A stretch of 63,385 nucleotides of DNA, filler included, from Lenisia limosa (GCA_001655205.1; 12 parts of 12 records of this genome joined end to end with filler, not necessarily neighbours in it), one strand, 5' to 3'. Counted from the whole stretch's first letter, positions 1 to 63,385 are shown. Translations and numbers: made by a program. Notes: generated by a model from the sequence alone, not told the origin.

Positions 1-51
1 AAGGGGCGGTATTGTTTGGAGGGGAAGGGAAGATAAATTTGACCTTTGCAG

Positions 52-2640
52 GCATGAATCCAACGAATCGCACAATGAAATGGCTGATATCACCAGTGCT
101 ATTTCTAAGGTACGCTTTTTCACAGTAAGTCACTTGTAACTAGAGTCATAAAGATAAAGTCTGTATTGAGACTAGAATCATAAAGAAAAAGTCTAAGTTC
201 ATAAAGATAAAGTCTCTATTGTAACTAGGATCGTGAAGATAAAGTCTTTATTGAAACTAGGATCATATAGTATAAAACCAGGATCATAAAGATAAAGTCT
301 TGGAAGCCTTCGCTCAAATACAACCTTATTCATCTCTGAAATGTAAGTATTATTGAATCATTGATCTTCTAGTCCTTAAACGACACGAAAGCGCAGCTTG
401 CGACGCTATCCGTACAGACCACAGCTTTGTTGGGGAGGGGGGGAGATAAGTCGCCATTAACGGATTTCTTTTTCGAGTTATTTCTGTTCTGTTCCACAGA
501 TTTTTTCAGGAATTTCAACCCCTTTGGATTCGCCATAAATGCACGCATGTGCTATTTTTGTTGGAGATAATTTTAGTGTTAAAATAAACAAAATTGTGCC
601 ACCAATAAAAACGATACAAATAAAGAAAATTGTACCAAAAAAGAGCCCAAAATCAACTTGTTGGTCAAAAAAGGGGGGNNNNNNNNNNNNNNNNNNNNNN
701 NNNNNNNNNNNNNNNNNNNNNNNNNNNNAAGAAATCGGAGGCATAATAAAATAATAAATAAGGAGATCAAGTGCATTATTATTACTTGATAGTATCTCAC
801 TTAAACCGCCAAAGATTGCCTTTTTGCATGAAGTTCGCAGTTTACCCTTTCTTGTAAACACCCCCCCCCCTCCCNNNNNNNNNNNNNNNNNNNNNNNNNN
901 NNNNNNNNNNNNNNNNNNNNNNNNNNNNNNNNNNNNNNNNGAGCATGTTTCCTCAAAATGCACATACTAAGCTGGAAGTATTCTTGACTAACACAAAAAT
1001 AAAGTTTATTCTGCTTGTCTTTTCTTGATTTGACAGCAGACAGAGTTTTTTTTGTATGTTTCATAAATTTTCCAATTTGACTCCCCCCTCCCTTAGGAGA
1101 GATGATCATACCCGGGCTACGTCAGCGCTCGCACGTGACCTTTCAGAAGTGGCAAAAGAAAGCCGCGGAAATAAAAACAACATGGGGGATATTTACTCCA
1201 AGGTTGGGGATAACTTTTTTTTTTGTAATTGAGGGGGGTGGGGAGGAAATACAAACACAACGGGGAATAGATATTTCATTCCAGGATGAATAATTCAAGT
1301 GGGGGTGGGGGGCGGTGTTAAAAATATGTAATAAATACAACGCGGGGTATATTTAATATGATAGTATTAATATATAGTGATACTATAATAATAAACCCCA
1401 GGTTCTGGAGGCCTCCACGTCACGGGAGAAGAAGATTATTGATGCCGCCAAAAGTGNNNNNNNNNNNNNNNNNNNNNNNNNNNNNNNNNNNNNNNNNNNN
1501 NNNNNNNNNNNNNNNNNNNNNGAAATTAAAAACGTGGGGGTTGCGGGGGATGGTAATTTCATGGTATCCCTATGTATTGTTGGAATCTCTAGATTTTGTT
1601 CTATTTTATTCTGGGGAGGCACACAGAAAGCTGTATGTACAGAGTTGACAAAATTAAAAATGACAGCGTCCAAAATGGGGATCTAGTTACAATATGTCCT
1701 ACTTCTATGGCCCACTTCAAATTTTGAATTAATTTATTGCACGGAGCCCTATATTGAATACGAGTGGGAATTTACAGTATGCAAAAGAAAAAGGGGTGAA
1801 GGCGTTCTGATCAAAAGATCCCCCCCTTCATTTTTTGATTATATCTTGCTCACCTTTTTTTCCTTGTTTTTTTTACATTTGCCGTTTTTTTCACATTTCA
1901 TGTCATCAAAAGAGTCATCCCCCCTTGTTTTTGTTTTCACGTTTGCAGGTTTTATATAGAAAAATGCATATTTACTGTTTAGGTAATCAAAAGAGTCATC
2001 CCTCCATTGGAGCGCAAAATGGACGAGGTCGAGAGAAGGCTGGCAGAAGAGTCGGCTAAAATCGTGCATCACTCGTCGGAAATCCAAGACGTCCACGGCC
2101 TTGTAGTGGGGGGGGGGGGGGNNNNNNNNNNNNNNNNNNNNNNNNNNNNNNNNNNNNNNNNNNNNNNNNNNNNNNNNNNNNNNNNNNNNNNNNNNNNNNN
2201 NNNNNNNNNGGAGCTATTTTTATTCAGAATTTCCAAGGAAAATCGGTCAATATTTCCTGTGTTCAGTGTACATTAACTTGTGTTTTGACCCCTCCCACTA
2301 CGGCGTATCGTCATGGAATTCCCTTATATTATGTGGGAATACCATAAAATGCCATGTGATTCCCATGTAAAATATGAGAAGTTCAACGTTTTCACAAGAA
2401 TCCCAAATTGATGCGCCGTAGTGTAATGCAGAAGTAACTGGCCTGGGCTTTGTTTATTTTGTTGTTCTCAACCCATGTGTGTTGTCAGCCAGCAGAGCAG
2501 AGTTGATTCTAGGCTTTTTTTGTTTCATAAATTTCTAATTTACCCCCGCCCCCCACGTTCCCTTAAAACAAAAAAATCACCCTCCCAGGTGCAGCAGAGT
2601 GAAATGGTCACTGCGGCACGGGAGGCGGCAGCCGGTTCGA
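52..2640 (+). CDS. Internal exons of a coiled-coil protein (partial)
   Basis: AG/GT-bounded exons at about 52-109 (HESNESHNEMADITSAISK), 1097-1170 (RDDHTRATSALARDLSEVAKESR), 1403-1454 (VLEASTSREKKIIDAAKS), 2007-2102 (LERKMDEVERRLAEESAKIVHHSSEIQDVHGL) and 2589-2640 (VQQSEMVTAAREAAAGS). Charged, heptad-like composition. No family recognised. Confidence 0.55.
137..300. repeat. Degenerate ~30-bp minisatellite in an intron
   Basis: About five imperfect copies of (T)ATTG(T/A)AACTAG(G/A)ATCATAAAGATAAAGTCT. Confidence 0.8.
2296..2423. mobile_element. TIR-bounded miniature element with CACTA-like ends
   Basis: Left end CACTACGGCGTATC; right end GATGCGCCGTAGTG is its inverted repeat (1 mismatch). A related right end (TTCACAAGAATCCCAA..ATGCGCCGTAG) occurs at ~56310-56340. 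No target duplication seen. Confidence 0.6.
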
Positions 2641-2968
2641 GGGGGGGGATATCATTTAATAATAATATACAGTATATGTTATGGGGGGGCTTGTATTTAT
2701 ATGATGTCTGTTTTTATGATAATTATTATTATTATTATCTCTATTATATCATATTTTAGGCGCGATTTCTTCGACTGGAAAAGTGACAAATGACAATTTA
2801 GACATTAGAGTGGGGGGGTATTGGAGAGAGAGAGGGGCTGAATAAGTAATAATTCTCGGCATGATATGGTATATGTAGCTATATACATATGATATATTCA
2901 ACTAATATATAATATCATATATATTATGATATACTATAATATGATAATATTATTATCACCCCCCCCCC

Positions 2969-3068
2969 NNNNNNNNNNNNNNNNNNNNNNNNNNNNNNNN
3001 NNNNNNNNNNNNTTAATTAATTAANNNNNNNNNNNNNNNNNNNNNNNNNNNNNNNNNNNNNNNNNNNN
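2969..3068. other. Artificial contig spacer N44-TTAATTAATTAA-N44 (first of 11)
   Basis: The same 12-mer sits at 3013, 5112, 8517, 9800, 19618, 47153, 49104, 55774, 59302, 60417 and 61717. TTAATTAATTAA gives stop codons in all six frames. Confidence 0.97.
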
Positions 3069-3504
3069 CGCTTCTGCAGCACCGCATCCCAAGACTTATC
3101 CCGGTCACTGTGTATTGATATGATATATCATATATTATACATATGATATGTAAATATAATATATCATACTATATGGCAATGAGAAATAAAAACCATCCGC
3201 TTATCAGGTATATTGAAGTAAGTTAATATTAATTCACCCAATCATTTACCATACAACTCTGTCTCCACAGCTTTCTGCATGCCTCCCCAGCATACATTAT
3301 GTTATCCATATATATTTTTATTTATAAGTTTCTCGGTGTATTTATTTGTGTCTTCTTGTTCCGAATAAAAGATTGCAATCACTGTTATTTTCCTCTTCAT
3401 TTCTGCTTTCTCATTTTGCACTATATTCTTGTTCCGCTGCTGGAAGATGACCACACCTTCACCAGCAAGGAGAAGCACTTCCTCAAATAAATGACAAACG
3501 CACC

Positions 3505-4412
3505 TCATATGAAGCCTTTGCTATTTCGGCCGCCACTTTGGGGTCCACACTATATTTCTCTTTGGAGACAATTTCTGAGATTGGCTTCGTGAAAAAGTCC
3601 CTTCGTTGTTGACTGGGGGGAGGGGGTGAAAATGGAAAATTTATGAAACAAATAGCCCAGAATCAGCTCTGTTAGCTGACAACACACGAGGGTTGATAAC
3701 AACANNNNNNNNNNNNNNNNNNNNNNNNNNNNNNNNNNNNNNNNNNNNNNNNNNNNNNNNNNNNNNNNAACAAAAACAAAGCCCAAAATCAAGAACAAAA
3801 GAATATGAATCCAAAACAAAAAAACTAGCAATAACAAACATGAGCCAAGCGCACAAAAACAGAAATCATCAGTTGCTAAAAACAAAAAGAGAAAGAGAAA
3901 ATGTCTGAAGAATGCAGAAAACAAAAAAGCTCCAAATCTAGGGTTTCCCTACGGTCCGAAAACGACCGTCCAAATATTGATATTTATCAAGGATTTTTAG
4001 ATAAATTAAGTCTTTTTTTGGACCTTAAAATTCGCTAATTCTCATAATATGATAATACCCACTCAAATAATTCTTGACCGATTTGTTGTATGTGATTTCC
4101 CAAAGAAAATCGGTCAAGACCTAGTCACTGTAAATTTAATACCTCATCTGACACCGTTACCTTTAAATAGCAGCGGAAATGTTTAAAACATAGCATGCAC
4201 TTATTCCCACACATCATACCTAGGGCTTCACTTGTTAGCAAAATCCTTGAAAACTATCGATATTTTACCGGTCTTTTTCGAACCGAAGTGAAGCCCTATT
4301 ACCCCCCCCCACTCATCATCCTTGATTTTGGCGACGTCCTCAGTCCACCTATTAAACATCTCGCTGTTCTTGACCAGTAACGTCTTTGCTAAATCGGCCT
4401 CTTTTCGAAGGT
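3505..4412 (-). CDS. Internal exons of an unknown protein (partial)
   Basis: Exon ~4412-4310 (AKYLRKEADLAKTLLVKNSEMFNRWTEDVAKIKDD, donor gtgggg) and exon ~3613-3505 (QQRRDFFTKPISEIVSKEKYSVDPKVAAEIAKASYE, donor gtgcgt). Both have AG acceptors. Confidence 0.55.
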
Positions 4413-4530
4413 ATTTTGCCTGTTAAAGTGAAAAACAAAAAACAAAGGAATGTCGCTACCAACAACCTTCTGTCATCTGAAGAAAGAAAAAAAAAGCACT
4501 ATAGGAACGTAAATACCCATTATATATCAT

Positions 4531-4634
4531 ACAGAGTTGTAAGGCAAATGATTGGGTGAATTAATATTATCCTATAATCCAATATCTCTCATAAGCGTGA
4601 TGGTGTGGCTTCTGCCAGACACATCCTTATTTTT
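4531..4634 (-). repeat. Dispersed ~100-bp repeat, family B (representative copy)
   Basis: Consensus AAATAAGGTTGTATCTGGCCGAAGCCGTCCACACCATCACGCTTATCAGAGAT...TTCACCCAATCATTTGCCTTACAACTCTGT. Other full or partial copies at ~3230, 4945-5067 (tandem), 6140, 9970-10110, 14410-14465, 18890-18960, 29790-29890, 47060-47108, 47210-47270, 47695-47770, 50120-50150 and 55550-55570. Confidence 0.85.
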
Positions 4635-5168
4635 TATTTCTCGTTGCTATGTATTACATACATATAATTATATGTGTGTATCCAAATAAGGTGATAGGTG
4701 TTGGAAAGTTCAATTCTGACCAAGTTGATTTTAAAACATTACTCCCCCTCCCAAATCAGCATTGTTGATTAAAAAGACTGAATTTCGCGATAAATCCTCG
4801 AAAATTGGGATATTTTTACTGGAATTTTTCAAAACCGAAGTGAAGAGCTAGATAGTGATATGCGATATTACAACCCCCCATTACATACTAGATACTACCA
4901 GGCTTCAAACTGAGGTACAATACATATCAAGATAAGAATTAAAATAGGTTGCATCTGACCAAAGCCGTCCACACCATCACGCTTATCAGAGATGTTGAAT
5001 TACAGCATCTGGCTGAAGCCACACCATCACGCTTATCAGAGATTTTGAGTTATAGCATCTGGCCGAANNNNNNNNNNNNNNNNNNNNNNNNNNNNNNNNN
5101 NNNNNNNNNNNTTAATTAATTAANNNNNNNNNNNNNNNNNNNNNNNNNNNNNNNNNNNNNNNNNNNNC

Positions 5169-8100
5169 GTTTGTCTACTCGAAATCATTCGTCCGTAATC
5201 CTCAGACTCCAGAGGTTTCTGGACCTGTTAGAGAGCTGAAATTTTTAAAAGAAGGATTTAAATCCTAAGAATAGCTATTTATGTGTAACGTAGTTTCTGA
5301 GGTACAAAAATACCATAAAACACCTGAAATAGAGGAGAGTAAAGATAACCAACAAAACCCTACCTCCCCCTACCCATCTCAGTTTCTGACCACCCTTACA
5401 TTGTACATTTCCTTGATTGCATCAACCAGAGCTGTCAGGAGATCGTCATAAACGGCCTCCTAGCTTGGATAAAAAAAAAACGGCTATTTAGACAAAAAGA
5501 GGCAAAAAAAAACGCCTGTTACTCACAAAACAAAAAAGAAACCCGGCTATTAATACCAAGTTTAAAATAGAAAGGGAGTGACAGAACAAGAAGAGACTAA
5601 CATGTCGAATTGTTTCTTTCATATACGTAAGCACCAGTTATGCTTTAGCTATATGAAAGATCAATAAGACTACACCCGTAGATAAAGATAATGGAACCAG
5701 CAAACATGGCAGTAAATATGGTCAGGGGCAAGGCAGGTTTGGCCAGTATTGAACATTTTCGACCAAATCAAACGTCGGGCAGTGGTCTGTGATGTAATCA
5801 AAGTAGGAGAGGGAGTAGCAAATGAGCTGAGAGAAGTCCACTAGTGACATGATCATATGACCGACTCGAGTCGAATGACGAACGAGGGTTTATCCCGAGT
5901 GCATCAGAGTATCATTGAGACTTGTCGGTTTATGTTTTTTTTTTTAAAAAAAGAGTTGACAATGTAGGTAAAAGGGAAACGATGCAGCCTACTTTGATGT
6001 CAATTTTCTGGTCCACATAGACAGGGTTCTTGCCACCTTCATGGTCAAAACATTTCCACGAATGATTGATTAGTTCGGGGTTGATGAAGAAATTGAACAG
6101 GATGGTAGATTGGTGGGAGTTGATAATGATGTACAGATGATTGGGTGAATTAATTATACAAGATCAATAAAAGATGCAAATGAAAAATAGAGAGTAAATA
6201 TGATCAAAGTCTAACAGGGATAAAAAAAAAAAAGAAAAAGTTTAAATGGAAGTTCACAGGTGGTGTAGCTCGGATGTCGGGTTTTAAGTGTTTATTTTTC
6301 ATGGTTTCTCTTATTTTCTATTATACAAACACAAGAGCAATAATGATCAACATTACCATACAGTGTATTGTTAAGGTGAACTAGTTTACCCCCCCCCCCA
6401 AAAAAAAAAAANNNNNNNNNNNNNNNNNNNNNNNNNNNNNNNNNNNNNNNNNNNNNNNNNNNNNNNNNNNNNNNNNNNNNNNNNNNNNNNNNNAAGCTCT
6501 TGGGGATGGTCGAATAGAGCGGGACTTATTCAGAGATCGTATGCAAGAAGGCATTATTAGATATCTATCTGTATAAATGTTTGTCTTCTCTGTTGCAAAT
6601 GATATTGTGAAAGATCTTACATAGTATTAGACAGAGTAAACCACTTGTCCATTGAAGAGGACATGACCAAATAGTTTTAAAAAGGTAAGCTCTGTTTGTA
6701 TTTTCATCTTCCCGTTTTTGTTTTTGTTGGGGGAGGGGTTCGAGATATGTCTAGTGTTTAATCGTTGCAGGTCTAAAGGGTATGTATCTCACCGGTACCC
6801 AAAAATCATTTCGAGAATCGCTTGAGAATATATTGGTAGGAGTATATAACAATAATAAGCTTACCAATACACTTTTTTGATTGTTCTTAGACGCTTCTCA
6901 TCTTTTTTTTTTTAAAAAAATCACGCTTTAGTTTTTGTGAGCCCATCTATGAAATTGGAAGCAGTCAAGGTCCTCATCAAGACCGATTTGAAGAGGACCA
7001 GCCAGCTGTCGCGCGGTTTCTATTTTAGCGAACCTCCGATTATTAAGCGCAGAATTGTTGAGAAACTGAATGTAGACAGTTAAATTTCAGTCCATGCTCT
7101 TTTCATCTGGAAAGTGTAACCCCATAGTCAAGAGAGGATATGTTATTAAGAATGGCAATATGTGGGAAGTGTACTTCCGCAGAATGCCCAAAGATGAGGC
7201 AGCGACTGTGTCAGGAGCGCGCTGATACTGAAATGAAAAAAAAGGAGTCCCTTCAGGTTTTTAAGTTGTAAATAATTTGCCTCCTGCGGTTTGTGTTTGT
7301 CAATTGGCGTTTTGAAGACTTACTTAAACAAAATTCAATGATTTTTTTCTTTTCCTGTTAATAATTTGCCCAGACGGTGGTATGCATGGCTGACTTTAGT
7401 AGATTGGAAAACGTTACATGAACAACCAGGTGTTCGAAAACATGGAGTGGCCGGCACAGTCCCAGACCTCAACTCTATTGAACACGTCTGGTACACACCT
7501 CGCGACCAAGAAGGGAACCCTTCTCAGTGAAGAAGACCTTTGGCAACGCCTCAACGTCGCTTGGGACTCAATTACCCCTGAGATCGTCACCCATCGCCGC
7601 CGTGGCGTCATCGCCGCTAAGGGTAATGAAGCAGATTGATAAAATCAAGCAGCCATATGCCGGTACTGTACATACCAACAAGGCATGACAGGCTTATATC
7701 GGAGATTGTTTTGCCGTTTTGATTGTGTCAATTACTATATTTAAGTCAACAAAAACGTGTGTTTTTCATGAGAATAGTTTTCCTTTAGTGAGAAGTTTCT
7801 GTGATTTCTTTTGGTTCGGAGCTTTCACTTGCTGCCTTGCAGAAGAAGAACACACAAAACATAATAATAAAAAATATAAAAAAAAAGGCGAAAAACAAGG
7901 TCAACAGAACTTTCGAAAAAAACTCAACAAAATTCTTGGCAAATTTGGAAGTCTTTTAGAAACAAAAGAGACGCCCACGAAAAGAGAAAAATAATAAGCA
8001 AACCAAGTTCCAGTGTGACAGGAGTTAAATGCGCTGCTGCGGCCTTGTAAACCTCTCTTCCAACGTGCTAATAGGGGGAATCACAATATAAATTATATAA

Positions 8101-8282
8101 ACGGAAATGAGATCCTGCCCAAAGTCGTCCACACCATCCCATTTCTTGGAGAAAAAGTAGAAAGTTGACTTTGAAACAAAAATTTCAACACGCTGATTGG
8201 AATCCCACCCAACCACAGAACCAGTAAAGAAGATGTGGTCCCATTTTGGCTGTAGCAGCGCCTGAATAACATTCCTTCCTCC
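5169..8282 (-). CDS. ALDH3: Class 3 (fatty) aldehyde dehydrogenase, internal exons
   Basis: Spliced translation GGRNVIQALLQPKWDHIFFTGSV|HVGREVYKAAAAHLTPVTLELG|GKNPVYVDQKIDIK|TTARRLIWSKMFNTGQTCLAPDHIYCH|EAVYDDLLTALVDAIKEMYN|VQKPLESEDYGRMISSRQT. It contains the FTGS, LELGGK (catalytic Glu) and GQTC (catalytic Cys) motifs typical of ALDH3. Confidence 0.93.
7380..7668 (+). pseudogene. Decayed Tc1/mariner transposase 3' end, inside a ~2-kb ALDH3 intron
   Basis: MEWPAQS(+1 frameshift)PDLNSIEHVW...EDLWQRLNVAWDSITPEIV..RRRGVIAAKG matches the Tc1 WPxQSPDLNPIE motif and C-terminus. It is followed by CCGGTACTG|TA, a Tc1-like end. Confidence 0.85.
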
Positions 8283-8735
8283 TAAAAGGGTCAGAGGAAT
8301 GCAGATTAAATCCAAATAATGTAGTTTGAGATACTTTGGGTCCGACCAAGCGCTTATTGAGAAAAGAGCTTCACGTTCGGTTCTGAAAAAAGTATAGGTG
8401 GAGGCACATGAATGTGGGCACCCACATGAGTGTGGGCACTTTTTCATTTTTTCATTTTTTTTAGATAAAAAANNNNNNNNNNNNNNNNNNNNNNNNNNNN
8501 NNNNNNNNNNNNNNNNTTAATTAATTAANNNNNNNNNNNNNNNNNNNNNNNNNNNNNNNNNNNNNNNNNNNNGCACCATACACGTAAGATTACCCCAATA
8601 TCAGACCCATATTACATTATTTATGATCTCACAACCGACCATTAGTATCATATATCATATCGTGATAACATCTAGAAAGAGGAAAAATCTCAAACACATC
8701 ACATATTTAGACAGTATATCAAGTATAGCCACCCA

Positions 8736-9300
8736 CCAGGAGCCTGCGCCACGCACGCGCGCGACGAGAGGTTTGAATGTCCACAGCGTTGGTGAAGAAA
8801 TCGGTCTCATTGTCCTGGGGGGGTTATTGATCTGAGCAAAGAGCAAGGGAGGAGGTTTGGCAAGTGTGAGGGAGGAGAAAGAAGAAAGAAGAAGAAAGAA
8901 GAAAGAAGAAAGAAGAAAGAAGAAAGAACAAAGAAGAAAGAAGAAAGAAGAAAGAAGAAAGAAGAAAGATGAAAGATGAAAGAAGAAGACAGAACCACAC
9001 TCACGTCAGAATATACTGCAGCGAGTTGAGGATATTCGTCCGGATAGTTGGCTGCAATTTTCTTGAAGACAAACAGAGCTTCCTGATAGAGTAACGCGGG
9101 TGCATACAAATCAATAAAAATACAAGACAAATTAACAACACAATACAGTGATTTAAAACAATTCCACCGTAATTGATATGATCATTCCTCCCCCCAACCT
9201 TCACAGCGTCCATGTTCTTGGAGGCAGCCACCTGTCGGAGGCTTGGGACCACCAACGATGCAACGGACGGCTTCGGGTCATAGGACGGAAAGGGGGTTGT
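8736..9300 (-). CDS. UTP20: U3 snoRNP protein UTP20 (DRIM), internal exons
   Basis: SVASLVVPSLRQVAASKNMDAVK|..ALLYQEALFVFKKIAANYPDEYPQLAAVYSD|DNETDFFTNAVDIQTSRRARAWRRLL resembles the UTP20 motif DxExDFFxNxxHIQxHRRxRAL. Confidence 0.75.
8876..8986. repeat. (GAAGAAA)n microsatellite in a UTP20 intron
   Basis: About 15 near-perfect 7-mer units. Confidence 0.95.
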
Positions 9301-10249
9301 CTGCAAGGTCAGAGTAACCAAAATCATTATTAGGTTCAGGTTAAGCTACATTGCGTGTAAAAAGGTCCCAAAAATAGCAACCCAAATTTGGTAAAAATCA
9401 CGAAATTCTGACAGTGAACTCTATAATACAAGGTCTTAAACAGGAAAAAAGCGAACCTTGCAATCAGCAATGCTCTGTACCCAGTCGCTAAGAGAGGATC
9501 CTGCATTTTGTCTCAATCCCAAGTCTGGGGGGAGGGGGGTAAGGAATGCATACGTAACGTCTTGTAAATAAACCTTATTAACTACATACTGATCAAATTT
9601 CAATTTTCCTCCAAAATGGCCCTTTTGACAGTCATAGCTATGCCCAATCAACAGATCAAAGATGATGATTAAGAATGTCATCTGAGACTATCACCCCCAA
9701 CAATCCCCAAAATAATATTATCTCTAACCAATCTCAATATTAATTTGATAAATTTNNNNNNNNNNNNNNNNNNNNNNNNNNNNNNNNNNNNNNNNNNNNT
9801 TAATTAATTAANNNNNNNNNNNNNNNNNNNNNNNNNNNNNNNNNNNNNNNNNNNNGGTTCCCAAAACATTTTTGGGCGACAAGATACCTCGCAACTGCCA
9901 TGTACATATTATAACATATTTTCCACAACCCATACAGTTACATATCATATACTACAAGAGATGAGAAGGCAGTATCTGGCCGAAACCGTCCACACCATCA
10001 TGCTGATAGGAGTTTATGGATTATAGTATAGTATATAGCAATGAGAAACAAGAAATAAAGATGTATCTGGCCTAACCGTATGGTATAATAACAATACCCA
10101 ATCATTTGTCTAAAACCCAGTGTCTCACAAGATAGATACTACACACAGTCACTGTCAAAGAATCAGATTTCCCTTCAGAAAAATAGGTCAAGATTGCCAC
10201 ACACTCTACATTCAGCCATAGGAGTAATATGTAAATAGCTACATACTAT

Positions 10250-12367
10250 CTCTGACAGGATATCTAAACCTAATTCAGCCGACATGAAAGAACCTTGACA
10301 AAAGCCTACTGGGTTGCTTTGGACTATGGCCACTTCGAACATGTTACTCAACCTGTTTAGCAAGAAGGGGTCGGTATCTATCTGCGTTTCTCTGTTTACG
10401 CTGGAAGACTGGCTCGGATGGTAGTGTGACAGACTCAAAAGGGCCTTCATTGAAGCCTCCACAACCTGTACAATGACATCTATTGCACTGAATTATGGAA
10501 TTGTGTGAATTGCGAAATAAAACAAGTTTGTATTTGTCTATACCATCACTTGAAACTTGGGCTTCACTTCGGTTCCAAAAATACAGATAAAATATTGATA
10601 GTTTTCGAGGATTTAGCGAGCAATTCAGTCTTTTTTTCGAACCGAAGTGAAGCCCTACTCGAAACCGTGAAATCGTGTAAAATGAGCGGAAACCCCCCGA
10701 TGTGACGGTGATGAATACTATATCATATCATATATGATATGTAGTATATTTATTAGGCATCAAAAATGCCGAATATATCGGCACTCAGAGGAAAGAAGTG
10801 AATCATTTTGAAATGTTGATTGTGGCGATAGGGTTTTATGTCAGGGTTTTGTCTGTTTTGAAATTGCGTGATATTCATATCTTAGGTTATCCAAATTGGC
10901 GTTTAGCCACGAGACATTACTTTAAAATCACATATCATGACTAAACTCCAGAATAGGGGTAATATTCGGTAAAATACGAAGACGTTGGGTCAAAATAGCC
11001 TAATGCTCTGCTTAATCGACATGGTGAAAAGCCTATTCAGATTCAAAGAGCAGTCTACATACTTACTTTCGCTGTTTCTGGCAACAAAAGATTAGGTTGA
11101 TACTAGTCAAATCCAAATTCCATAATAGGCAAGTTTATGCAACCAAATAAGGCAATTAAACCCCATCAGAAAATAATACACCGCCATAAAAGGCAAGTCT
11201 ATCCTACCGCAATTGAAGAAGATGCTAAACATGAAGAAATGTGATCAACTGAATTGAAGCGATGTCTGTTGGTGTGAACATAGGTTTAATGAAGGTTGCA
11301 TTGATACATTACCTTCTATTCTTGAAAAAGTGTATATTAAATTAGCATAGAACAACTATTAAGTACTCGAAAATTGAAAAAAAAAAACCCAAGAATGACT
11401 TCAACTGTCAAAAAAAGCAAATCAATAGGGGGAGAGTCATCATAAAAACAATTGCTTTCCTGACATAGCCAGCATATAGTTGAAACTAAGGAAACCTATC
11501 ATTGTACCAAATCTGAAAAGTATTATCTTTGTTTAGTCAATGAATGTTTTTTTCTTGCCAAGAGTAACCGATAAATATCAAAGCAAACACTAGGGATGTT
11601 CCTCACCTGTTATTAGCGTGGGACAAAAGGATGCCAAAGAACTTCAAGATGATGAGGGCGGCTTCCTCATCTTCTTGCGTTCTGGGGGTCAGTCTTCACT
11701 AATACTCAATACTATCTCTAAGGGGAAAAGAAAACGGGAAGTGTTAACATTGACAACAAGAGCCTATTAGCAACCAAGAAATTAATGAAAATGCAAAGTT
11801 ACTTCCATTTACTACTGTTGCTTCTGGATAGAAGAGCAATACCACCAAAACATTCCAGATTCACATACATGACTGAAAAAAAGTCCGCCAACACTATAAT
11901 GACAGACGCTATTCCCAAGAACCTGAATTGGAAAAAGCAAGGAGGGTGAGGTTCTGCAGATGATGGGCAGATCGCACACTTTGTAATCACGGATTTCAAG
12001 ATTTCATCCGCCTTATTTACGACAGCAAGCCATGAATAAATGTCTCCCTAGGGAAATGGTGAGCAAAGACAGCCAAGCAGTCAAGAAAGAAATGATTCCA
12101 TTTAAAAACTGGTCCTGCAATTTGACTTAATATCATTTAAAAAACAATAAATCATCAAATACCCTTTCAAAAGGCCATGAAACACTCAGGGGTCGGAGTA
12201 GCGACAGAAACTGGGACGGTTTGGAAGCCGATCGCAGTTGAATAATCGCGTGACTGTGCTCATAGGACTAAATCTAATGAGAGTAGTCGAAAATAGCGCG
12301 TAAAATTTTTAAGTGAAAGGAAGGCGAACCAAAAACACCGCTTTTCTGTTGCGGCCAACGGATCCAT
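10250..12367 (-). CDS. HUWE1: HUWE1/Tom1/UPL1-like HECT E3 ligase, N-terminal (DUF908-like) exons; rest lies beyond the contig end
   Basis: ATG at 12367. MDPLAATEKR|HAIIQLRSASKPSQFLSLLRPLSVSWPFER|GDIYSWLAVVNKADEILKSVITK...; TQEDEEAALIILKFFGILLSHANNR; VVEASMKALLSL. These resemble the W-x-F-x-K/R-GDLxxWxxVLNxFDxIL and LxILxFxxxLLxNxxNR motifs at the family N-terminus. The HECT domain is not in the window. Confidence 0.7.
10557..10657. mobile_element. hAT-type MITE family A (~100 bp) with 8-bp target duplication
   Basis: TIRs T(A/T)GGGCTTCACTTCGGTTC / GAACCGAAGTGAAGCCCTA; flanks CTTGAAAC and CTCGAAAC. Confidence 0.9.
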
Positions 12368-12691
12368 CTAATGAAACCTTCATTTCACCAGCTTAGAGCT
12401 GGGTATATGCTTTAGGTGAAAAATTCAATTACACATATTGGTATACTTCTCAAACTAATTATTGTCAAATCCTTATCTTAACTATATTTGCTGAATAAAG
12501 GTGGACTTTTTGAAAAAAATGCCATAAATGTATTTAGTGAAGTTATGCGGCCGGACAATTTTCGACCACGTTTTTTTGCCTGTATGCCAACCGTTGTGTG
12601 AATGTTGTTTATTATCAGTTTATTATTGTATATTATTTAATAAAACAACGCTCTTGACGACTTTGGAGGAATCGCTGGGTTCACTAAAAAG

Positions 12692-15600
12692 ATGATCGTG
12701 GCGATACTGCTGCTTCTCCCATGGCTTGTTCTCGGACACGTAACATTCGACACGAAATTGTTTGATGTGGCGCCTACTCTCGATAACCTCAAGGTTCGTT
12801 TGTTCTCGGCGTTCGAAATCTGACCGGATTGGACAATCATTGTAAAAGATTGGTTACCATATTTTAATTAGTGCCTTAAAATTTAATGTTTGACTTTTGT
12901 TTTTGTAAAAGTATGTCAGCTAAATAATAAATTTTAGAAGAAAACCCATAAGTTGTTTTTATTATTTGTTTTGCCACATACTAAATCTTTGTAACGATTT
13001 AGGCGTTTGGGACTGCTTTCTCTATCTCGGAGCTGCGGACACTTTCAACACAAGTCGCCATCCCAAGAACTATTGGGTGGGTCTTGGTTAGCCAGAATCC
13101 TAATATGTATTATCTCTCTTGTCTTATACCAAGGGAGGGTATAGGATGGACAATAATCCAAAAAAAAACTGTTGAAATGGATATCTTTTTATGCTTTGAT
13201 TGAAAACAATGGTGACTCCAAACATTATAATAATAAAGCGATAATCTGTACATTTTGGTTAGTCAAACCATTTTGTCATATAAATTGCATTTGCCAATTG
13301 TTCAGCATAATTCTGCTAATAAAACCCTTTTGCTTATTTCAGTGTAGCTCGGAGGGCCATACCGAAGTACGACAATTGATCGAAAGATCGTGTTTGGAGG
13401 CTGGATGGAGCATCGAACGAGACAGTTTCCAAGACACCACGCCTCATGGTATCAAGACGTTCTCTAATGTCATCTGCTCTGTTAGGGGTCAGCAAGCAAG
13501 GTATGAGATTATGTTTTTTTGTTCATAGTACCTGTAGTATATAGTATATCATCATATGTATTACAAAGCTGATTTGTTATTTTATTCCTTCCCTTATAAT
13601 TTTTCATGGAGCTGCATACAGAAATTTATTGCTTTGACAAAATACAAAATATAAACTTATGTATATAGTGATGAAACGATTGTTCTTTCGGCGCATTATG
13701 ACAGCAAAATTATGGAGGTGGGATTTTGTGACTTTATTTTGATTTTGAGTTACATTTGTATTCTACTGGTATAGTTGTATAGTTAGCTCTAATTCGCACA
13801 ATGTAAATAGTTCATACCAATTACTGTATAACAGTACCCCTTCATCACCATAACTTGAACAGTACCCCTTTATCGGCGCCACGGACAGCGCCATACCGGT
13901 GGCAATGCTGCTCCAAATGCTGAAACATGCTGAGCTTTGGGTCGGAGACCAGGTGGGTAGGGTTTGATTGGGCCAATTTCGAGCTGTTTTAGAGAGTATC
14001 CCTGAGTGTTCATTACATACATCATAGTTTGAGTCGTTTTCTCAGTTAATTATACCCAAGAATGTGGACTTTGTGTTCTTTGATGGAGAAGAAGCCTTCG
14101 TTTCATGGACCCGTGAGGACTCTGTGTTTGTGGGTGGACCTGTAGAGAATATATGTACCCTTACGGTGGGAAGATCAATCATATCGATGTTTATTTCGGG
14201 TAACTTCAACCAAATATCAATTCTTGATATATCAGGTCCAATCACCATGTTATAGTGCTGTTTTTTGAGTGATTTCTATTATAATCACTTCAAATTTACT
14301 GAAATCATTCCTCAATCCTTAAGAGAATCTACTTGATGGAAAATATGCCCTAAAAAGTGTATTTATAGCTTTGAGTATTTATGTACAAAAGGATTATCAG
14401 ACAAATCGGTACACGCAATCATGCTTATCAGGCGAATTGAGAGACGCAATCATGCTTATCAGGGAGATTATTTATCGCTAACGTGAATATTTAGGACTTA
14501 TCAATTCAGTCTTTTCTGACCAGAGGGAAGTCCTAAATCTAGCATTATATTATTGACGTTATAGTTATGGTGCCCGGCATTTGGCGGATAAATGGGCTAT
14601 GGAACCCCCTTTCGACCACTATCAATACCGAACCGACCCCCATGACTTTTCTGTCAACATTGATAATGAGATATTTGAAGACGTCGTCGATGATGATGAT
14701 GATATCCCGTTTGAACTGCCCGATAACAGACTGAATTCAATTTCCTGCTTGATTTTACTTGATTTGCTGGCTGTGAAAGATGTGGGACAATGAGTGGTCT
14801 TATGTGATTGATAAAAAAGTGTAGATATATCTCCAATTTTGTACTCTGATTATTTTTCGCTGACGCTCCCCCAAACTCTTACCCCCAGGTGCGTATTAAG
14901 AGCTACTGGTCCCAAACGTTCCCTCTCTACCAAGGACTTGTGAAGATGGAGCGCCATATCAAAAAGAGGTCAAAAGTGTATGTGAAGAGAAAAATGCAGC
15001 CATAGGTAAAAACAAACTTGATCATTGTGACATTCGGTACTTAAACCCCAATTTGTATTTGAGGGTTAATGGATTGGTATTTTACTCATCATTCCTCATT
15101 TTGAGAACCATTATTTCAACTTTTGGTATTTTCATTTATACACACTTCATAGCCAACAAATTCACGCAGTCACTCTGCAGAGCAACGCGTTTTGTCTTCG
15201 AAAATAAAACCGCCCAAAACGGCATCGGCATGGATGATGACCGTATGATGGAGTGGATGTCGGCATATATTTAATTGTGGTATGAACCGACCTTCTAGTC
15301 GAAATGTTTAAGGATGATAATACGACCCGAGTGTTCCAGAGTATCATTGAGACAGTCAATCATCACACGAGTGGAAATGAGGTATCATATCACCGGATAA
15401 TGGTGTTCACAATTGTGAAAATGACTCCGATATAATTGGGGTGTATTTGTATTATCCAAGAAACGTGAATTCCTTCATGCACTGAATATCCTATTATATT
15501 GTGTTCACCCCCTAGATCGACCCTTTCTGGAGAAGGGGGTTCCAGTGGTCCACGTGATACCCTACAGGTTTCCTGAAGTCTGGCATAACGTGGGTGGATT

Positions 15601-15924
15601 GGGGGCTTTTGGGCTTCGCAATGATCTGAGTGCCCAGAGTCAAGAAACCCAGGCAGTGTGTGAGCTGGTGATCTGACAAATGATTATAATGGCCTCTTCC
15701 TAATAAAAGTCTAAAAAAAGACGGTTCCTCATTCAATTATTGAGAAATATCCATATCATATGTTATAGCCAAGCCAAAGATATCATACATGATTCAATGA
15801 TTGCTTTCCGCATCTCAACACACTTCAGGAGGGCGACACGTTGGACGTTATAGACTGGCCGACTAGCAGGCAAATAGTCATGTCGTTGTCTCTTGTGATG
15901 GCACGACTCGGCCATCAAGTGTGA
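12692..15924 (+). CDS. QPCT: Glutaminyl-peptide cyclotransferase (M28 family), complete, ~11 exons, N-terminal signal peptide
   Basis: MIVAILLLLPWLVLG...; [107 protein letters not shown]; stop TGA at 15922-15924. The zinc-ligand motifs are intact. Confidence 0.95.
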
Positions 15925-16594
15925 CTTTTTCTTAGTTTTCTTATTATTTTTTATGCATTGATTGAGGTTTTCCCATTTTCTTATTGTGGTATTCATGATT
16001 ATATCTACCCATGGGTATCAGTAATTTTGTTTACTTAAGTCCTAACAAGAAATACCTGTCATGACAATATTTATCGAGGATTCAGGGGATTTACAGATAA
16101 TCCCATGTTCAGGAGAAAAGACCCCCCCCCTCTGCAACCAGTGCACTTTAGACAAACAATAAATAAACGCCCATAATGGCACAGCACGCAGCTACGTAGG
16201 GTGAAAGTCGCTCACCAATTCGAGCAGACTTCCATAGCACTCCCATGAACCTTGGAAATAAATACAAAGGCTGCTCATCAAATTAATTAACAAAACAGCC
16301 TTCTAATAACAAAACTCTTCAAATATTGAAGAGATATGAAGGATTTTGTTTACAATTATCTCTCTTTTTTATCTTATAACTAGATTCCGATCAACTAATT
16401 ATTAATTGATAAAATTGGAAATGAAAGTTCTTGCTACAATGTATCCCACTTCTAATTCAAAATTAATTCCTCAAATAATAGCACGGAGTCCTAACCTCAA
16501 CAAACATTCCAATCTACATCCGTCCACCGCATACCCGGTCTTATTTCTGTCAAGAAGGGAGGGAGCGTGTTGGTGAACGTACGTACACGTGCAT

Positions 16595-19558
16595 ATGAGC
16601 AGCAGCGCCACGATCAAAAGAGACTCGAAGTTAAAGAGCGCGCTCTATGAAGTGAGATCAAACAACGAAGCTCTTGTGATACAGCGGGAAGATGCCGATG
16701 TCAATGAGTGATTCTATAGAGTAGCAATTCAAAAAAGGACAACCGTTTGTAACTGCTTGATGATGATAAGCAGGGAGGTGTAATGAAAAGAAAATAGGGA
16801 TCCTGCTTCCCCTTAATGTATTTAAATATCTAATAAAATCATGATTATGAGTAAGAAAGCCAAGAGAAGCCCTACCATTCTTCAAAATAGATTATTCAAC
16901 CGCCCTTTGTCGATATCTCAAATTTACTACTTTTAATTGCAATCTATTTTGGGATTACTCTAATAAAGCCTGCTTACTACTCGTTTCATCGCTTCATTCT
17001 TAACATAATTGTTCACTTTTATAGTATTGTAACTAATGTTACTAATATAACTTTAATGAAGGTGTTTTGCTCAAATCCTCCCTTTTACCAGCCTTTTACT
17101 CCAGAAGTTGCATTCATAATAGCATATAGAAGCATTGGAGTCATCAAATAGAGAATTGCGATCAGGAGTTTCGTTTTCCAGTTGAAATCATGGTTCTCAG
17201 TGGCGTCTCCACCGCCTCCTTCGTCGCTAAGAGCTCCAACAGACATGCTACCTACCTTAAGCACCAGCCCGACCACCCCACGTCTCCCAACGTCTTTATG
17301 CAGCTCACAGGATACGGCAATGAAGTATTTGACTATGTCAGCAGTAGCTTTGACAAGGTTCTTGCTGACGAAATCGAAACAATGAAAACTGAATTCTTTG
17401 GAAACGCTGAGTAGGCGGGAGCGGAATGTATCATGCAGCACCATTGCATATTATTTCATGCCTAATCAGTAACGGTTGACATGCGCCATGATAGGGAACT
17501 GGATTGGGGTCAATTGTAGCACTGATGCCAGCTTTTTACAAACACCCTATATAACACGGTGACTACCCGCTCCAATAACCTGCCCAGGTCAGTTGCTGAC
17601 GTGACCCTCGTTATTCCCAAGAGACACAAGCGCAGCAAAAGCAAAAAGGTATGTGGGACTGTGCGGCTTCCTTAGGTCAAAAAATGACCAATAAATGAAA
17701 TAAAGTGTTCGAGGATTCACTGGGCAATTCCGTCTTCTCGGATCTAACTGAAACACTAATTATTGATATCCTTTCACAGATTGAGACATCTGTCTTTTGG
17801 GGGATCAAAGTGAGGTCGAATATTCAACTATATTGCAGCTATTGTAGAAATCAAAGAAGTGAGTAGCTGGTTGAATTGGTTCATTCAACTACGCTTATAA
17901 GAGATTGGATTCTAGTCAAAAAAAGCTTAATTACCCCTTTTCCTCACTAGCAAAACTCTGTTGTATTTCCCCCTTTTTCCTTTCTGTTGTATTTCCCCCT
18001 TTTTCTTGATCAAAAATTTGTTGTATTTTCAATACTAATTCTGCTCTCCTTCAGTCCCTTCCATGTCTAAATTTATCGATAAATCTCCGATAATTATCTA
18101 TATTTCACCTGCCCTCCCCTCCCCCTAACACCCCAGAAGACCTTCAGTGAAGACGTCATTGACCTCCTTGTTGAGGAGGCCAGCACGTTTGTCGGCGAAC
18201 CTGACGCTTCCGACATCGAAACTGCCGCTCTCACCATCTTCGTAGGCCTTTGCACTAATTTATGTAATCATCGCTGCTTTTTGATTATTATTTCTATCTT
18301 TGTTGTATTGTCAAAGCTTGTACCCATTACGTGAATAGATATGTTTTGATATAATTGGGGTCACAATGAAACTGTGATCAATAACTGTCAAGATGAAGCG
18401 AATATTAGCCACACTCGAAGCGGCGATCAAGGCCGAAAAGTCTTGGGAAATGGCGGGAGCTTCCATTGCTCTCTGCTGCTTCTTCGCTGAGGGGGTGGGG
18501 AGGTGTCTTTGAGTCATTTCCTGTTCCGTAACGATTGAATTCACATCGTTATTGTAAATGTTTTTGGAACCGAAAGTGAAGCTCTAATCTCTGTTGGTGT
18601 TAGTAAGAGGTGAAGTTCTTCAGAGAGGTATACGATACGTTTTATTTTGTTTCAAATTTGTCTAATGAATGTTATTGTGAATAGTTACCAATGACTCTCC
18701 AAGCATTTAAAGCCTTTTTAACCATTAGACCGTTGTTGCTGCCACCAATCTTGGCGATATTTCATCCGTTGCTGCTACTCTTCTCGGAGTTGAGAACACC
18801 AAACTCGTTGAGGTGGGTGGGCTGACGCTACAAACTTGTGAGGACTATGCTATGTTTTAAACTCGCTGAAGAGATGGTATAGACTGTTATGCCAAATGAT
18901 TGGGTGAAATAATATTATACTATAGTGGACGACTTCGGCCTGATACAACCTTATTTTTTATTTCTCATTGCTATATATATATCGTTAAGAAACATCGCAT
19001 TATATTATTCAGTATTGAAAACGTCTTATCTTACTTTGTTCTGTATTTGGATGACCCCCCCCCCCAGATCCCCAAGGCCATGTCTTCGGACGAAATGTTG
19101 GAGCAGTTCTTTGGTGCACCAGAAGTGGTGGGTTGCTGACTGGGGAGGGGGACAGTTTTTTTTGATATAAAAAAAGAGGGGTAAATGTGCTTCTGTACTT
19201 TTTTTATCCATCTGCTAACATGGAGTAGGAAGGCTTTTCCGCAGACTCCGTCCTTGAAATGCTGTGGGCAGGGTGGTGTTGCGGTCTGGTAGGTATTGTA
19301 GCCTTCTTTGCTCAATATAATTTTAGTCTACCCATTCATAGAGGTGATCTATTCATATACTATCAAGAGCTCCTCTTTCCTTCCGAAAAGACTTTCGAAA
19401 TGCCTCCAATACTGATCACTATTGGCCATCAACCTCCCCGTGAACCGACCCTCGTTGTCAGCCGCCTTCACTCTTCAGAAACAACGCAGAAGATGATGAT
19501 GACGACAGTGACACTGAATATGACCCTGACAAGGATCTCTCTCCAAATGCCGAGCCTG
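16595..19558 (+). CDS. Multi-exon protein with a degenerate PP2C/PPM-like domain (3' end cut by spacer)
   Basis: [19 protein letters not shown]|..[28 protein letters not shown]..|..IETAALTIF|[29 protein letters not shown]|[18 protein letters not shown]... The exon structure is clear. The PP2C likeness rests on by-eye similarity to FFGVFDGHGG and GSTAVVAL..ANVGDSR. Confidence 0.5.
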
Positions 19559-19674
19559 TAGGAGGGGGATTGGNNNNNNNNNNNNNNNNNNNNNNNNNNN
19601 NNNNNNNNNNNNNNNNNTTAATTAATTAANNNNNNNNNNNNNNNNNNNNNNNNNNNNNNNNNNNNNNNNNNNNT

Positions 19675-20752
19675 CCTGGCAGGAGCGCTCTACCTGAATG
19701 AGCGGTTCCGACCCTACCTATCCCCTCGACTGACGACAGTGGACTCGGTCGGCCTGCTGGTAAATGTGGCAACGCTCCTTGCAGGCATCGTGTTCAATGA
19801 CGTGGGGGGTAGAGCAGCGGTATTCCAAGTGTGGAATTTAACCTTCACTCTTGTTCTTTTAACTCTCAATCTCTTCTGATTAGACTTGTTTTCTGACTTG
19901 CTTAGAAAGCTGTGAGCTACACCTATCGAACTCTTTGGACCGTCGTTGTCCTTGTTCTTCTTGGAGGTATGCATTGTGTGTGCAAAGTAGTCTTTATTCT
20001 ACCAAATCAAAACAAGTCTCTCGATAAGCTTTGTTTTTACTAGGGCTCCGTGTAATTAATCCACTGCACAATTTGACGAGGGACATATTGTCTTGGGAAC
20101 TCTATTTCAGACAATTTAATTTCTAATTATGTGAATTAATTTCCTCGAAAAATTAATTGTTCGGAGCCGTGGTTACAACTCTCCAGGCAACATTATGTTC
20201 ATCTTTTTCGTGGTGTACGTTGAAGCCACAACCTCGGGTGAGGAAAAGCCATTGGAGGAAGACCTTGAGTGTATTGAGGTGAGTTGGATTGCACCTCACT
20301 TGATATGTTGAGAGAGCACTTCCGCCAAGCCATAGCATAGCCTATCTGCAATGAAATAGCCCATATTTTCACTCAACAGCAATGTGCGACGTTTGATATG
20401 GAGTCAGCCAAAATGTCTTCTGAGTCCGTGGTGATGACTCCATCCTTTGCCTCCAGCTACGTTTCAGAGTCCACGACAGTGTCAGGCCAAAGTAGCCGAT
20501 CAGGCCAGTACGAAACACCAGACAGCTACGGATCTGAGGTGGGGGGTGTTCTGAGAAAAAAATTCAGGATTGATGCGAAATACTGTTTAAATTTGAAATT
20601 TTAGCAGGTTCATCATCAGAGATTTATGGGAATATATTCTTTGTTTTCCACCTTAGTTTACTCCGTAGATAATCATAGATGATCTGTCTGCTGAAACTGA
20701 GTCAGATGCCGGGCTCGCTCAGCTTGAAAAGGAGCTGGATGGAGAGTTTTAG
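19675..20752 (+). CDS. CRMP-like multipass receptor paralog A, last membrane helices and C-terminal tail
   Basis: LAGALYLNERFRPYLSPRLTTVDSVGLLVNVATLLAGIVFNDVG|KAVSYTYRTLWTVVVLVLLG|GNIMFIFFVVYVEATTSG..|QCATFDMESAKMSSES..|DDLSAETESDAGLAQLEKELDGEF*. Aligns with paralog B (QAKHKPYVSPKLNNAELFGMVVNFATLMIG) and paralog C (SCQPYYVGRLSTLESVCNIVNLIVL). Confidence 0.8.
20041..20170. mobile_element. hAT-type MITE family C (~130 bp)
   Basis: TIR TAGGGCTCCGTG(C/T)AATTAA. Other copies at 38116-38243 (flanks GAATAACG/AAATAAAG) and 60532-60669; fragments at ~1735 and ~16485. Confidence 0.8.
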
Positions 20753-21217
20753 AATTGTATGATATGTATATTTTTATTGGGGGGGGGGGGGNNNNNNNNN
20801 NNNNNNNNNNNNNNNNNNNNNNNNNNNNNNNNNNNNNNNNNNNNNNNNNNNNNNNNNNNNNNNNNNNNNNNNNNNNNNNNTAATATAATGTATGTTCCTG
20901 TAGTAATTCCACTCAGTTGGGTAAAATTACTAGGTATACCTCCATGTTCCCCCTAGGTAGTCGCACGGGTCGTTGGCACTGATAAAAGACAGTCAGTGTA
21001 AGGATCAAAGGAATGCTCCGAAGCCCTATTATTCTTATACTTAGCAAAATACAACTTTTGTCATATTTTAAAGTTGTATTCTATCGTCATATTGGTAATA
21101 TATGCATAATTATGTATATTATGCATATTGCACTGATATAACTCTGAAGATATCTGTTCAAAAACTGTCAAAAGGAAAAATATCTAAATATTGACAATAA
21201 ATAATACAAGGACTACC

Positions 21218-24200
21218 TCAGGCGATGGTGTCCATCTCAGAGTCAAGCGTAACAAACATATTGGAGTCTTGCATCGGCAAGGATTGCTTCTGTTCACATG
21301 ATATGAAGTCACTTTTGGACACCAATATTAAATTACAAAAGCATTTTCATTGAAATAATCACGACAACTAACCTCAGTTTCCATGGGTCCTTGTGCTTCC
21401 AAAGCAATAAGAAACATCATAAATGCTATACTCGCAAAAATGACTGCCAGGGCAAAACTAAAGGGTAACCGTTGAAACTCAAGTAAATCATGAAAATTGT
21501 TGTTCCATCGTATCATTTCATAAATTCCCCCAAATTCTGCATGACCAACATTTCAACGATTGTAGCTGCGGAAGATGATAAACCTCCAAAAAGGAAGACC
21601 AGTCCTAGAATATTACTGTACGAGGCTTTAGGTCAAAGAGACTCGATGGAAGAGTTGAACGAAGCACTGAAAATGGAACATGAAAACACACCAACCAATC
21701 ATAAGGGTTGCAAAGTTAACCACCATGCCAAACAACTCGGCGTTGTTGAGTTTAGGGCTGACATAGGGCTTGTGCTTCGCCTGCATAGTGGCCAAAAGAA
21801 CAAGAACGACGCACATAACTTGCGCCTGGTTTGGGTTAGCACCTCAACTTTTATGATGAAAATGATTGAGTGAATTAAGAGTATAATACCATTATTAATA
21901 ATGTAATAAATGTGATATGGTTCCGAAAGAATTGATAAATTCATATTCTCAAACCCTACCTGTGTATTCGCACTATCTAAGAGGCGTAAAACGAGGACTA
22001 GGGAGAGGGACCTTGATATTACCACCAGCTCCCAGAAGTAACACAATGACGTGAACCTTGAATAGAGGAACCCATATCTATATTGTCAATAATTGAAAAA
22101 CTCTTTGAGAGTGAATAAATGTGAATGATTGTTGCGGTTCAGAGGAGGTCATGATTATCATGTACTCACTTTTGGAATACATCTTCAGACATTCGTTGAT
22201 GGTCATTGCGCAATTTATACAGTAGTTGAGCCATGAATCCAGGTACGCCAACAACCAAAATCACTGCAAATTAATTGGCCGTTTGCAGCAGAGTACAATA
22301 ACAATCTTCTGATATTTACCCAATAGCAGAGCCGTTAAATACCTGTCACGATGGCTGCAAATGGAAGATACTTCAAGTGGTCCCCTTGGTAACACTGAAT
22401 TGAAGGGGCTGCAGTGTTATAATGAAAACAACGTGTATATTATTGGCACTCATGTCATTGAAGGCAACTGGACACAATTTACTGGAGACGGATAATAATC
22501 AACAACGATGCCTACCACTTGTGACGTAAAGGTTATCTCCAATTTTGGTACAGTCAAAATACTGCAGACTCAACTACAGAATTAAAATATTCATTACGGT
22601 AAAGCGTGATATGTTGGATTGGGATAACAATACATAATACACTATACTCTTGCACAATGTAATATTATACACTGTAATAAATCTACTCTGATATGAAAAC
22701 ATATAGGCTTTCTACAGTATACAAAATCGACTCACCAAAGTTCCAGGGAGATAGAGGAGGAGAGGCAACACCAGCGACGTTCGTATCCAAGTCGATCTGA
22801 ACAACTTACGGACAGTGGGGAGTTATCCACTCCTGATATTGTAGGTTAAAGGTTATTGAATTGAATACAGATGTCATAATTTTATAGATTTGACATTTTA
22901 TACTGTCATATGTGCAAAACACATACCTTGACATTTCATGGTCACCTGATACTGCTTTCGCAATGATAAACACAACAAATGTGAAGAATAGTGCAACTGG
23001 AAGAAGAAGAAGCTTCATTACATAGTACTAAATTGATTATTATTATTAAAAAAAGTGTGAAGATCTCAATTTTAAGTATCGCAGACGCTCAATCGTTGAA
23101 ATGTAATTTATGAAACGTTGTCATTGATAACCCCACTTGGTAGAAGCCAATCTCAGCATTTAAGCTGCATTCAGGCTGTGCCACTTCAAGATTCAAATTG
23201 ACGGCTGAGAAGGCTTTTAGCACCGTTTGGAGAGCGGAAGGCCAGTTCAGGTCAAACTCTGAATAGAGTGCCGAGATCTGAGATATTAATATGTGGACTT
23301 TGTTGGCGAATAAATGAAACACAACTACCGACCTGGATGAACTGAACAAGGAGTCTGAAGGCCGAGAATCGAACAGATGTGTCACTGGCCTTAATCGTAA
23401 GCTTTATAAATGGGGTGGTTTGAAGCTTCAACCAGGTTGACCGATTTTCAAATTCCCATTAATATGTTAGTATATAATATCTTGTGACAATTCAATTTAC
23501 CACTGAATTGACATAAAAATCATCTTTGTGAGTTGGTGATGGATCCCCAACCTACATTCCAGCCAAGGGCATAAGTTACTGCAATGAACAAGAAGATGAG
23601 AATCACCATAATAGGCAAGATCCATTTTGACTGAGCCTTGCATTCAGCACATTGCAGGCCGTCTTTGTAGAATCTTGACGTACACTCCGAACAGAGCGGT
23701 CCTGTTAAGGTTATTTCGAGGAAAACTGATAATAATAAAATGTTCTTAAAAACAATTAATATGTCCATGAGTCATGATGTTTTTGTATTCCAACAATTAA
23801 ACTAACAACGCACCTGAGTAACCGTCAGCGCATTCGTTGTTTCCCAGACATCCTGTAGACGAACCGGGACACGCAGCATAGGTGTTGTCGACTGAGTAGT
23901 ACCCGGGTGCAGCCTCAGGTTCTGCCATGGCTCCTGCACAAATGGCCCCGGAAGGACACTCGGTGCAGCTGTCATCTGGGGGGATGGGGGAAATGTCAGG
24001 TTATGTATTAGTGGCATTATCCTTAGGCCTTTGGGATAATAGTCATCAGAATGCTGTGATACAATGTGGCATGTAATGGTGGAACTTCCAAAAAAACAAC
24101 GAAGACTCAAGAACCACCAAACCATTGAGAAAGTATCCAGGTGAACAGACACACATATCCTTTGAAGATGAGCCATAGGTGTGGGTGGTGGTGTGATCGG

Positions 24201-27200
24201 GACATTGTGCACAGGGTTCTCCAGATGTGACGGAGTAAGTTCCTGTTGGACATTGGATACACCTGCATAATGACTTGAAATGCCAAATTGAAAGGTAAAG
24301 GGAAGACGATGCACTATCCCACTGTATAAATGTAGTATAATACTATGTAACTTAGAAAATAAAGTGTAACATTGGTTAAGAAGATAAACCCTCACTTGGG
24401 GATGCTAAGAATGAGTTGGAACTCAGAGCCAGGCGCACATTGGCACGTATTAGAGGAGGTCATCTGGAGATGGGGGGAGTAATACATTTATTTGTTGCAG
24501 TATGTCACTATATTCAACTTTCAACGATGAAAAACAATGATAGAATCATAAAACAGTTATCTCTGCGAGCCCTTACATTGTAAAATCCGTCAAGACAAAC
24601 ACAAGTCTCTTGGTTTGATGCTTCTGAATAGTCCTGGCACTTTGTACACGCCTGAAAAACATGACAATCGCGGGATAACTTAAATAATATATATATAATA
24701 TGCAGATGTTTAGTCTATCAAACAATATTATCGTTTTTATAACGGCAGCAAGCCAGCTCACGTGGTTACCAGCCTGTGGTTTGACAGACGATGATGGGCA
24801 TGGGAGGCATGTAGATTCGGAGGGATAATGGCCTATATCACAGAGGCACTCTGTGACACCAGCGGATGTTTCCTAAAGTAAGTTGAATTCTGCGTTTCCC
24901 ACTGTTTTGTGGAAGATAATTAAACTGAGGTGTATGAGTTGCAGCCTTACAGTTTTTGTAGAGTGTGGAGGGCACTTCTTACAAATGAGCTTGCCTAAAT
25001 GGAATGAAACAATGCCAGCTTTAATGTAATAAAAACGACCAATATGAGTCATGAATGTAAAAAAACAAGTTGGAGAACAACACCTACTAGATTCATTGAT
25101 GATTGATGAGTCACTGTCACAAATGCAGCTTTTGGTCCCATTGAGTGCAATAATCTGAGAAAATAAGTTCCAAAGAGGTAAAACTCTTCAGATGTTAAAC
25201 ATGAAGAATGATACAACCACCCACTGTTGAAAATCCATTGGAACATTCACAGACTTCAATGGACGTACCGCCGCTCTTTGAGGTAAAAAGCGGTATAATT
25301 GTGAACAATATACCAGAGTGTGCATTAGCTGCTAGGGTTTCTCAAAAACAATATTAAAGTGGATACTATAATCACATAGTGTATATTATCACGAAAAAAG
25401 CTTGCAATATCATGTCAAATTCAGTTCCCACTTGAACAGCAAAGAAGTTTTCTGGACACTCAGAACAGATATCCAGTGAGCCTCCGGGGGAATAGCCTGA
25501 TGTACACATCTGGTATATCACTTGGTGTTTTTTAATCAAATACACATTTATACAAAACTGATGATATTCATACTGTTCCTGATACACACACAACCTCTTA
25601 CTTCGCAGCGACCACTTGAATCTACCCATCCATGTCCGGGTTTACAGATGCATGTACTGTTTGACTGCCAGTGTAAAACGACCTTTGAAGATGCAAAAAT
25701 AGCAACACAATAAATTGTATGAGTAAGACCTAGTAACTTCAGTATCAATAATATTCAGGGCATTTGAGAAAAGCCCAAACTGACTTGAAAATTATCTCAT
25801 TGGAAACACAATAATTGACATTCATAACCGGAACGTACCTCCAGCGTCATGGCCCCTGTTCCGCAAGGCATGCAGGTGGACTGCGGCGACAGTGTAGTGT
25901 TTTGGGGGCAAATGCATGAGTCATCAAGAGCTACGTGAAAGGTTATAATGAATGTAAATCTGGCAAAACTCAAAATCCAAAGCTTCCATACTCCCCAATA
26001 TAATTGAGACAAAATATCAACCAAACAAAAAGCCACGAAAAGCCGAGGCTTCTCAGATAAAACAAATGGCATACCTTGGATAAATGTACCAGAGCAGGTG
26101 CACTGGTCAGACGAACTAGAACCTTCAGCAACCGTAGTCAGCCCCTCTGGACACTGGGTACATGTCGCTGCGTTCTGTTGGGTCGAATACGTACCAATCT
26201 GAATGTCAGAATCAAGTTGTCCAAGTCTTATAACACAACCCCTTCCCCACTGAGCATGGTTGACACGTCTCTCCACGCAATGTTCCAGGGTTACAGACAC
26301 AAACGCCTTCAAAATCCGCGGATGAATTTGATAAATACTCGCTGCAAACCAGAGACGACGCCACAATCTGTTTTGATGGTTATCCAAAAGGGAAAAGCAA
26401 CAATAAGACGAAAAAAGAGTCAGGGTCAATATTGATCAAAAAGATCAGGATTCCTACCAATTTCTCAGATTGCATTTCGTGCGCCATGAATTGGAGGGTA
26501 TGGTTTCCACCTTCGTGTGGAACCACCTTCAAGTTTAAAATCAAAGTTGAGATGAATGTGAGGTAAATACACAATGCTTCGTACTCAAATGTTCTGTTGA
26601 TTCATTGAAGGTGCAGAACTATAGACATACGTGTAAAGCACTGAACACAACTTCTCCTGAAGCGTTACAATCCTCTATGGCTCCAGTGATCTGTTGGGGT
26701 GCGGGGGTCACAATCGCATAAGCCGTGCACATTGAGGGTGCAGCAAGTTGGTCAGAAGCACTGACGGTCTAAATGGTGGTCAAATCAAAGTGGAAAATGA
26801 AGGAACTCCATGATTAATTATCTCGTAATCATCAGCTTACTTGCAAAGAGATAGAAGGAAGGATATTTCCATTAAAGCTTGTGGGTGTTCCAGAAGTAAT
26901 CTGGAGGGTCAGACTATACAAAATGGGACATAGCGTAGTGTGATATAGTAATACATGTACACACACGTACATGGAGTGTCTTAGTTCAGAGTCTGAATAA
27001 CCAACCTTTAGTGCTTTGGGGAAGTAGTACACCACGGTAAACTTATGAACCTAAAGGATTATATTAAGAGATTTGCGATATAAACATCTCTTCTGAGAAG
27101 GCAACCTCCATCACACCTGAATATCTACAGTGATGGTCAGCTCAAACTCTCCGGCATCCAATACAGGTAGGTCGCAGTCAACAATAATCTCATTACGTGA

Positions 27201-30200
27201 AGAGCAAATTCCTTGATAATCAGATACAGTGTCAGCGAACTGGAATATGATCAATTGATTCAATGCTGCAAGCGCAATTATAACCATACCAGTTTGGCCA
27301 TTTAAGGACCATTGTGGAGGAGATGCAGCAGAGAACCCAGAACCAATCACTGTTATCTGAATCGTAAACCTGAAGTTATTTGGAAGAATGGCAAGAGTAT
27401 GAGTTGTACGAGGAAAATGATCAAACTCCTTTGAAAAAGATGGTGTAGCCGCGGGCACAACCAATCAATAAAAGCTATATCCATTGAAAGAGTCAACATT
27501 TTCATGATAATTTTTCCAATTTCCCAATTGTATCAATTGTCCTACCCTCGATGACGCTGATGTAGCAGCTCTGGTTGATAAATGTGACAGCGGCATCACC
27601 GTGGCGACTACTACTGTGTCTCCAGCCTGAAGGGTTACATTTAACAGATCATTAATAAATTCAAACATGAAGATCACACGAGGAAAAGTGTCGAGTTTTA
27701 TCAAAAAAAAAAACCACAATTTTACATAATACACTTACAATGCTTGTGACATGCCGATGGTCCTCGAGATATTTACTATTGTACCCAATGGAAATGGAAA
27801 TAGTCGCTCCAGTTGCCGGCAAATAAGCTGCTTTATCAGTTTGTTCATAATACCGCCATCATTTTATCCCCTTTTACTTGGGCTGAAGTCACACTGTTGT
27901 CTCAAGCCATTTTGTACGAGGTTTTTACTCATAAATCTGCGAGGCTCTCCGGTTGACTAATCAATCAGCATTTTTTAAACCTTCGCAACAAAATGTGACA
28001 AATATTATGTATTTTTGAATGGGTTTGTATCATATTTAAGTTCCAAAGAGAGAGCTTGGTAAGAAAGACGATCCTCAAGTGACTCAAACAACATGATATG
28101 TAAATTGCAATGAAATAATCACATTAGGAAAGGGATGCACCATACTATTACCCACAAACTGCCAAATAAGAAAAGATGCAAGTTACAGAAGGTGCGTAGT
28201 CGTCAATCGGCTGAGACAGTTCCATCTATCAGTCCATAAACCTCAAACAAACAGAAGAGCAATCAATAGACAGAATAGCAATCAATAGACAGAATAGCAA
28301 TCAATAAATTGCATATCACCTGAGTCCACAACCAACATAGAACGTGGAACCTGCAATTACGGGGAATGCGGTGACCTCGGGAAATTGCGGCAAAATGTAC
28401 ACCTCACGTGAGTACAACAAGTACCCGCCCGATAATATCTTCAATGTCTAAAAAAATGGGTCAACAAACTCTTAATTTTAATTCAGATTTAAAGAATAGT
28501 GCTCAAGCGTTCAAGATGGATTGTTGAATGAAGTCAGCCCACTTGGTTGCCTTGAAGGTGGTGTGGTATACTTGATATTGAAATGTCATGTCCACCAAAT
28601 CCAGCTTGACCTTGGGTGTAAGAAAACTATGGAACATATAAGCAATACTCTAGAAATCAATGGATTAGTAATCACCCCAATAAAGTTGTGGCGTAATCAA
28701 AAATATAAATGAGAGATTTTTGAAAAAGCATCATGTAATACCGAATTATATTTAATGATATGTATGTAATCATGACCCAAAATAGTCCTATTCCTGAAAT
28801 AGTCCTGTACTCCGTCCACGCACTTAAATGGAACTGAGTATCGGCAATTTGCACTTTGGTTGCGTCTGGGCAGCTTGTGGTCTATAATGTAAAAAATAAT
28901 CTGGAAAAAACTGAATCAACGCTGCAATTAGTGCCTACCCTGTCAACAACAGCTCGAGCACCAACCTAAATATAATAAATTTCAAATAAGATGTCACATC
29001 AATAGTGCAAGCATCAAACCACATACAGTCAAGCAAGGGTTGCACGTAGACAACATTTCACCGTTTTCGGTTTTGCATTTGTCCCGTCCACAGTCCAAAT
29101 CCATGAAGAGCGCAGACTGTGGTATAAAATAACAGAACAGGAAATTATTATTCCGAAATGTTCCTTTGTGTTCAATATACATTGTATCCTATTTGGTGCC
29201 AATTAAGTTTAATAATATTGACAAAGAGTCTTACCACTGCGTCAGCATAATCACAAGAGGGAGGAGGAGAATAGGGTCCGGACTCTGAAACAGTTATTGG
29301 CTGTAATTGTAGAATTATCCGCAATAAACTTATTCGAGAGATATCCTGTAACCTCTCCCACTCATTGCGATATAGCCAGCAGTAATAACATCCGGTTCGA
29401 CGGATATGTATTTTTCCTGAATTGGTAAATCAGATGAAAGGAAAAAAGGATTCGCACCCAAATGCCAGTAAACGTGTTATCAGGTCTGCCAATACTGTCA
29501 GTATCCCCTCTTCGGAAACAGGTCTTTGCTGCATTGTGAGAACCGTTGCTAAGAGAAAAGGGACAAACATTTATCACAAAGGACAGCGTTTGCCTCGTAA
29601 AAGGCCACCATTGGGGTGTCAAAGGTAGTTGCGTTAAATATATCATAACGAGTTGCTGCAATGTTCTACAATGGTAAAAACAGTTGTGTGACTCGAAACT
29701 TGATATTGATAAAATAAACACTCTCAATCCGAAAATGGGAACACTTTAAAGTTGGTTGCGGTTGGGTATATTATAGCAATGATAAATACAAAATAAGGTT
29801 GTATCTGGCCGAAGCCATCCACACAATCACGCTCTCAGAGATATTTGATTGCAGCATAATATCACCCAATCATTTGCCTAGCAACTCTGTGTTGGGGTGT
29901 ACCAAAAGATATGAGACTTGAACTAACCATTGACGGGACAGTGTCCACAATAGCACTTGGGGGGTTACACACCAGAACGTCTTCGGAGTTGTCTAATGAG
30001 TCAGCCATTAGTCCATAGAAGGCCTTCAACAAACCTGTGAAGAAAACTAGGTAGTCCAGGTTTTTGTTGATCTGAATGAATAAGCACAGGTTTCACAGAG
30101 CTTTTTATAATATCATACGAGTAGCAAGTATGACAATCATTTGTTGATAAAATAACTTGCCCTCAAACCTCAAAAGAAGATACATTTCTACCTGCTAATT

Positions 30201-33200
30201 GAGGCACAACTTCATCGAGGTATGTTGGCTAGAATTTTAACAATGTCACTAAACAGCAATCGTTGTGGAATAAACAAAATAAACATATTTCTCCACATAT
30301 GCCATGCTGAGACAAACCTCACTAAATGCTCCCATTCCTTCTGTACAGGATACTGCATGTCCAGATCCTAGAGAGTGTCAAAATAATAAGATAATAATAT
30401 TTACAACAGATTCCCCTAAAATAGCACCTTGTATGACCACCACTCTGCCTGATGACGTGAGACAAAAACTTGATGATGAAGCGAAGTGGTCAATGCATCC
30501 AACAAAACTGAAATAAATAATGGAGTAGTTATTTTGAATAAAAAGACCTACGAAAAATCTGATATTTTCCCGTGGAGACCTTCTAAATTGTCTACCACCA
30601 AAGAGTCTTTATTCACAACAAAATAAACACTTTTAGTTGAGAATCAGCAATACAGTATTCCCAAAACGGCTTTGTAATTTTTTGTTATTTAAATAATTCC
30701 AAAGGGAGATTAGTTTAAATATTTATTACAATTTTATGATATCACATTGTCCACACTTGACCCAACAAACGGTTGATTTAGTAAGGAGCTGTTTCTGACC
30801 GAAATATCGACATCATCCGTATATGTCAAATAACTGTTTAATGCTAAAAAAATAAGTATTTAACTCAAACAGAAAAATTGAAATTTCAATTGACAACAAT
30901 CCCAAATTACCTCTGTCAATTTCGACATTGGTAATGGAATCGTCAGAAACTAGATGGTGAGTTTGCTAAACATAATAACACTCAATATGCTATTGCAACC
31001 GTCTTTTACCTGTATCTACAGGTTGAGGATCAATCCAGGTAAATTGCATATGATGTTATATGGGGTATGTCATATTGCGGTCGCAGGCCTCTAGGTCTTA
31101 CATTTCAACTGTTACACGTGAGTGCAATTTGCCGAAGATAGACATTTTTGCTCTCTTTCATATTCTGATACATTCATACTACACTCACTCAACAGCTTAC
31201 GATCAATATGCAACGGACGGTTGAGTTCGAAGAAGAACTGCTTCTCTCCAACCTGAGGGTAGGTCCACAGGTCAGTAGCCATCCACTGCCCATCATCTTC
31301 AATGGTAACAAATATGTATTCTAGAAATCGTAGAACTGTATGGTTGCCCTTCCACTTCCGTAAAGCTCACATCGTTGATAAACATAATCGTACGGACAGT
31401 TCTGTGTGTCAGGCTTTTCTAAGGTGACTTGAGACGTGGTCATTTCATAACACGCGTTAGCTAGATGGTGACAAGAGTGACTGAAAAAGTATGATACAAA
31501 ATACATATGATAGATTATGTATATCTCATGCGGTTGTTAGAAAAACATGGCTCACTAGTTTGGTCAAAGAAGAAGCCCTGTTGCTTCTTATCAAATGAAA
31601 CCGGAGTGGTGAAGTGAAAATACCTCTTGGTGTCCCTAGATTCATCACATTGAGTGAGAAAAGGAAAATATTTGCTTCTTTTCGTTCTCAAATGTTTACA
31701 ACTTGATTGGACTGAAGGAATCAGAATAGGAATATCTCATGTTGCTGTTTCATAATTTTCTCACCCACCCACTTTACGGTTGTGGAAGGGTAGTCAAAGA
31801 TCTGATTAACGGTTTCTCCTGGAAGAGCTAGGATGTGAGTTTTTTGTGGGATATAAATAATGAGACGAGACAATTTCAGTAACCCTTATCCAGCAAACCT
31901 GGTAACAAGCAGCGCAGGATGGAAGTCACCGAAGAACACCCCAAATGCCCTGCTGGGCTGATGACAGAATCCGAGCCCCCCGAAGGTCTGTGGTACCACA
32001 TGTTATCACCCGTTTCTAAACTATTAAAAAGTCATATCCTGGTTTCAGATCTTCTCAAAATATAAGGAATTGGTCAAATCGTTATACAAAACATTGCACA
32101 ACCTGGTACTGTGGTATCTTAAACAATAATATGGAATCAAATGGTATAGTTAGTGCTTCCCAACGGTCCCAAGAAAAGACCGAATCTCTCGATAATCCTC
32201 GATCAATATCGGTCTTTTTCGGACCGCAGGGAAGCCCAAGGTGTAGCACTGTGAAAAACAAACTTAAGTGAATAGTACTGCAGTACTATGAAAGACAAAC
32301 TTAAGTGAATAGTACTGTGAAAGACAAACTCAAGTATGTAATATCGCCATTGGGAAAATACGTTCCATCTGAGGCTCCAGAAACTCGGTGGTCTTCCTAC
32401 GTTGTTATTTTGTATGAGTTGCTGTAAAAGAACAAATAATGACTTGTAACTGGTGTAAACATAATGGTGTTTTCTAACCCGCAAATAATTATGAGAAATC
32501 TAGGAAATTATTAGCAGACCTGGGGTGTTGATCCGGCTGAGACGCTACTAAAGTACACCATTTCTCCGGTGCCTATGAAAATTAGAATTGTGTTGAAAGA
32601 AAGAGCCAATGTTGGGGGTTCAAATGTTGGGGGTTCAAAAAATCTCAAAGCAAGAAGCTAACTTGTCTCCACGACCAGTTTGCTAGTAGCAAGATGGGCA
32701 GCATTACAAGTCACCGCGTTAGATACCTGGAAGATTTGGTTCATGAATTAAAGACGTTCTATATGTGAACTATCATTTTCCATGCAGTGATATGCATATC
32801 ATATGTATGTTACCTCATGTCCACTTGTGTGATAATTGGCCGACAAGTCTCAACGATACTATGATACACTCGGGATGAACCCCCGTGTTATCTTCGTTCA
32901 TCTTTTAGTCATATGATCATAGAGTGGATATGGGTCAGCATATGACACGCATTTATATCCCGCGCACAGGGAAATTTCCAGTTGTAATAGTCGATGATGT
33001 CACCCAATATATCTTTGTGGCTAAAGGGGTTAATAGAAAGTCAAATTGTAGAAAGTAATTATAGTTTCATGATATAATTTTTTTTCTTTGATCTCACATG
33101 AAAGAAGAATAGCAGTGTTTGGTGATGAGAACTTGGAGCATCCAGCCCTAATGGAGTCGGAGATTCTACATTATGACAGATACCTTCTTTCAATTTCCAA

Positions 33201-34870
33201 ACAAAATTGTATCATATTCTTCAGATTCAACAGTGAAAATATGCAAATCACAAAATCAAAATAGAAATCGATTCCTACAGCAAAATAGAAATAGATTCCA
33301 ACAGCTTGCCTTTTGCAAACATTCTTGTTTTCAAAATGTAAAGGTAAATCCTCAAACCCATTTTCTGAAAGCAGATTGTAAAGTTCATCAAAAGATGGCA
33401 AGCTAGTATAACGTTTTTTGGCGGCGTATATGACGTTGTTGGTGCCCCAAATTAGGTTACCAAAGACATCCCTAAATTGGTTGAGGGAGAATAAGAATAG
33501 GTTTCTGGAAGCGGTTGAGTGTGAACAATATTATGTCTATCGATCAAAACTGAAAGATATATTCTGTTTGTCATACAAGAACCCGAAAAAATATAATAAT
33601 GTGCAACTATGTGAAAATCATGCATATGGAAGTAGTAATAAGCAAAGGAAAGCTATTATTTGGCTCATCCGCTTACTTAATCGATGTGTATTTGAGTTGA
33701 GCATCCAAGTTGAAATAATGCTCAGTCTCTTTCAGGGAAGTTGCAGGCATGCCATAGAGGAACGTTCCTGCTTTGGAGTAGACCAATGTTACCACTGCGG
33801 TGTTAGAGTCAAAATGTCACCACTGCGGTGTTAGAGCCAAAATGTTAGAGTCCTCAAAGCAACTCTTGATGAGCAGCAGGCCAAGCCTCATCCGAGATAA
33901 ATGGTGTTTAATCTATGATTCGTTCGTGATGTAGCTTTAGGAAGAATATTATTTGTCTATTTGTATTTCTCGTATATAGATATGGATATAGTTAAACAAA
34001 CGTAATAAGAAAATGATTCCATAGAGCCAGCTGTCCTTCCTTGCAGCCATCGTTAATCTGTATCAGTTATGGAAGTGATCACCTGAACCAACCAACTACT
34101 TGTTCAAGGGACTAGAATGAAGTTCAAGTATCTTAGACAGCTAATATGCCTGTTGACTCCCTGTTGAGGACATAATACTTGTAGCTTCCAGAATTGCTGT
34201 TGAAGGCGGATAAGTTGAGAGATCCGAGGATAAAAATGGGGGGTGGAAACGCTTTAGTGGATATTGTCCTTTATTAATTATATGGTTTTGTGAATATTCT
34301 TGAAATATTAATAGGGAAAGAGAAGCTGTTCGAAGAGCTGAAAGCGGGAAAAGAGAATCTGGCTCGGATTTCACTATCCGCCTTTAACCCGTCTCTTTTG
34401 TGATTGCAGACCCTCCTCTCGGCCTTCTTTGCCATTTGCCTTATATTTGTAATTTTGACCAGATTAATCTTCATCCTCTGCTGAAGTTCTCTTCCGCTCG
34501 GATACTGATCACGTCATCAGCTGAAGGGAACACTACACATGACCTAGGTTGCTACTTCCTTTGGTATGGGGTTGAGTGGTGATGGACTGGAAATAGAGAG
34601 ATGTTGTAGTTGAGTGGTGTAAATCTTCGCGAATATTTGGAGTTTGTTTGCTGGTCATCGTTTAGGAGTTTAGGATATGATACTTGTCCTCCTGCTTGTT
34701 CTTCTCCGAGTTGCTCTCGGTATGCTTCCCTAGACCATAAGATAAAAGCCACATGTTATTTCTTTTGAATAAATGTTCATATAATGGTGACAATATTAAA
34801 GGAAACTCACCTCCTCAATGAAATTCGAAATCAGGTGTGAAAAGGGACCATTATTCATCGACACCTGTAA
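21218..34870 (-). CDS. Giant cell-surface receptor-like protein, paralog B: unknown N-terminus, TIG/Ig-like repeats, GCC2/GCC3 Cys-rich repeats, CRMP/TRP-like multipass domain; 5' end uncertain
   Basis: Exons include VVTLVYSKAGTFLYGMPATSLKETEHYFNLDAQLKYTSI (donor gtaagc, ~33686); VIGSGFSAASPPQWSLNG (TIG-like); CVCNPGTLRGETCQPCSVG..GTYSTQQNAATCTQCPEGLTTVAEGSSSSDQCTC; CADGYSGPLCSEC; RFSAFRLLVQFIQISALYSEFDLNWP; YGFLYSRFTSLCYFWELVVISR; stop TGA at 21218-21220. Confidence 0.85.
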
Positions 34871-35325
34871 CCAGCGTAGCCCTTGATGGTGTTGGTGTTA
34901 TCGGAAACCCTTTTCTGGGCGAAGCTGGTCCAATTTCCCCTACAAATCCGGTGGGTGTTTTCTGGCACCCATATCCTCTGATATAACAACTCTTACATCT
35001 ATCTCCACAGCGTTGGGTTGGGCTATCTCCACAGCATTGGGTTGGGGTATTGGATGGATGATGAATCTGTTCAGAGTTTAACTCCCAAGCTCTTCCTGGA
35101 AATCGCTGCAACCTTCCGTCCTGGTGTTGCAATTGAGAAAGCGTGTTTGGTAATGTTAGTGGGCCGGAATATTCGGCTAATTGCTAAACTTTGAAAGAAC
35201 GTTTCTGCTCAGTGCATTGGTGTTGTTCATCGTCTATGATATTTACATATATATGATATGATATGTTGCTGGCGTGAAACATTCTAGAATTGTTAACTAT
35301 TTTGCTTCTGACCCCCCATCCTCAG

Positions 35326-38300
35326 GGAAAATGATACTCCAGCTTTGTTCTTTAAAACAAGTGAGCTTTATGTATTACGGCACTTTTTTTTTTATTTGAA
35401 CATATCATATTTAATTATTTGATGATATCTTATATCCATATCCTTGTGAATGGGATGAAGGGTGAAAGTAGCTGTTTAAGCCCATTCTTTTTCCTCAGCT
35501 ATTCTTGATCTTTTATCCCTTTTTAGATGAAGCAACTGATAATGTCTATGTTGTTGAGAAGGTCTATTGGCATGAAGGAGATTTTGTATGCTGGATGTTG
35601 CATTGGGCTTTCATCTTTATATGTTGGTGTTTAGCATTAATTTGAAACTTTAGGACTCAGCCCAGTCACTAGGCACCTTCGATGCTCTCCATTGTGGCAG
35701 TTATAAATACGCCATTACTGTTGACGGTATGACACGAAGCCTTATGCTGTTGAAATTTGAAATTGTGAAGCTTGGCCTTTGTGTCATAGTTTGCTCATAG
35801 AACACCAAACAAGCAACCTATGAAATAGAATATTATACAAACATTCAATATCCAATGCATTGGTAACATCTCCCAATCTTGATATGAAATGCTCTTTTGC
35901 CAATCACCGCTTGAAGCATCGCGAAAAGTTGTTGCTTATAACTACCGTGGCGATACAACTTCGAGGTTTGCAAAATGTAGCGTTAAATTTGCTAATGGTG
36001 TTTTCAGATAAACACTGTGTTAATTCTGAATACGACTTTATTGCCTTTGAGGATGGGGTACATTTTGAAAGAACCTTAAGGATTTGATAACGTGCAAAGC
36101 CATTTCAGAACAATCTTCGAATAAAAGTCGATTTGCATCTTTAGCTTTGTAGTCAAATGTTATATTCTTGAAACTGATAATGGCAGCACTTCACCTTTGT
36201 CTATTGGTAACCAGCCGATTCTTCCTGCTGATTGCGACTATCAAAGAGGCCTTTGCCTCAAAAACCCTCCAGGTAAGGAAGAAAACTCTCTCCAATGTAG
36301 TATGTCTTGCACTGGTTGAATTATAGGTGTTTATAATTATGATTAATGTTGTAGCGAAAGAAGTTGGCTTCATTCTATCAAGTGGAGCGATTCACTACCA
36401 GAACTCATCCGACATCTTTCTTGGATTCCCTTCAAAGTCTGAGGGGGCTTACTCCAAATTGTGAAACCTCTGTAATAGGATTTCACTTCGATTCAATACC
36501 GGTTAAGTGTCAATAATTTTCGAAGATATATCAAGAAATTCAGTCTTTTTTCGAACCGAAAAATGAAGCCCTACTCTGTACTAAATGGTACAATACTCAC
36601 CTACGATTCTCACTGTTTTAGGGTGACATATGCACAGAACTTGTTCACTATTGAGGATGGTAAGCAAATAATTGCATTTATACTGTAGATACCGGTGCTA
36701 CGTTCACTTTCAGTGACAGTCGAATTGGACTGATAACGTCAATGAATCAGTAAGTGAAATCAAAAAAACTGCAATATGAATGTCAGATTGGAGGTTTACA
36801 GTTATTTAAAGGAACCCCCAAGTTTGGTTTACTGTGGCGACTAAAATATGGATTTAATTTTACATTTCGGCACACCTCATTTCCTCACGATCTAGATGGC
36901 CAACTGACTACTCATTCACCGATATTCGCTGCGCTAGAAAGATGGGGTGGTCCACTAACAAAATGTGTTACCAAAGTCTGAGAGAGGCTGCACTATTATT
37001 ACAATCAATTGTTTTTCAAAACAAGTCAAAAACTAAGAATTTTAGAGAAAGACGGGACCTTTTCCCCCTTGAGCTCCAATTTGGCTCCTCCAGCTTACGT
37101 AACTGATTTGACACCTATGGATGAAGGATGCTACTTCTTCAAAAACCCAGGTTTGGAGTAATGTCACTCCATTTTGTTAAAACCTTTGCCTTTATTATTT
37201 CTGGTATCACTGTTTCAGCAAATGAGATTTTTGTTTGGAACGATTGTTTGGCACATTACCCAAGACATGCTGGAATTGAAGGTATGTATGAAGGCTATTT
37301 CGACATTAATACAAAACCCAGCATTTACTTATTACATTTAGACGATCCTTCTGATCGCTTGGCACGGGTGATTCTGGAACCCCACCCAGAGGATGTCTTC
37401 CATCCACGCTATGTCGTATTTCAAACTGAAGGTGGGAGCTATGATATTTTCAAAATATGGTGTAGACCTGCTAATGCATTTGTCCGCCAAGCTACATATA
37501 TTTTTAACCTCCAGCAAACGAATGGTATTTTTATAATGGCTTCACAAAAGACCCTTTGCCGACGCCCACAATCCCAAATGGTCAAAACTGCAGGTTCATG
37601 GACGCGATGGTTGTGTGTATGTGGGAGTATTTGTAGGTAGTGTATGGTATCCTGTTTCAAACACTGGTTTATATCTCAAAATCTCATTTCCCCGAATAGT
37701 TCTTCCCATTCAGTTTTTATTGTCGAAGTCTGTTTTGACATCAGATATGATATGTTATTCTTTAGGCAATTCTCACGACATTGTTTGGTCTGCGTTCCCG
37801 ATGGATCATCTCAACTCCATTGTTAGTTTCCATTTCATTGTCTCAAACATTAATCAATCATTTACTTGAGATGTTGACTTTATCGGTCATTTAAACGAAA
37901 ACCCAAAATCACATCTGATGGTCCATCTGTCAGAATAAGTCGCACCTCACATACCAGATGACTGGAGCTACCGCCGATATTATTGAAGCTACGCAACACG
38001 CTGTGCTCTTTGGTTGGCTTTTGGTGATTTTGGTGGATCTTGGGTGATTAGTGGGAAACTCCTTTAACCATTTGTAATATAATTGAGTTCTATTCCGGCT
38101 TTTATTTGAATAACGTTGGGCTCCGTGCAATTAATTGGAAAATTAATTGCAGAATTTGAAGTGTGACCTATTGTCATGTTACTCAATTTCAGAAACTTTA
38201 ATTTCAAATTTTGTCTTTAAAAAATTAATTGCACGGAGCCTTAAAATAAAGTGTAAGATGTTGAAAATGAAATACCTCTAGTAAATGAGTATAATGTGCA

Positions 38301-41300
38301 CATTTACGAGGGTTGACACTGCAGATGACGGGTCTGTCTACTCCTATGACTATCAGAGATTCCTGAACCTATCATCATCTACAGGCAAAGTGAGATGATG
38401 AGTATTTACAATGCTTCAATAATTCTAGATAATGTATATGAAAGCAATAATGATGCTTAATTAGCCGGATGACAATTATTTTCCATCATCAACGCCCAGG
38501 CTGTTCACCTTGGAGCGCGTTACTTTTCAAAGGAACAGAATTTCGATGCGGGTACTACTGTGTTCAATGGTGTGCTTTTCTTATTTAGTGCTGGATAGTT
38601 GTGGCAAAATACAACCATTGAATTGAAGAATGGTTAAAAAACGAGCCATTTTGACATTGCGACTAACTGATTAGAAAACAACGAGGGGTTTGCATTTGGC
38701 AGCGGCTTGACTTCCTCTGTTGGACGTAGGCAAATTGGTCCCTATTCCTCTCCCCCTAATTGTAAATTATATAAATGATATATTGGTGTTCTTCTTTCTG
38801 ACCTCAAGGTGACACGCGGTGTGATGGCGGGACTCTTCTGGCATCCGATCCCGGAGGTGCGTGTTGGAAGCACTTCAATACCAAGAAGGGGGCATAAAGC
38901 ACATATTTTTGTCGTGTCCTTCATCAACGCACTTAGTTTGGAAGCTTGACCAGCCTTCATTGAAAGACATGGCCTGTGATTCCAATAGATGTTATTTTCT
39001 GACAGGTGGGGGGACTCACTGTTCTTCAAGGCAATGTATTATGCTGCTAAGGTATTTGATGTCACGATGTGAAGAGCATGAGGGTGATGGTGTTTAATGT
39101 GAAGAGCATCAGGGTGATGGTGTATAATAATCGTGATTGCAACTCGCATTTTACTTTTGGAATCTTAGAAATCCCAAGCTTCTGTAACTTAATTAAGGTG
39201 ACAATGATATACTACAATGCAGCCCTGGTCCCGATACGACTTCTTCAGGGTGTAGCGAAATGACAGGCCTAAAGCGAAAAAGCACATATTACTTTGGATC
39301 AGGTATGTAACCGTTAAAACAGTCCACTTATATTTTAGATGAAAGGTACCAGTATTGTTTTGCAGGAACCGTGAAAACCTTAACAACAGATTACATCGGG
39401 TTCCATGAGTACGTTGAGTTTTCAGGTATGGGAAAACTACATTAACCAACAAAATACTAGTTCGCTCATTGTTAACATATTTTGATGTGCAGTGTCTGTT
39501 TCATCCGAATTAATATCTAACTATCTAGTGTCAGGTAATGTCAAGTGGATGAACGGAAACACAAACCGACGCAGAACGGGCGGTATTTCGAAAGTCCTTG
39601 CTGGATTCCATTACACCTTCTTTGTTGAGCACGGTAGGCTTCGCTTTTCATTTTCTATTTATTCTTCAGCGCCTTCTTCTGAAAACAAGGTTGCAACTTT
39701 AACGGATTACTGGCCTAAAACAGCTTTTTATGATATTCCATTCAATATCACTTATGAATTGGTAGGTTGCAGAATCCTTGATTATTGAGATTGGCAATTA
39801 TCAACCATTTGTATTTATTCCTTCAGCCCAACTTGGCGGGTTACACTGTTCAAGACGCACAGATGTACCATAACCATCTTGGGTTCCCCACTACCCCCGG
39901 CTATCAGGTATGCTTCATAGTGGAATTCAACCATGTTTATCTATCCTACCTATTTCTATTATACACAATGGAATCGATAACCTGGTGCCATGCAAAAATG
40001 AGATTGTCGTTGATAAATTTAATCTTGTAATGTTATTTGTTTTACCGCATTCAGTCCGGCCCCACGACTATTGTTGCTGGCCCTATTAAGGAGACTTACA
40101 GCCGTGCTTACGTGAGTCATTATGCTTTAGGGATCATTGTCATTTTATCGTGTTTTTGGAGTTTTATTTAATCTGCAAAATCCCGAAAGAGCTTCTGACA
40201 AATTAGACCAAACTCGGTGTGGACGGATTCCAGGCCCCACAAGTTGGCGTGACAATGGTGTCTTTCTCGACCATTTTACCCATGAGCATTGGGCCTCCTG
40301 TAGTGGACTTTGACCTAACCATCCCCGAGTTCACAATGAGCGACTTGTCATTGATTGTACGGTGCCACATTTTAACTGTTTATTCTCAATATGATATTTT
40401 ATTAATTATGTTCAGTTGGAATCTCAACATGATAATTAATGATGTTCAGTTGGAGTTTCAGCTTGTTGAAGAAGTATCTAAAACTGCGATTACGTGCCCT
40501 CTGGTTCCCACAACAGAAGTTGGCAATATTACAATCAGCTGTGACCTCTCTGTCCTTGAGGGGGGTTTGACTTTCTTCATGCGGACAGTGGTAGGCTGTT
40601 TGTTCACTTTGAGGGGAGCATCTTCAATTATTTGCTTTTTTTGTTTAACATGTCAAGGCTCTTGGAGATATGTCACTAATTGATCATCCCTTGGTAAAGT
40701 ACACCACAACTCCTGACCCTGTCCTTCAAAAAATTAACACCCCGATTGTGAGTGTTTTGACGATGACAGTTTCAAATGGGGATTGTTGGTATGGTATTTA
40801 AAACTTGGTCTTTGTTTTCTTTTCTGATGCGGCAGGTTGAGCTAAGCGGTACGGAAGCCTATGTCTTAATCTCTGGTCTTGACTTTATTTTTTCCCCTGC
40901 TTCAAGGTAATACCGCTTGAAACTGGCTCCTTATCATTAGATGTAAAATTGGAAACTACACGACTGAGATTCTCTCATATTCCAAAACAGTAAGTTGGAC
41001 GATTCTCTGTGATTCTGAAATACTATCAGTTCTTATACGGCTTTGGTAATTATCTCTACCCTTTGATGATATGCATTCAATTTTCAGTTCCTCCACTTGT
41101 TTCAGATTTTACGAGGTTTTTACAGTTTAGCTTGCAAGATGTCACATTATTGAAGCGATCCCGGAAGGTATTTATCTGGTATGATACCCTTATTCCTCAA
41201 TAGATATTGTTGTTCTTTTCTAGTATGGCTCAATTTACCACACTGACCGAAATTTTCTTGTTTATTTGAGTTCAGGTCCAGATTTCAGGCTTTGATGGAT

Positions 41301-44300
41301 CCACTTATACAGAAGCTAACGATACTCTGACGGTGAAGATCGAGCACATCACTGAGATGCAGGTTTGGTCGTTTCTGTTTGATGTTCATTCTAAGCTATT
41401 GATTTTCAGTCTTTATCATACCTTTGAACTTATTGCTTATGTATAATTTATGATTTTAGATCGTGAATGGATTCCCTCTATCTATCAATTACACTATCTT
41501 GGCGGATCCTCTTGTGTTACAGGTGTGTTTCGAACATTGATGTAGATGTTTCATATTAGTGTTGTTATATCAATAGTAATATATCTGCTAAAATGTTTAT
41601 ATCCCTATTAATTATCAATCAGAAATGCTGCAGTCATTGGAGAATATTTTGAAAAGGAACATTTCAGTCAAATCAAGGATTTTGTTAACTCCGCAGACAA
41701 CCCTTTTTGGTGTGGACTCCCCAATATTATTCTGCTCAATCAACATTGTATTTGACCCTCTGCCCTACTATTCGAAAGGAACAACAGGTTTGGCGTCGAT
41801 GACAATGGGTAGTTTCAGAATGTTTACTAATCACAGGAAAGCAATCTCTGAGTGTTTCCCCCTTCATTTTATTGTTCAGCCTTCTGTGAACAAGGAAAAG
41901 TCGTATTCAAAGATCTCGTTGCTCATCTCATTCCAAACACTCAACACTTTGTGGGAGACCTCTTGTATTTATTACTTGTGGAGTACACAGTTGGACAACA
42001 TCATATCATAAAATGTTTTTGTATAAATTGAGGCTCTGCTTTTAATTGGGGAGAAAAAAGTTGTTATGAAAGTGCCCTTTTCCTCTCACCCTTCAAGGTG
42101 AGCTTTATTTCAGCTACTCGAAGTGTGAGAAGTTTCTCAAATGCGGTGAGTGGCTTGTGGGATTGTTCAATAGCATAGTAAGCTAATAAAGGATTGTAAT
42201 GAAAAGATGTCAGTCCCTTTTATTTTGCTCCATTTGCAGACTTCGACGTTCGGGTCTTCATGCGCTGACATTTACACGAACTCCATTGAAGTGAAACAGA
42301 AATGTGTCTGTAGCAAGGTTGGGGTTTGCTGTGCTACATACGAAGTGATTTCTCTGGATTTACAGGATTACTGTTAAATACCAGTATAATAGAGGGACTA
42401 TGAATAGCCTAGATATAGACGGATTGTCAAAAGCACCAATTTAATATATGTTGGAAGTCAGCCTTCTTTTGATTCATCAAGGGACTTCAATTGTCTTCTT
42501 CACAGGTCTGTGAAGCTTGTCCCAAAGCTACATTCAAGAATGTTGACTCAGTGGAGGTATGGCGAGTTTATCACGTCAGTTTCAACTTGTGTATCTGGTG
42601 CACATTTTTATTTTTGGATTCGTTATACGCATCATTACTCATGCCTTAGGACTGCACTCCATGCAGTGATCAATTCGCAACATCGCCCTCTGGTTCTGTC
42701 AGCCCCTTTAACTGCACATGTCTCAGTACTTTCGAAGACTCTTCAGGTACATGGTGTTCTGAGTGATTTTGAATTACAATAGTGTTTGTGATTGAAAACA
42801 TTCGTCTTGTCAGGATGACATAGAATATTCCATTTTTTTATTCTTCAGAGGGCTGTCGATGCCCTGCCAACCACACCATGCTAGCGTCCTTGGACATTTG
42901 TGTCAAATGTGAATCCTCTGCCGTCTCTGAACCTGGTGTACTTCGGGATTACTGTCAGTGTTTACCAGGTATGCTAGACTCACACCCAGCCAAGAATTGA
43001 AATCTTTGTCTTGGAAATTATGTGATACCAATAACTACCACCGCCAGGCAAGAGGTATTCAGCCACCGAATCAACATGTGTTGCATGTCCACTTGGGTCT
43101 TACAAGAATGACGTTGGAAGACACCAATGTACGCCTTGCTCTGGCGACTTAACAACTCTAGAGTAGGTTGTGTTAGATTCACAATCAAAAGTGTACCATA
43201 CAACCCTGAGCCAATGCTGAAGGTTATCCCTCATGTGTATTCAAGAACTGTCATATACTGTGAGTAGACATACAATAAGATATGAATTGAAACAATTTTC
43301 CAACTCTACCATTTGTACGCTCTGTTCCATTTCAAAATTATCATCTCAACCTTCTTGTCTTCTTTTAACGGTTATCAAGTTTGTTATTACCGTTTGTTTA
43401 GTTTCAGATTATCCGATTCGTAATAAGTACCTCATAGAATTGGTGCTACTTCAGTACATGACTGCGTTTGCCCATTGGAAACTACACTGGACCCGAACAA
43501 TTCAACAAAGTGCCACTGTCCGTGAGCGGGATCGTTTTCATTTTGACTAGCTTCTCTTGAATAGTGTAAAGCTGTTAATGTTCGATCGTGTGCTCTTTGG
43601 GTGGTTACGCGCCTGGACAGTTTTTGCACCATGCCATATTGTGAATGTATTGAATGTTCCAAATAACACCCAAGTTCACCATCGCTCCTCTTTGACGGAG
43701 TTTGTGTTGAATGCGAATCTGGGAAACAGTTTGACGGAAGCGAATGTGTGTGTTTGGCGGGCTACGAAGACTCAACTGGCGGCGGGTGCTCAGCTTGTCC
43801 TAAAGGCTCTTTCAAGGAACTCGCGGGAATTGGAGTAGGAAAGGGTTATGTCTCTTATGATGCCTGTTAGGGGTGATATGAAGCTGCTGTGTCCCCTGAT
43901 TTTTATAACTGACACTCACACAACAGTCATGTGAGTCATGCCCTGGGCAAATGGCTACTACGAACTTTGAAGGTTCAACATCGCCAAATGACTGTAAATG
44001 CCAGCAGTTCAGTTCATCTGACGGTTCTGACTGTTATTGTGTTGCGGGCACTTACCTCAGTGCCATTGATGGGTAGGCTTGGAATCAGTGCTATTGATGG
44101 GTAGGCTTGGAATTTGATTTCGCCAGTAGTGTTGCCTGGTGTTTCCTAAGCAATGGTATTTTATCAACTATTACTCTGTCAAAAGCCATATTTTGATACT
44201 CGTTTCAGCGTCATCACCATTCAGATGTGTGATTTGTGAGGAAGATAGTTTCCGATCGAAATCAATGGACTCCTCTAGTTGTGAACTATGTCATGAGTCC

Positions 44301-46992
44301 ACGCTCGGGAGAGGAGGTAGGCTTTATTATGGGACAATACGAGCTGTTAACCATTTGGTAGAGAATCTTGAATCTGATTGAACCAATAATTTTAGTTTTA
44401 CGTTATACTACTATTTATCGTTTCATAGCCTGGGTTTAATCAAAACAAAAATATGGGCCTGAGTGAAATTAAACATGAACAGGGGCTGGGCCTTAGTTAA
44501 ATTGAACATGAACAGGGGCGACTCTGGCGTCGACATCGTCTTTCTGTCAATGCCGCCCTGGGTACTACCTTGAGACTGAGCCTGAAGACGACTCCTCTGT
44601 TGTGGCATGTGCGGAGTGTCCAAATGGCGCTGTTTGTGCTGGTTGGTTGGTTATACAAAGAAATATTACGTTGGACTTTTGTTATATCCTTTGACGATGT
44701 GTACCTTTGTTCCCTATTCAAAACAGATATGAACTGTACCTTTGTTCCCTATTTATTATCCAGGTGGTTTGGCCTCCCCGATTGCAGCTGAAGGCTTCTT
44801 TGCCTCCAACTCCGATGACAGTGCCTCGCCCGTCTTTCTCAAATGTCCCTCGGGCAACGACGGATGTGTTGGTACGCTCTGATTCCTCTACTTGAATCTT
44901 GATGATAGTCTTTTTTGTAATATTAGTTTAACCCTGTGAAATCCAATATTACTATTTATAATAATTGGTTACCTTAGCATCTTAGCTTATCTCAAATGAC
45001 ATTTCAGGTTCGTCAAACTGCGCAGATGGATTTGAGGGGGACCTGTGCTCGGAGTGCTCAACAGGATGGTACAAAACAGGACAAAGCTGCCAAGAGTGCT
45101 CTGGTCTTTCTTCGCTTGTTTTGCCCATGATGGTATGAAAAGGGCTTATTTGGACTCACACTTTTAGATCATCATCTTGGTGCTCTCTATTCTGATTATA
45201 TTCTTTTTGGGCTACAATGCCAAGCCTTCATCCACTCGTTTTGCTCCTCTGAGGATTCTCATCCAATTCATTCAGGTCCGTCGGTTTTGATCGTCTGATT
45301 AAAGTATTTATCATGTATGAATATTATTCAACTCGAAGTGAAGCTTTTCTAACCACTCAAGACTGTGGCTGTCTATTCAGCGTTTGATGTGAAATGGCCA
45401 GAAGCAGTGCAAACGGTTATGGACGTCTTCAGAACTCTCAATTTGGAAATTGAGGTTGGCATGGGTCTACTTTTGATCCTAACTTTTATGAGTATTTTTC
45501 CTCACAAAAGTAGGTCGCACGACCCGAATGTTCACTTATGCAAATGGACTATTTCGAGGTTTGTAAAGGGATAGAATGAGGGCAGCGTTGCAACGTTGGC
45601 TTTACCAAAATGATTCTGCGACTTATTTTTCTTTCAAATAGTCTATATTCCCAAATTTACACCCAGTACTACCTCCTCCAAAACCTGACCATTCCCCTCG
45701 CTGTTCTTCTCGCCTTTGTACTGACTCTGATTGTCGGCCTCTTCTTGGATTCAAGCTTGGCCAAGTGGGTTATTTATGTGGATTTGATATGAGCTCCGTT
45801 TTGAATGCTATCTTTGAGACAATTGACTGAAGAATCACATTTTAGGGATGGCCGGATCCAGACCACTCTGGTGATCGCCTCGGTTTTTCATTTGGCTGGG
45901 TCACTGACCAGTCTGGATTACGTCAACTGCCAGCAGGCTGAGGATGGAAGATGGCTTATGGTGTCACGTGAGTGGGAAACGAGACTCCCATGGCTTTACC
46001 CTGGGATTTTACGTCCCAAAAATATGTTTCAGTTTATTATGTCATATCCAAGCCTTTTCAGTGCTCCTCTTTGTTGCTCAATTGATAAGTGCCTTCTCCA
46101 AATTTCACCTAACATAGTTCTCACTGTTTTCACTATTTTCAAGACCCTTCAGTGGAATGCTACGGGTCATCGCACTTGTCCAACCTTCCACTGTTTATTC
46201 TCGCGGTTATAGTTAATGCCTTCTTAGTTCCTGTACTTGTTTTTGGTAAGTCATACTCAGACTGCAAAATAACATACTTAAATCCTTATCGTGTAGTGCT
46301 TTTAAATAGGAACAAAGATACTCTGCTTGAGGATACCAACTTGAGAAGGTTTGCCATTTATTATGCAGTAGCACATTATAACAATACAGATATGGGGTTT
46401 TGACTGCACGATTTTCCCCTGACTTTTGGTTTTGGGAACTGGTTTATTTTGCCCGTTCATTAGGCTTGGCATTTGCCGTGAAAGTCGTTTCCTCAAGTCC
46501 AATTACGCAAGTATGAACTCGATAAGGCGTTAACCCTATCTTTAACTTCTACATTATATAGGATTACATACATAATTGTGAAGGTTTGAGTTTCAGATCA
46601 TGCTTGTGGACTTTGTAATTACTTTCCAGATCATGCTAGTGGCCTTTGTACTCATCCTGGCCCAAGTCGGCTCAGCCTCTTGCCAGCCCTATTATGTCGG
46701 CCGACTCTCCACTCTGGAGTCTGTGTGTAACATCGTCAACTTAATAGTCCTCTGCTGCTCGCCCTCGTTTATTGTACCTGAGGTAGGCTAATCATTCAAA
46801 CAAGTACTGTTTTCAATTTCCATGTTGAGGCAAGATGAAAGTCTCAGATTAAAAAATATGATCAGAATTCCAAAGCATTTATCTTCAAGGATGGAAGTAG
46901 CCCAGCCGCGTCTGATAACCTTCCCCTCACTGTCTTGATTTTGGCATGCTTCATGTCCACTCCAATAGTGACTGTTTGGGCACTAATGACGG
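35326..46992 (+). CDS. Giant cell-surface receptor-like protein, paralog C, same architecture; 5' end uncertain, 3' end cut by spacer
   Basis: Many short exons, including GYSATESTCVACPLGSYKNDVGRHQCTPCSGDLTTLE; CVCLAGYEDSTGGGCSACPKGSFKELAG; CQCRPGYYLE..CAECPNGAVCA; CADGFEGDLCSECSTGWY; RFAPLRILIQFIQTVAVYSAFDVKWPEAVQ; LDYVNC..VECYGSSHL; LPLTVLILACFMSTPIVTVWALMT. Confidence 0.85.
36476..36573. mobile_element. hAT-type MITE family A with 8-bp target duplication, intronic
   Basis: TAGGATTTCACTTCG...CGAACCGAAAAATGAAGCCCTA; flanks CTCTGTAA and CTCTGTAC. Confidence 0.85.
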
Positions 46993-47293
46993 TTTGTAGG
47001 CATGTTTTGAATGTACTTGTACTGTGCATACATACATACTATACAGATCATATAATACACATGATTGGGTGAATTAATACTAAAATCCAATGTCTCTTAT
47101 AAGCGTGANNNNNNNNNNNNNNNNNNNNNNNNNNNNNNNNNNNNNNNNNNNNTTAATTAATTAANNNNNNNNNNNNNNNNNNNNNNNNNNNNNNNNNNNN
47201 NNNNNNNNGAAGCCGTCCACACCATTACGCTTATTGAGATAATGGATTATTATAAGATTAATTCACCCATACAAACTAAAAATAAATAACCAC

Positions 47294-47381
47294 TTCTCCG
47301 GCCCTCCTCAAACGAGTGGAAAGGGCTTCCAAAGTGTAAATTCAAAACTTCCACTCGTTTGAGGAGGGCCACGCCGGAGAA
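47294..47381. mobile_element. 88-bp foldback (long inverted repeat) element
   Basis: TTCTCCGGCCCTCCTCAAACGAGTGGAA ... TTCCACTCGTTTGAGGAGGGCCACGCCGGAGAA; CCAC on both flanks. Confidence 0.65.
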
Positions 47382-48759
47382 CCACAACTAAAACCAAACC
47401 CCCCCCCCCAAAAAAAAAAAACCCCNNNNNNNNNNNNNNNNNNNNNNNNNNNNNNNNNNNNNNNNNNNNNNNNNNNNNNNNNNNNNNNNNNNNNNNNNNN
47501 NNNNNNNNNNNNNNNNNNNNNNNNNNNNNNNNNNNNNNNNNNNNNNNNNNNNNNNNNNNNNNNNNNNNNNNNNNNNNNNNNNNNNNNNNNNNNNNNNNNN
47601 NNNNNNNNNNNNNNNNNNNNNAAAACAGCCCAAAATCACTGGGATAATGTTGAGGAGGGTTGATAAAATGACGATGGAGGTGAGAGGATAAAAAAAAAAG
47701 GTTGCGTCTGGCCGAAGCCGATCACGCTTATTAGAGATATATACATATGTAAAATATTAATTCACTAATATTCTGGTACACAGCTTTATGCGTAACAACA
47801 CTCCCCTCACAGTGACCAGCTGCTGCGGGGAGGTGGGGGGTAGAGTGAGTATTGATGGGGAGAGCGCGGCTCAGGGGAGGTGGTCGCTGGGGGAGTAAGA
47901 TGAGCACATTTATGAAACATAAATAAAAAGAAGCCCAAAATCAACTCTGGAGAAGATGAGAAAATATTTATGACAAGGGAAGTACAAAAAAGACCGTCAA
48001 AATATAGATATGAGAATTTATCGGGAAATTCAGTCTATTTTCGGACAGTAGGGAAGCCCTATATATACTATGTATGTAGAATATGAAAGTTAAAACATTA
48101 GTGCTTCTCTCTTGTCCTAAAAGCAGAATTTCTCCAAAAATCCTCGAAATATCGATATTTTACCAGGGAACTCCAATATTATAAAATACTGGAGCTTCAC
48201 TTTCGGCTCAACACCTGTAAAATATCGATATTTATCGAGGATTTATCGAGAATTCAGTCTTTTTTTGGAACCGAAAGTNNNNNNNNNNNNNNNNNNNNNN
48301 NNNNNNNNNNNNNNNNNNNNNNNNNNNNNNNNNNNNNNNNNNNNNNNNNNNNNNNNNNNNNNNNNNNNNNNNNNNNNNNNNNNNNNNNNNNNNNNNNNNN
48401 NNNNNNNNNNNNNNNNNNNNNNNNNNNNNNNNNNNNNNNNNNNNNNNNNNNNNNNNNNNNNNNNNNNNNNNNNNNNNNNNNNNNNNNNNNNNNNNNNNNN
48501 NNNNNNNNNNNNNNNNNNNNNNNNNNNNNNNNNNNNNNNNNNNNNNNNNNNNNNNTTGGAACACTCCATGCATGATGGTTGAAAATAACAAAAACCACCC
48601 AATGCATACCCATAATTCCCAAATTAAAATTTTCATACTTGATTTGCTTCGATTAATCCCATTATAATTCCTAAAAATGTTGTTTACACTAAGCTTACAT
48701 TAACCACATAACCCCCAGGACAATGCTATAATGCCTTACATTACCCACATTAACCTCAC

Positions 48760-49013
48760 CTGTTCCTTTGCGCGATTTGCGTCAGCTTCGCGTCGCTCCT
48801 CAACAATACGCGCGAATTCTTCCTAAACAGGACATTAAACTGAAATAACCTTCAATTTATCCAAAAAGGTTGCTGTTAATACAATATACTGCCCAATATG
48901 GCAATTAATCGTTTGACAAAATCGACAAACTTTGAAAATTAGCCTCAAAAAAACCAATAGTGCTCCGCTCTCACCTGGTATTGCGGGTACTTTTTCATTA
49001 CTTTGTGGAAGTC
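48760..49013 (-). CDS. C-terminal end of a cyclic-nucleotide-binding domain (HCN/CNG/KCNH-like channel or related), partial
   Basis: VYVLTVRDFHKVMKKYPQYQ|EEFARIVEERREADANRAKEQ resembles the end of the CNBD of HCN channels ([24 protein letters not shown]). Confidence 0.6.
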
Positions 49014-49286
49014 CCTTACAGTGAGAACGTACACTGGAAGGTTAGTAGGGAAGTGTGACNNNNNNNNNNNNNNNNNNNNNNNNNNNNNNNNNNNNNNNNN
49101 NNNTTAATTAATTAANNNNNNNNNNNNNNNNNNNNNNNNNNNNNNNNNNNNNNNNNNNNGTGGGTTGGCTGGGTCAGAAAAGGGCAGTGATGCGGATATG
49201 GTTTAGGTTTGCACTGTTGCATACCCATGTATTATTATTTAATGTTTCAATAGCTTCATAATAAAGAAATAGAAATGTGAGCATAC

Positions 49287-52200
49287 CTTAAGTTCCGAGG
49301 AAACTTTGGCCAAAAGAGACGCATCCTCTGTGCCGTTAGTCAAAATGTAGGTAATTCTGTTTGTCAAAATGCAGGTATACCATAGTATATCATATGTATG
49401 TACATGGTATGAAATTTTTATGTACGATAACGGTATGGAGTGCAAGGTATACGATTGCGAGAATCGAAACGATATATTACTATATACATATAATAGCTAT
49501 ACAATTCATATACAGTATATCATATGCGGCGGTTCATAATTCTGGTTTTTTCAAGTAATTCTGCTTTATTCTCACTCGGTTTTTTTTAAAGAGATTCACA
49601 ATTTTTGAGAAGTAAAAGTCTAAAATAGTTACAATATATTGTGTTTATTTCGTAAAATTTGAAGTAAAAATATTTTGACTTGGTTACTCTTCATTTCCGG
49701 GGTGATTTGTGTTTTAATTCATTTCAAAAGTCGGTTTCAAATTCTTGTCAAAGTAATCAACAAATAGGCTTCAAAAGGGATTCAAAGTTTAAAATTTGGG
49801 CTTCCTTATTAGGAATTATAATGATATCTGGATAACAACAAAATAAATAATATTATAATAATTCACAACATAAACAAGAAAGAAAAAACACAGAATTACC
49901 AAAAACAAACCAGAATTTTGAACGGCCGCATATGTAATATATATATCATATATATCATAGTATATCGATATTACAAAACTGTCTTATAAATGTGATTATT
50001 CGCTATGCCTAGAGAAACGGCAATAATATAGGAATTAGTAGAGATGATAGGTGTCAAGTTAGTCGGGAGAGCGAGCAATAATACTTGTGATAGATGTCAT
50101 ATATAGCAATAATAAATAAAAAATAAGGTAGCATCTGGCCGAAGCCGTCCANNNNNNNNNNNNNNNNNNNNNNNNNNNNNNNNNNNNNNNNNNNNNNNNN
50201 NNNNNNNNNNNNNNNNNNNNNNNNNNNNNNNNNNNNNNNNNNNNNNNNNNCCTCCCCAGGTGTCATAGTGAGTGGGGTCAATAAACAACAAACACCCACG
50301 TTTTCTTCTTTCTTCACCATCGCTGTATGCAGACTGCAGGGATTTCTTCAGTGAAAGAACCTCATCAGATAACGCAGATGCCTGCAGGAATTAATAGAGT
50401 TGTGGAGAGATAGGCTGGAGGCTGAAGTGATTAATATATATATATATAGAGTTGTGGAGAGACTGACTCGGTTTTTTTTTCATTTGACCATAGTCAGTAT
50501 AGTCAGTAGAAGCAATTTTTTGGCTAAGTCGAAAATACAAACTGTTACATGAAAAACACTTTTTACACTAAATAATCACAATCAGCTTCGGTGCTACGTA
50601 TATTTCAACCAAGCCTGATTAGAGTATCTTTATATTCGGTATTTCGATTTCACCAATAATAACGATATTTTAGTAGCGGACCTTATCGAGAGCCTCCTTT
50701 GCTTCTCCCTGGGCAATTTGAAGATGGGCCTTCAGGCCGGCTCTTTCCGCTGCCAGGACCTGGACCTAAAAGGTTGATTTTTGTGAATTGTTGAGGTTGA
50801 GACAAATGTCATATATACATAGTAGTATAAGTAGATATGTTGTGTTTAGGGCTTGAGTTCAGTCTGAAAAAGACTGAAAAAATATCGATAGTTTTCGAGG
50901 ACTTATCGGGAAATTCGGTCGTTTTTCGAACCGATCAAAAGTGGAATTTCCACCCCCCCCCCCCCACCTCCGANNNNNNNNNNNNNNNNNNNNNNNNNNN
51001 NNNNNNNNNNNNNNNNNNNNNNNNNNNNNNNNNNNNNNNNNNNNNNNNNNNNNAGATCTACGTGATCAGCGATCATTTCAACAAATCATGATGATTAAGG
51101 CCGAACAAATTTGACTTGATCACCAAAAACCCGAGAGGATTCTAACCGGTTCTAATACTAATATGGACTATCAACAAATGAAACATAACCGCAATAGTCC
51201 TGAAATGTATAGTGAGTTTTATCTTTGGTCAATCGTGTCAGGACTTTTCGTGGTCACTGAACATACATTTTTTTGATTCAAATACCAACACAGTGGGATG
51301 TTATGATTTGAGCAATAAAAGATAATACGTACTATTATACATTTATATTATATGATCAATCGATATATAATAAATCCCCACTGCGAGACATTCAGAGATC
51401 ACATCTGCCTGCTTCCTTCGTTCAACAGAAAGTGTTTTGATCTGACGTTGGAGACGATGGTGATCTTCTGGGGGAAAGGTCAGAAGCAAAGTTCAAACAT
51501 CTTATTGGAATACAAGCTGCAAATTCTGTACTTATCTACATGTATGGTTTCGTTTTGAAAGACGAAATTCGCAATCCTTGTCCTTCGATTAGCGCCAAAT
51601 CAAAGAAGAACAGATGGCCACAAATAAATTGGGGCAACCATTGGGGCAACCAGAACAATGATAAAAAGTTTAGACAATTTATTGAATAAATGAACCAATG
51701 TGAAGCTCTTATTAGCACCACGCACCTTCCCTGAAATCACACAGAGGTGTGACAGACTAAGCCTGGTTAACCAGTTCTCACCCAGCTACGGCTGGGAGTA
51801 CCCGAGCACTAAGTGTGAGGGGGAAGGTGCGCCAGCGACATTTATGATAATTTGTTTGAGGTATACCTATATGTATTCTTATGTTTCCCTGGATTTATCA
51901 AATATATATATTTTCTTGCACCACGTACCTTCAAGCTGGGAGAAGTCTTCAGAATTGCCCCTGATCAGTTCGGACAGTTTGACCTCGCGGTGACCAGCGG
52001 CTTTGAGCTGGCTCTTTCCCTCAGAAACCTAGGAGGGCGTGAGTGGAGCATAACTTGCATTTACCAAAAATCTGCGATTTTTAAGATTTATTGAGGATTA
52101 GGGCTATATTTCCGGGTACCCGGATCCGATTCATCAAAAAAAAAAGCGAGGATACGGATCCTGAAGGATCCGGTAAGATCTGAAAGTAGATCCGTTTTTT

Positions 52201-55200
52201 AAAAAAATAAAAGAGTCATAAATAAATTCAAAGATCTGTTGTGATTCTACTTCATATTAATCATAATATTTATCGTAAAATCAGTACTTACAACTATTTA
52301 TACACATATGCTCTTTCTTAAACGCGTACACATAAAAGAAAGACAATACAGGCAAGAAATGTACAAGAATTACCAATAGTGAACAATGATAAAAACAATC
52401 AAACAAAATATGCATTCTATGTATAATAATAATAAGAAAATTCGGATCCAAATCTGGCGAATCCGACCAGATCCTCGATAGATCCTTAGTGGATCCAATC
52501 GGATCCTACCTGAATCCGGAATATAGCTCTATTGAGGATATATTTGAGGATTTATTATTGAGGATTTATATAGCCATTAATTCAATCCGAAAATATAGTG
52601 TATAAACTAAAAGTCATGCAACTTTCAATAGCTATAATTGCAAATGATTCAGGTTACTAAGGTCGAAAAAGACCTATAAATATCGATATTTATCGAGGAT
52701 TTATCGGTAACTTCAGTCCAGATGGAAACCGCTTGAACAACACAACGAAGCCCCAACTACCTCCTCCTTGAGCTGAATAATCTCCGCTCGAAGCTCCTCA
52801 GTGGCGGATTCCGCCCTCTTCAGCTCCTTAAAAGACGGATCTTTGTCACGTGACTGTGTCAGCATTTCATGCGCATGTTTATGAGCGGTATGAAGCGCCT
52901 CTGTGAGATTGTCCACTTCTACACGAAGTCCTTTTGCCACGTCATCGCTTTGTGTCACCGTTTCTTCCAAATGCATAACTCGGCTCTGGGACGACTCGAG
53001 AGTCTGTGAAAGGGCTCGTATCTGGAGTTGGAGATTGGCATTGTCCTCTGTCTGGGACTGAAGTTTGTCTGTGAGTTCGGAGATTCTGGACTGGAGTTCA
53101 GTTCGCTGCTGGTCACCCAGTTTACCGGCTTCTTCGTCGCTTTCCTTCTTCTGAGCTAAGCCAGAGTTGGCCATCATCATTAGGAGGTGACTAAGTTCGC
53201 CCTCAAGGTCGTTCACCTTCTTCTTGGCCTCTTCTAGCTCAGTGCCGCCATGTGTGGCGGCTTGCTCATCAGCTCCAATTGTTTGAGGACTAAATTCATA
53301 AGGATGATGTGGATATGTTGAAATTTTTTTAAAAAAATATGATTATAAGATAGATAAGTTTTCCCATGGGGGGGGGGGTCGCGCTAGCGACCCAAAAATA
53401 TATACACAATATGTCAGCTATTAAGATATATAATATTATATGCTATCTGATTTTAATTCTGATGTAAATGAGGGTATCAGAATTTCGTGAAATTACTGAT
53501 TTCCCATCAGTTATGGACAATTATATCGAAAATAATATGAAACAAGTTTGAATATGTATTATTTTAAAACTTGCATGAACCCCAAATTTTTTTTAAAAAA
53601 AAATATATAAATTATATCTTCATGTCTGAGGCCTGAAATCACTCTTTTAATCACGCTTTTTCATGGGGTCATGGGGTCATGCCAAAAAACTTGAATAACC
53701 ACCCTCAAGACTTTTTGGAAATATAAAAGGTTTTACTGTATCAACATATCGATATGGATATCGTAAAACAATAAAATTACATAGCATCACGTTTAAGCTG
53801 TTGAATAATAGAGAAGATGATGTACAAATTATAAATAAAGACGTACGTATCATGTAAACAATATATCATCTGTGTATTATATGTATATATATATATGTAA
53901 GAAAAATGTTTCAACTGTGGTTTTAATTCTTTGTGATCGAGAATGCTTATGGTCAAACAAAACCCCACCCTACCTTGATGACTCAAGGTCACCCTCGGAT
54001 TGACTTAGAGAAGGAAAGGCGTTACTTTCTACCTGAACTGGGGGAGGATAACTACTCGAGAGGAGATCTCCGATTTCATCACTTCGGTTTTCACTCAAAG
54101 GAGCAGAGGATTCTTGATTATGACCTGCTTTATTGCGAAGATGACCAAGATTGGCTGTTTTAATAATGTTCGCTAAGAGTGCCGCTTCGGCTGTGGCGTC
54201 TGCGGCCTATTGGGGGAAGGGGGGGGGGGNNNNNNNNNNNNNNNNNNNNNNNNNNNNNNNNNNNNNNNNNNNNNNNNNNNNNNNNNNNNNNNNNNNAAGT
54301 CTGTTTTTATTGGGAAACAAAATCCCGAGATAACACATAATACGGGGAAGTTAATCTGAAATACACTGTTTCGCTGAATAGAACTCTCCGTGTATTCTGA
54401 TGAATCCTTCTTTTTGGTGGAACTCGATCGTTTATTCGGTTCCAAAAACAACGAGAGCCAATATAAAATAAGAATATAAAATTAGGGCTTCCCTACGGCC
54501 CCAAAAAAGACCGGTACATAAAGATATTTATCGAGAAATTCAGGCTTTTTTTGGAACCAGAGGGAAACACTATCAATAAATCCCGTTTTAGAACGGGAAC
54601 ACAGCTGTAGTGATAGAAAATAATACCCACGCTTAACCCACCCACCTGATTTCGGAACATTTCAACTGTTTGGCGAAGCTAAAATGGTTATGTCGATATA
54701 AGAAGCAAAAGTGAGACAAAAGAATGTTGTTTCTTTGTGTGAAATGTCTATCTTCGAGTTGTGCTGAAAGCAGCAATGAAAAAGATTGCTAAGATACGTA
54801 GAAATGAGAAAAAAAACAAGGGGCTATGAAGTTTCATTATTGAGGGTTATTTGAGGAACCCAATCATTGAGAAGATTTTCTATTGATCCCCTTTAAAGTA
54901 GCGATAAATAGTGATAAATCGCGATAAATAGCGATAATTACAATTAAATATCTCTAATATCTTAAAAATGGATAAATAATGAGCAATTGCGATAAAATAC
55001 ACGCCTTCGGTAACCGAAAGCTCTCCAATATTCAACGACCAGACCTCCAGCTCCGTATCGGCCAAAATAGCGGCAGTGGCAGCGTCATCCGCGGCACGGG
55101 CTTCGGCATCGCAGACCTCGGCTTCCAGAAGAAAATTGGCCTGGGGGTATTATTAGGATCATACAAGAGTGGCTGGGGGAAGGGGTTTGAGAAGATATTT

Positions 55201-55637
55201 GGCCTGGGAGGGTGGGAGGTGTAACGAAGGAAATTTTGACGAAGAATATTAGAATCACGAACCGAATAATCTGAAATTCCATACAAACAAAAAACAAAAA
55301 AAAGCAATTACAAACACAAAGATAAAAATACAAAATGACGGGGGGTAAAGGAGTAAAATTGGTAAATTTATGAAACAAAAAAAAAGCCCACAATCAACTT
55401 TGTTGGAAAACACACGAGGGTTGATTGAAAAATTGAAAAATATATGAAACAAAACCCAAAATCAACTCTTTTGGCAAACAGACAAAGGTTGGTAAAAAAA
55501 AACACCTGGTGGGAGTCCCGTAGATATATAAATGAGAAATAAAAAAAATATATGGCCGAAGCCGTCACTATCCCGTATACCTCGTGTGCCTTCTTTAGAT
55601 CAAGATCTGTTTGGGCCTTCGCTGCCTAAGCTCAGTA
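49287..55637 (-). CDS. Long coiled-coil protein, internal exons
   Basis: Exons AAKAQTDLDLKKAHE; LLEAEVCDAEARAADDAATAAILADTELE; AADATAEAALLANIIKTANLG..; large exon ~52720-53280 (NDLEGELSHLL..ELRAEIIQLKEE); VSEGKSQLKAAGHREVKLSELIRAILKTSPSLK; EDHHRLQRQIKTLSVERRKQ; VQVLAAERAGLKAHLQIAQGEAKEALDK; EDASLLAKVSSELK. Confidence 0.7.
49521..49934. mobile_element. ~414-bp MITE with long TIRs, AT-rich interior, intronic
   Basis: Left CATATGCGGCGGTTCATAATTCTGGTTT..GTAATTCTG; right CAGAATTAC..AAACCAGAATTTTGAACGGCCGCATATG followed by TA. Confidence 0.8.
52099..52531. mobile_element. 433-bp non-autonomous hAT element (family D) with perfect 8-bp target duplication
   Basis: TIRs TAGGGCTATATTTCCGG / CCGGAATATAGCTCTA; TTGAGGAT on both sides (52091-52098 and 52532-52539); clustered GATCC motifs at both subtermini. 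Confidence 0.93.
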
Positions 55638-55849
55638 AAAATTACTACATCCAAATAGAGGGTGAGAGGAGTGCGTATGGATGGTTCATTTTTACGGTTA
55701 CTATGGTTCTCTGTAAACCCTTAGATGAANNNNNNNNNNNNNNNNNNNNNNNNNNNNNNNNNNNNNNNNNNNNTTAATTAATTAANNNNNNNNNNNNNNN
55801 NNNNNNNNNNNNNNNNNNNNNNNNNNNNNCCCCCCCCCCCCATCCAACA

Positions 55850-58800
55850 GTTTTTCGAATTCTTGTGGTTTCTTAGCCTTCAAAAACTCCTGGGGGATCA
55901 AGGTATGGATCACGTTCCTAAATATTGAGTAAAAAGGAACGCTATTGCAGGAAACAGGTATCATTGGAATCAAAACGATTTCCTTAACATGGCGATTGCT
56001 GTGGAGAGACATTAATAACTAGGGCTTCGCTTCATCCGGAAGAAGGCTCGATAAATAAATCCTCCACAATCAGTTTTTACTGGTCCTTTCGAAACGAAGG
56101 AAAACCCTATGATAGTATATGTATGATAAAAATCCTGTATCCATAATCACAAATAAAACATCTGAAATAACCCACAGGAGAGCTCCGGGCTTATTGATGG
56201 CTGAATTGTAGTCCCCAAAGCGGCACTGAATCGTCAAATAAACTGAATGATGCCCAATTCTCAAAAAAAAACAGACTCAAAAAAAATATCCGCCATAAGA
56301 AAAAGTGTTTCACAAGAATCCCAAGTCAATGCGCCGTAGAGCTTCAAGTCCACCCCCAGGTCCACCAAACTAGCAGACCTCGAAAACTATCGATATTTTA
56401 CCAGTCTTTTTCGAACCGAAGTGAAACCCTACCCTTAGTCCGACAACTTGCATACCTGCATTTTCAGTCCCGCCATTTGGATGGCTGTCTCCAAGTCTTC
56501 ACAAGGGTACACACCGGAAAGGAAGTGTCTGAAGGCCTGGGAGGGAATAAAATTAGAAAAAGAAAAAAAACACACATATCGATATATATGATATGGATTT
56601 GATGAATTTTTGAAACATAAGGGCATTGTAGCCAAAACGACAATGTCGAATCCCGCATTAACCTTCTGGGGGGAAAGCACCAAGGAGTGTAGAAAGAGGG
56701 GAAATTTAAAAGAAGACTGAGTGACAATAAATGAGATAGGAAGACAGAACAGTAATAAGAAGAGGAGAAAGAGGGAAGTTGTAGGAAGATTAAGATAATT
56801 AGACAAGACAAGTACCCACAGAGCAATAAAACGACCAGATAACTCGGCTGTGAAGAAATTAATTGATATACTTGTACATATATTATCAATAATATGAAAT
56901 TAAAGAGCCTGAAATGGATTTTATATTATATTAATAATATGTCACATCAAATTTTGCAGTTATTTTGTTAAATAATTACACGAAGTCGACAAAGACTAAG
57001 ACAGAGCCTCCAAACGCACCTGGCCGAAAATAAGTTCGAGAGCAACAGGGTCCTTGATGGTCCTCTCCTCTTTCTTGTTCAGGGCTGCCTTGAGTTGGTA
57101 GGAGATCATGAGGGGAGGCTGCGGGGAGNNNNNNNNNNNNNNNNNNNNNNNNNNNNNNNNNNNNNNNNNNNNNNNNNNNNNNNNNNNNNNNNNNNNNNNN
57201 NNNNNNNNNNNNNNNNNNNNNNNNNNNNNNNNNNNNNNNNNNNNNNNNNNNNNNNNNNNNNNNNNNNNNNNNNNNNNNNNNNNNNNNNNNNNNNNNNNNN
57301 NNNNNNNNNNNNNNNNGTGGGAATGAATCGTGGAAATATATGATGATACCATATTATCAGCGGGTGTTTACGGAAGAAGGGAAGGAAGATGATACTGAAG
57401 ATACAAAAGAGGGTAAACATCGTGAATATCGAAGACCACAACGTATGATGTACCTTTTCATTGGTGTCGTCAGTGTAGCGTGCCACAATCTGGGGCCACG
57501 AGCGAATGAGTTGGAAAATGTTTGTCAGGGCGGGAATGGGGAATGCTANNNNNNNNNNNNNNNNNNNNNNNNNNNNNNNNNNNNNNNNNNNNNNNNNNNN
57601 NNNNNNNNNNNNNNNNNNNNNNNNNNNNNNNNNNNNNNNNNNNNNNNNNNNNNNNNNNNNNNNNNNNNNNNNNNNNNNNNNNNNNNNNNNNNNNNNNNNN
57701 NNNNNNNNNNNNNNNNNNNNNNNNNNNAAAACCCCAAATCAATTCTGTTGGCTGGAAAAGGAGGTGAATTGGTAGTGGTGGTGGGGATAAATAGAGGATT
57801 TGATATGGAAATTTATGGAAATTAGAGTACTGGGAAGATAGTGCTGTTTTTGGTTCAGAAGAAACAGAATAAAATGATCAAAGAAAACAGGCTCAAAACA
57901 ACTTGGTCAGAATATAGATAGTAGGATACACCAGAGGAGTTTTCTGAGTATCAAAAAAGTGGANNNNNNNNNNNNNNNNNNNNNNNNNNNNNNNNNNNNN
58001 NNNNNNNNNNNNNNNNNNNNNNNNNNNNNNNNNNNNNNNNNNNNNNNNNNNNNNNNNNNNNNNNNNNNNNNNNNNNNNNNNNNNNNNNNNNNNNNNNNNN
58101 NNNNNNNNNNNNNNNNNNNNNNNNNNNNNCTTACTCAGGCGGGGAGCCAACTAAACGGTGAATGAATAGCGTAACATTAATAGGGACACTATTACGAGCA
58201 ATATTAAATAATGGCTTTTCAGATTAAAAAAGATTACAAAAAGGTCAGCTCATTTCCCCATACATCAATAGATCAGAAAAATAGTTCAAGACAATATAAA
58301 ACAAGAGGAATGGGCAATTTGAGTGATATACTAAATTACAGGAATGCAGGAAAGAGGTAAGGAATTCAAGAATTCAAGAAGAGAAGAATGACAAAGCCTA
58401 GAGAACCCATCTCTACCTTGAATACAATAAGATATGCCTCTGAGTCCTCCCCCATACAGCCCAAAGTTGGAAGGCAGCGCGATCTTCAATTTGAATTGAT
58501 TTAGCAAACATATCTTCCACTTCCTCCACAGTAGAAGAGGACTTCAGCCTGACTGTAATTCATGAGAATAGCATCTATGGTGCTGGGAGAGGGACTGGAA
58601 GGCTGAACAGATTTGATAGAGATGATAACCACCAATCATACATTCCTTCACTGCTCTTCCATTGATTTGGTGGTACGAAACCTTGATTGGGAACGTTCCT
58701 GATGACTGGAAGATGTTAATGTACGTTCCCTGATTCTAAGACTCACCATATTTGACAAGATCAACCTTCGTAATCAACCCTCTTCAAGTCCTCTTATTTC

Positions 58801-59166
58801 CCACTATTATTAACTCCACTAACGCACCAAAAGTCCAAAAGTCGTTTCTTCAACTGTTACCACCAAATACAAAGAAAATATTTTTCCAAGAATGTTAATC
58901 TTCGAAAAATGGTCGAATGTTTTCGTTATTNNNNNNNNNNNNNNNNNNNNNNNNNNNNNNNNNNNNNNNNNNNNNNNNNNNNNNNNNNNNNNNNNNNNNN
59001 NNNNNNNNNNNNNNNNNNNNNNNNNNNNNNNNNNNNNNNNNNNNNNNNNNNNNNNNNNNNNNNNNNNNNNNNNNNNNNNNNNNNNNNNNNNNNNNNNNNN
59101 NNNNNNNNNNNGACCGCCAATCACACCGACTGGAGGGGTGAGATCAGTGGGCAAGAAGAAGCGAAT
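55850..59166 (-). CDS. FERM-domain protein (F1-F2 lobes), internal exons
   Basis: QCLDIRFFLPTDLTPP|VRLKSSSTVEEVEDMFAKSIQL|..LTNIFQLIRSWPQIVARYTDDTNEK|YQLKAALNKKEERTIKDPVALELIFGQ|AFRHFLSGVYPCEDLETAIQMAGLKMQ|CRFGDYNSAINKPGALL|NVIHTLIPQEFLKAKKPQEFEKL. Matches the FERM central-lobe pattern DPxxLxLxYxQ..ILxGxYPC...AAL. Confidence 0.85.
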
Positions 59167-59377
59167 ATCCAAGCATTGCTGGTGATGGTGGCGAGGAAGG
59201 TGGGTTAAACATGATGAACTGAAACCTGTATTGAAAGAACAATGTTAGGATGTGTTTNNNNNNNNNNNNNNNNNNNNNNNNNNNNNNNNNNNNNNNNNNN
59301 NTTAATTAATTAANNNNNNNNNNNNNNNNNNNNNNNNNNNNNNNNNNNNNNNNNNNNTGACAAGCTTTATAAACCAT

Positions 59378-59690
59378 ATTTTAAACGAATTCCTACACAT
59401 ACGGAAGTCATATAAACCATATAAACAAATCACATATTGACAAGCTTTATAAACCATATTTTAAACGAATTCCTACACATACGGAAGTCATATAAACAAG
59501 TTACACATATTGAAGTCATATGAAACGAAATCCTTCACATACTGACAAGCCATAACAGAAATCCTCTCCATATACTGAAGCCTTAAACCGAACTGCATAT
59601 AACAAGCCATCTAAACGAAATCTCACCTAATCTCCTCCCATACAACCGAATTTCCCGCGTATTGAAGTCATAGAAACAAAATCCCCCTAT
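59378..59690. repeat. Contig-end satellite-like array
   Basis: Two near-identical copies of TGACAAGCTTTATAAACCATATTTTAAACGAATTCCTACACATACGGAAGTCATATAAAC, followed by degenerate units (CATACTGAAGCC..AAACGAA.TCC). Confidence 0.75.
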
Positions 59691-59718
59691 ATATAATAAA
59701 ACAATAAACGACTTCAGC

Positions 59719-59784
59719 CGCTACTCCCGCTCTCGCTCTCCCCGGAGGTCTCGCTCGCCCTACCGTTCCTCGCGCTACGACAGG
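59719..59784 (+). CDS. Single exon encoding an RS domain (SR-type splicing factor), partial
   Basis: ttcag|C CGC TAC TCC CGC TCT CGC TCT CCC CGG AGG... = RYSRSRSPRRSRSPYRSSRYD, donor gtgggc. Confidence 0.6.
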
Positions 59785-60937
59785 TGGGCCCAAAAGCTCC
59801 TTTCGGTTCCAAAAAAGCTGGTGAAATATCGATATTTCTTATGAATTCATCGAGAATCTCAGTTTTTTTGGGACCGAAAATGAAGCTCCAGCTAGTAGTC
59901 GATCAGGGTACAACGTCGTGATCACAATTATTAGGTCGTCCCTAGGGCTCAAAAACAAAGACTGATTTCTCGATATATAAATCGCTATTTGATCGGTCTT
60001 TTTCGGACCGTAGGGAAGACCTAGAAACACAATCAACACGAAAGAATACCCGTGCCCAACGATTAGGGCTATATTTACATCCTGCTTACTTTCGGCTTAA
60101 AAGACTGAATTCTCGATAAATCCTCGATAAATGTAGATATTCTACCAGTCTTTTGCAACCGAAAGTGAAGCCTACTATATTCCCGGGTACCTGGGTCAGA
60201 ATCCGAAAATATGGCTCTATAACTTTACAAGGCTTCACACCTGTCCAGATTAACGAAAAAGCTTCACTTCGGACCCAATTACGCCAATACTCTTAAATTT
60301 CCTTCGTTTCACAGCCCCCTCCCCACACCTACTATGGTCAAAAAAGGTTTTTTTTTATCAATGTTCACCCCTNNNNNNNNNNNNNNNNNNNNNNNNNNNN
60401 NNNNNNNNNNNNNNNNTTAATTAATTAANNNNNNNNNNNNNNNNNNNNNNNNNNNNNNNNNNNNNNNNNNNNATAGTTATATAACAATAAAAACCAAAAT
60501 CAACTCTGGTTGAAAATAACAAAATAAATACTAGTCTCCGTGCAATTAAAATTTGGAGGAAATTAATTGACAAAAGTAAAACTCAAAGAGTATGGAATAG
60601 GGTTCTCGTTATAATATGTTCGACTTAAAATTGTGAAATTGGGCTTTCAATTTATTACACGAAGCCCTACAAATAAATGATCAAATCAGTTTCTTCTGCA
60701 GTATCACAATCCCATCACTCCGTCTGGTACAGGTGTGTAAGGCTTCACTTCGATTCGGGAAAATATCGATAGTTTTCGAGGAGTTATCGAGAAATTGAGT
60801 CTTTTTTTGAACCGAAGTGAAGCCCTAGTAGACACCCCCCCCCGCCGCCGGGGGGGAAAAGGTTCAAGTTGGTAACATCATAATTGCCACCAAGAACCAT
60901 ATAAAGTAATCAAGTAATAACAATACTCCGCTCACCT

Positions 60938-61480
60938 TGGTAAGTCAAAGCTGTGCTATAACCGTCTGAAACGTCCAAGGATAAATCCAATGAAAATGTC
61001 TCCGAAGTCATTGAGGCCGTTACATCAATGGCGTTTAGTACTTTGATTACTGAATCAAAGGGACCGTGAACCTGTAAGGAATAATATAGATATTGGATGC
61101 GTGATCTTCCATTAAGTTACAAAAACAAATATAACCTTGTTTTTTTCTCATCACATGACCAGGATAAGTCTTGAAAGATTTGCAATATGATTTCCCAAGG
61201 AAAATCGGTCAAGACTTATCCCGGTCACTGTACAGTACATGTAGTATAGTATAACAAAATACCAGTATATTTCTAATCATCCGTGTATACCCCCACTAAA
61301 TTTCTAATCATGTATACCCATCCATTAGGGAGTCAAAATAGGCTCAGTATTCCCCCAAATAGATGTCAACCTCTTTTAAATACATTTATCTTTTATTATC
61401 ACCTCCACCCCCTCTCACCGAAAAAGATGACGTTGAAATTTCAAACGAGGTGACGCCAAAGAAATCGAGAACCGATTCCT
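60938..61480 (-). CDS. Two exons of a probable extracellular beta-sandwich protein, partial
   Basis: aacag|ESVLDFFGVTSFEISTSSFS|gtgaga and tacag|VHGPFDSVIKVLNAIDVTASMTSETFSLDLSLDVSDGYSTALTYQ|gtgagc join in frame. Confidence 0.55.
61154..61230. mobile_element. Tc1/mariner-type MITE family E
   Basis: CA(G)TGACCAGGATAAGTCTTGA ... TCAAGACTTATCCCGGTCACTG|TA. Partial copies at ~2232-2270, 3088-3111 and 4072-4131. Confidence 0.75.
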
Positions 61481-61772
61481 GTTCAGGTCAGTTTTGGGAA
61501 TATTAAGGGGGGGTGAGGAATTGAGAATAAATGAAAACGAAAGAGGGTACATGGCTCTACCTAGTGCACCTCGGTTCGAAAAAAGACTGATTTCTGGATA
61601 AATCCTCGAAAACTATTGATTTTCCCGGATTTTTTCGAACCAAAGTGAAGCCGCAGAAGTACCCCCCCCCCCNNNNNNNNNNNNNNNNNNNNNNNNNNNN
61701 NNNNNNNNNNNNNNNNTTAATTAATTAANNNNNNNNNNNNNNNNNNNNNNNNNNNNNNNNNNNNNNNNNNNN

Positions 61773-62900
61773 CAATGGACGTGCCGCTGTACTTCCAAGT
61801 CATTGCCGGGACGGAGCAGCTGAGAAAGGATACGCAGGGAGACAAGGACTCGGAATTTGTTTGGGTTGGTTGGGAAAGGGGATGATGGGTTTGGGGGTGT
61901 TATTCGTTTGTCAGCAATACCGTCTATCCTCTTTGGAAGAGTGCGCGAATATAAACATCATGATCAGAAATGAGTTACATCTATTCGGCCTTTTCGTCCT
62001 TCTTCTCACCTATAACCCCCTCCCCCCCAGTCCGGAGACCACCAGGCAGTTCTGTCAAAGCTCTGCTCGGGACACAGCATCGTGGCCTCAGGGCATCGAT
62101 TGGAACCGTGTATCTTCACTGTAGGGGTGTCTCTTCACTGGAGGGGTGTCTCTTATTATCGTAACATTTCTCTTCATCAAGATAATAGGATAATAATGAA
62201 TTGTTTCATTCCACCCCGTTAATTTTGTATTGGTAGGAGTTTCAGATTATTCGTTTCAGTACCTTTTCGCCACTATTCTTCACCGAAATTTCTTTCATTT
62301 TACTCCACCCCCCAGAGCACAATAGACGACTACCGCAAAGACAATGTAACACAGGAGGTTTGGCCTGTTTCTTGGGCCCTAGAGCTCTTCGTCTCAACCA
62401 TGGAGGTGTTCCTATCATCTAATGTGGGGGGGGGGGGNNNNNNNNNNNNNNNNNNNNNNNNNNNNNNNNNNNNNNNNNNNNNNNNNNNNNNNNNNNNNNN
62501 NNNNNNNNNNNNNNNNNNNNNNNNNNNNNNNNNNNNNNNNNNNNNNNNNNNNNNNNNNNNNNNNNNNNNNNNNNNNNNNNNNNNNNNNNNNNNNNNNNNN
62601 NNNNNNNNNNNNNNNNNCGCACCCCCTCCTGGCCGCGGCCATCTGCAAAATGTTCTGCGCTGATGACATTGTGGCCAAACTCAAAGGTGGGGGTGACTGA
62701 AGAGGGGATGTGTGTGAGGGTAATTGACTAACCATTTACCAACCCTTGACCAAAGCAGATTTCGAGACTCACGCCCACGTTATCGGCGACCTTCGCGTTT
62801 TCCTCCAAGACACACTCAAACTGGCTGATAGTGCCACGTACACCTTCCTGCACGACTTTAATTTCCTCGCTGCAGTGGCCCGCCAGCGCTCATTGTAGGC
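61773..62900 (+). CDS. Exons of an unknown, mostly helical protein, partial
   Basis: MDVPLYFQVIAGTEQLRKDTQGDKDSEF|SGDHQAVLSKLCSGHSIVASGHRLEP|ELFVSTME|..LLAAAICKMFCADDIVAKLK|DFETHAHVIGDLRVFLQDTLKLADSATYTFLHDFNFLAAVARQRSL. AG/GT boundaries present. Confidence 0.55.
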
Positions 62901-63385
62901 CGGCATGCGTGCTTTCATGGCATCGTGGGAATATGATGACTTGGGCTTCACTTCGGTCCGAAAAAGACCGGTGAAACATCGATGGTTCGACGATTTACAG
63001 ATAAATTCAGTCTAATTAAGAACCGAAGTGAATCACTGGGAGTAACGATTAAGGCTTCCACTTTAGTCAAGGCACTTGGAGTTTTGATTTTACTGAGTTT
63101 TGGAGGTGTTCCTAACCCTTGTTAGGTACCCTCCTGCTGATACCACCACTCCTGTTGGAAGAAATCTCATGAGGTGGGTGAATACTAGTTATGAGTCTTG
63201 TTTTTTAGAATGAACATGTGTGGAGCTATATATTACAGCCATTTAGTATTTTATGTGATTAAACAAATCGAATTCCAAGTGTATTAACTAGTATTATAAT
63301 GCTAAGCACTTACCCCTCGAGTCACCCTTTAGATCCACTGTGGACGCTCGAGATAGGGGCTACTTAGCCCAGCCGCCTTCCTCGT

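Follow-up and report, generated by a model that had tools for sequence, protein, structure and literature searches.

Three clustered, divergent paralogs in Lenisia limosa encode putative large multipass receptors of the DUF7630/TRP-like family

Organization of the locus

The window analysed here (the whole stretch of 63,385 nucleotides) includes a contig carrying three genes, A (+), B (-) and C (+) in this order, which share a C-terminal multipass membrane module (Table 1). A and B are arranged tail-to-tail, as stated in the original prediction, which gave their distance as 466 bp; we count 465 nt from stop to stop as the sequence is written (A, TAG 20750-20752; B, TGA 21218-21220). This interval includes an assembly gap. 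The public ENA contig ERZ3820729 NODE_112 (locus L001; 48,478 nt) carries 44 nt and no N at this place, with both flanks 100% identical, and a Logan DNA contig also spans the gap with 44 letters, its left side covering only 21 letters. Since the 89 N stand for 44 nt, the real spacing between A and B is about 420 nt. Being flanked by the two stop codons, the gap leaves the reading frames untouched; since the public contig fills it, A and B are truly adjacent.

The head-to-head arrangement of B and C was also supported, as a scan for coding signal switched from the minus to the plus strand at ~33.5-34.3 kb. In the 18 kb beyond C, available from a 100% identical public contig, similarity searches with B and C did not reveal a fourth paralog. 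The proposed 'locally expanded array' can therefore be retained as a cluster of three paralogs, but one that is confined to these three within the region searched. No ciliate-type reassignment of stop codons is needed, in agreement with the original prediction: read with the standard code, the RNA-supported parts of both A and B stay open, and the stop codon of B is TGA.

Table 1. Features of the A, B and C genes and of the A-B interval (positions in the window)
Feature	Position	Strand	Evidence and details
Gene A, 3' part only	19674..20752	+	Spliced polyA-RNA contig, four GT..AG joints
A exons	19674-19801, 19906-19966, 20187-20278, 20380-20538, 20669-20752 (stop TAG)	+	RNA joints
Assembly gap	20792..20880	.	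89 N (real length 44 nt), immediately preceded by 13 consecutive G; intergenic
Gene B, well-supported part	21218..27827	-	34 exons, median 80 nt; stop TGA 21218-21220
B membrane module (DUF7630 + ~9 helices; model residues 1241-1627)	21382..23871	-	Family HMM, hydropathy scan
B cysteine-rich run	23814..26367	-	13 CxxC; Ephrin_rec_like (GCC2/GCC3) units, DUF7631, DUF7630 start
B TIG/IPT-like domain (model residues 703-767)	27048..27575	-	Custom TIG HMM, 20.2 bits
B presumed N-terminal half	27828..33322	-	Predicted exons; coding/splice signal only
C presumed N-terminal half	34250..39669	+	Predicted exons; plus signal > minus from ~34.25 kb
Gene C, well-supported part	39670..47108	+	36 exons, DP gene finder; collinear with B, same part order
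C TIG/IPT-like domain (model residues 897-961)	40863..41329	+	Custom TIG HMM, 10.9 bits
C cysteine-rich run	42240..45132	+	13 CxxC; Ephrin_rec_like units, DUF7631, DUF7630
C membrane module (DUF7630 + helices; model residues 1468-1830)	44844..46961	+	Family HMM

Gene models and transcripts

Only the 3' part of A is available because the contig starts there (the public contig adds 31 nt before 19674). This fragment covers the final ~80 module residues, with the last two membrane helices, followed by an acidic, Ser-rich cytosolic tail; the 3' UTR reaches at least position 20791. For B, ten introns are supported by polyA-RNA joints with GT..AG borders (21290-21372 through 22797-22926, plus 24263-24395). 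The other B exons were predicted with a splice-aware dynamic programming (DP) gene finder and checked by collinearity with C and with relatives. From its N-terminal side, the well-supported part of B is composed of a TIG-like domain, the cysteine-rich run, DUF7631/DUF7630, a nine-helix module and a short cytosolic tail.

In C, the module is interrupted by a 35-nt intron read off the DNA (45133-45167; GTATGA...CTCAC...TTTTAG, phase 0 to phase 0). Positions 46890-46991 encode the final membrane helix of C; downstream of it, the cytosolic tail runs past the part of the contig included in the window, with further exons in locus L002 (window-equivalent positions 47234-47290 and 47455-47531).

For the first ~780 residues of B and ~970 residues of C, we rely on gene-finder predictions only. 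On the minus strand, the coding and splice signal across the N-terminal half of B is about twice that of the antisense strand (33.8 versus 14.8 per kb), with a signal model trained solely on the C-terminal halves. No similarity was detected between this half of B and C or any relative compared. An open frame of 171 codons (37125-37637) in the N-terminal half of C begins like a signal peptide; its codon score is neutral, Atlas returned a weak Fibrinogen_C lead (0.85), the AF2 model has a pLDDT of 31 and Pfam gave no match.

Composition of the ectodomains

The presence of GCC2/GCC3-type cysteine repeats was confirmed in both genes, with best Ephrin_rec_like scores of 37.4 bits for C and 26.1 bits for B against a cut-off of 23.1 and with 13 CxxC each. 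In B, single-exon Pfam scans located these units at 24124-24261 (E 7.6e-6, above cut-off), 26076-26174 (1.3e-4) and 24762-24872 (0.09); in C they were found at 43035-43163 (2.2e-9) and 43909-44073 (9.5e-4).

In both proteins, the DUF7630 cysteine module is directly N-terminal to the first helix. In C, Pfam detected DUF7631 at 44512-44691 (8e-4) and DUF7630 at 44986-45135 (32.8 bits, E 7.8e-8; cut-off 27). In B, DUF7630 is split between exons 23814-23975 and 23556-23701, and the single-exon scan of 23815-23973 gave E-values of 0.008 for DUF7631 and 0.045 for DUF7630. In exon 23556-23701, the last part of DUF7630 is followed by the first membrane helix. Through this shared exon the ectodomain and the membrane part form one reading frame, as had been assumed. 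Consistently, in transcript-derived relatives from Pygsuia a single complete ORF covers both parts.

The announced TIG repeats were recovered only in part. One TIG-like domain per gene (B and C), but no clear run of repeats, was identified with a custom HMM derived from 114 TIG repeats in family relatives, with which the best domain in 200 shuffles scored 4.9 bits; the Pfam TIG model found none on single exons. No Kringle, MAR, lectin or EGF domain was detected in Pfam scans of ~30 exons and open frames, in which the N-terminal halves were scanned piecemeal.

A shared membrane module of a widespread family

By tblastx, B (-) and C (+) are collinear from ~27150/40528 to 21703/46752, and the spliced models share 30% identity over 878 residues (E 2e-111). 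To score the module, we used a family HMM built from 18 database relatives (alignment A3) with no window sequence included; the best of 600 composition-matched shuffles reached 6.0 bits. All three genes matched this profile, as expected if they carry the same module: B with 285.5 bits (two segments of 154 and 147 bits, profile positions 2-429), C with 219.0 bits (segments of 152.9 and 81.9 bits, positions 2-419) and the A fragment with 36.6 bits (positions 352-429). The membrane motifs noted earlier (Q..WP, PEC, C..C, WE and PY) proved to be the most conserved columns of the family. Among the 29 columns conserved at >=80%, including Q, WP, PEC, two loop Cys, R and P..N, B retains 26 and C 23.

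Individual relatives gave similar results for B (P0002, E 2e-61; P0023, 31.6% identity, E 2e-60; P0004 by phmmer, E 5e-59 over residues 2-379). With a profile of one loop exon, a search of 1.84 billion proteins gave 85 matches at E<=1e-3; many of the matched proteins have 1,100-3,200 residues, and the matching region falls in their C-terminal third. DUF7630 is carried by 13 of the 18 relatives, and the membrane domains of 7 of the 18 match the Pfam TRP family PF06011 (best E 6e-13; 30.3 bits for P0018, above cut-off). In single-exon Pfam scans, no B exon matched PF06011, and C exon 46382-46513 gave a sub-threshold match on a single exon (E 0.05, 12.8 bits, profile positions 278-319).

The nearest sequence relatives are proteins of the breviate Pygsuia, the apusomonad Thecamonas and the CRuMs member Mantamonas. 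In a tree of the module, which was built without CRMP (cysteine repeat modular protein) sequences, B and C are sisters (support 100/98) within a clade that includes Pygsuia proteins (98/95). A word-based search from a Thecamonas relative returned no CRMP. Compared with their relatives in Pygsuia biforma, Thecamonas trahens and Mantamonas plastica (for example EP00033_P002679 and XP_013755275.1 AMSG_08032), which are uncharacterised and annotated as DUF7630, 'TRP C-terminal domain' or Ephrin_rec_like proteins, the Lenisia proteins have the same variable ectodomain, Ephrin_rec_like units, DUF7630 and nine-helix module, with 25-35% identity in the module. Unlike in B and C, the ectodomains of these relatives include Kelch, ankyrin, PMP, filamin, cadherin or many TIG units. 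Judged from these profile and tree data, A, B and C very probably belong to this family.

Gene C itself could be a silent or decaying duplicate, possibly together with others, the array being then a by-product of local duplication. This is suspected because C was absent from the RNA run and has the longer branch in the module tree. None (0.00) of the sampled words from 41200-47100 was present in this run and no splice joints were found, while the same run covers A and B, with spliced contigs for both. The C branch is more than twice that of B (1.43 versus 0.6), and C keeps fewer of the conserved columns. On the other hand, the RNA data come from one small run (47 Mb), so that the absence is weak evidence, and errors in the gene model would also lengthen the branch. 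Moreover, C has an open spliced frame with good splice sites across its 36 exons, although the gene finder enforces an open frame, and its invariant cysteines and its WP, PEC and R columns are all retained except at three positions. We therefore consider decay of C rather unlikely.

Predicted fold of the module

Fold searches were performed with the AlphaFold model of P0004 (pLDDT 84.8, pTM 0.84), the closest full-domain relative, which is 30% identical to B, and thus not with B itself. As anticipated in the original prediction, this module resembles CRMP and TRP-like proteins: the model matched PfCRMP2 residues 1688-2181 over its full length (E 5e-13, TM 0.68) and a P. yoelii CRMP2 fragment (E 1e-13, TM 0.71), both with a probability of 1.00. 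The two CRMP2s rank 18th and 24th among the matches, behind many non-alveolate proteins; better matches include Thecamonas proteins, 'TRP C-terminal domain' proteins and Dictyostelium DDB_G0281931 (0.72). Below CRMP2 come SadA (TM 0.57), S. pombe Pkd2 (0.58) and the S. cerevisiae proteins Flc1-3 and YOR365C (within 0.51-0.58). Thus, at the level of predicted models, the module of this close relative has the same fold as Plasmodium CRMP2, SadA and fungal Pkd2/Flc.

No solved structure was matched: Foldseek against the PDB gave a best E of 0.15 with TM <=0.2, and the best hit of a wide VIA search (Z 8.2 over 94 residues) is helical noise. With the sequence profile, the sole match among PDB sequences was an Ephrin-receptor Cys-rich region (E 0.04). 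The canonical six-TM tetrameric TRP/polycystin fold was not recovered in these searches. The same searches bear on the idea that these proteins are divergent G-protein-coupled receptors of an adhesion-GPCR-like type, suggested by the PANTHER label 'GPCR-like' given to TgCRMPa and PfCRMP1 and by a possible GAIN domain in Tetrahymena CRMPs (Sparvoli et al., PMC9670195). This is highly improbable. The module has about nine helices, none of the fold searches gave a GPCR match, the taste-receptor rows in Swiss-Prot reaching a TM of only ~0.15, so that a seven-TM GPCR core is close to refuted.

Relation to CRMPs and the extrusome hypothesis

CRMPs have an Ephrin-receptor-like ectodomain and a 9-TM core, and heterodimers of these cores have been modelled (PMC9815656, PMC9670195). 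CRMPs and their Tetrahymena relatives are required for rhoptry or mucocyst discharge (PMC9670195). Apicomplexan CRMPs (PfCRMP2, Q8IBR8; TgCRMPa/b) resemble the Lenisia proteins in their large cysteine-rich ectodomain, Ephrin-receptor-like units and C-terminal 9-TM core. The CRMP plan put forward for B and C thus holds for the overall plan and, with the P0004 model as a proxy, for the core fold, but CRMPs form just a distant branch of the family, the PfCRMP2/PyCRMP2 core being 18-20% identical to the P0004 model.

Could A, B and C then be counterparts of CRMPs, that is, contact sensors that fire an extrusome-like secretory organelle? The common plan, the core matches to both CRMP2s and the discharge role of CRMPs and their Tetrahymena relatives point in this direction. 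However, a considerable number of fold matches are ranked before CRMP2, and the nearest sequences come from non-alveolate protists (Pygsuia, Thecamonas and Mantamonas). The Kringle, MAR and lectin parts that distinguish CRMPs were not seen in the scanned exons, and no partner or exocytosis genes were found on the contig in a search limited to sequences similar to B and C. Furthermore, CRMPs proper are apicomplexan-specific according to Singer et al. (PMC9815656), and the rhoptry-discharge role and the partners MIC15 and TSP1 are parasite-specific (PMC9815656, PMC9670195). Nothing ties A, B or C to extrusomes, and we regard such a firing role, which the original prediction had raised, as improbable. 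On sequence grounds, A, B and C are assigned to a pan-eukaryotic DUF7630/TRP-like receptor family and are probably not CRMP orthologs.

Proposed function

Two further groups of proteins with the same predicted fold are informative. Dictyostelium SadA (Q8I7T3) and DDB_G0281931 (Q54T82) likewise have nine TM helices after extracellular EGF-type or LRR repeats, with 13-21% identity; SadA differs by having just three EGF repeats in ~950 residues. SadA is a surface receptor with nine TM helices and EGF repeats that is needed in substrate adhesion and phagocytosis (PMC2173991). The fungal proteins S. pombe Pkd2 and S. cerevisiae Flc1-3 and YOR365C share the PF06011 family assignment of the module, but they have a small lipid-binding-type N-terminal domain in place of cysteine repeats and DUF7630, and the identity is only 9-12%. 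Reconstituted Pkd2 conducts Ca2+ upon membrane stretch (PMC9727806).

Our preferred reading, to which we give as a whole a probability of roughly 60%, is that this tandem cluster of divergent paralogs encodes large type-I-like multipass proteins of a pan-eukaryotic family with a proposed sensing role. The three genes would thus be new members of a widespread, poorly understood receptor family. From the N-terminus, the predicted plan comprises a variable extracellular region with an unrecognised part, at least one TIG-like domain and ~13 CxxC units; a juxtamembrane DUF7631/DUF7630 cysteine knot; and a module of about nine helices of the Pfam TRP type (PF06011, the 'TRP-like' type of fungal Flc/Pkd2), followed by a short acidic cytosolic tail. 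By analogy with characterised relatives, the proteins would be located in the plasma membrane and expose their cysteine-rich part to the outside, where the ectodomain may recognise a ligand or a surface (substrate, prey or partner cells, for example). As the N-terminal halves are predictions, together with their start codons and signal peptides, we infer the surface location only from these relatives. The nine-helix module would then pass on the signal, the likeliest route being a stretch- or ligand-gated permeability to cations (Ca2+), as for S. pombe Pkd2. This coupling of surface sensing to cation permeability is drawn from analogy and is put forward tentatively.

Fungal Flc proteins act in the ER, and a role at the plasma membrane is therefore not guaranteed. 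The Lenisia proteins might instead be Flc-type proteins of internal membranes (ER/Golgi) involved in Ca2+ or cofactor homeostasis, as their module belongs to the Pfam family and has the fold of yeast Flc1-3 and YOR365C. This seems unlikely, given an ectodomain of >1,200 residues, rich in cysteines, with TIG and Ephrin_rec_like units typical of extracellular proteins. In addition, the fungal proteins match worse than the protist ones, and SadA, CRMPs and Pkd2, the characterised relatives that match better, have their site of action at the cell surface (PMC2173991, PMC9670195, PMC9727806).

Within the preferred reading of a surface receptor family, the proteins may act as pairs of unlike paralogs, as in the CRMPA/CRMPB models. 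A more far-reaching version, which we consider speculative and rather doubtful, is that the clustered paralogs work as obligate unlike pairs (e.g. co-expressed A and B) and that the locus is a non-alveolate example of an ancestral contact-sensing channel or receptor. If so, the CRMPs of parasites, SadA of amoebae and Pkd2/Flc of fungi would all derive from an ancestral contact sensor, found here in a free-living organism.

Membership of A, B and C in the DUF7630/TRP-like receptor family

The three clustered genes A (plus strand, 3′ end only), B (minus strand) and C (plus strand) carry a common C-terminal membrane module of about nine helices, preceded in B and C by the juxtamembrane domain DUF7630, and we consider it highly probable (about 0.9) that they belong to the DUF7630/TRP-like (PF06011) receptor family. 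An HMM built from the modules of 18 relatives, without window sequence, scored 285.5 bits on B, 219.0 on C and 36.6 on the A fragment, compared to 6.0 bits for the best of 600 shuffles, confirming the three genes with a common membrane module described in the original prediction. The membrane motifs listed there fall within the 29 columns conserved at 80% or more in the family, 26 of which are kept in B and 23 in C. Among the 18 aligned modules, DUF7630 was detected in 13 and PF06011 in 7 (best E 6e-13).

The queries of the remote searches were single exons or database relatives, not the spliced B and C proteins. The profile A1, composed of the loop exon with F..WP...PECS from B and two matching pieces from C, returned 85 proteins at E ≤ 1e-3 from 1.84 billion; many of these have 1,100–3,200 residues and match in their C-terminal third. 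Named relatives belong to Pygsuia biforma (Breviatea), Thecamonas trahens (an apusomonad) and Mantamonas plastica, the others being environmental. They bear Ephrin_rec_like and DUF7630, and one of them (P0018) also TRP PF06011 above cut-off. The database protein P0002 aligns to spliced B over 823–1645 (E 2e-61), P0023 shows 31.6% identity to the spliced model (E 2e-60) and the B module matches relatives end to end, as for P0004 (E 5e-59). Maximum-likelihood analysis placed B as sister to C (100/98), within a clade of Pygsuia proteins and one environmental sequence (98/95), with a branch length of 1.43 for C vs 0.6 for B.

As judged by Atlas and word searches, the module is also present in green algae, haptophytes, cnidarians, sponges and ciliates, joined to variable ectodomains (TIG, cadherin, LRR, PMP). 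No match was obtained in a word-based protein search with a B open frame, none of the 139 pattern matches from a metagenome scan with the 'YG.L..RF / FWELV' exon profile was confirmed, and no CRMP occurred among the word-based matches to the membrane region of the Thecamonas relative. Genes A–C are a further member of an already known, widespread family.

Splicing, genetic code and gene models

The contig at 19674–47108 has about 40% G+C and lacks long ORFs of bacterial type; it is eukaryotic DNA, present in a public polyA RNA run and in a DNA run of the same organism. Contigs of these runs were aligned to 19674–25600. In this region, gene A (plus strand) shows four RNA-supported GT..AG joints and gene B (minus strand) at least ten, with proven introns of 79–220 nt and exons mostly of 55–130 nt. 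A T-N-A-Y motif is found in most introns, at about 8 nt upstream of the acceptor AG. Expression and splicing were observed for A and B only: none of the words sampled from the last 6 kb of gene C (41200–47100) occurred in the polyA RNA run, which does cover A and B. Given this and its longer tree branch, C may be under relaxed constraint or not expressed in the condition sampled.

The public gene calls on the corresponding ENA contig (ERZ3820729 NODE_112) are bacterial-style ORFs in code 4 (TGA = Trp), which run through introns and lie in other frames than the B open frame used as query. Such an alternative code was rejected, since RNA-supported B stops at TGA and the spliced RNA exons of both A and B are open in the standard code, in line with the original view that no ciliate stop reassignment is needed. 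The code-4 calls on this eukaryotic contig are artefacts, yet they are deposited as 'proteins'. One of these, P0001, was the best match of the profile search. Exact look-ups of three window ORFs found no record; the ENA contig was identified via P0001 and a second such call, P0110.

Gene models were obtained with our own splice-aware dynamic-programming finder, trained on RNA-supported exons and introns and then iterated. It retrieved every RNA-supported exon, as well as the first membrane helix of C once introns shorter than 55 nt were permitted. Predicted introns of 34–41 nt occur in both gene models, with a median exon length of 80–93 nt and about 11 introns per kb of coding sequence.

Coordinates of gene parts, signals and the assembly gap
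Feature	Position	Strand	Remarks
A stop	20750-20752	+	TAG
Assembly gap (N run)	20792-20880		between stop codons of A and B; 89 N, true fill 44 nt
B stop	21218-21220	-	TGA
B C-terminal half	21218-27827	-	34 exons, well supported
C C-terminal half	39670-46991	+	36 exons, well supported
35-nt intron in C	45133-45167	+	GTATGA...CTCAC...TTTTAG, read directly in DNA
C cytosolic tail exons	47234-47290, 47455-47531 (window-equivalent)	+	just past window

The spliced models of B and C share 30% identity over 878 residues (E 2e-111) and are collinear with the raw tblastx chain. In the upstream halves, sense strands scored about twice as high as antisense with a model trained on the C-terminal halves only, and the coding signal flips from minus to plus strand at about 33.5–34.3 kb, which fits the head-to-head arrangement proposed for B and C. 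The predicted N-terminal exons of both genes show no similarity to each other or to any fetched relative, and were therefore treated as provisional models. A 171-codon open frame at 37125–37637 (+) has a signal-peptide-like start, with about 0.05 such frames expected by chance in this DNA. It has no Pfam match and a neutral codon score, its Atlas lead to Fibrinogen_C is weak (0.85) and its AF2 pLDDT is 31; it could be the first large exon of C.

Domains of the ectodomains

Pfam was run on single exons, not on spliced proteins. Ephrin_rec_like, corresponding to the predicted GCC2/GCC3-type repeats, was found above cut-off in C (37.4 bits) and B (26.1 bits). DUF7630 scored 32.8 bits in C (cut-off 27) and is spread over two exons in B, and DUF7631 gave a weak match in each gene. 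On the C exon 'YG.L..RF..FWELV', TRP PF06011 remained sub-threshold (E 0.05), and the single membrane exons otherwise gave only noise. The paralogous part contains 13 CxxC motifs in each of B and C. TIG/Ig-like repeats had also been proposed: an HMM of 114 TIG repeats from relatives detected one TIG-like domain per gene (20.2 bits in B, 10.9 in C, shuffles at most 4.9), but Pfam saw none on single exons. The B exon at 23556–23701 codes for the last part of DUF7630 as well as for membrane helix 1; ectodomain and membrane part are thus one reading frame, as originally suggested.

Fold of the membrane module

AlphaFold2 was applied to A3, the alignment of the 18 relatives' modules, with P0004:28–460 as first row, the model being that of this relative and not of B. 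It has a pLDDT of 84.8 and a pTM of 0.84, and is composed of a small beta-rich cysteine knot, about nine long helices and an outer loop with a disulfide. Best matches in AlphaFold DB clusters were Thecamonas proteins, 'TRP C-terminal domain' proteins and ciliate membrane proteins. Ranks 18 and 24 were taken by a fragment of P. yoelii CRMP2 (E 1e-13, TM 0.71) and by P. falciparum CRMP2 1688–2181 (E 5e-13, TM 0.68), both alignments spanning nearly the whole model. Among Swiss-Prot models, Dictyostelium DDB_G0281931 (TM 0.72) and SadA (0.57), S. pombe Pkd2 (0.58), and yeast Flc1-3 and YOR365C also matched. With P0004 as proxy, the predicted module fold is common to CRMP2, SadA and Pkd2/Flc.

Solved structures gave no match to the P0004 model (Foldseek best E 0.15; VIA wide search best Z 8.2, over 94 residues), and the family profile matched PDB sequences only at the Ephrin-receptor cysteine-rich region. 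A GPCR or a canonical TRP/polycystin channel fold was therefore rejected. These results agree with Singer et al. (PMC9815656), who reported a resemblance of the CRMP 9-TM core to Dictyostelium proteins of AlphaFold DB, and the lack of a solved homolog. The likeness to CRMPs put forward originally holds at the level of plan and fold, but the nearest sampled relatives are breviates, apusomonads and Mantamonas, not alveolates.

Possible function and significance

SadA, a surface receptor with nine TM helices and EGF repeats, is required for adhesion and phagocytosis (PMC2173991), reconstituted Pkd2 passes Ca2+ upon membrane stretch (PMC9727806), and CRMPs function on the surface of the parasite, at a step before rhoptry discharge (PMC9670195, PMC9815656). 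By analogy with these characterised relatives, A, B and C can tentatively be read as surface receptors passing a signal via the module. The ectodomains, cysteine-rich and with TIG, would serve to bind a ligand or surface outside the cell, with the nine-helix module relaying the signal, most likely as a cation flux. Nothing ties A, B and C to extrusomes. The original observation is confirmed, and its interpretation partly supported.

The module recurs in Dictyostelium SadA, in fungal Pkd2/Flc, which mediate stretch-activated Ca2+ entry, and in the CRMPs that malaria parasites and Toxoplasma require for invasion; it has neither a solved structure nor an agreed mechanism. The locus alone contributes little; it shows that a free-living protist has the module, linked by DUF7630 to an ectodomain rich in cysteine. 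Together with the breviate, apusomonad and Mantamonas relatives, this points to a family spread across eukaryotes, not one peculiar to alveolates, and would open CRMP biology to comparison with non-parasitic, possibly more tractable members.

Contig continuity and extent of the cluster

No reading frame depends on the assembly gap, since it lies between the stops of A and B. The ENA contig (48,478 nt) matches the window with 100% identity on either side of the gap and has 44 nt there, immediately 3′ of a 13-G run. A Logan DNA contig also spans it with 44 letters, its left-side overlap being only 21 letters. As the ENA contig bridges the gap, A and B are true neighbours, tail to tail as predicted, with stops about 420 nt apart. 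The 13-G run (20779–20791) directly abuts the gap and is probably its cause.

The ENA contig begins 31 nt upstream of 19674, so the remainder of gene A is off contig, and extends about 21 kb beyond 47108. The extent of the cluster was checked along it via the loci L002 and L003, to window-equivalent 65.5 kb. A longer array downstream of C was rejected, as tblastn with the B and C proteins gave no match over window-equivalent 47.3–65.5 kb. The visible cluster thus comprises three genes and occupies one end of a 48.5-kb contig; the proposed local expansion stands for these three paralogs, but not for further copies in the segment searched. Upstream of A, further members could lie beyond the contig end.

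In L003, coding-like signal persists downstream of C. A plus-strand gene at window-equivalent 51.8–54.8 kb contains cysteine-rich 'C.PC...P.DGN.CG.CL.GF' units, with no Pfam match and no similarity to B or C, and is flanked by minus-strand coding-like signal (47.5–50.5 and 54.8–62 kb). Upstream of B and C, tblastx detected a short inverted match (8/13 residues) between 32588–32626 (−) and 34996–35034 (+), which may be an inverted-duplication remnant or a common promoter element. Its C-side copy sits inside a small tandem repeat (34943–35077).
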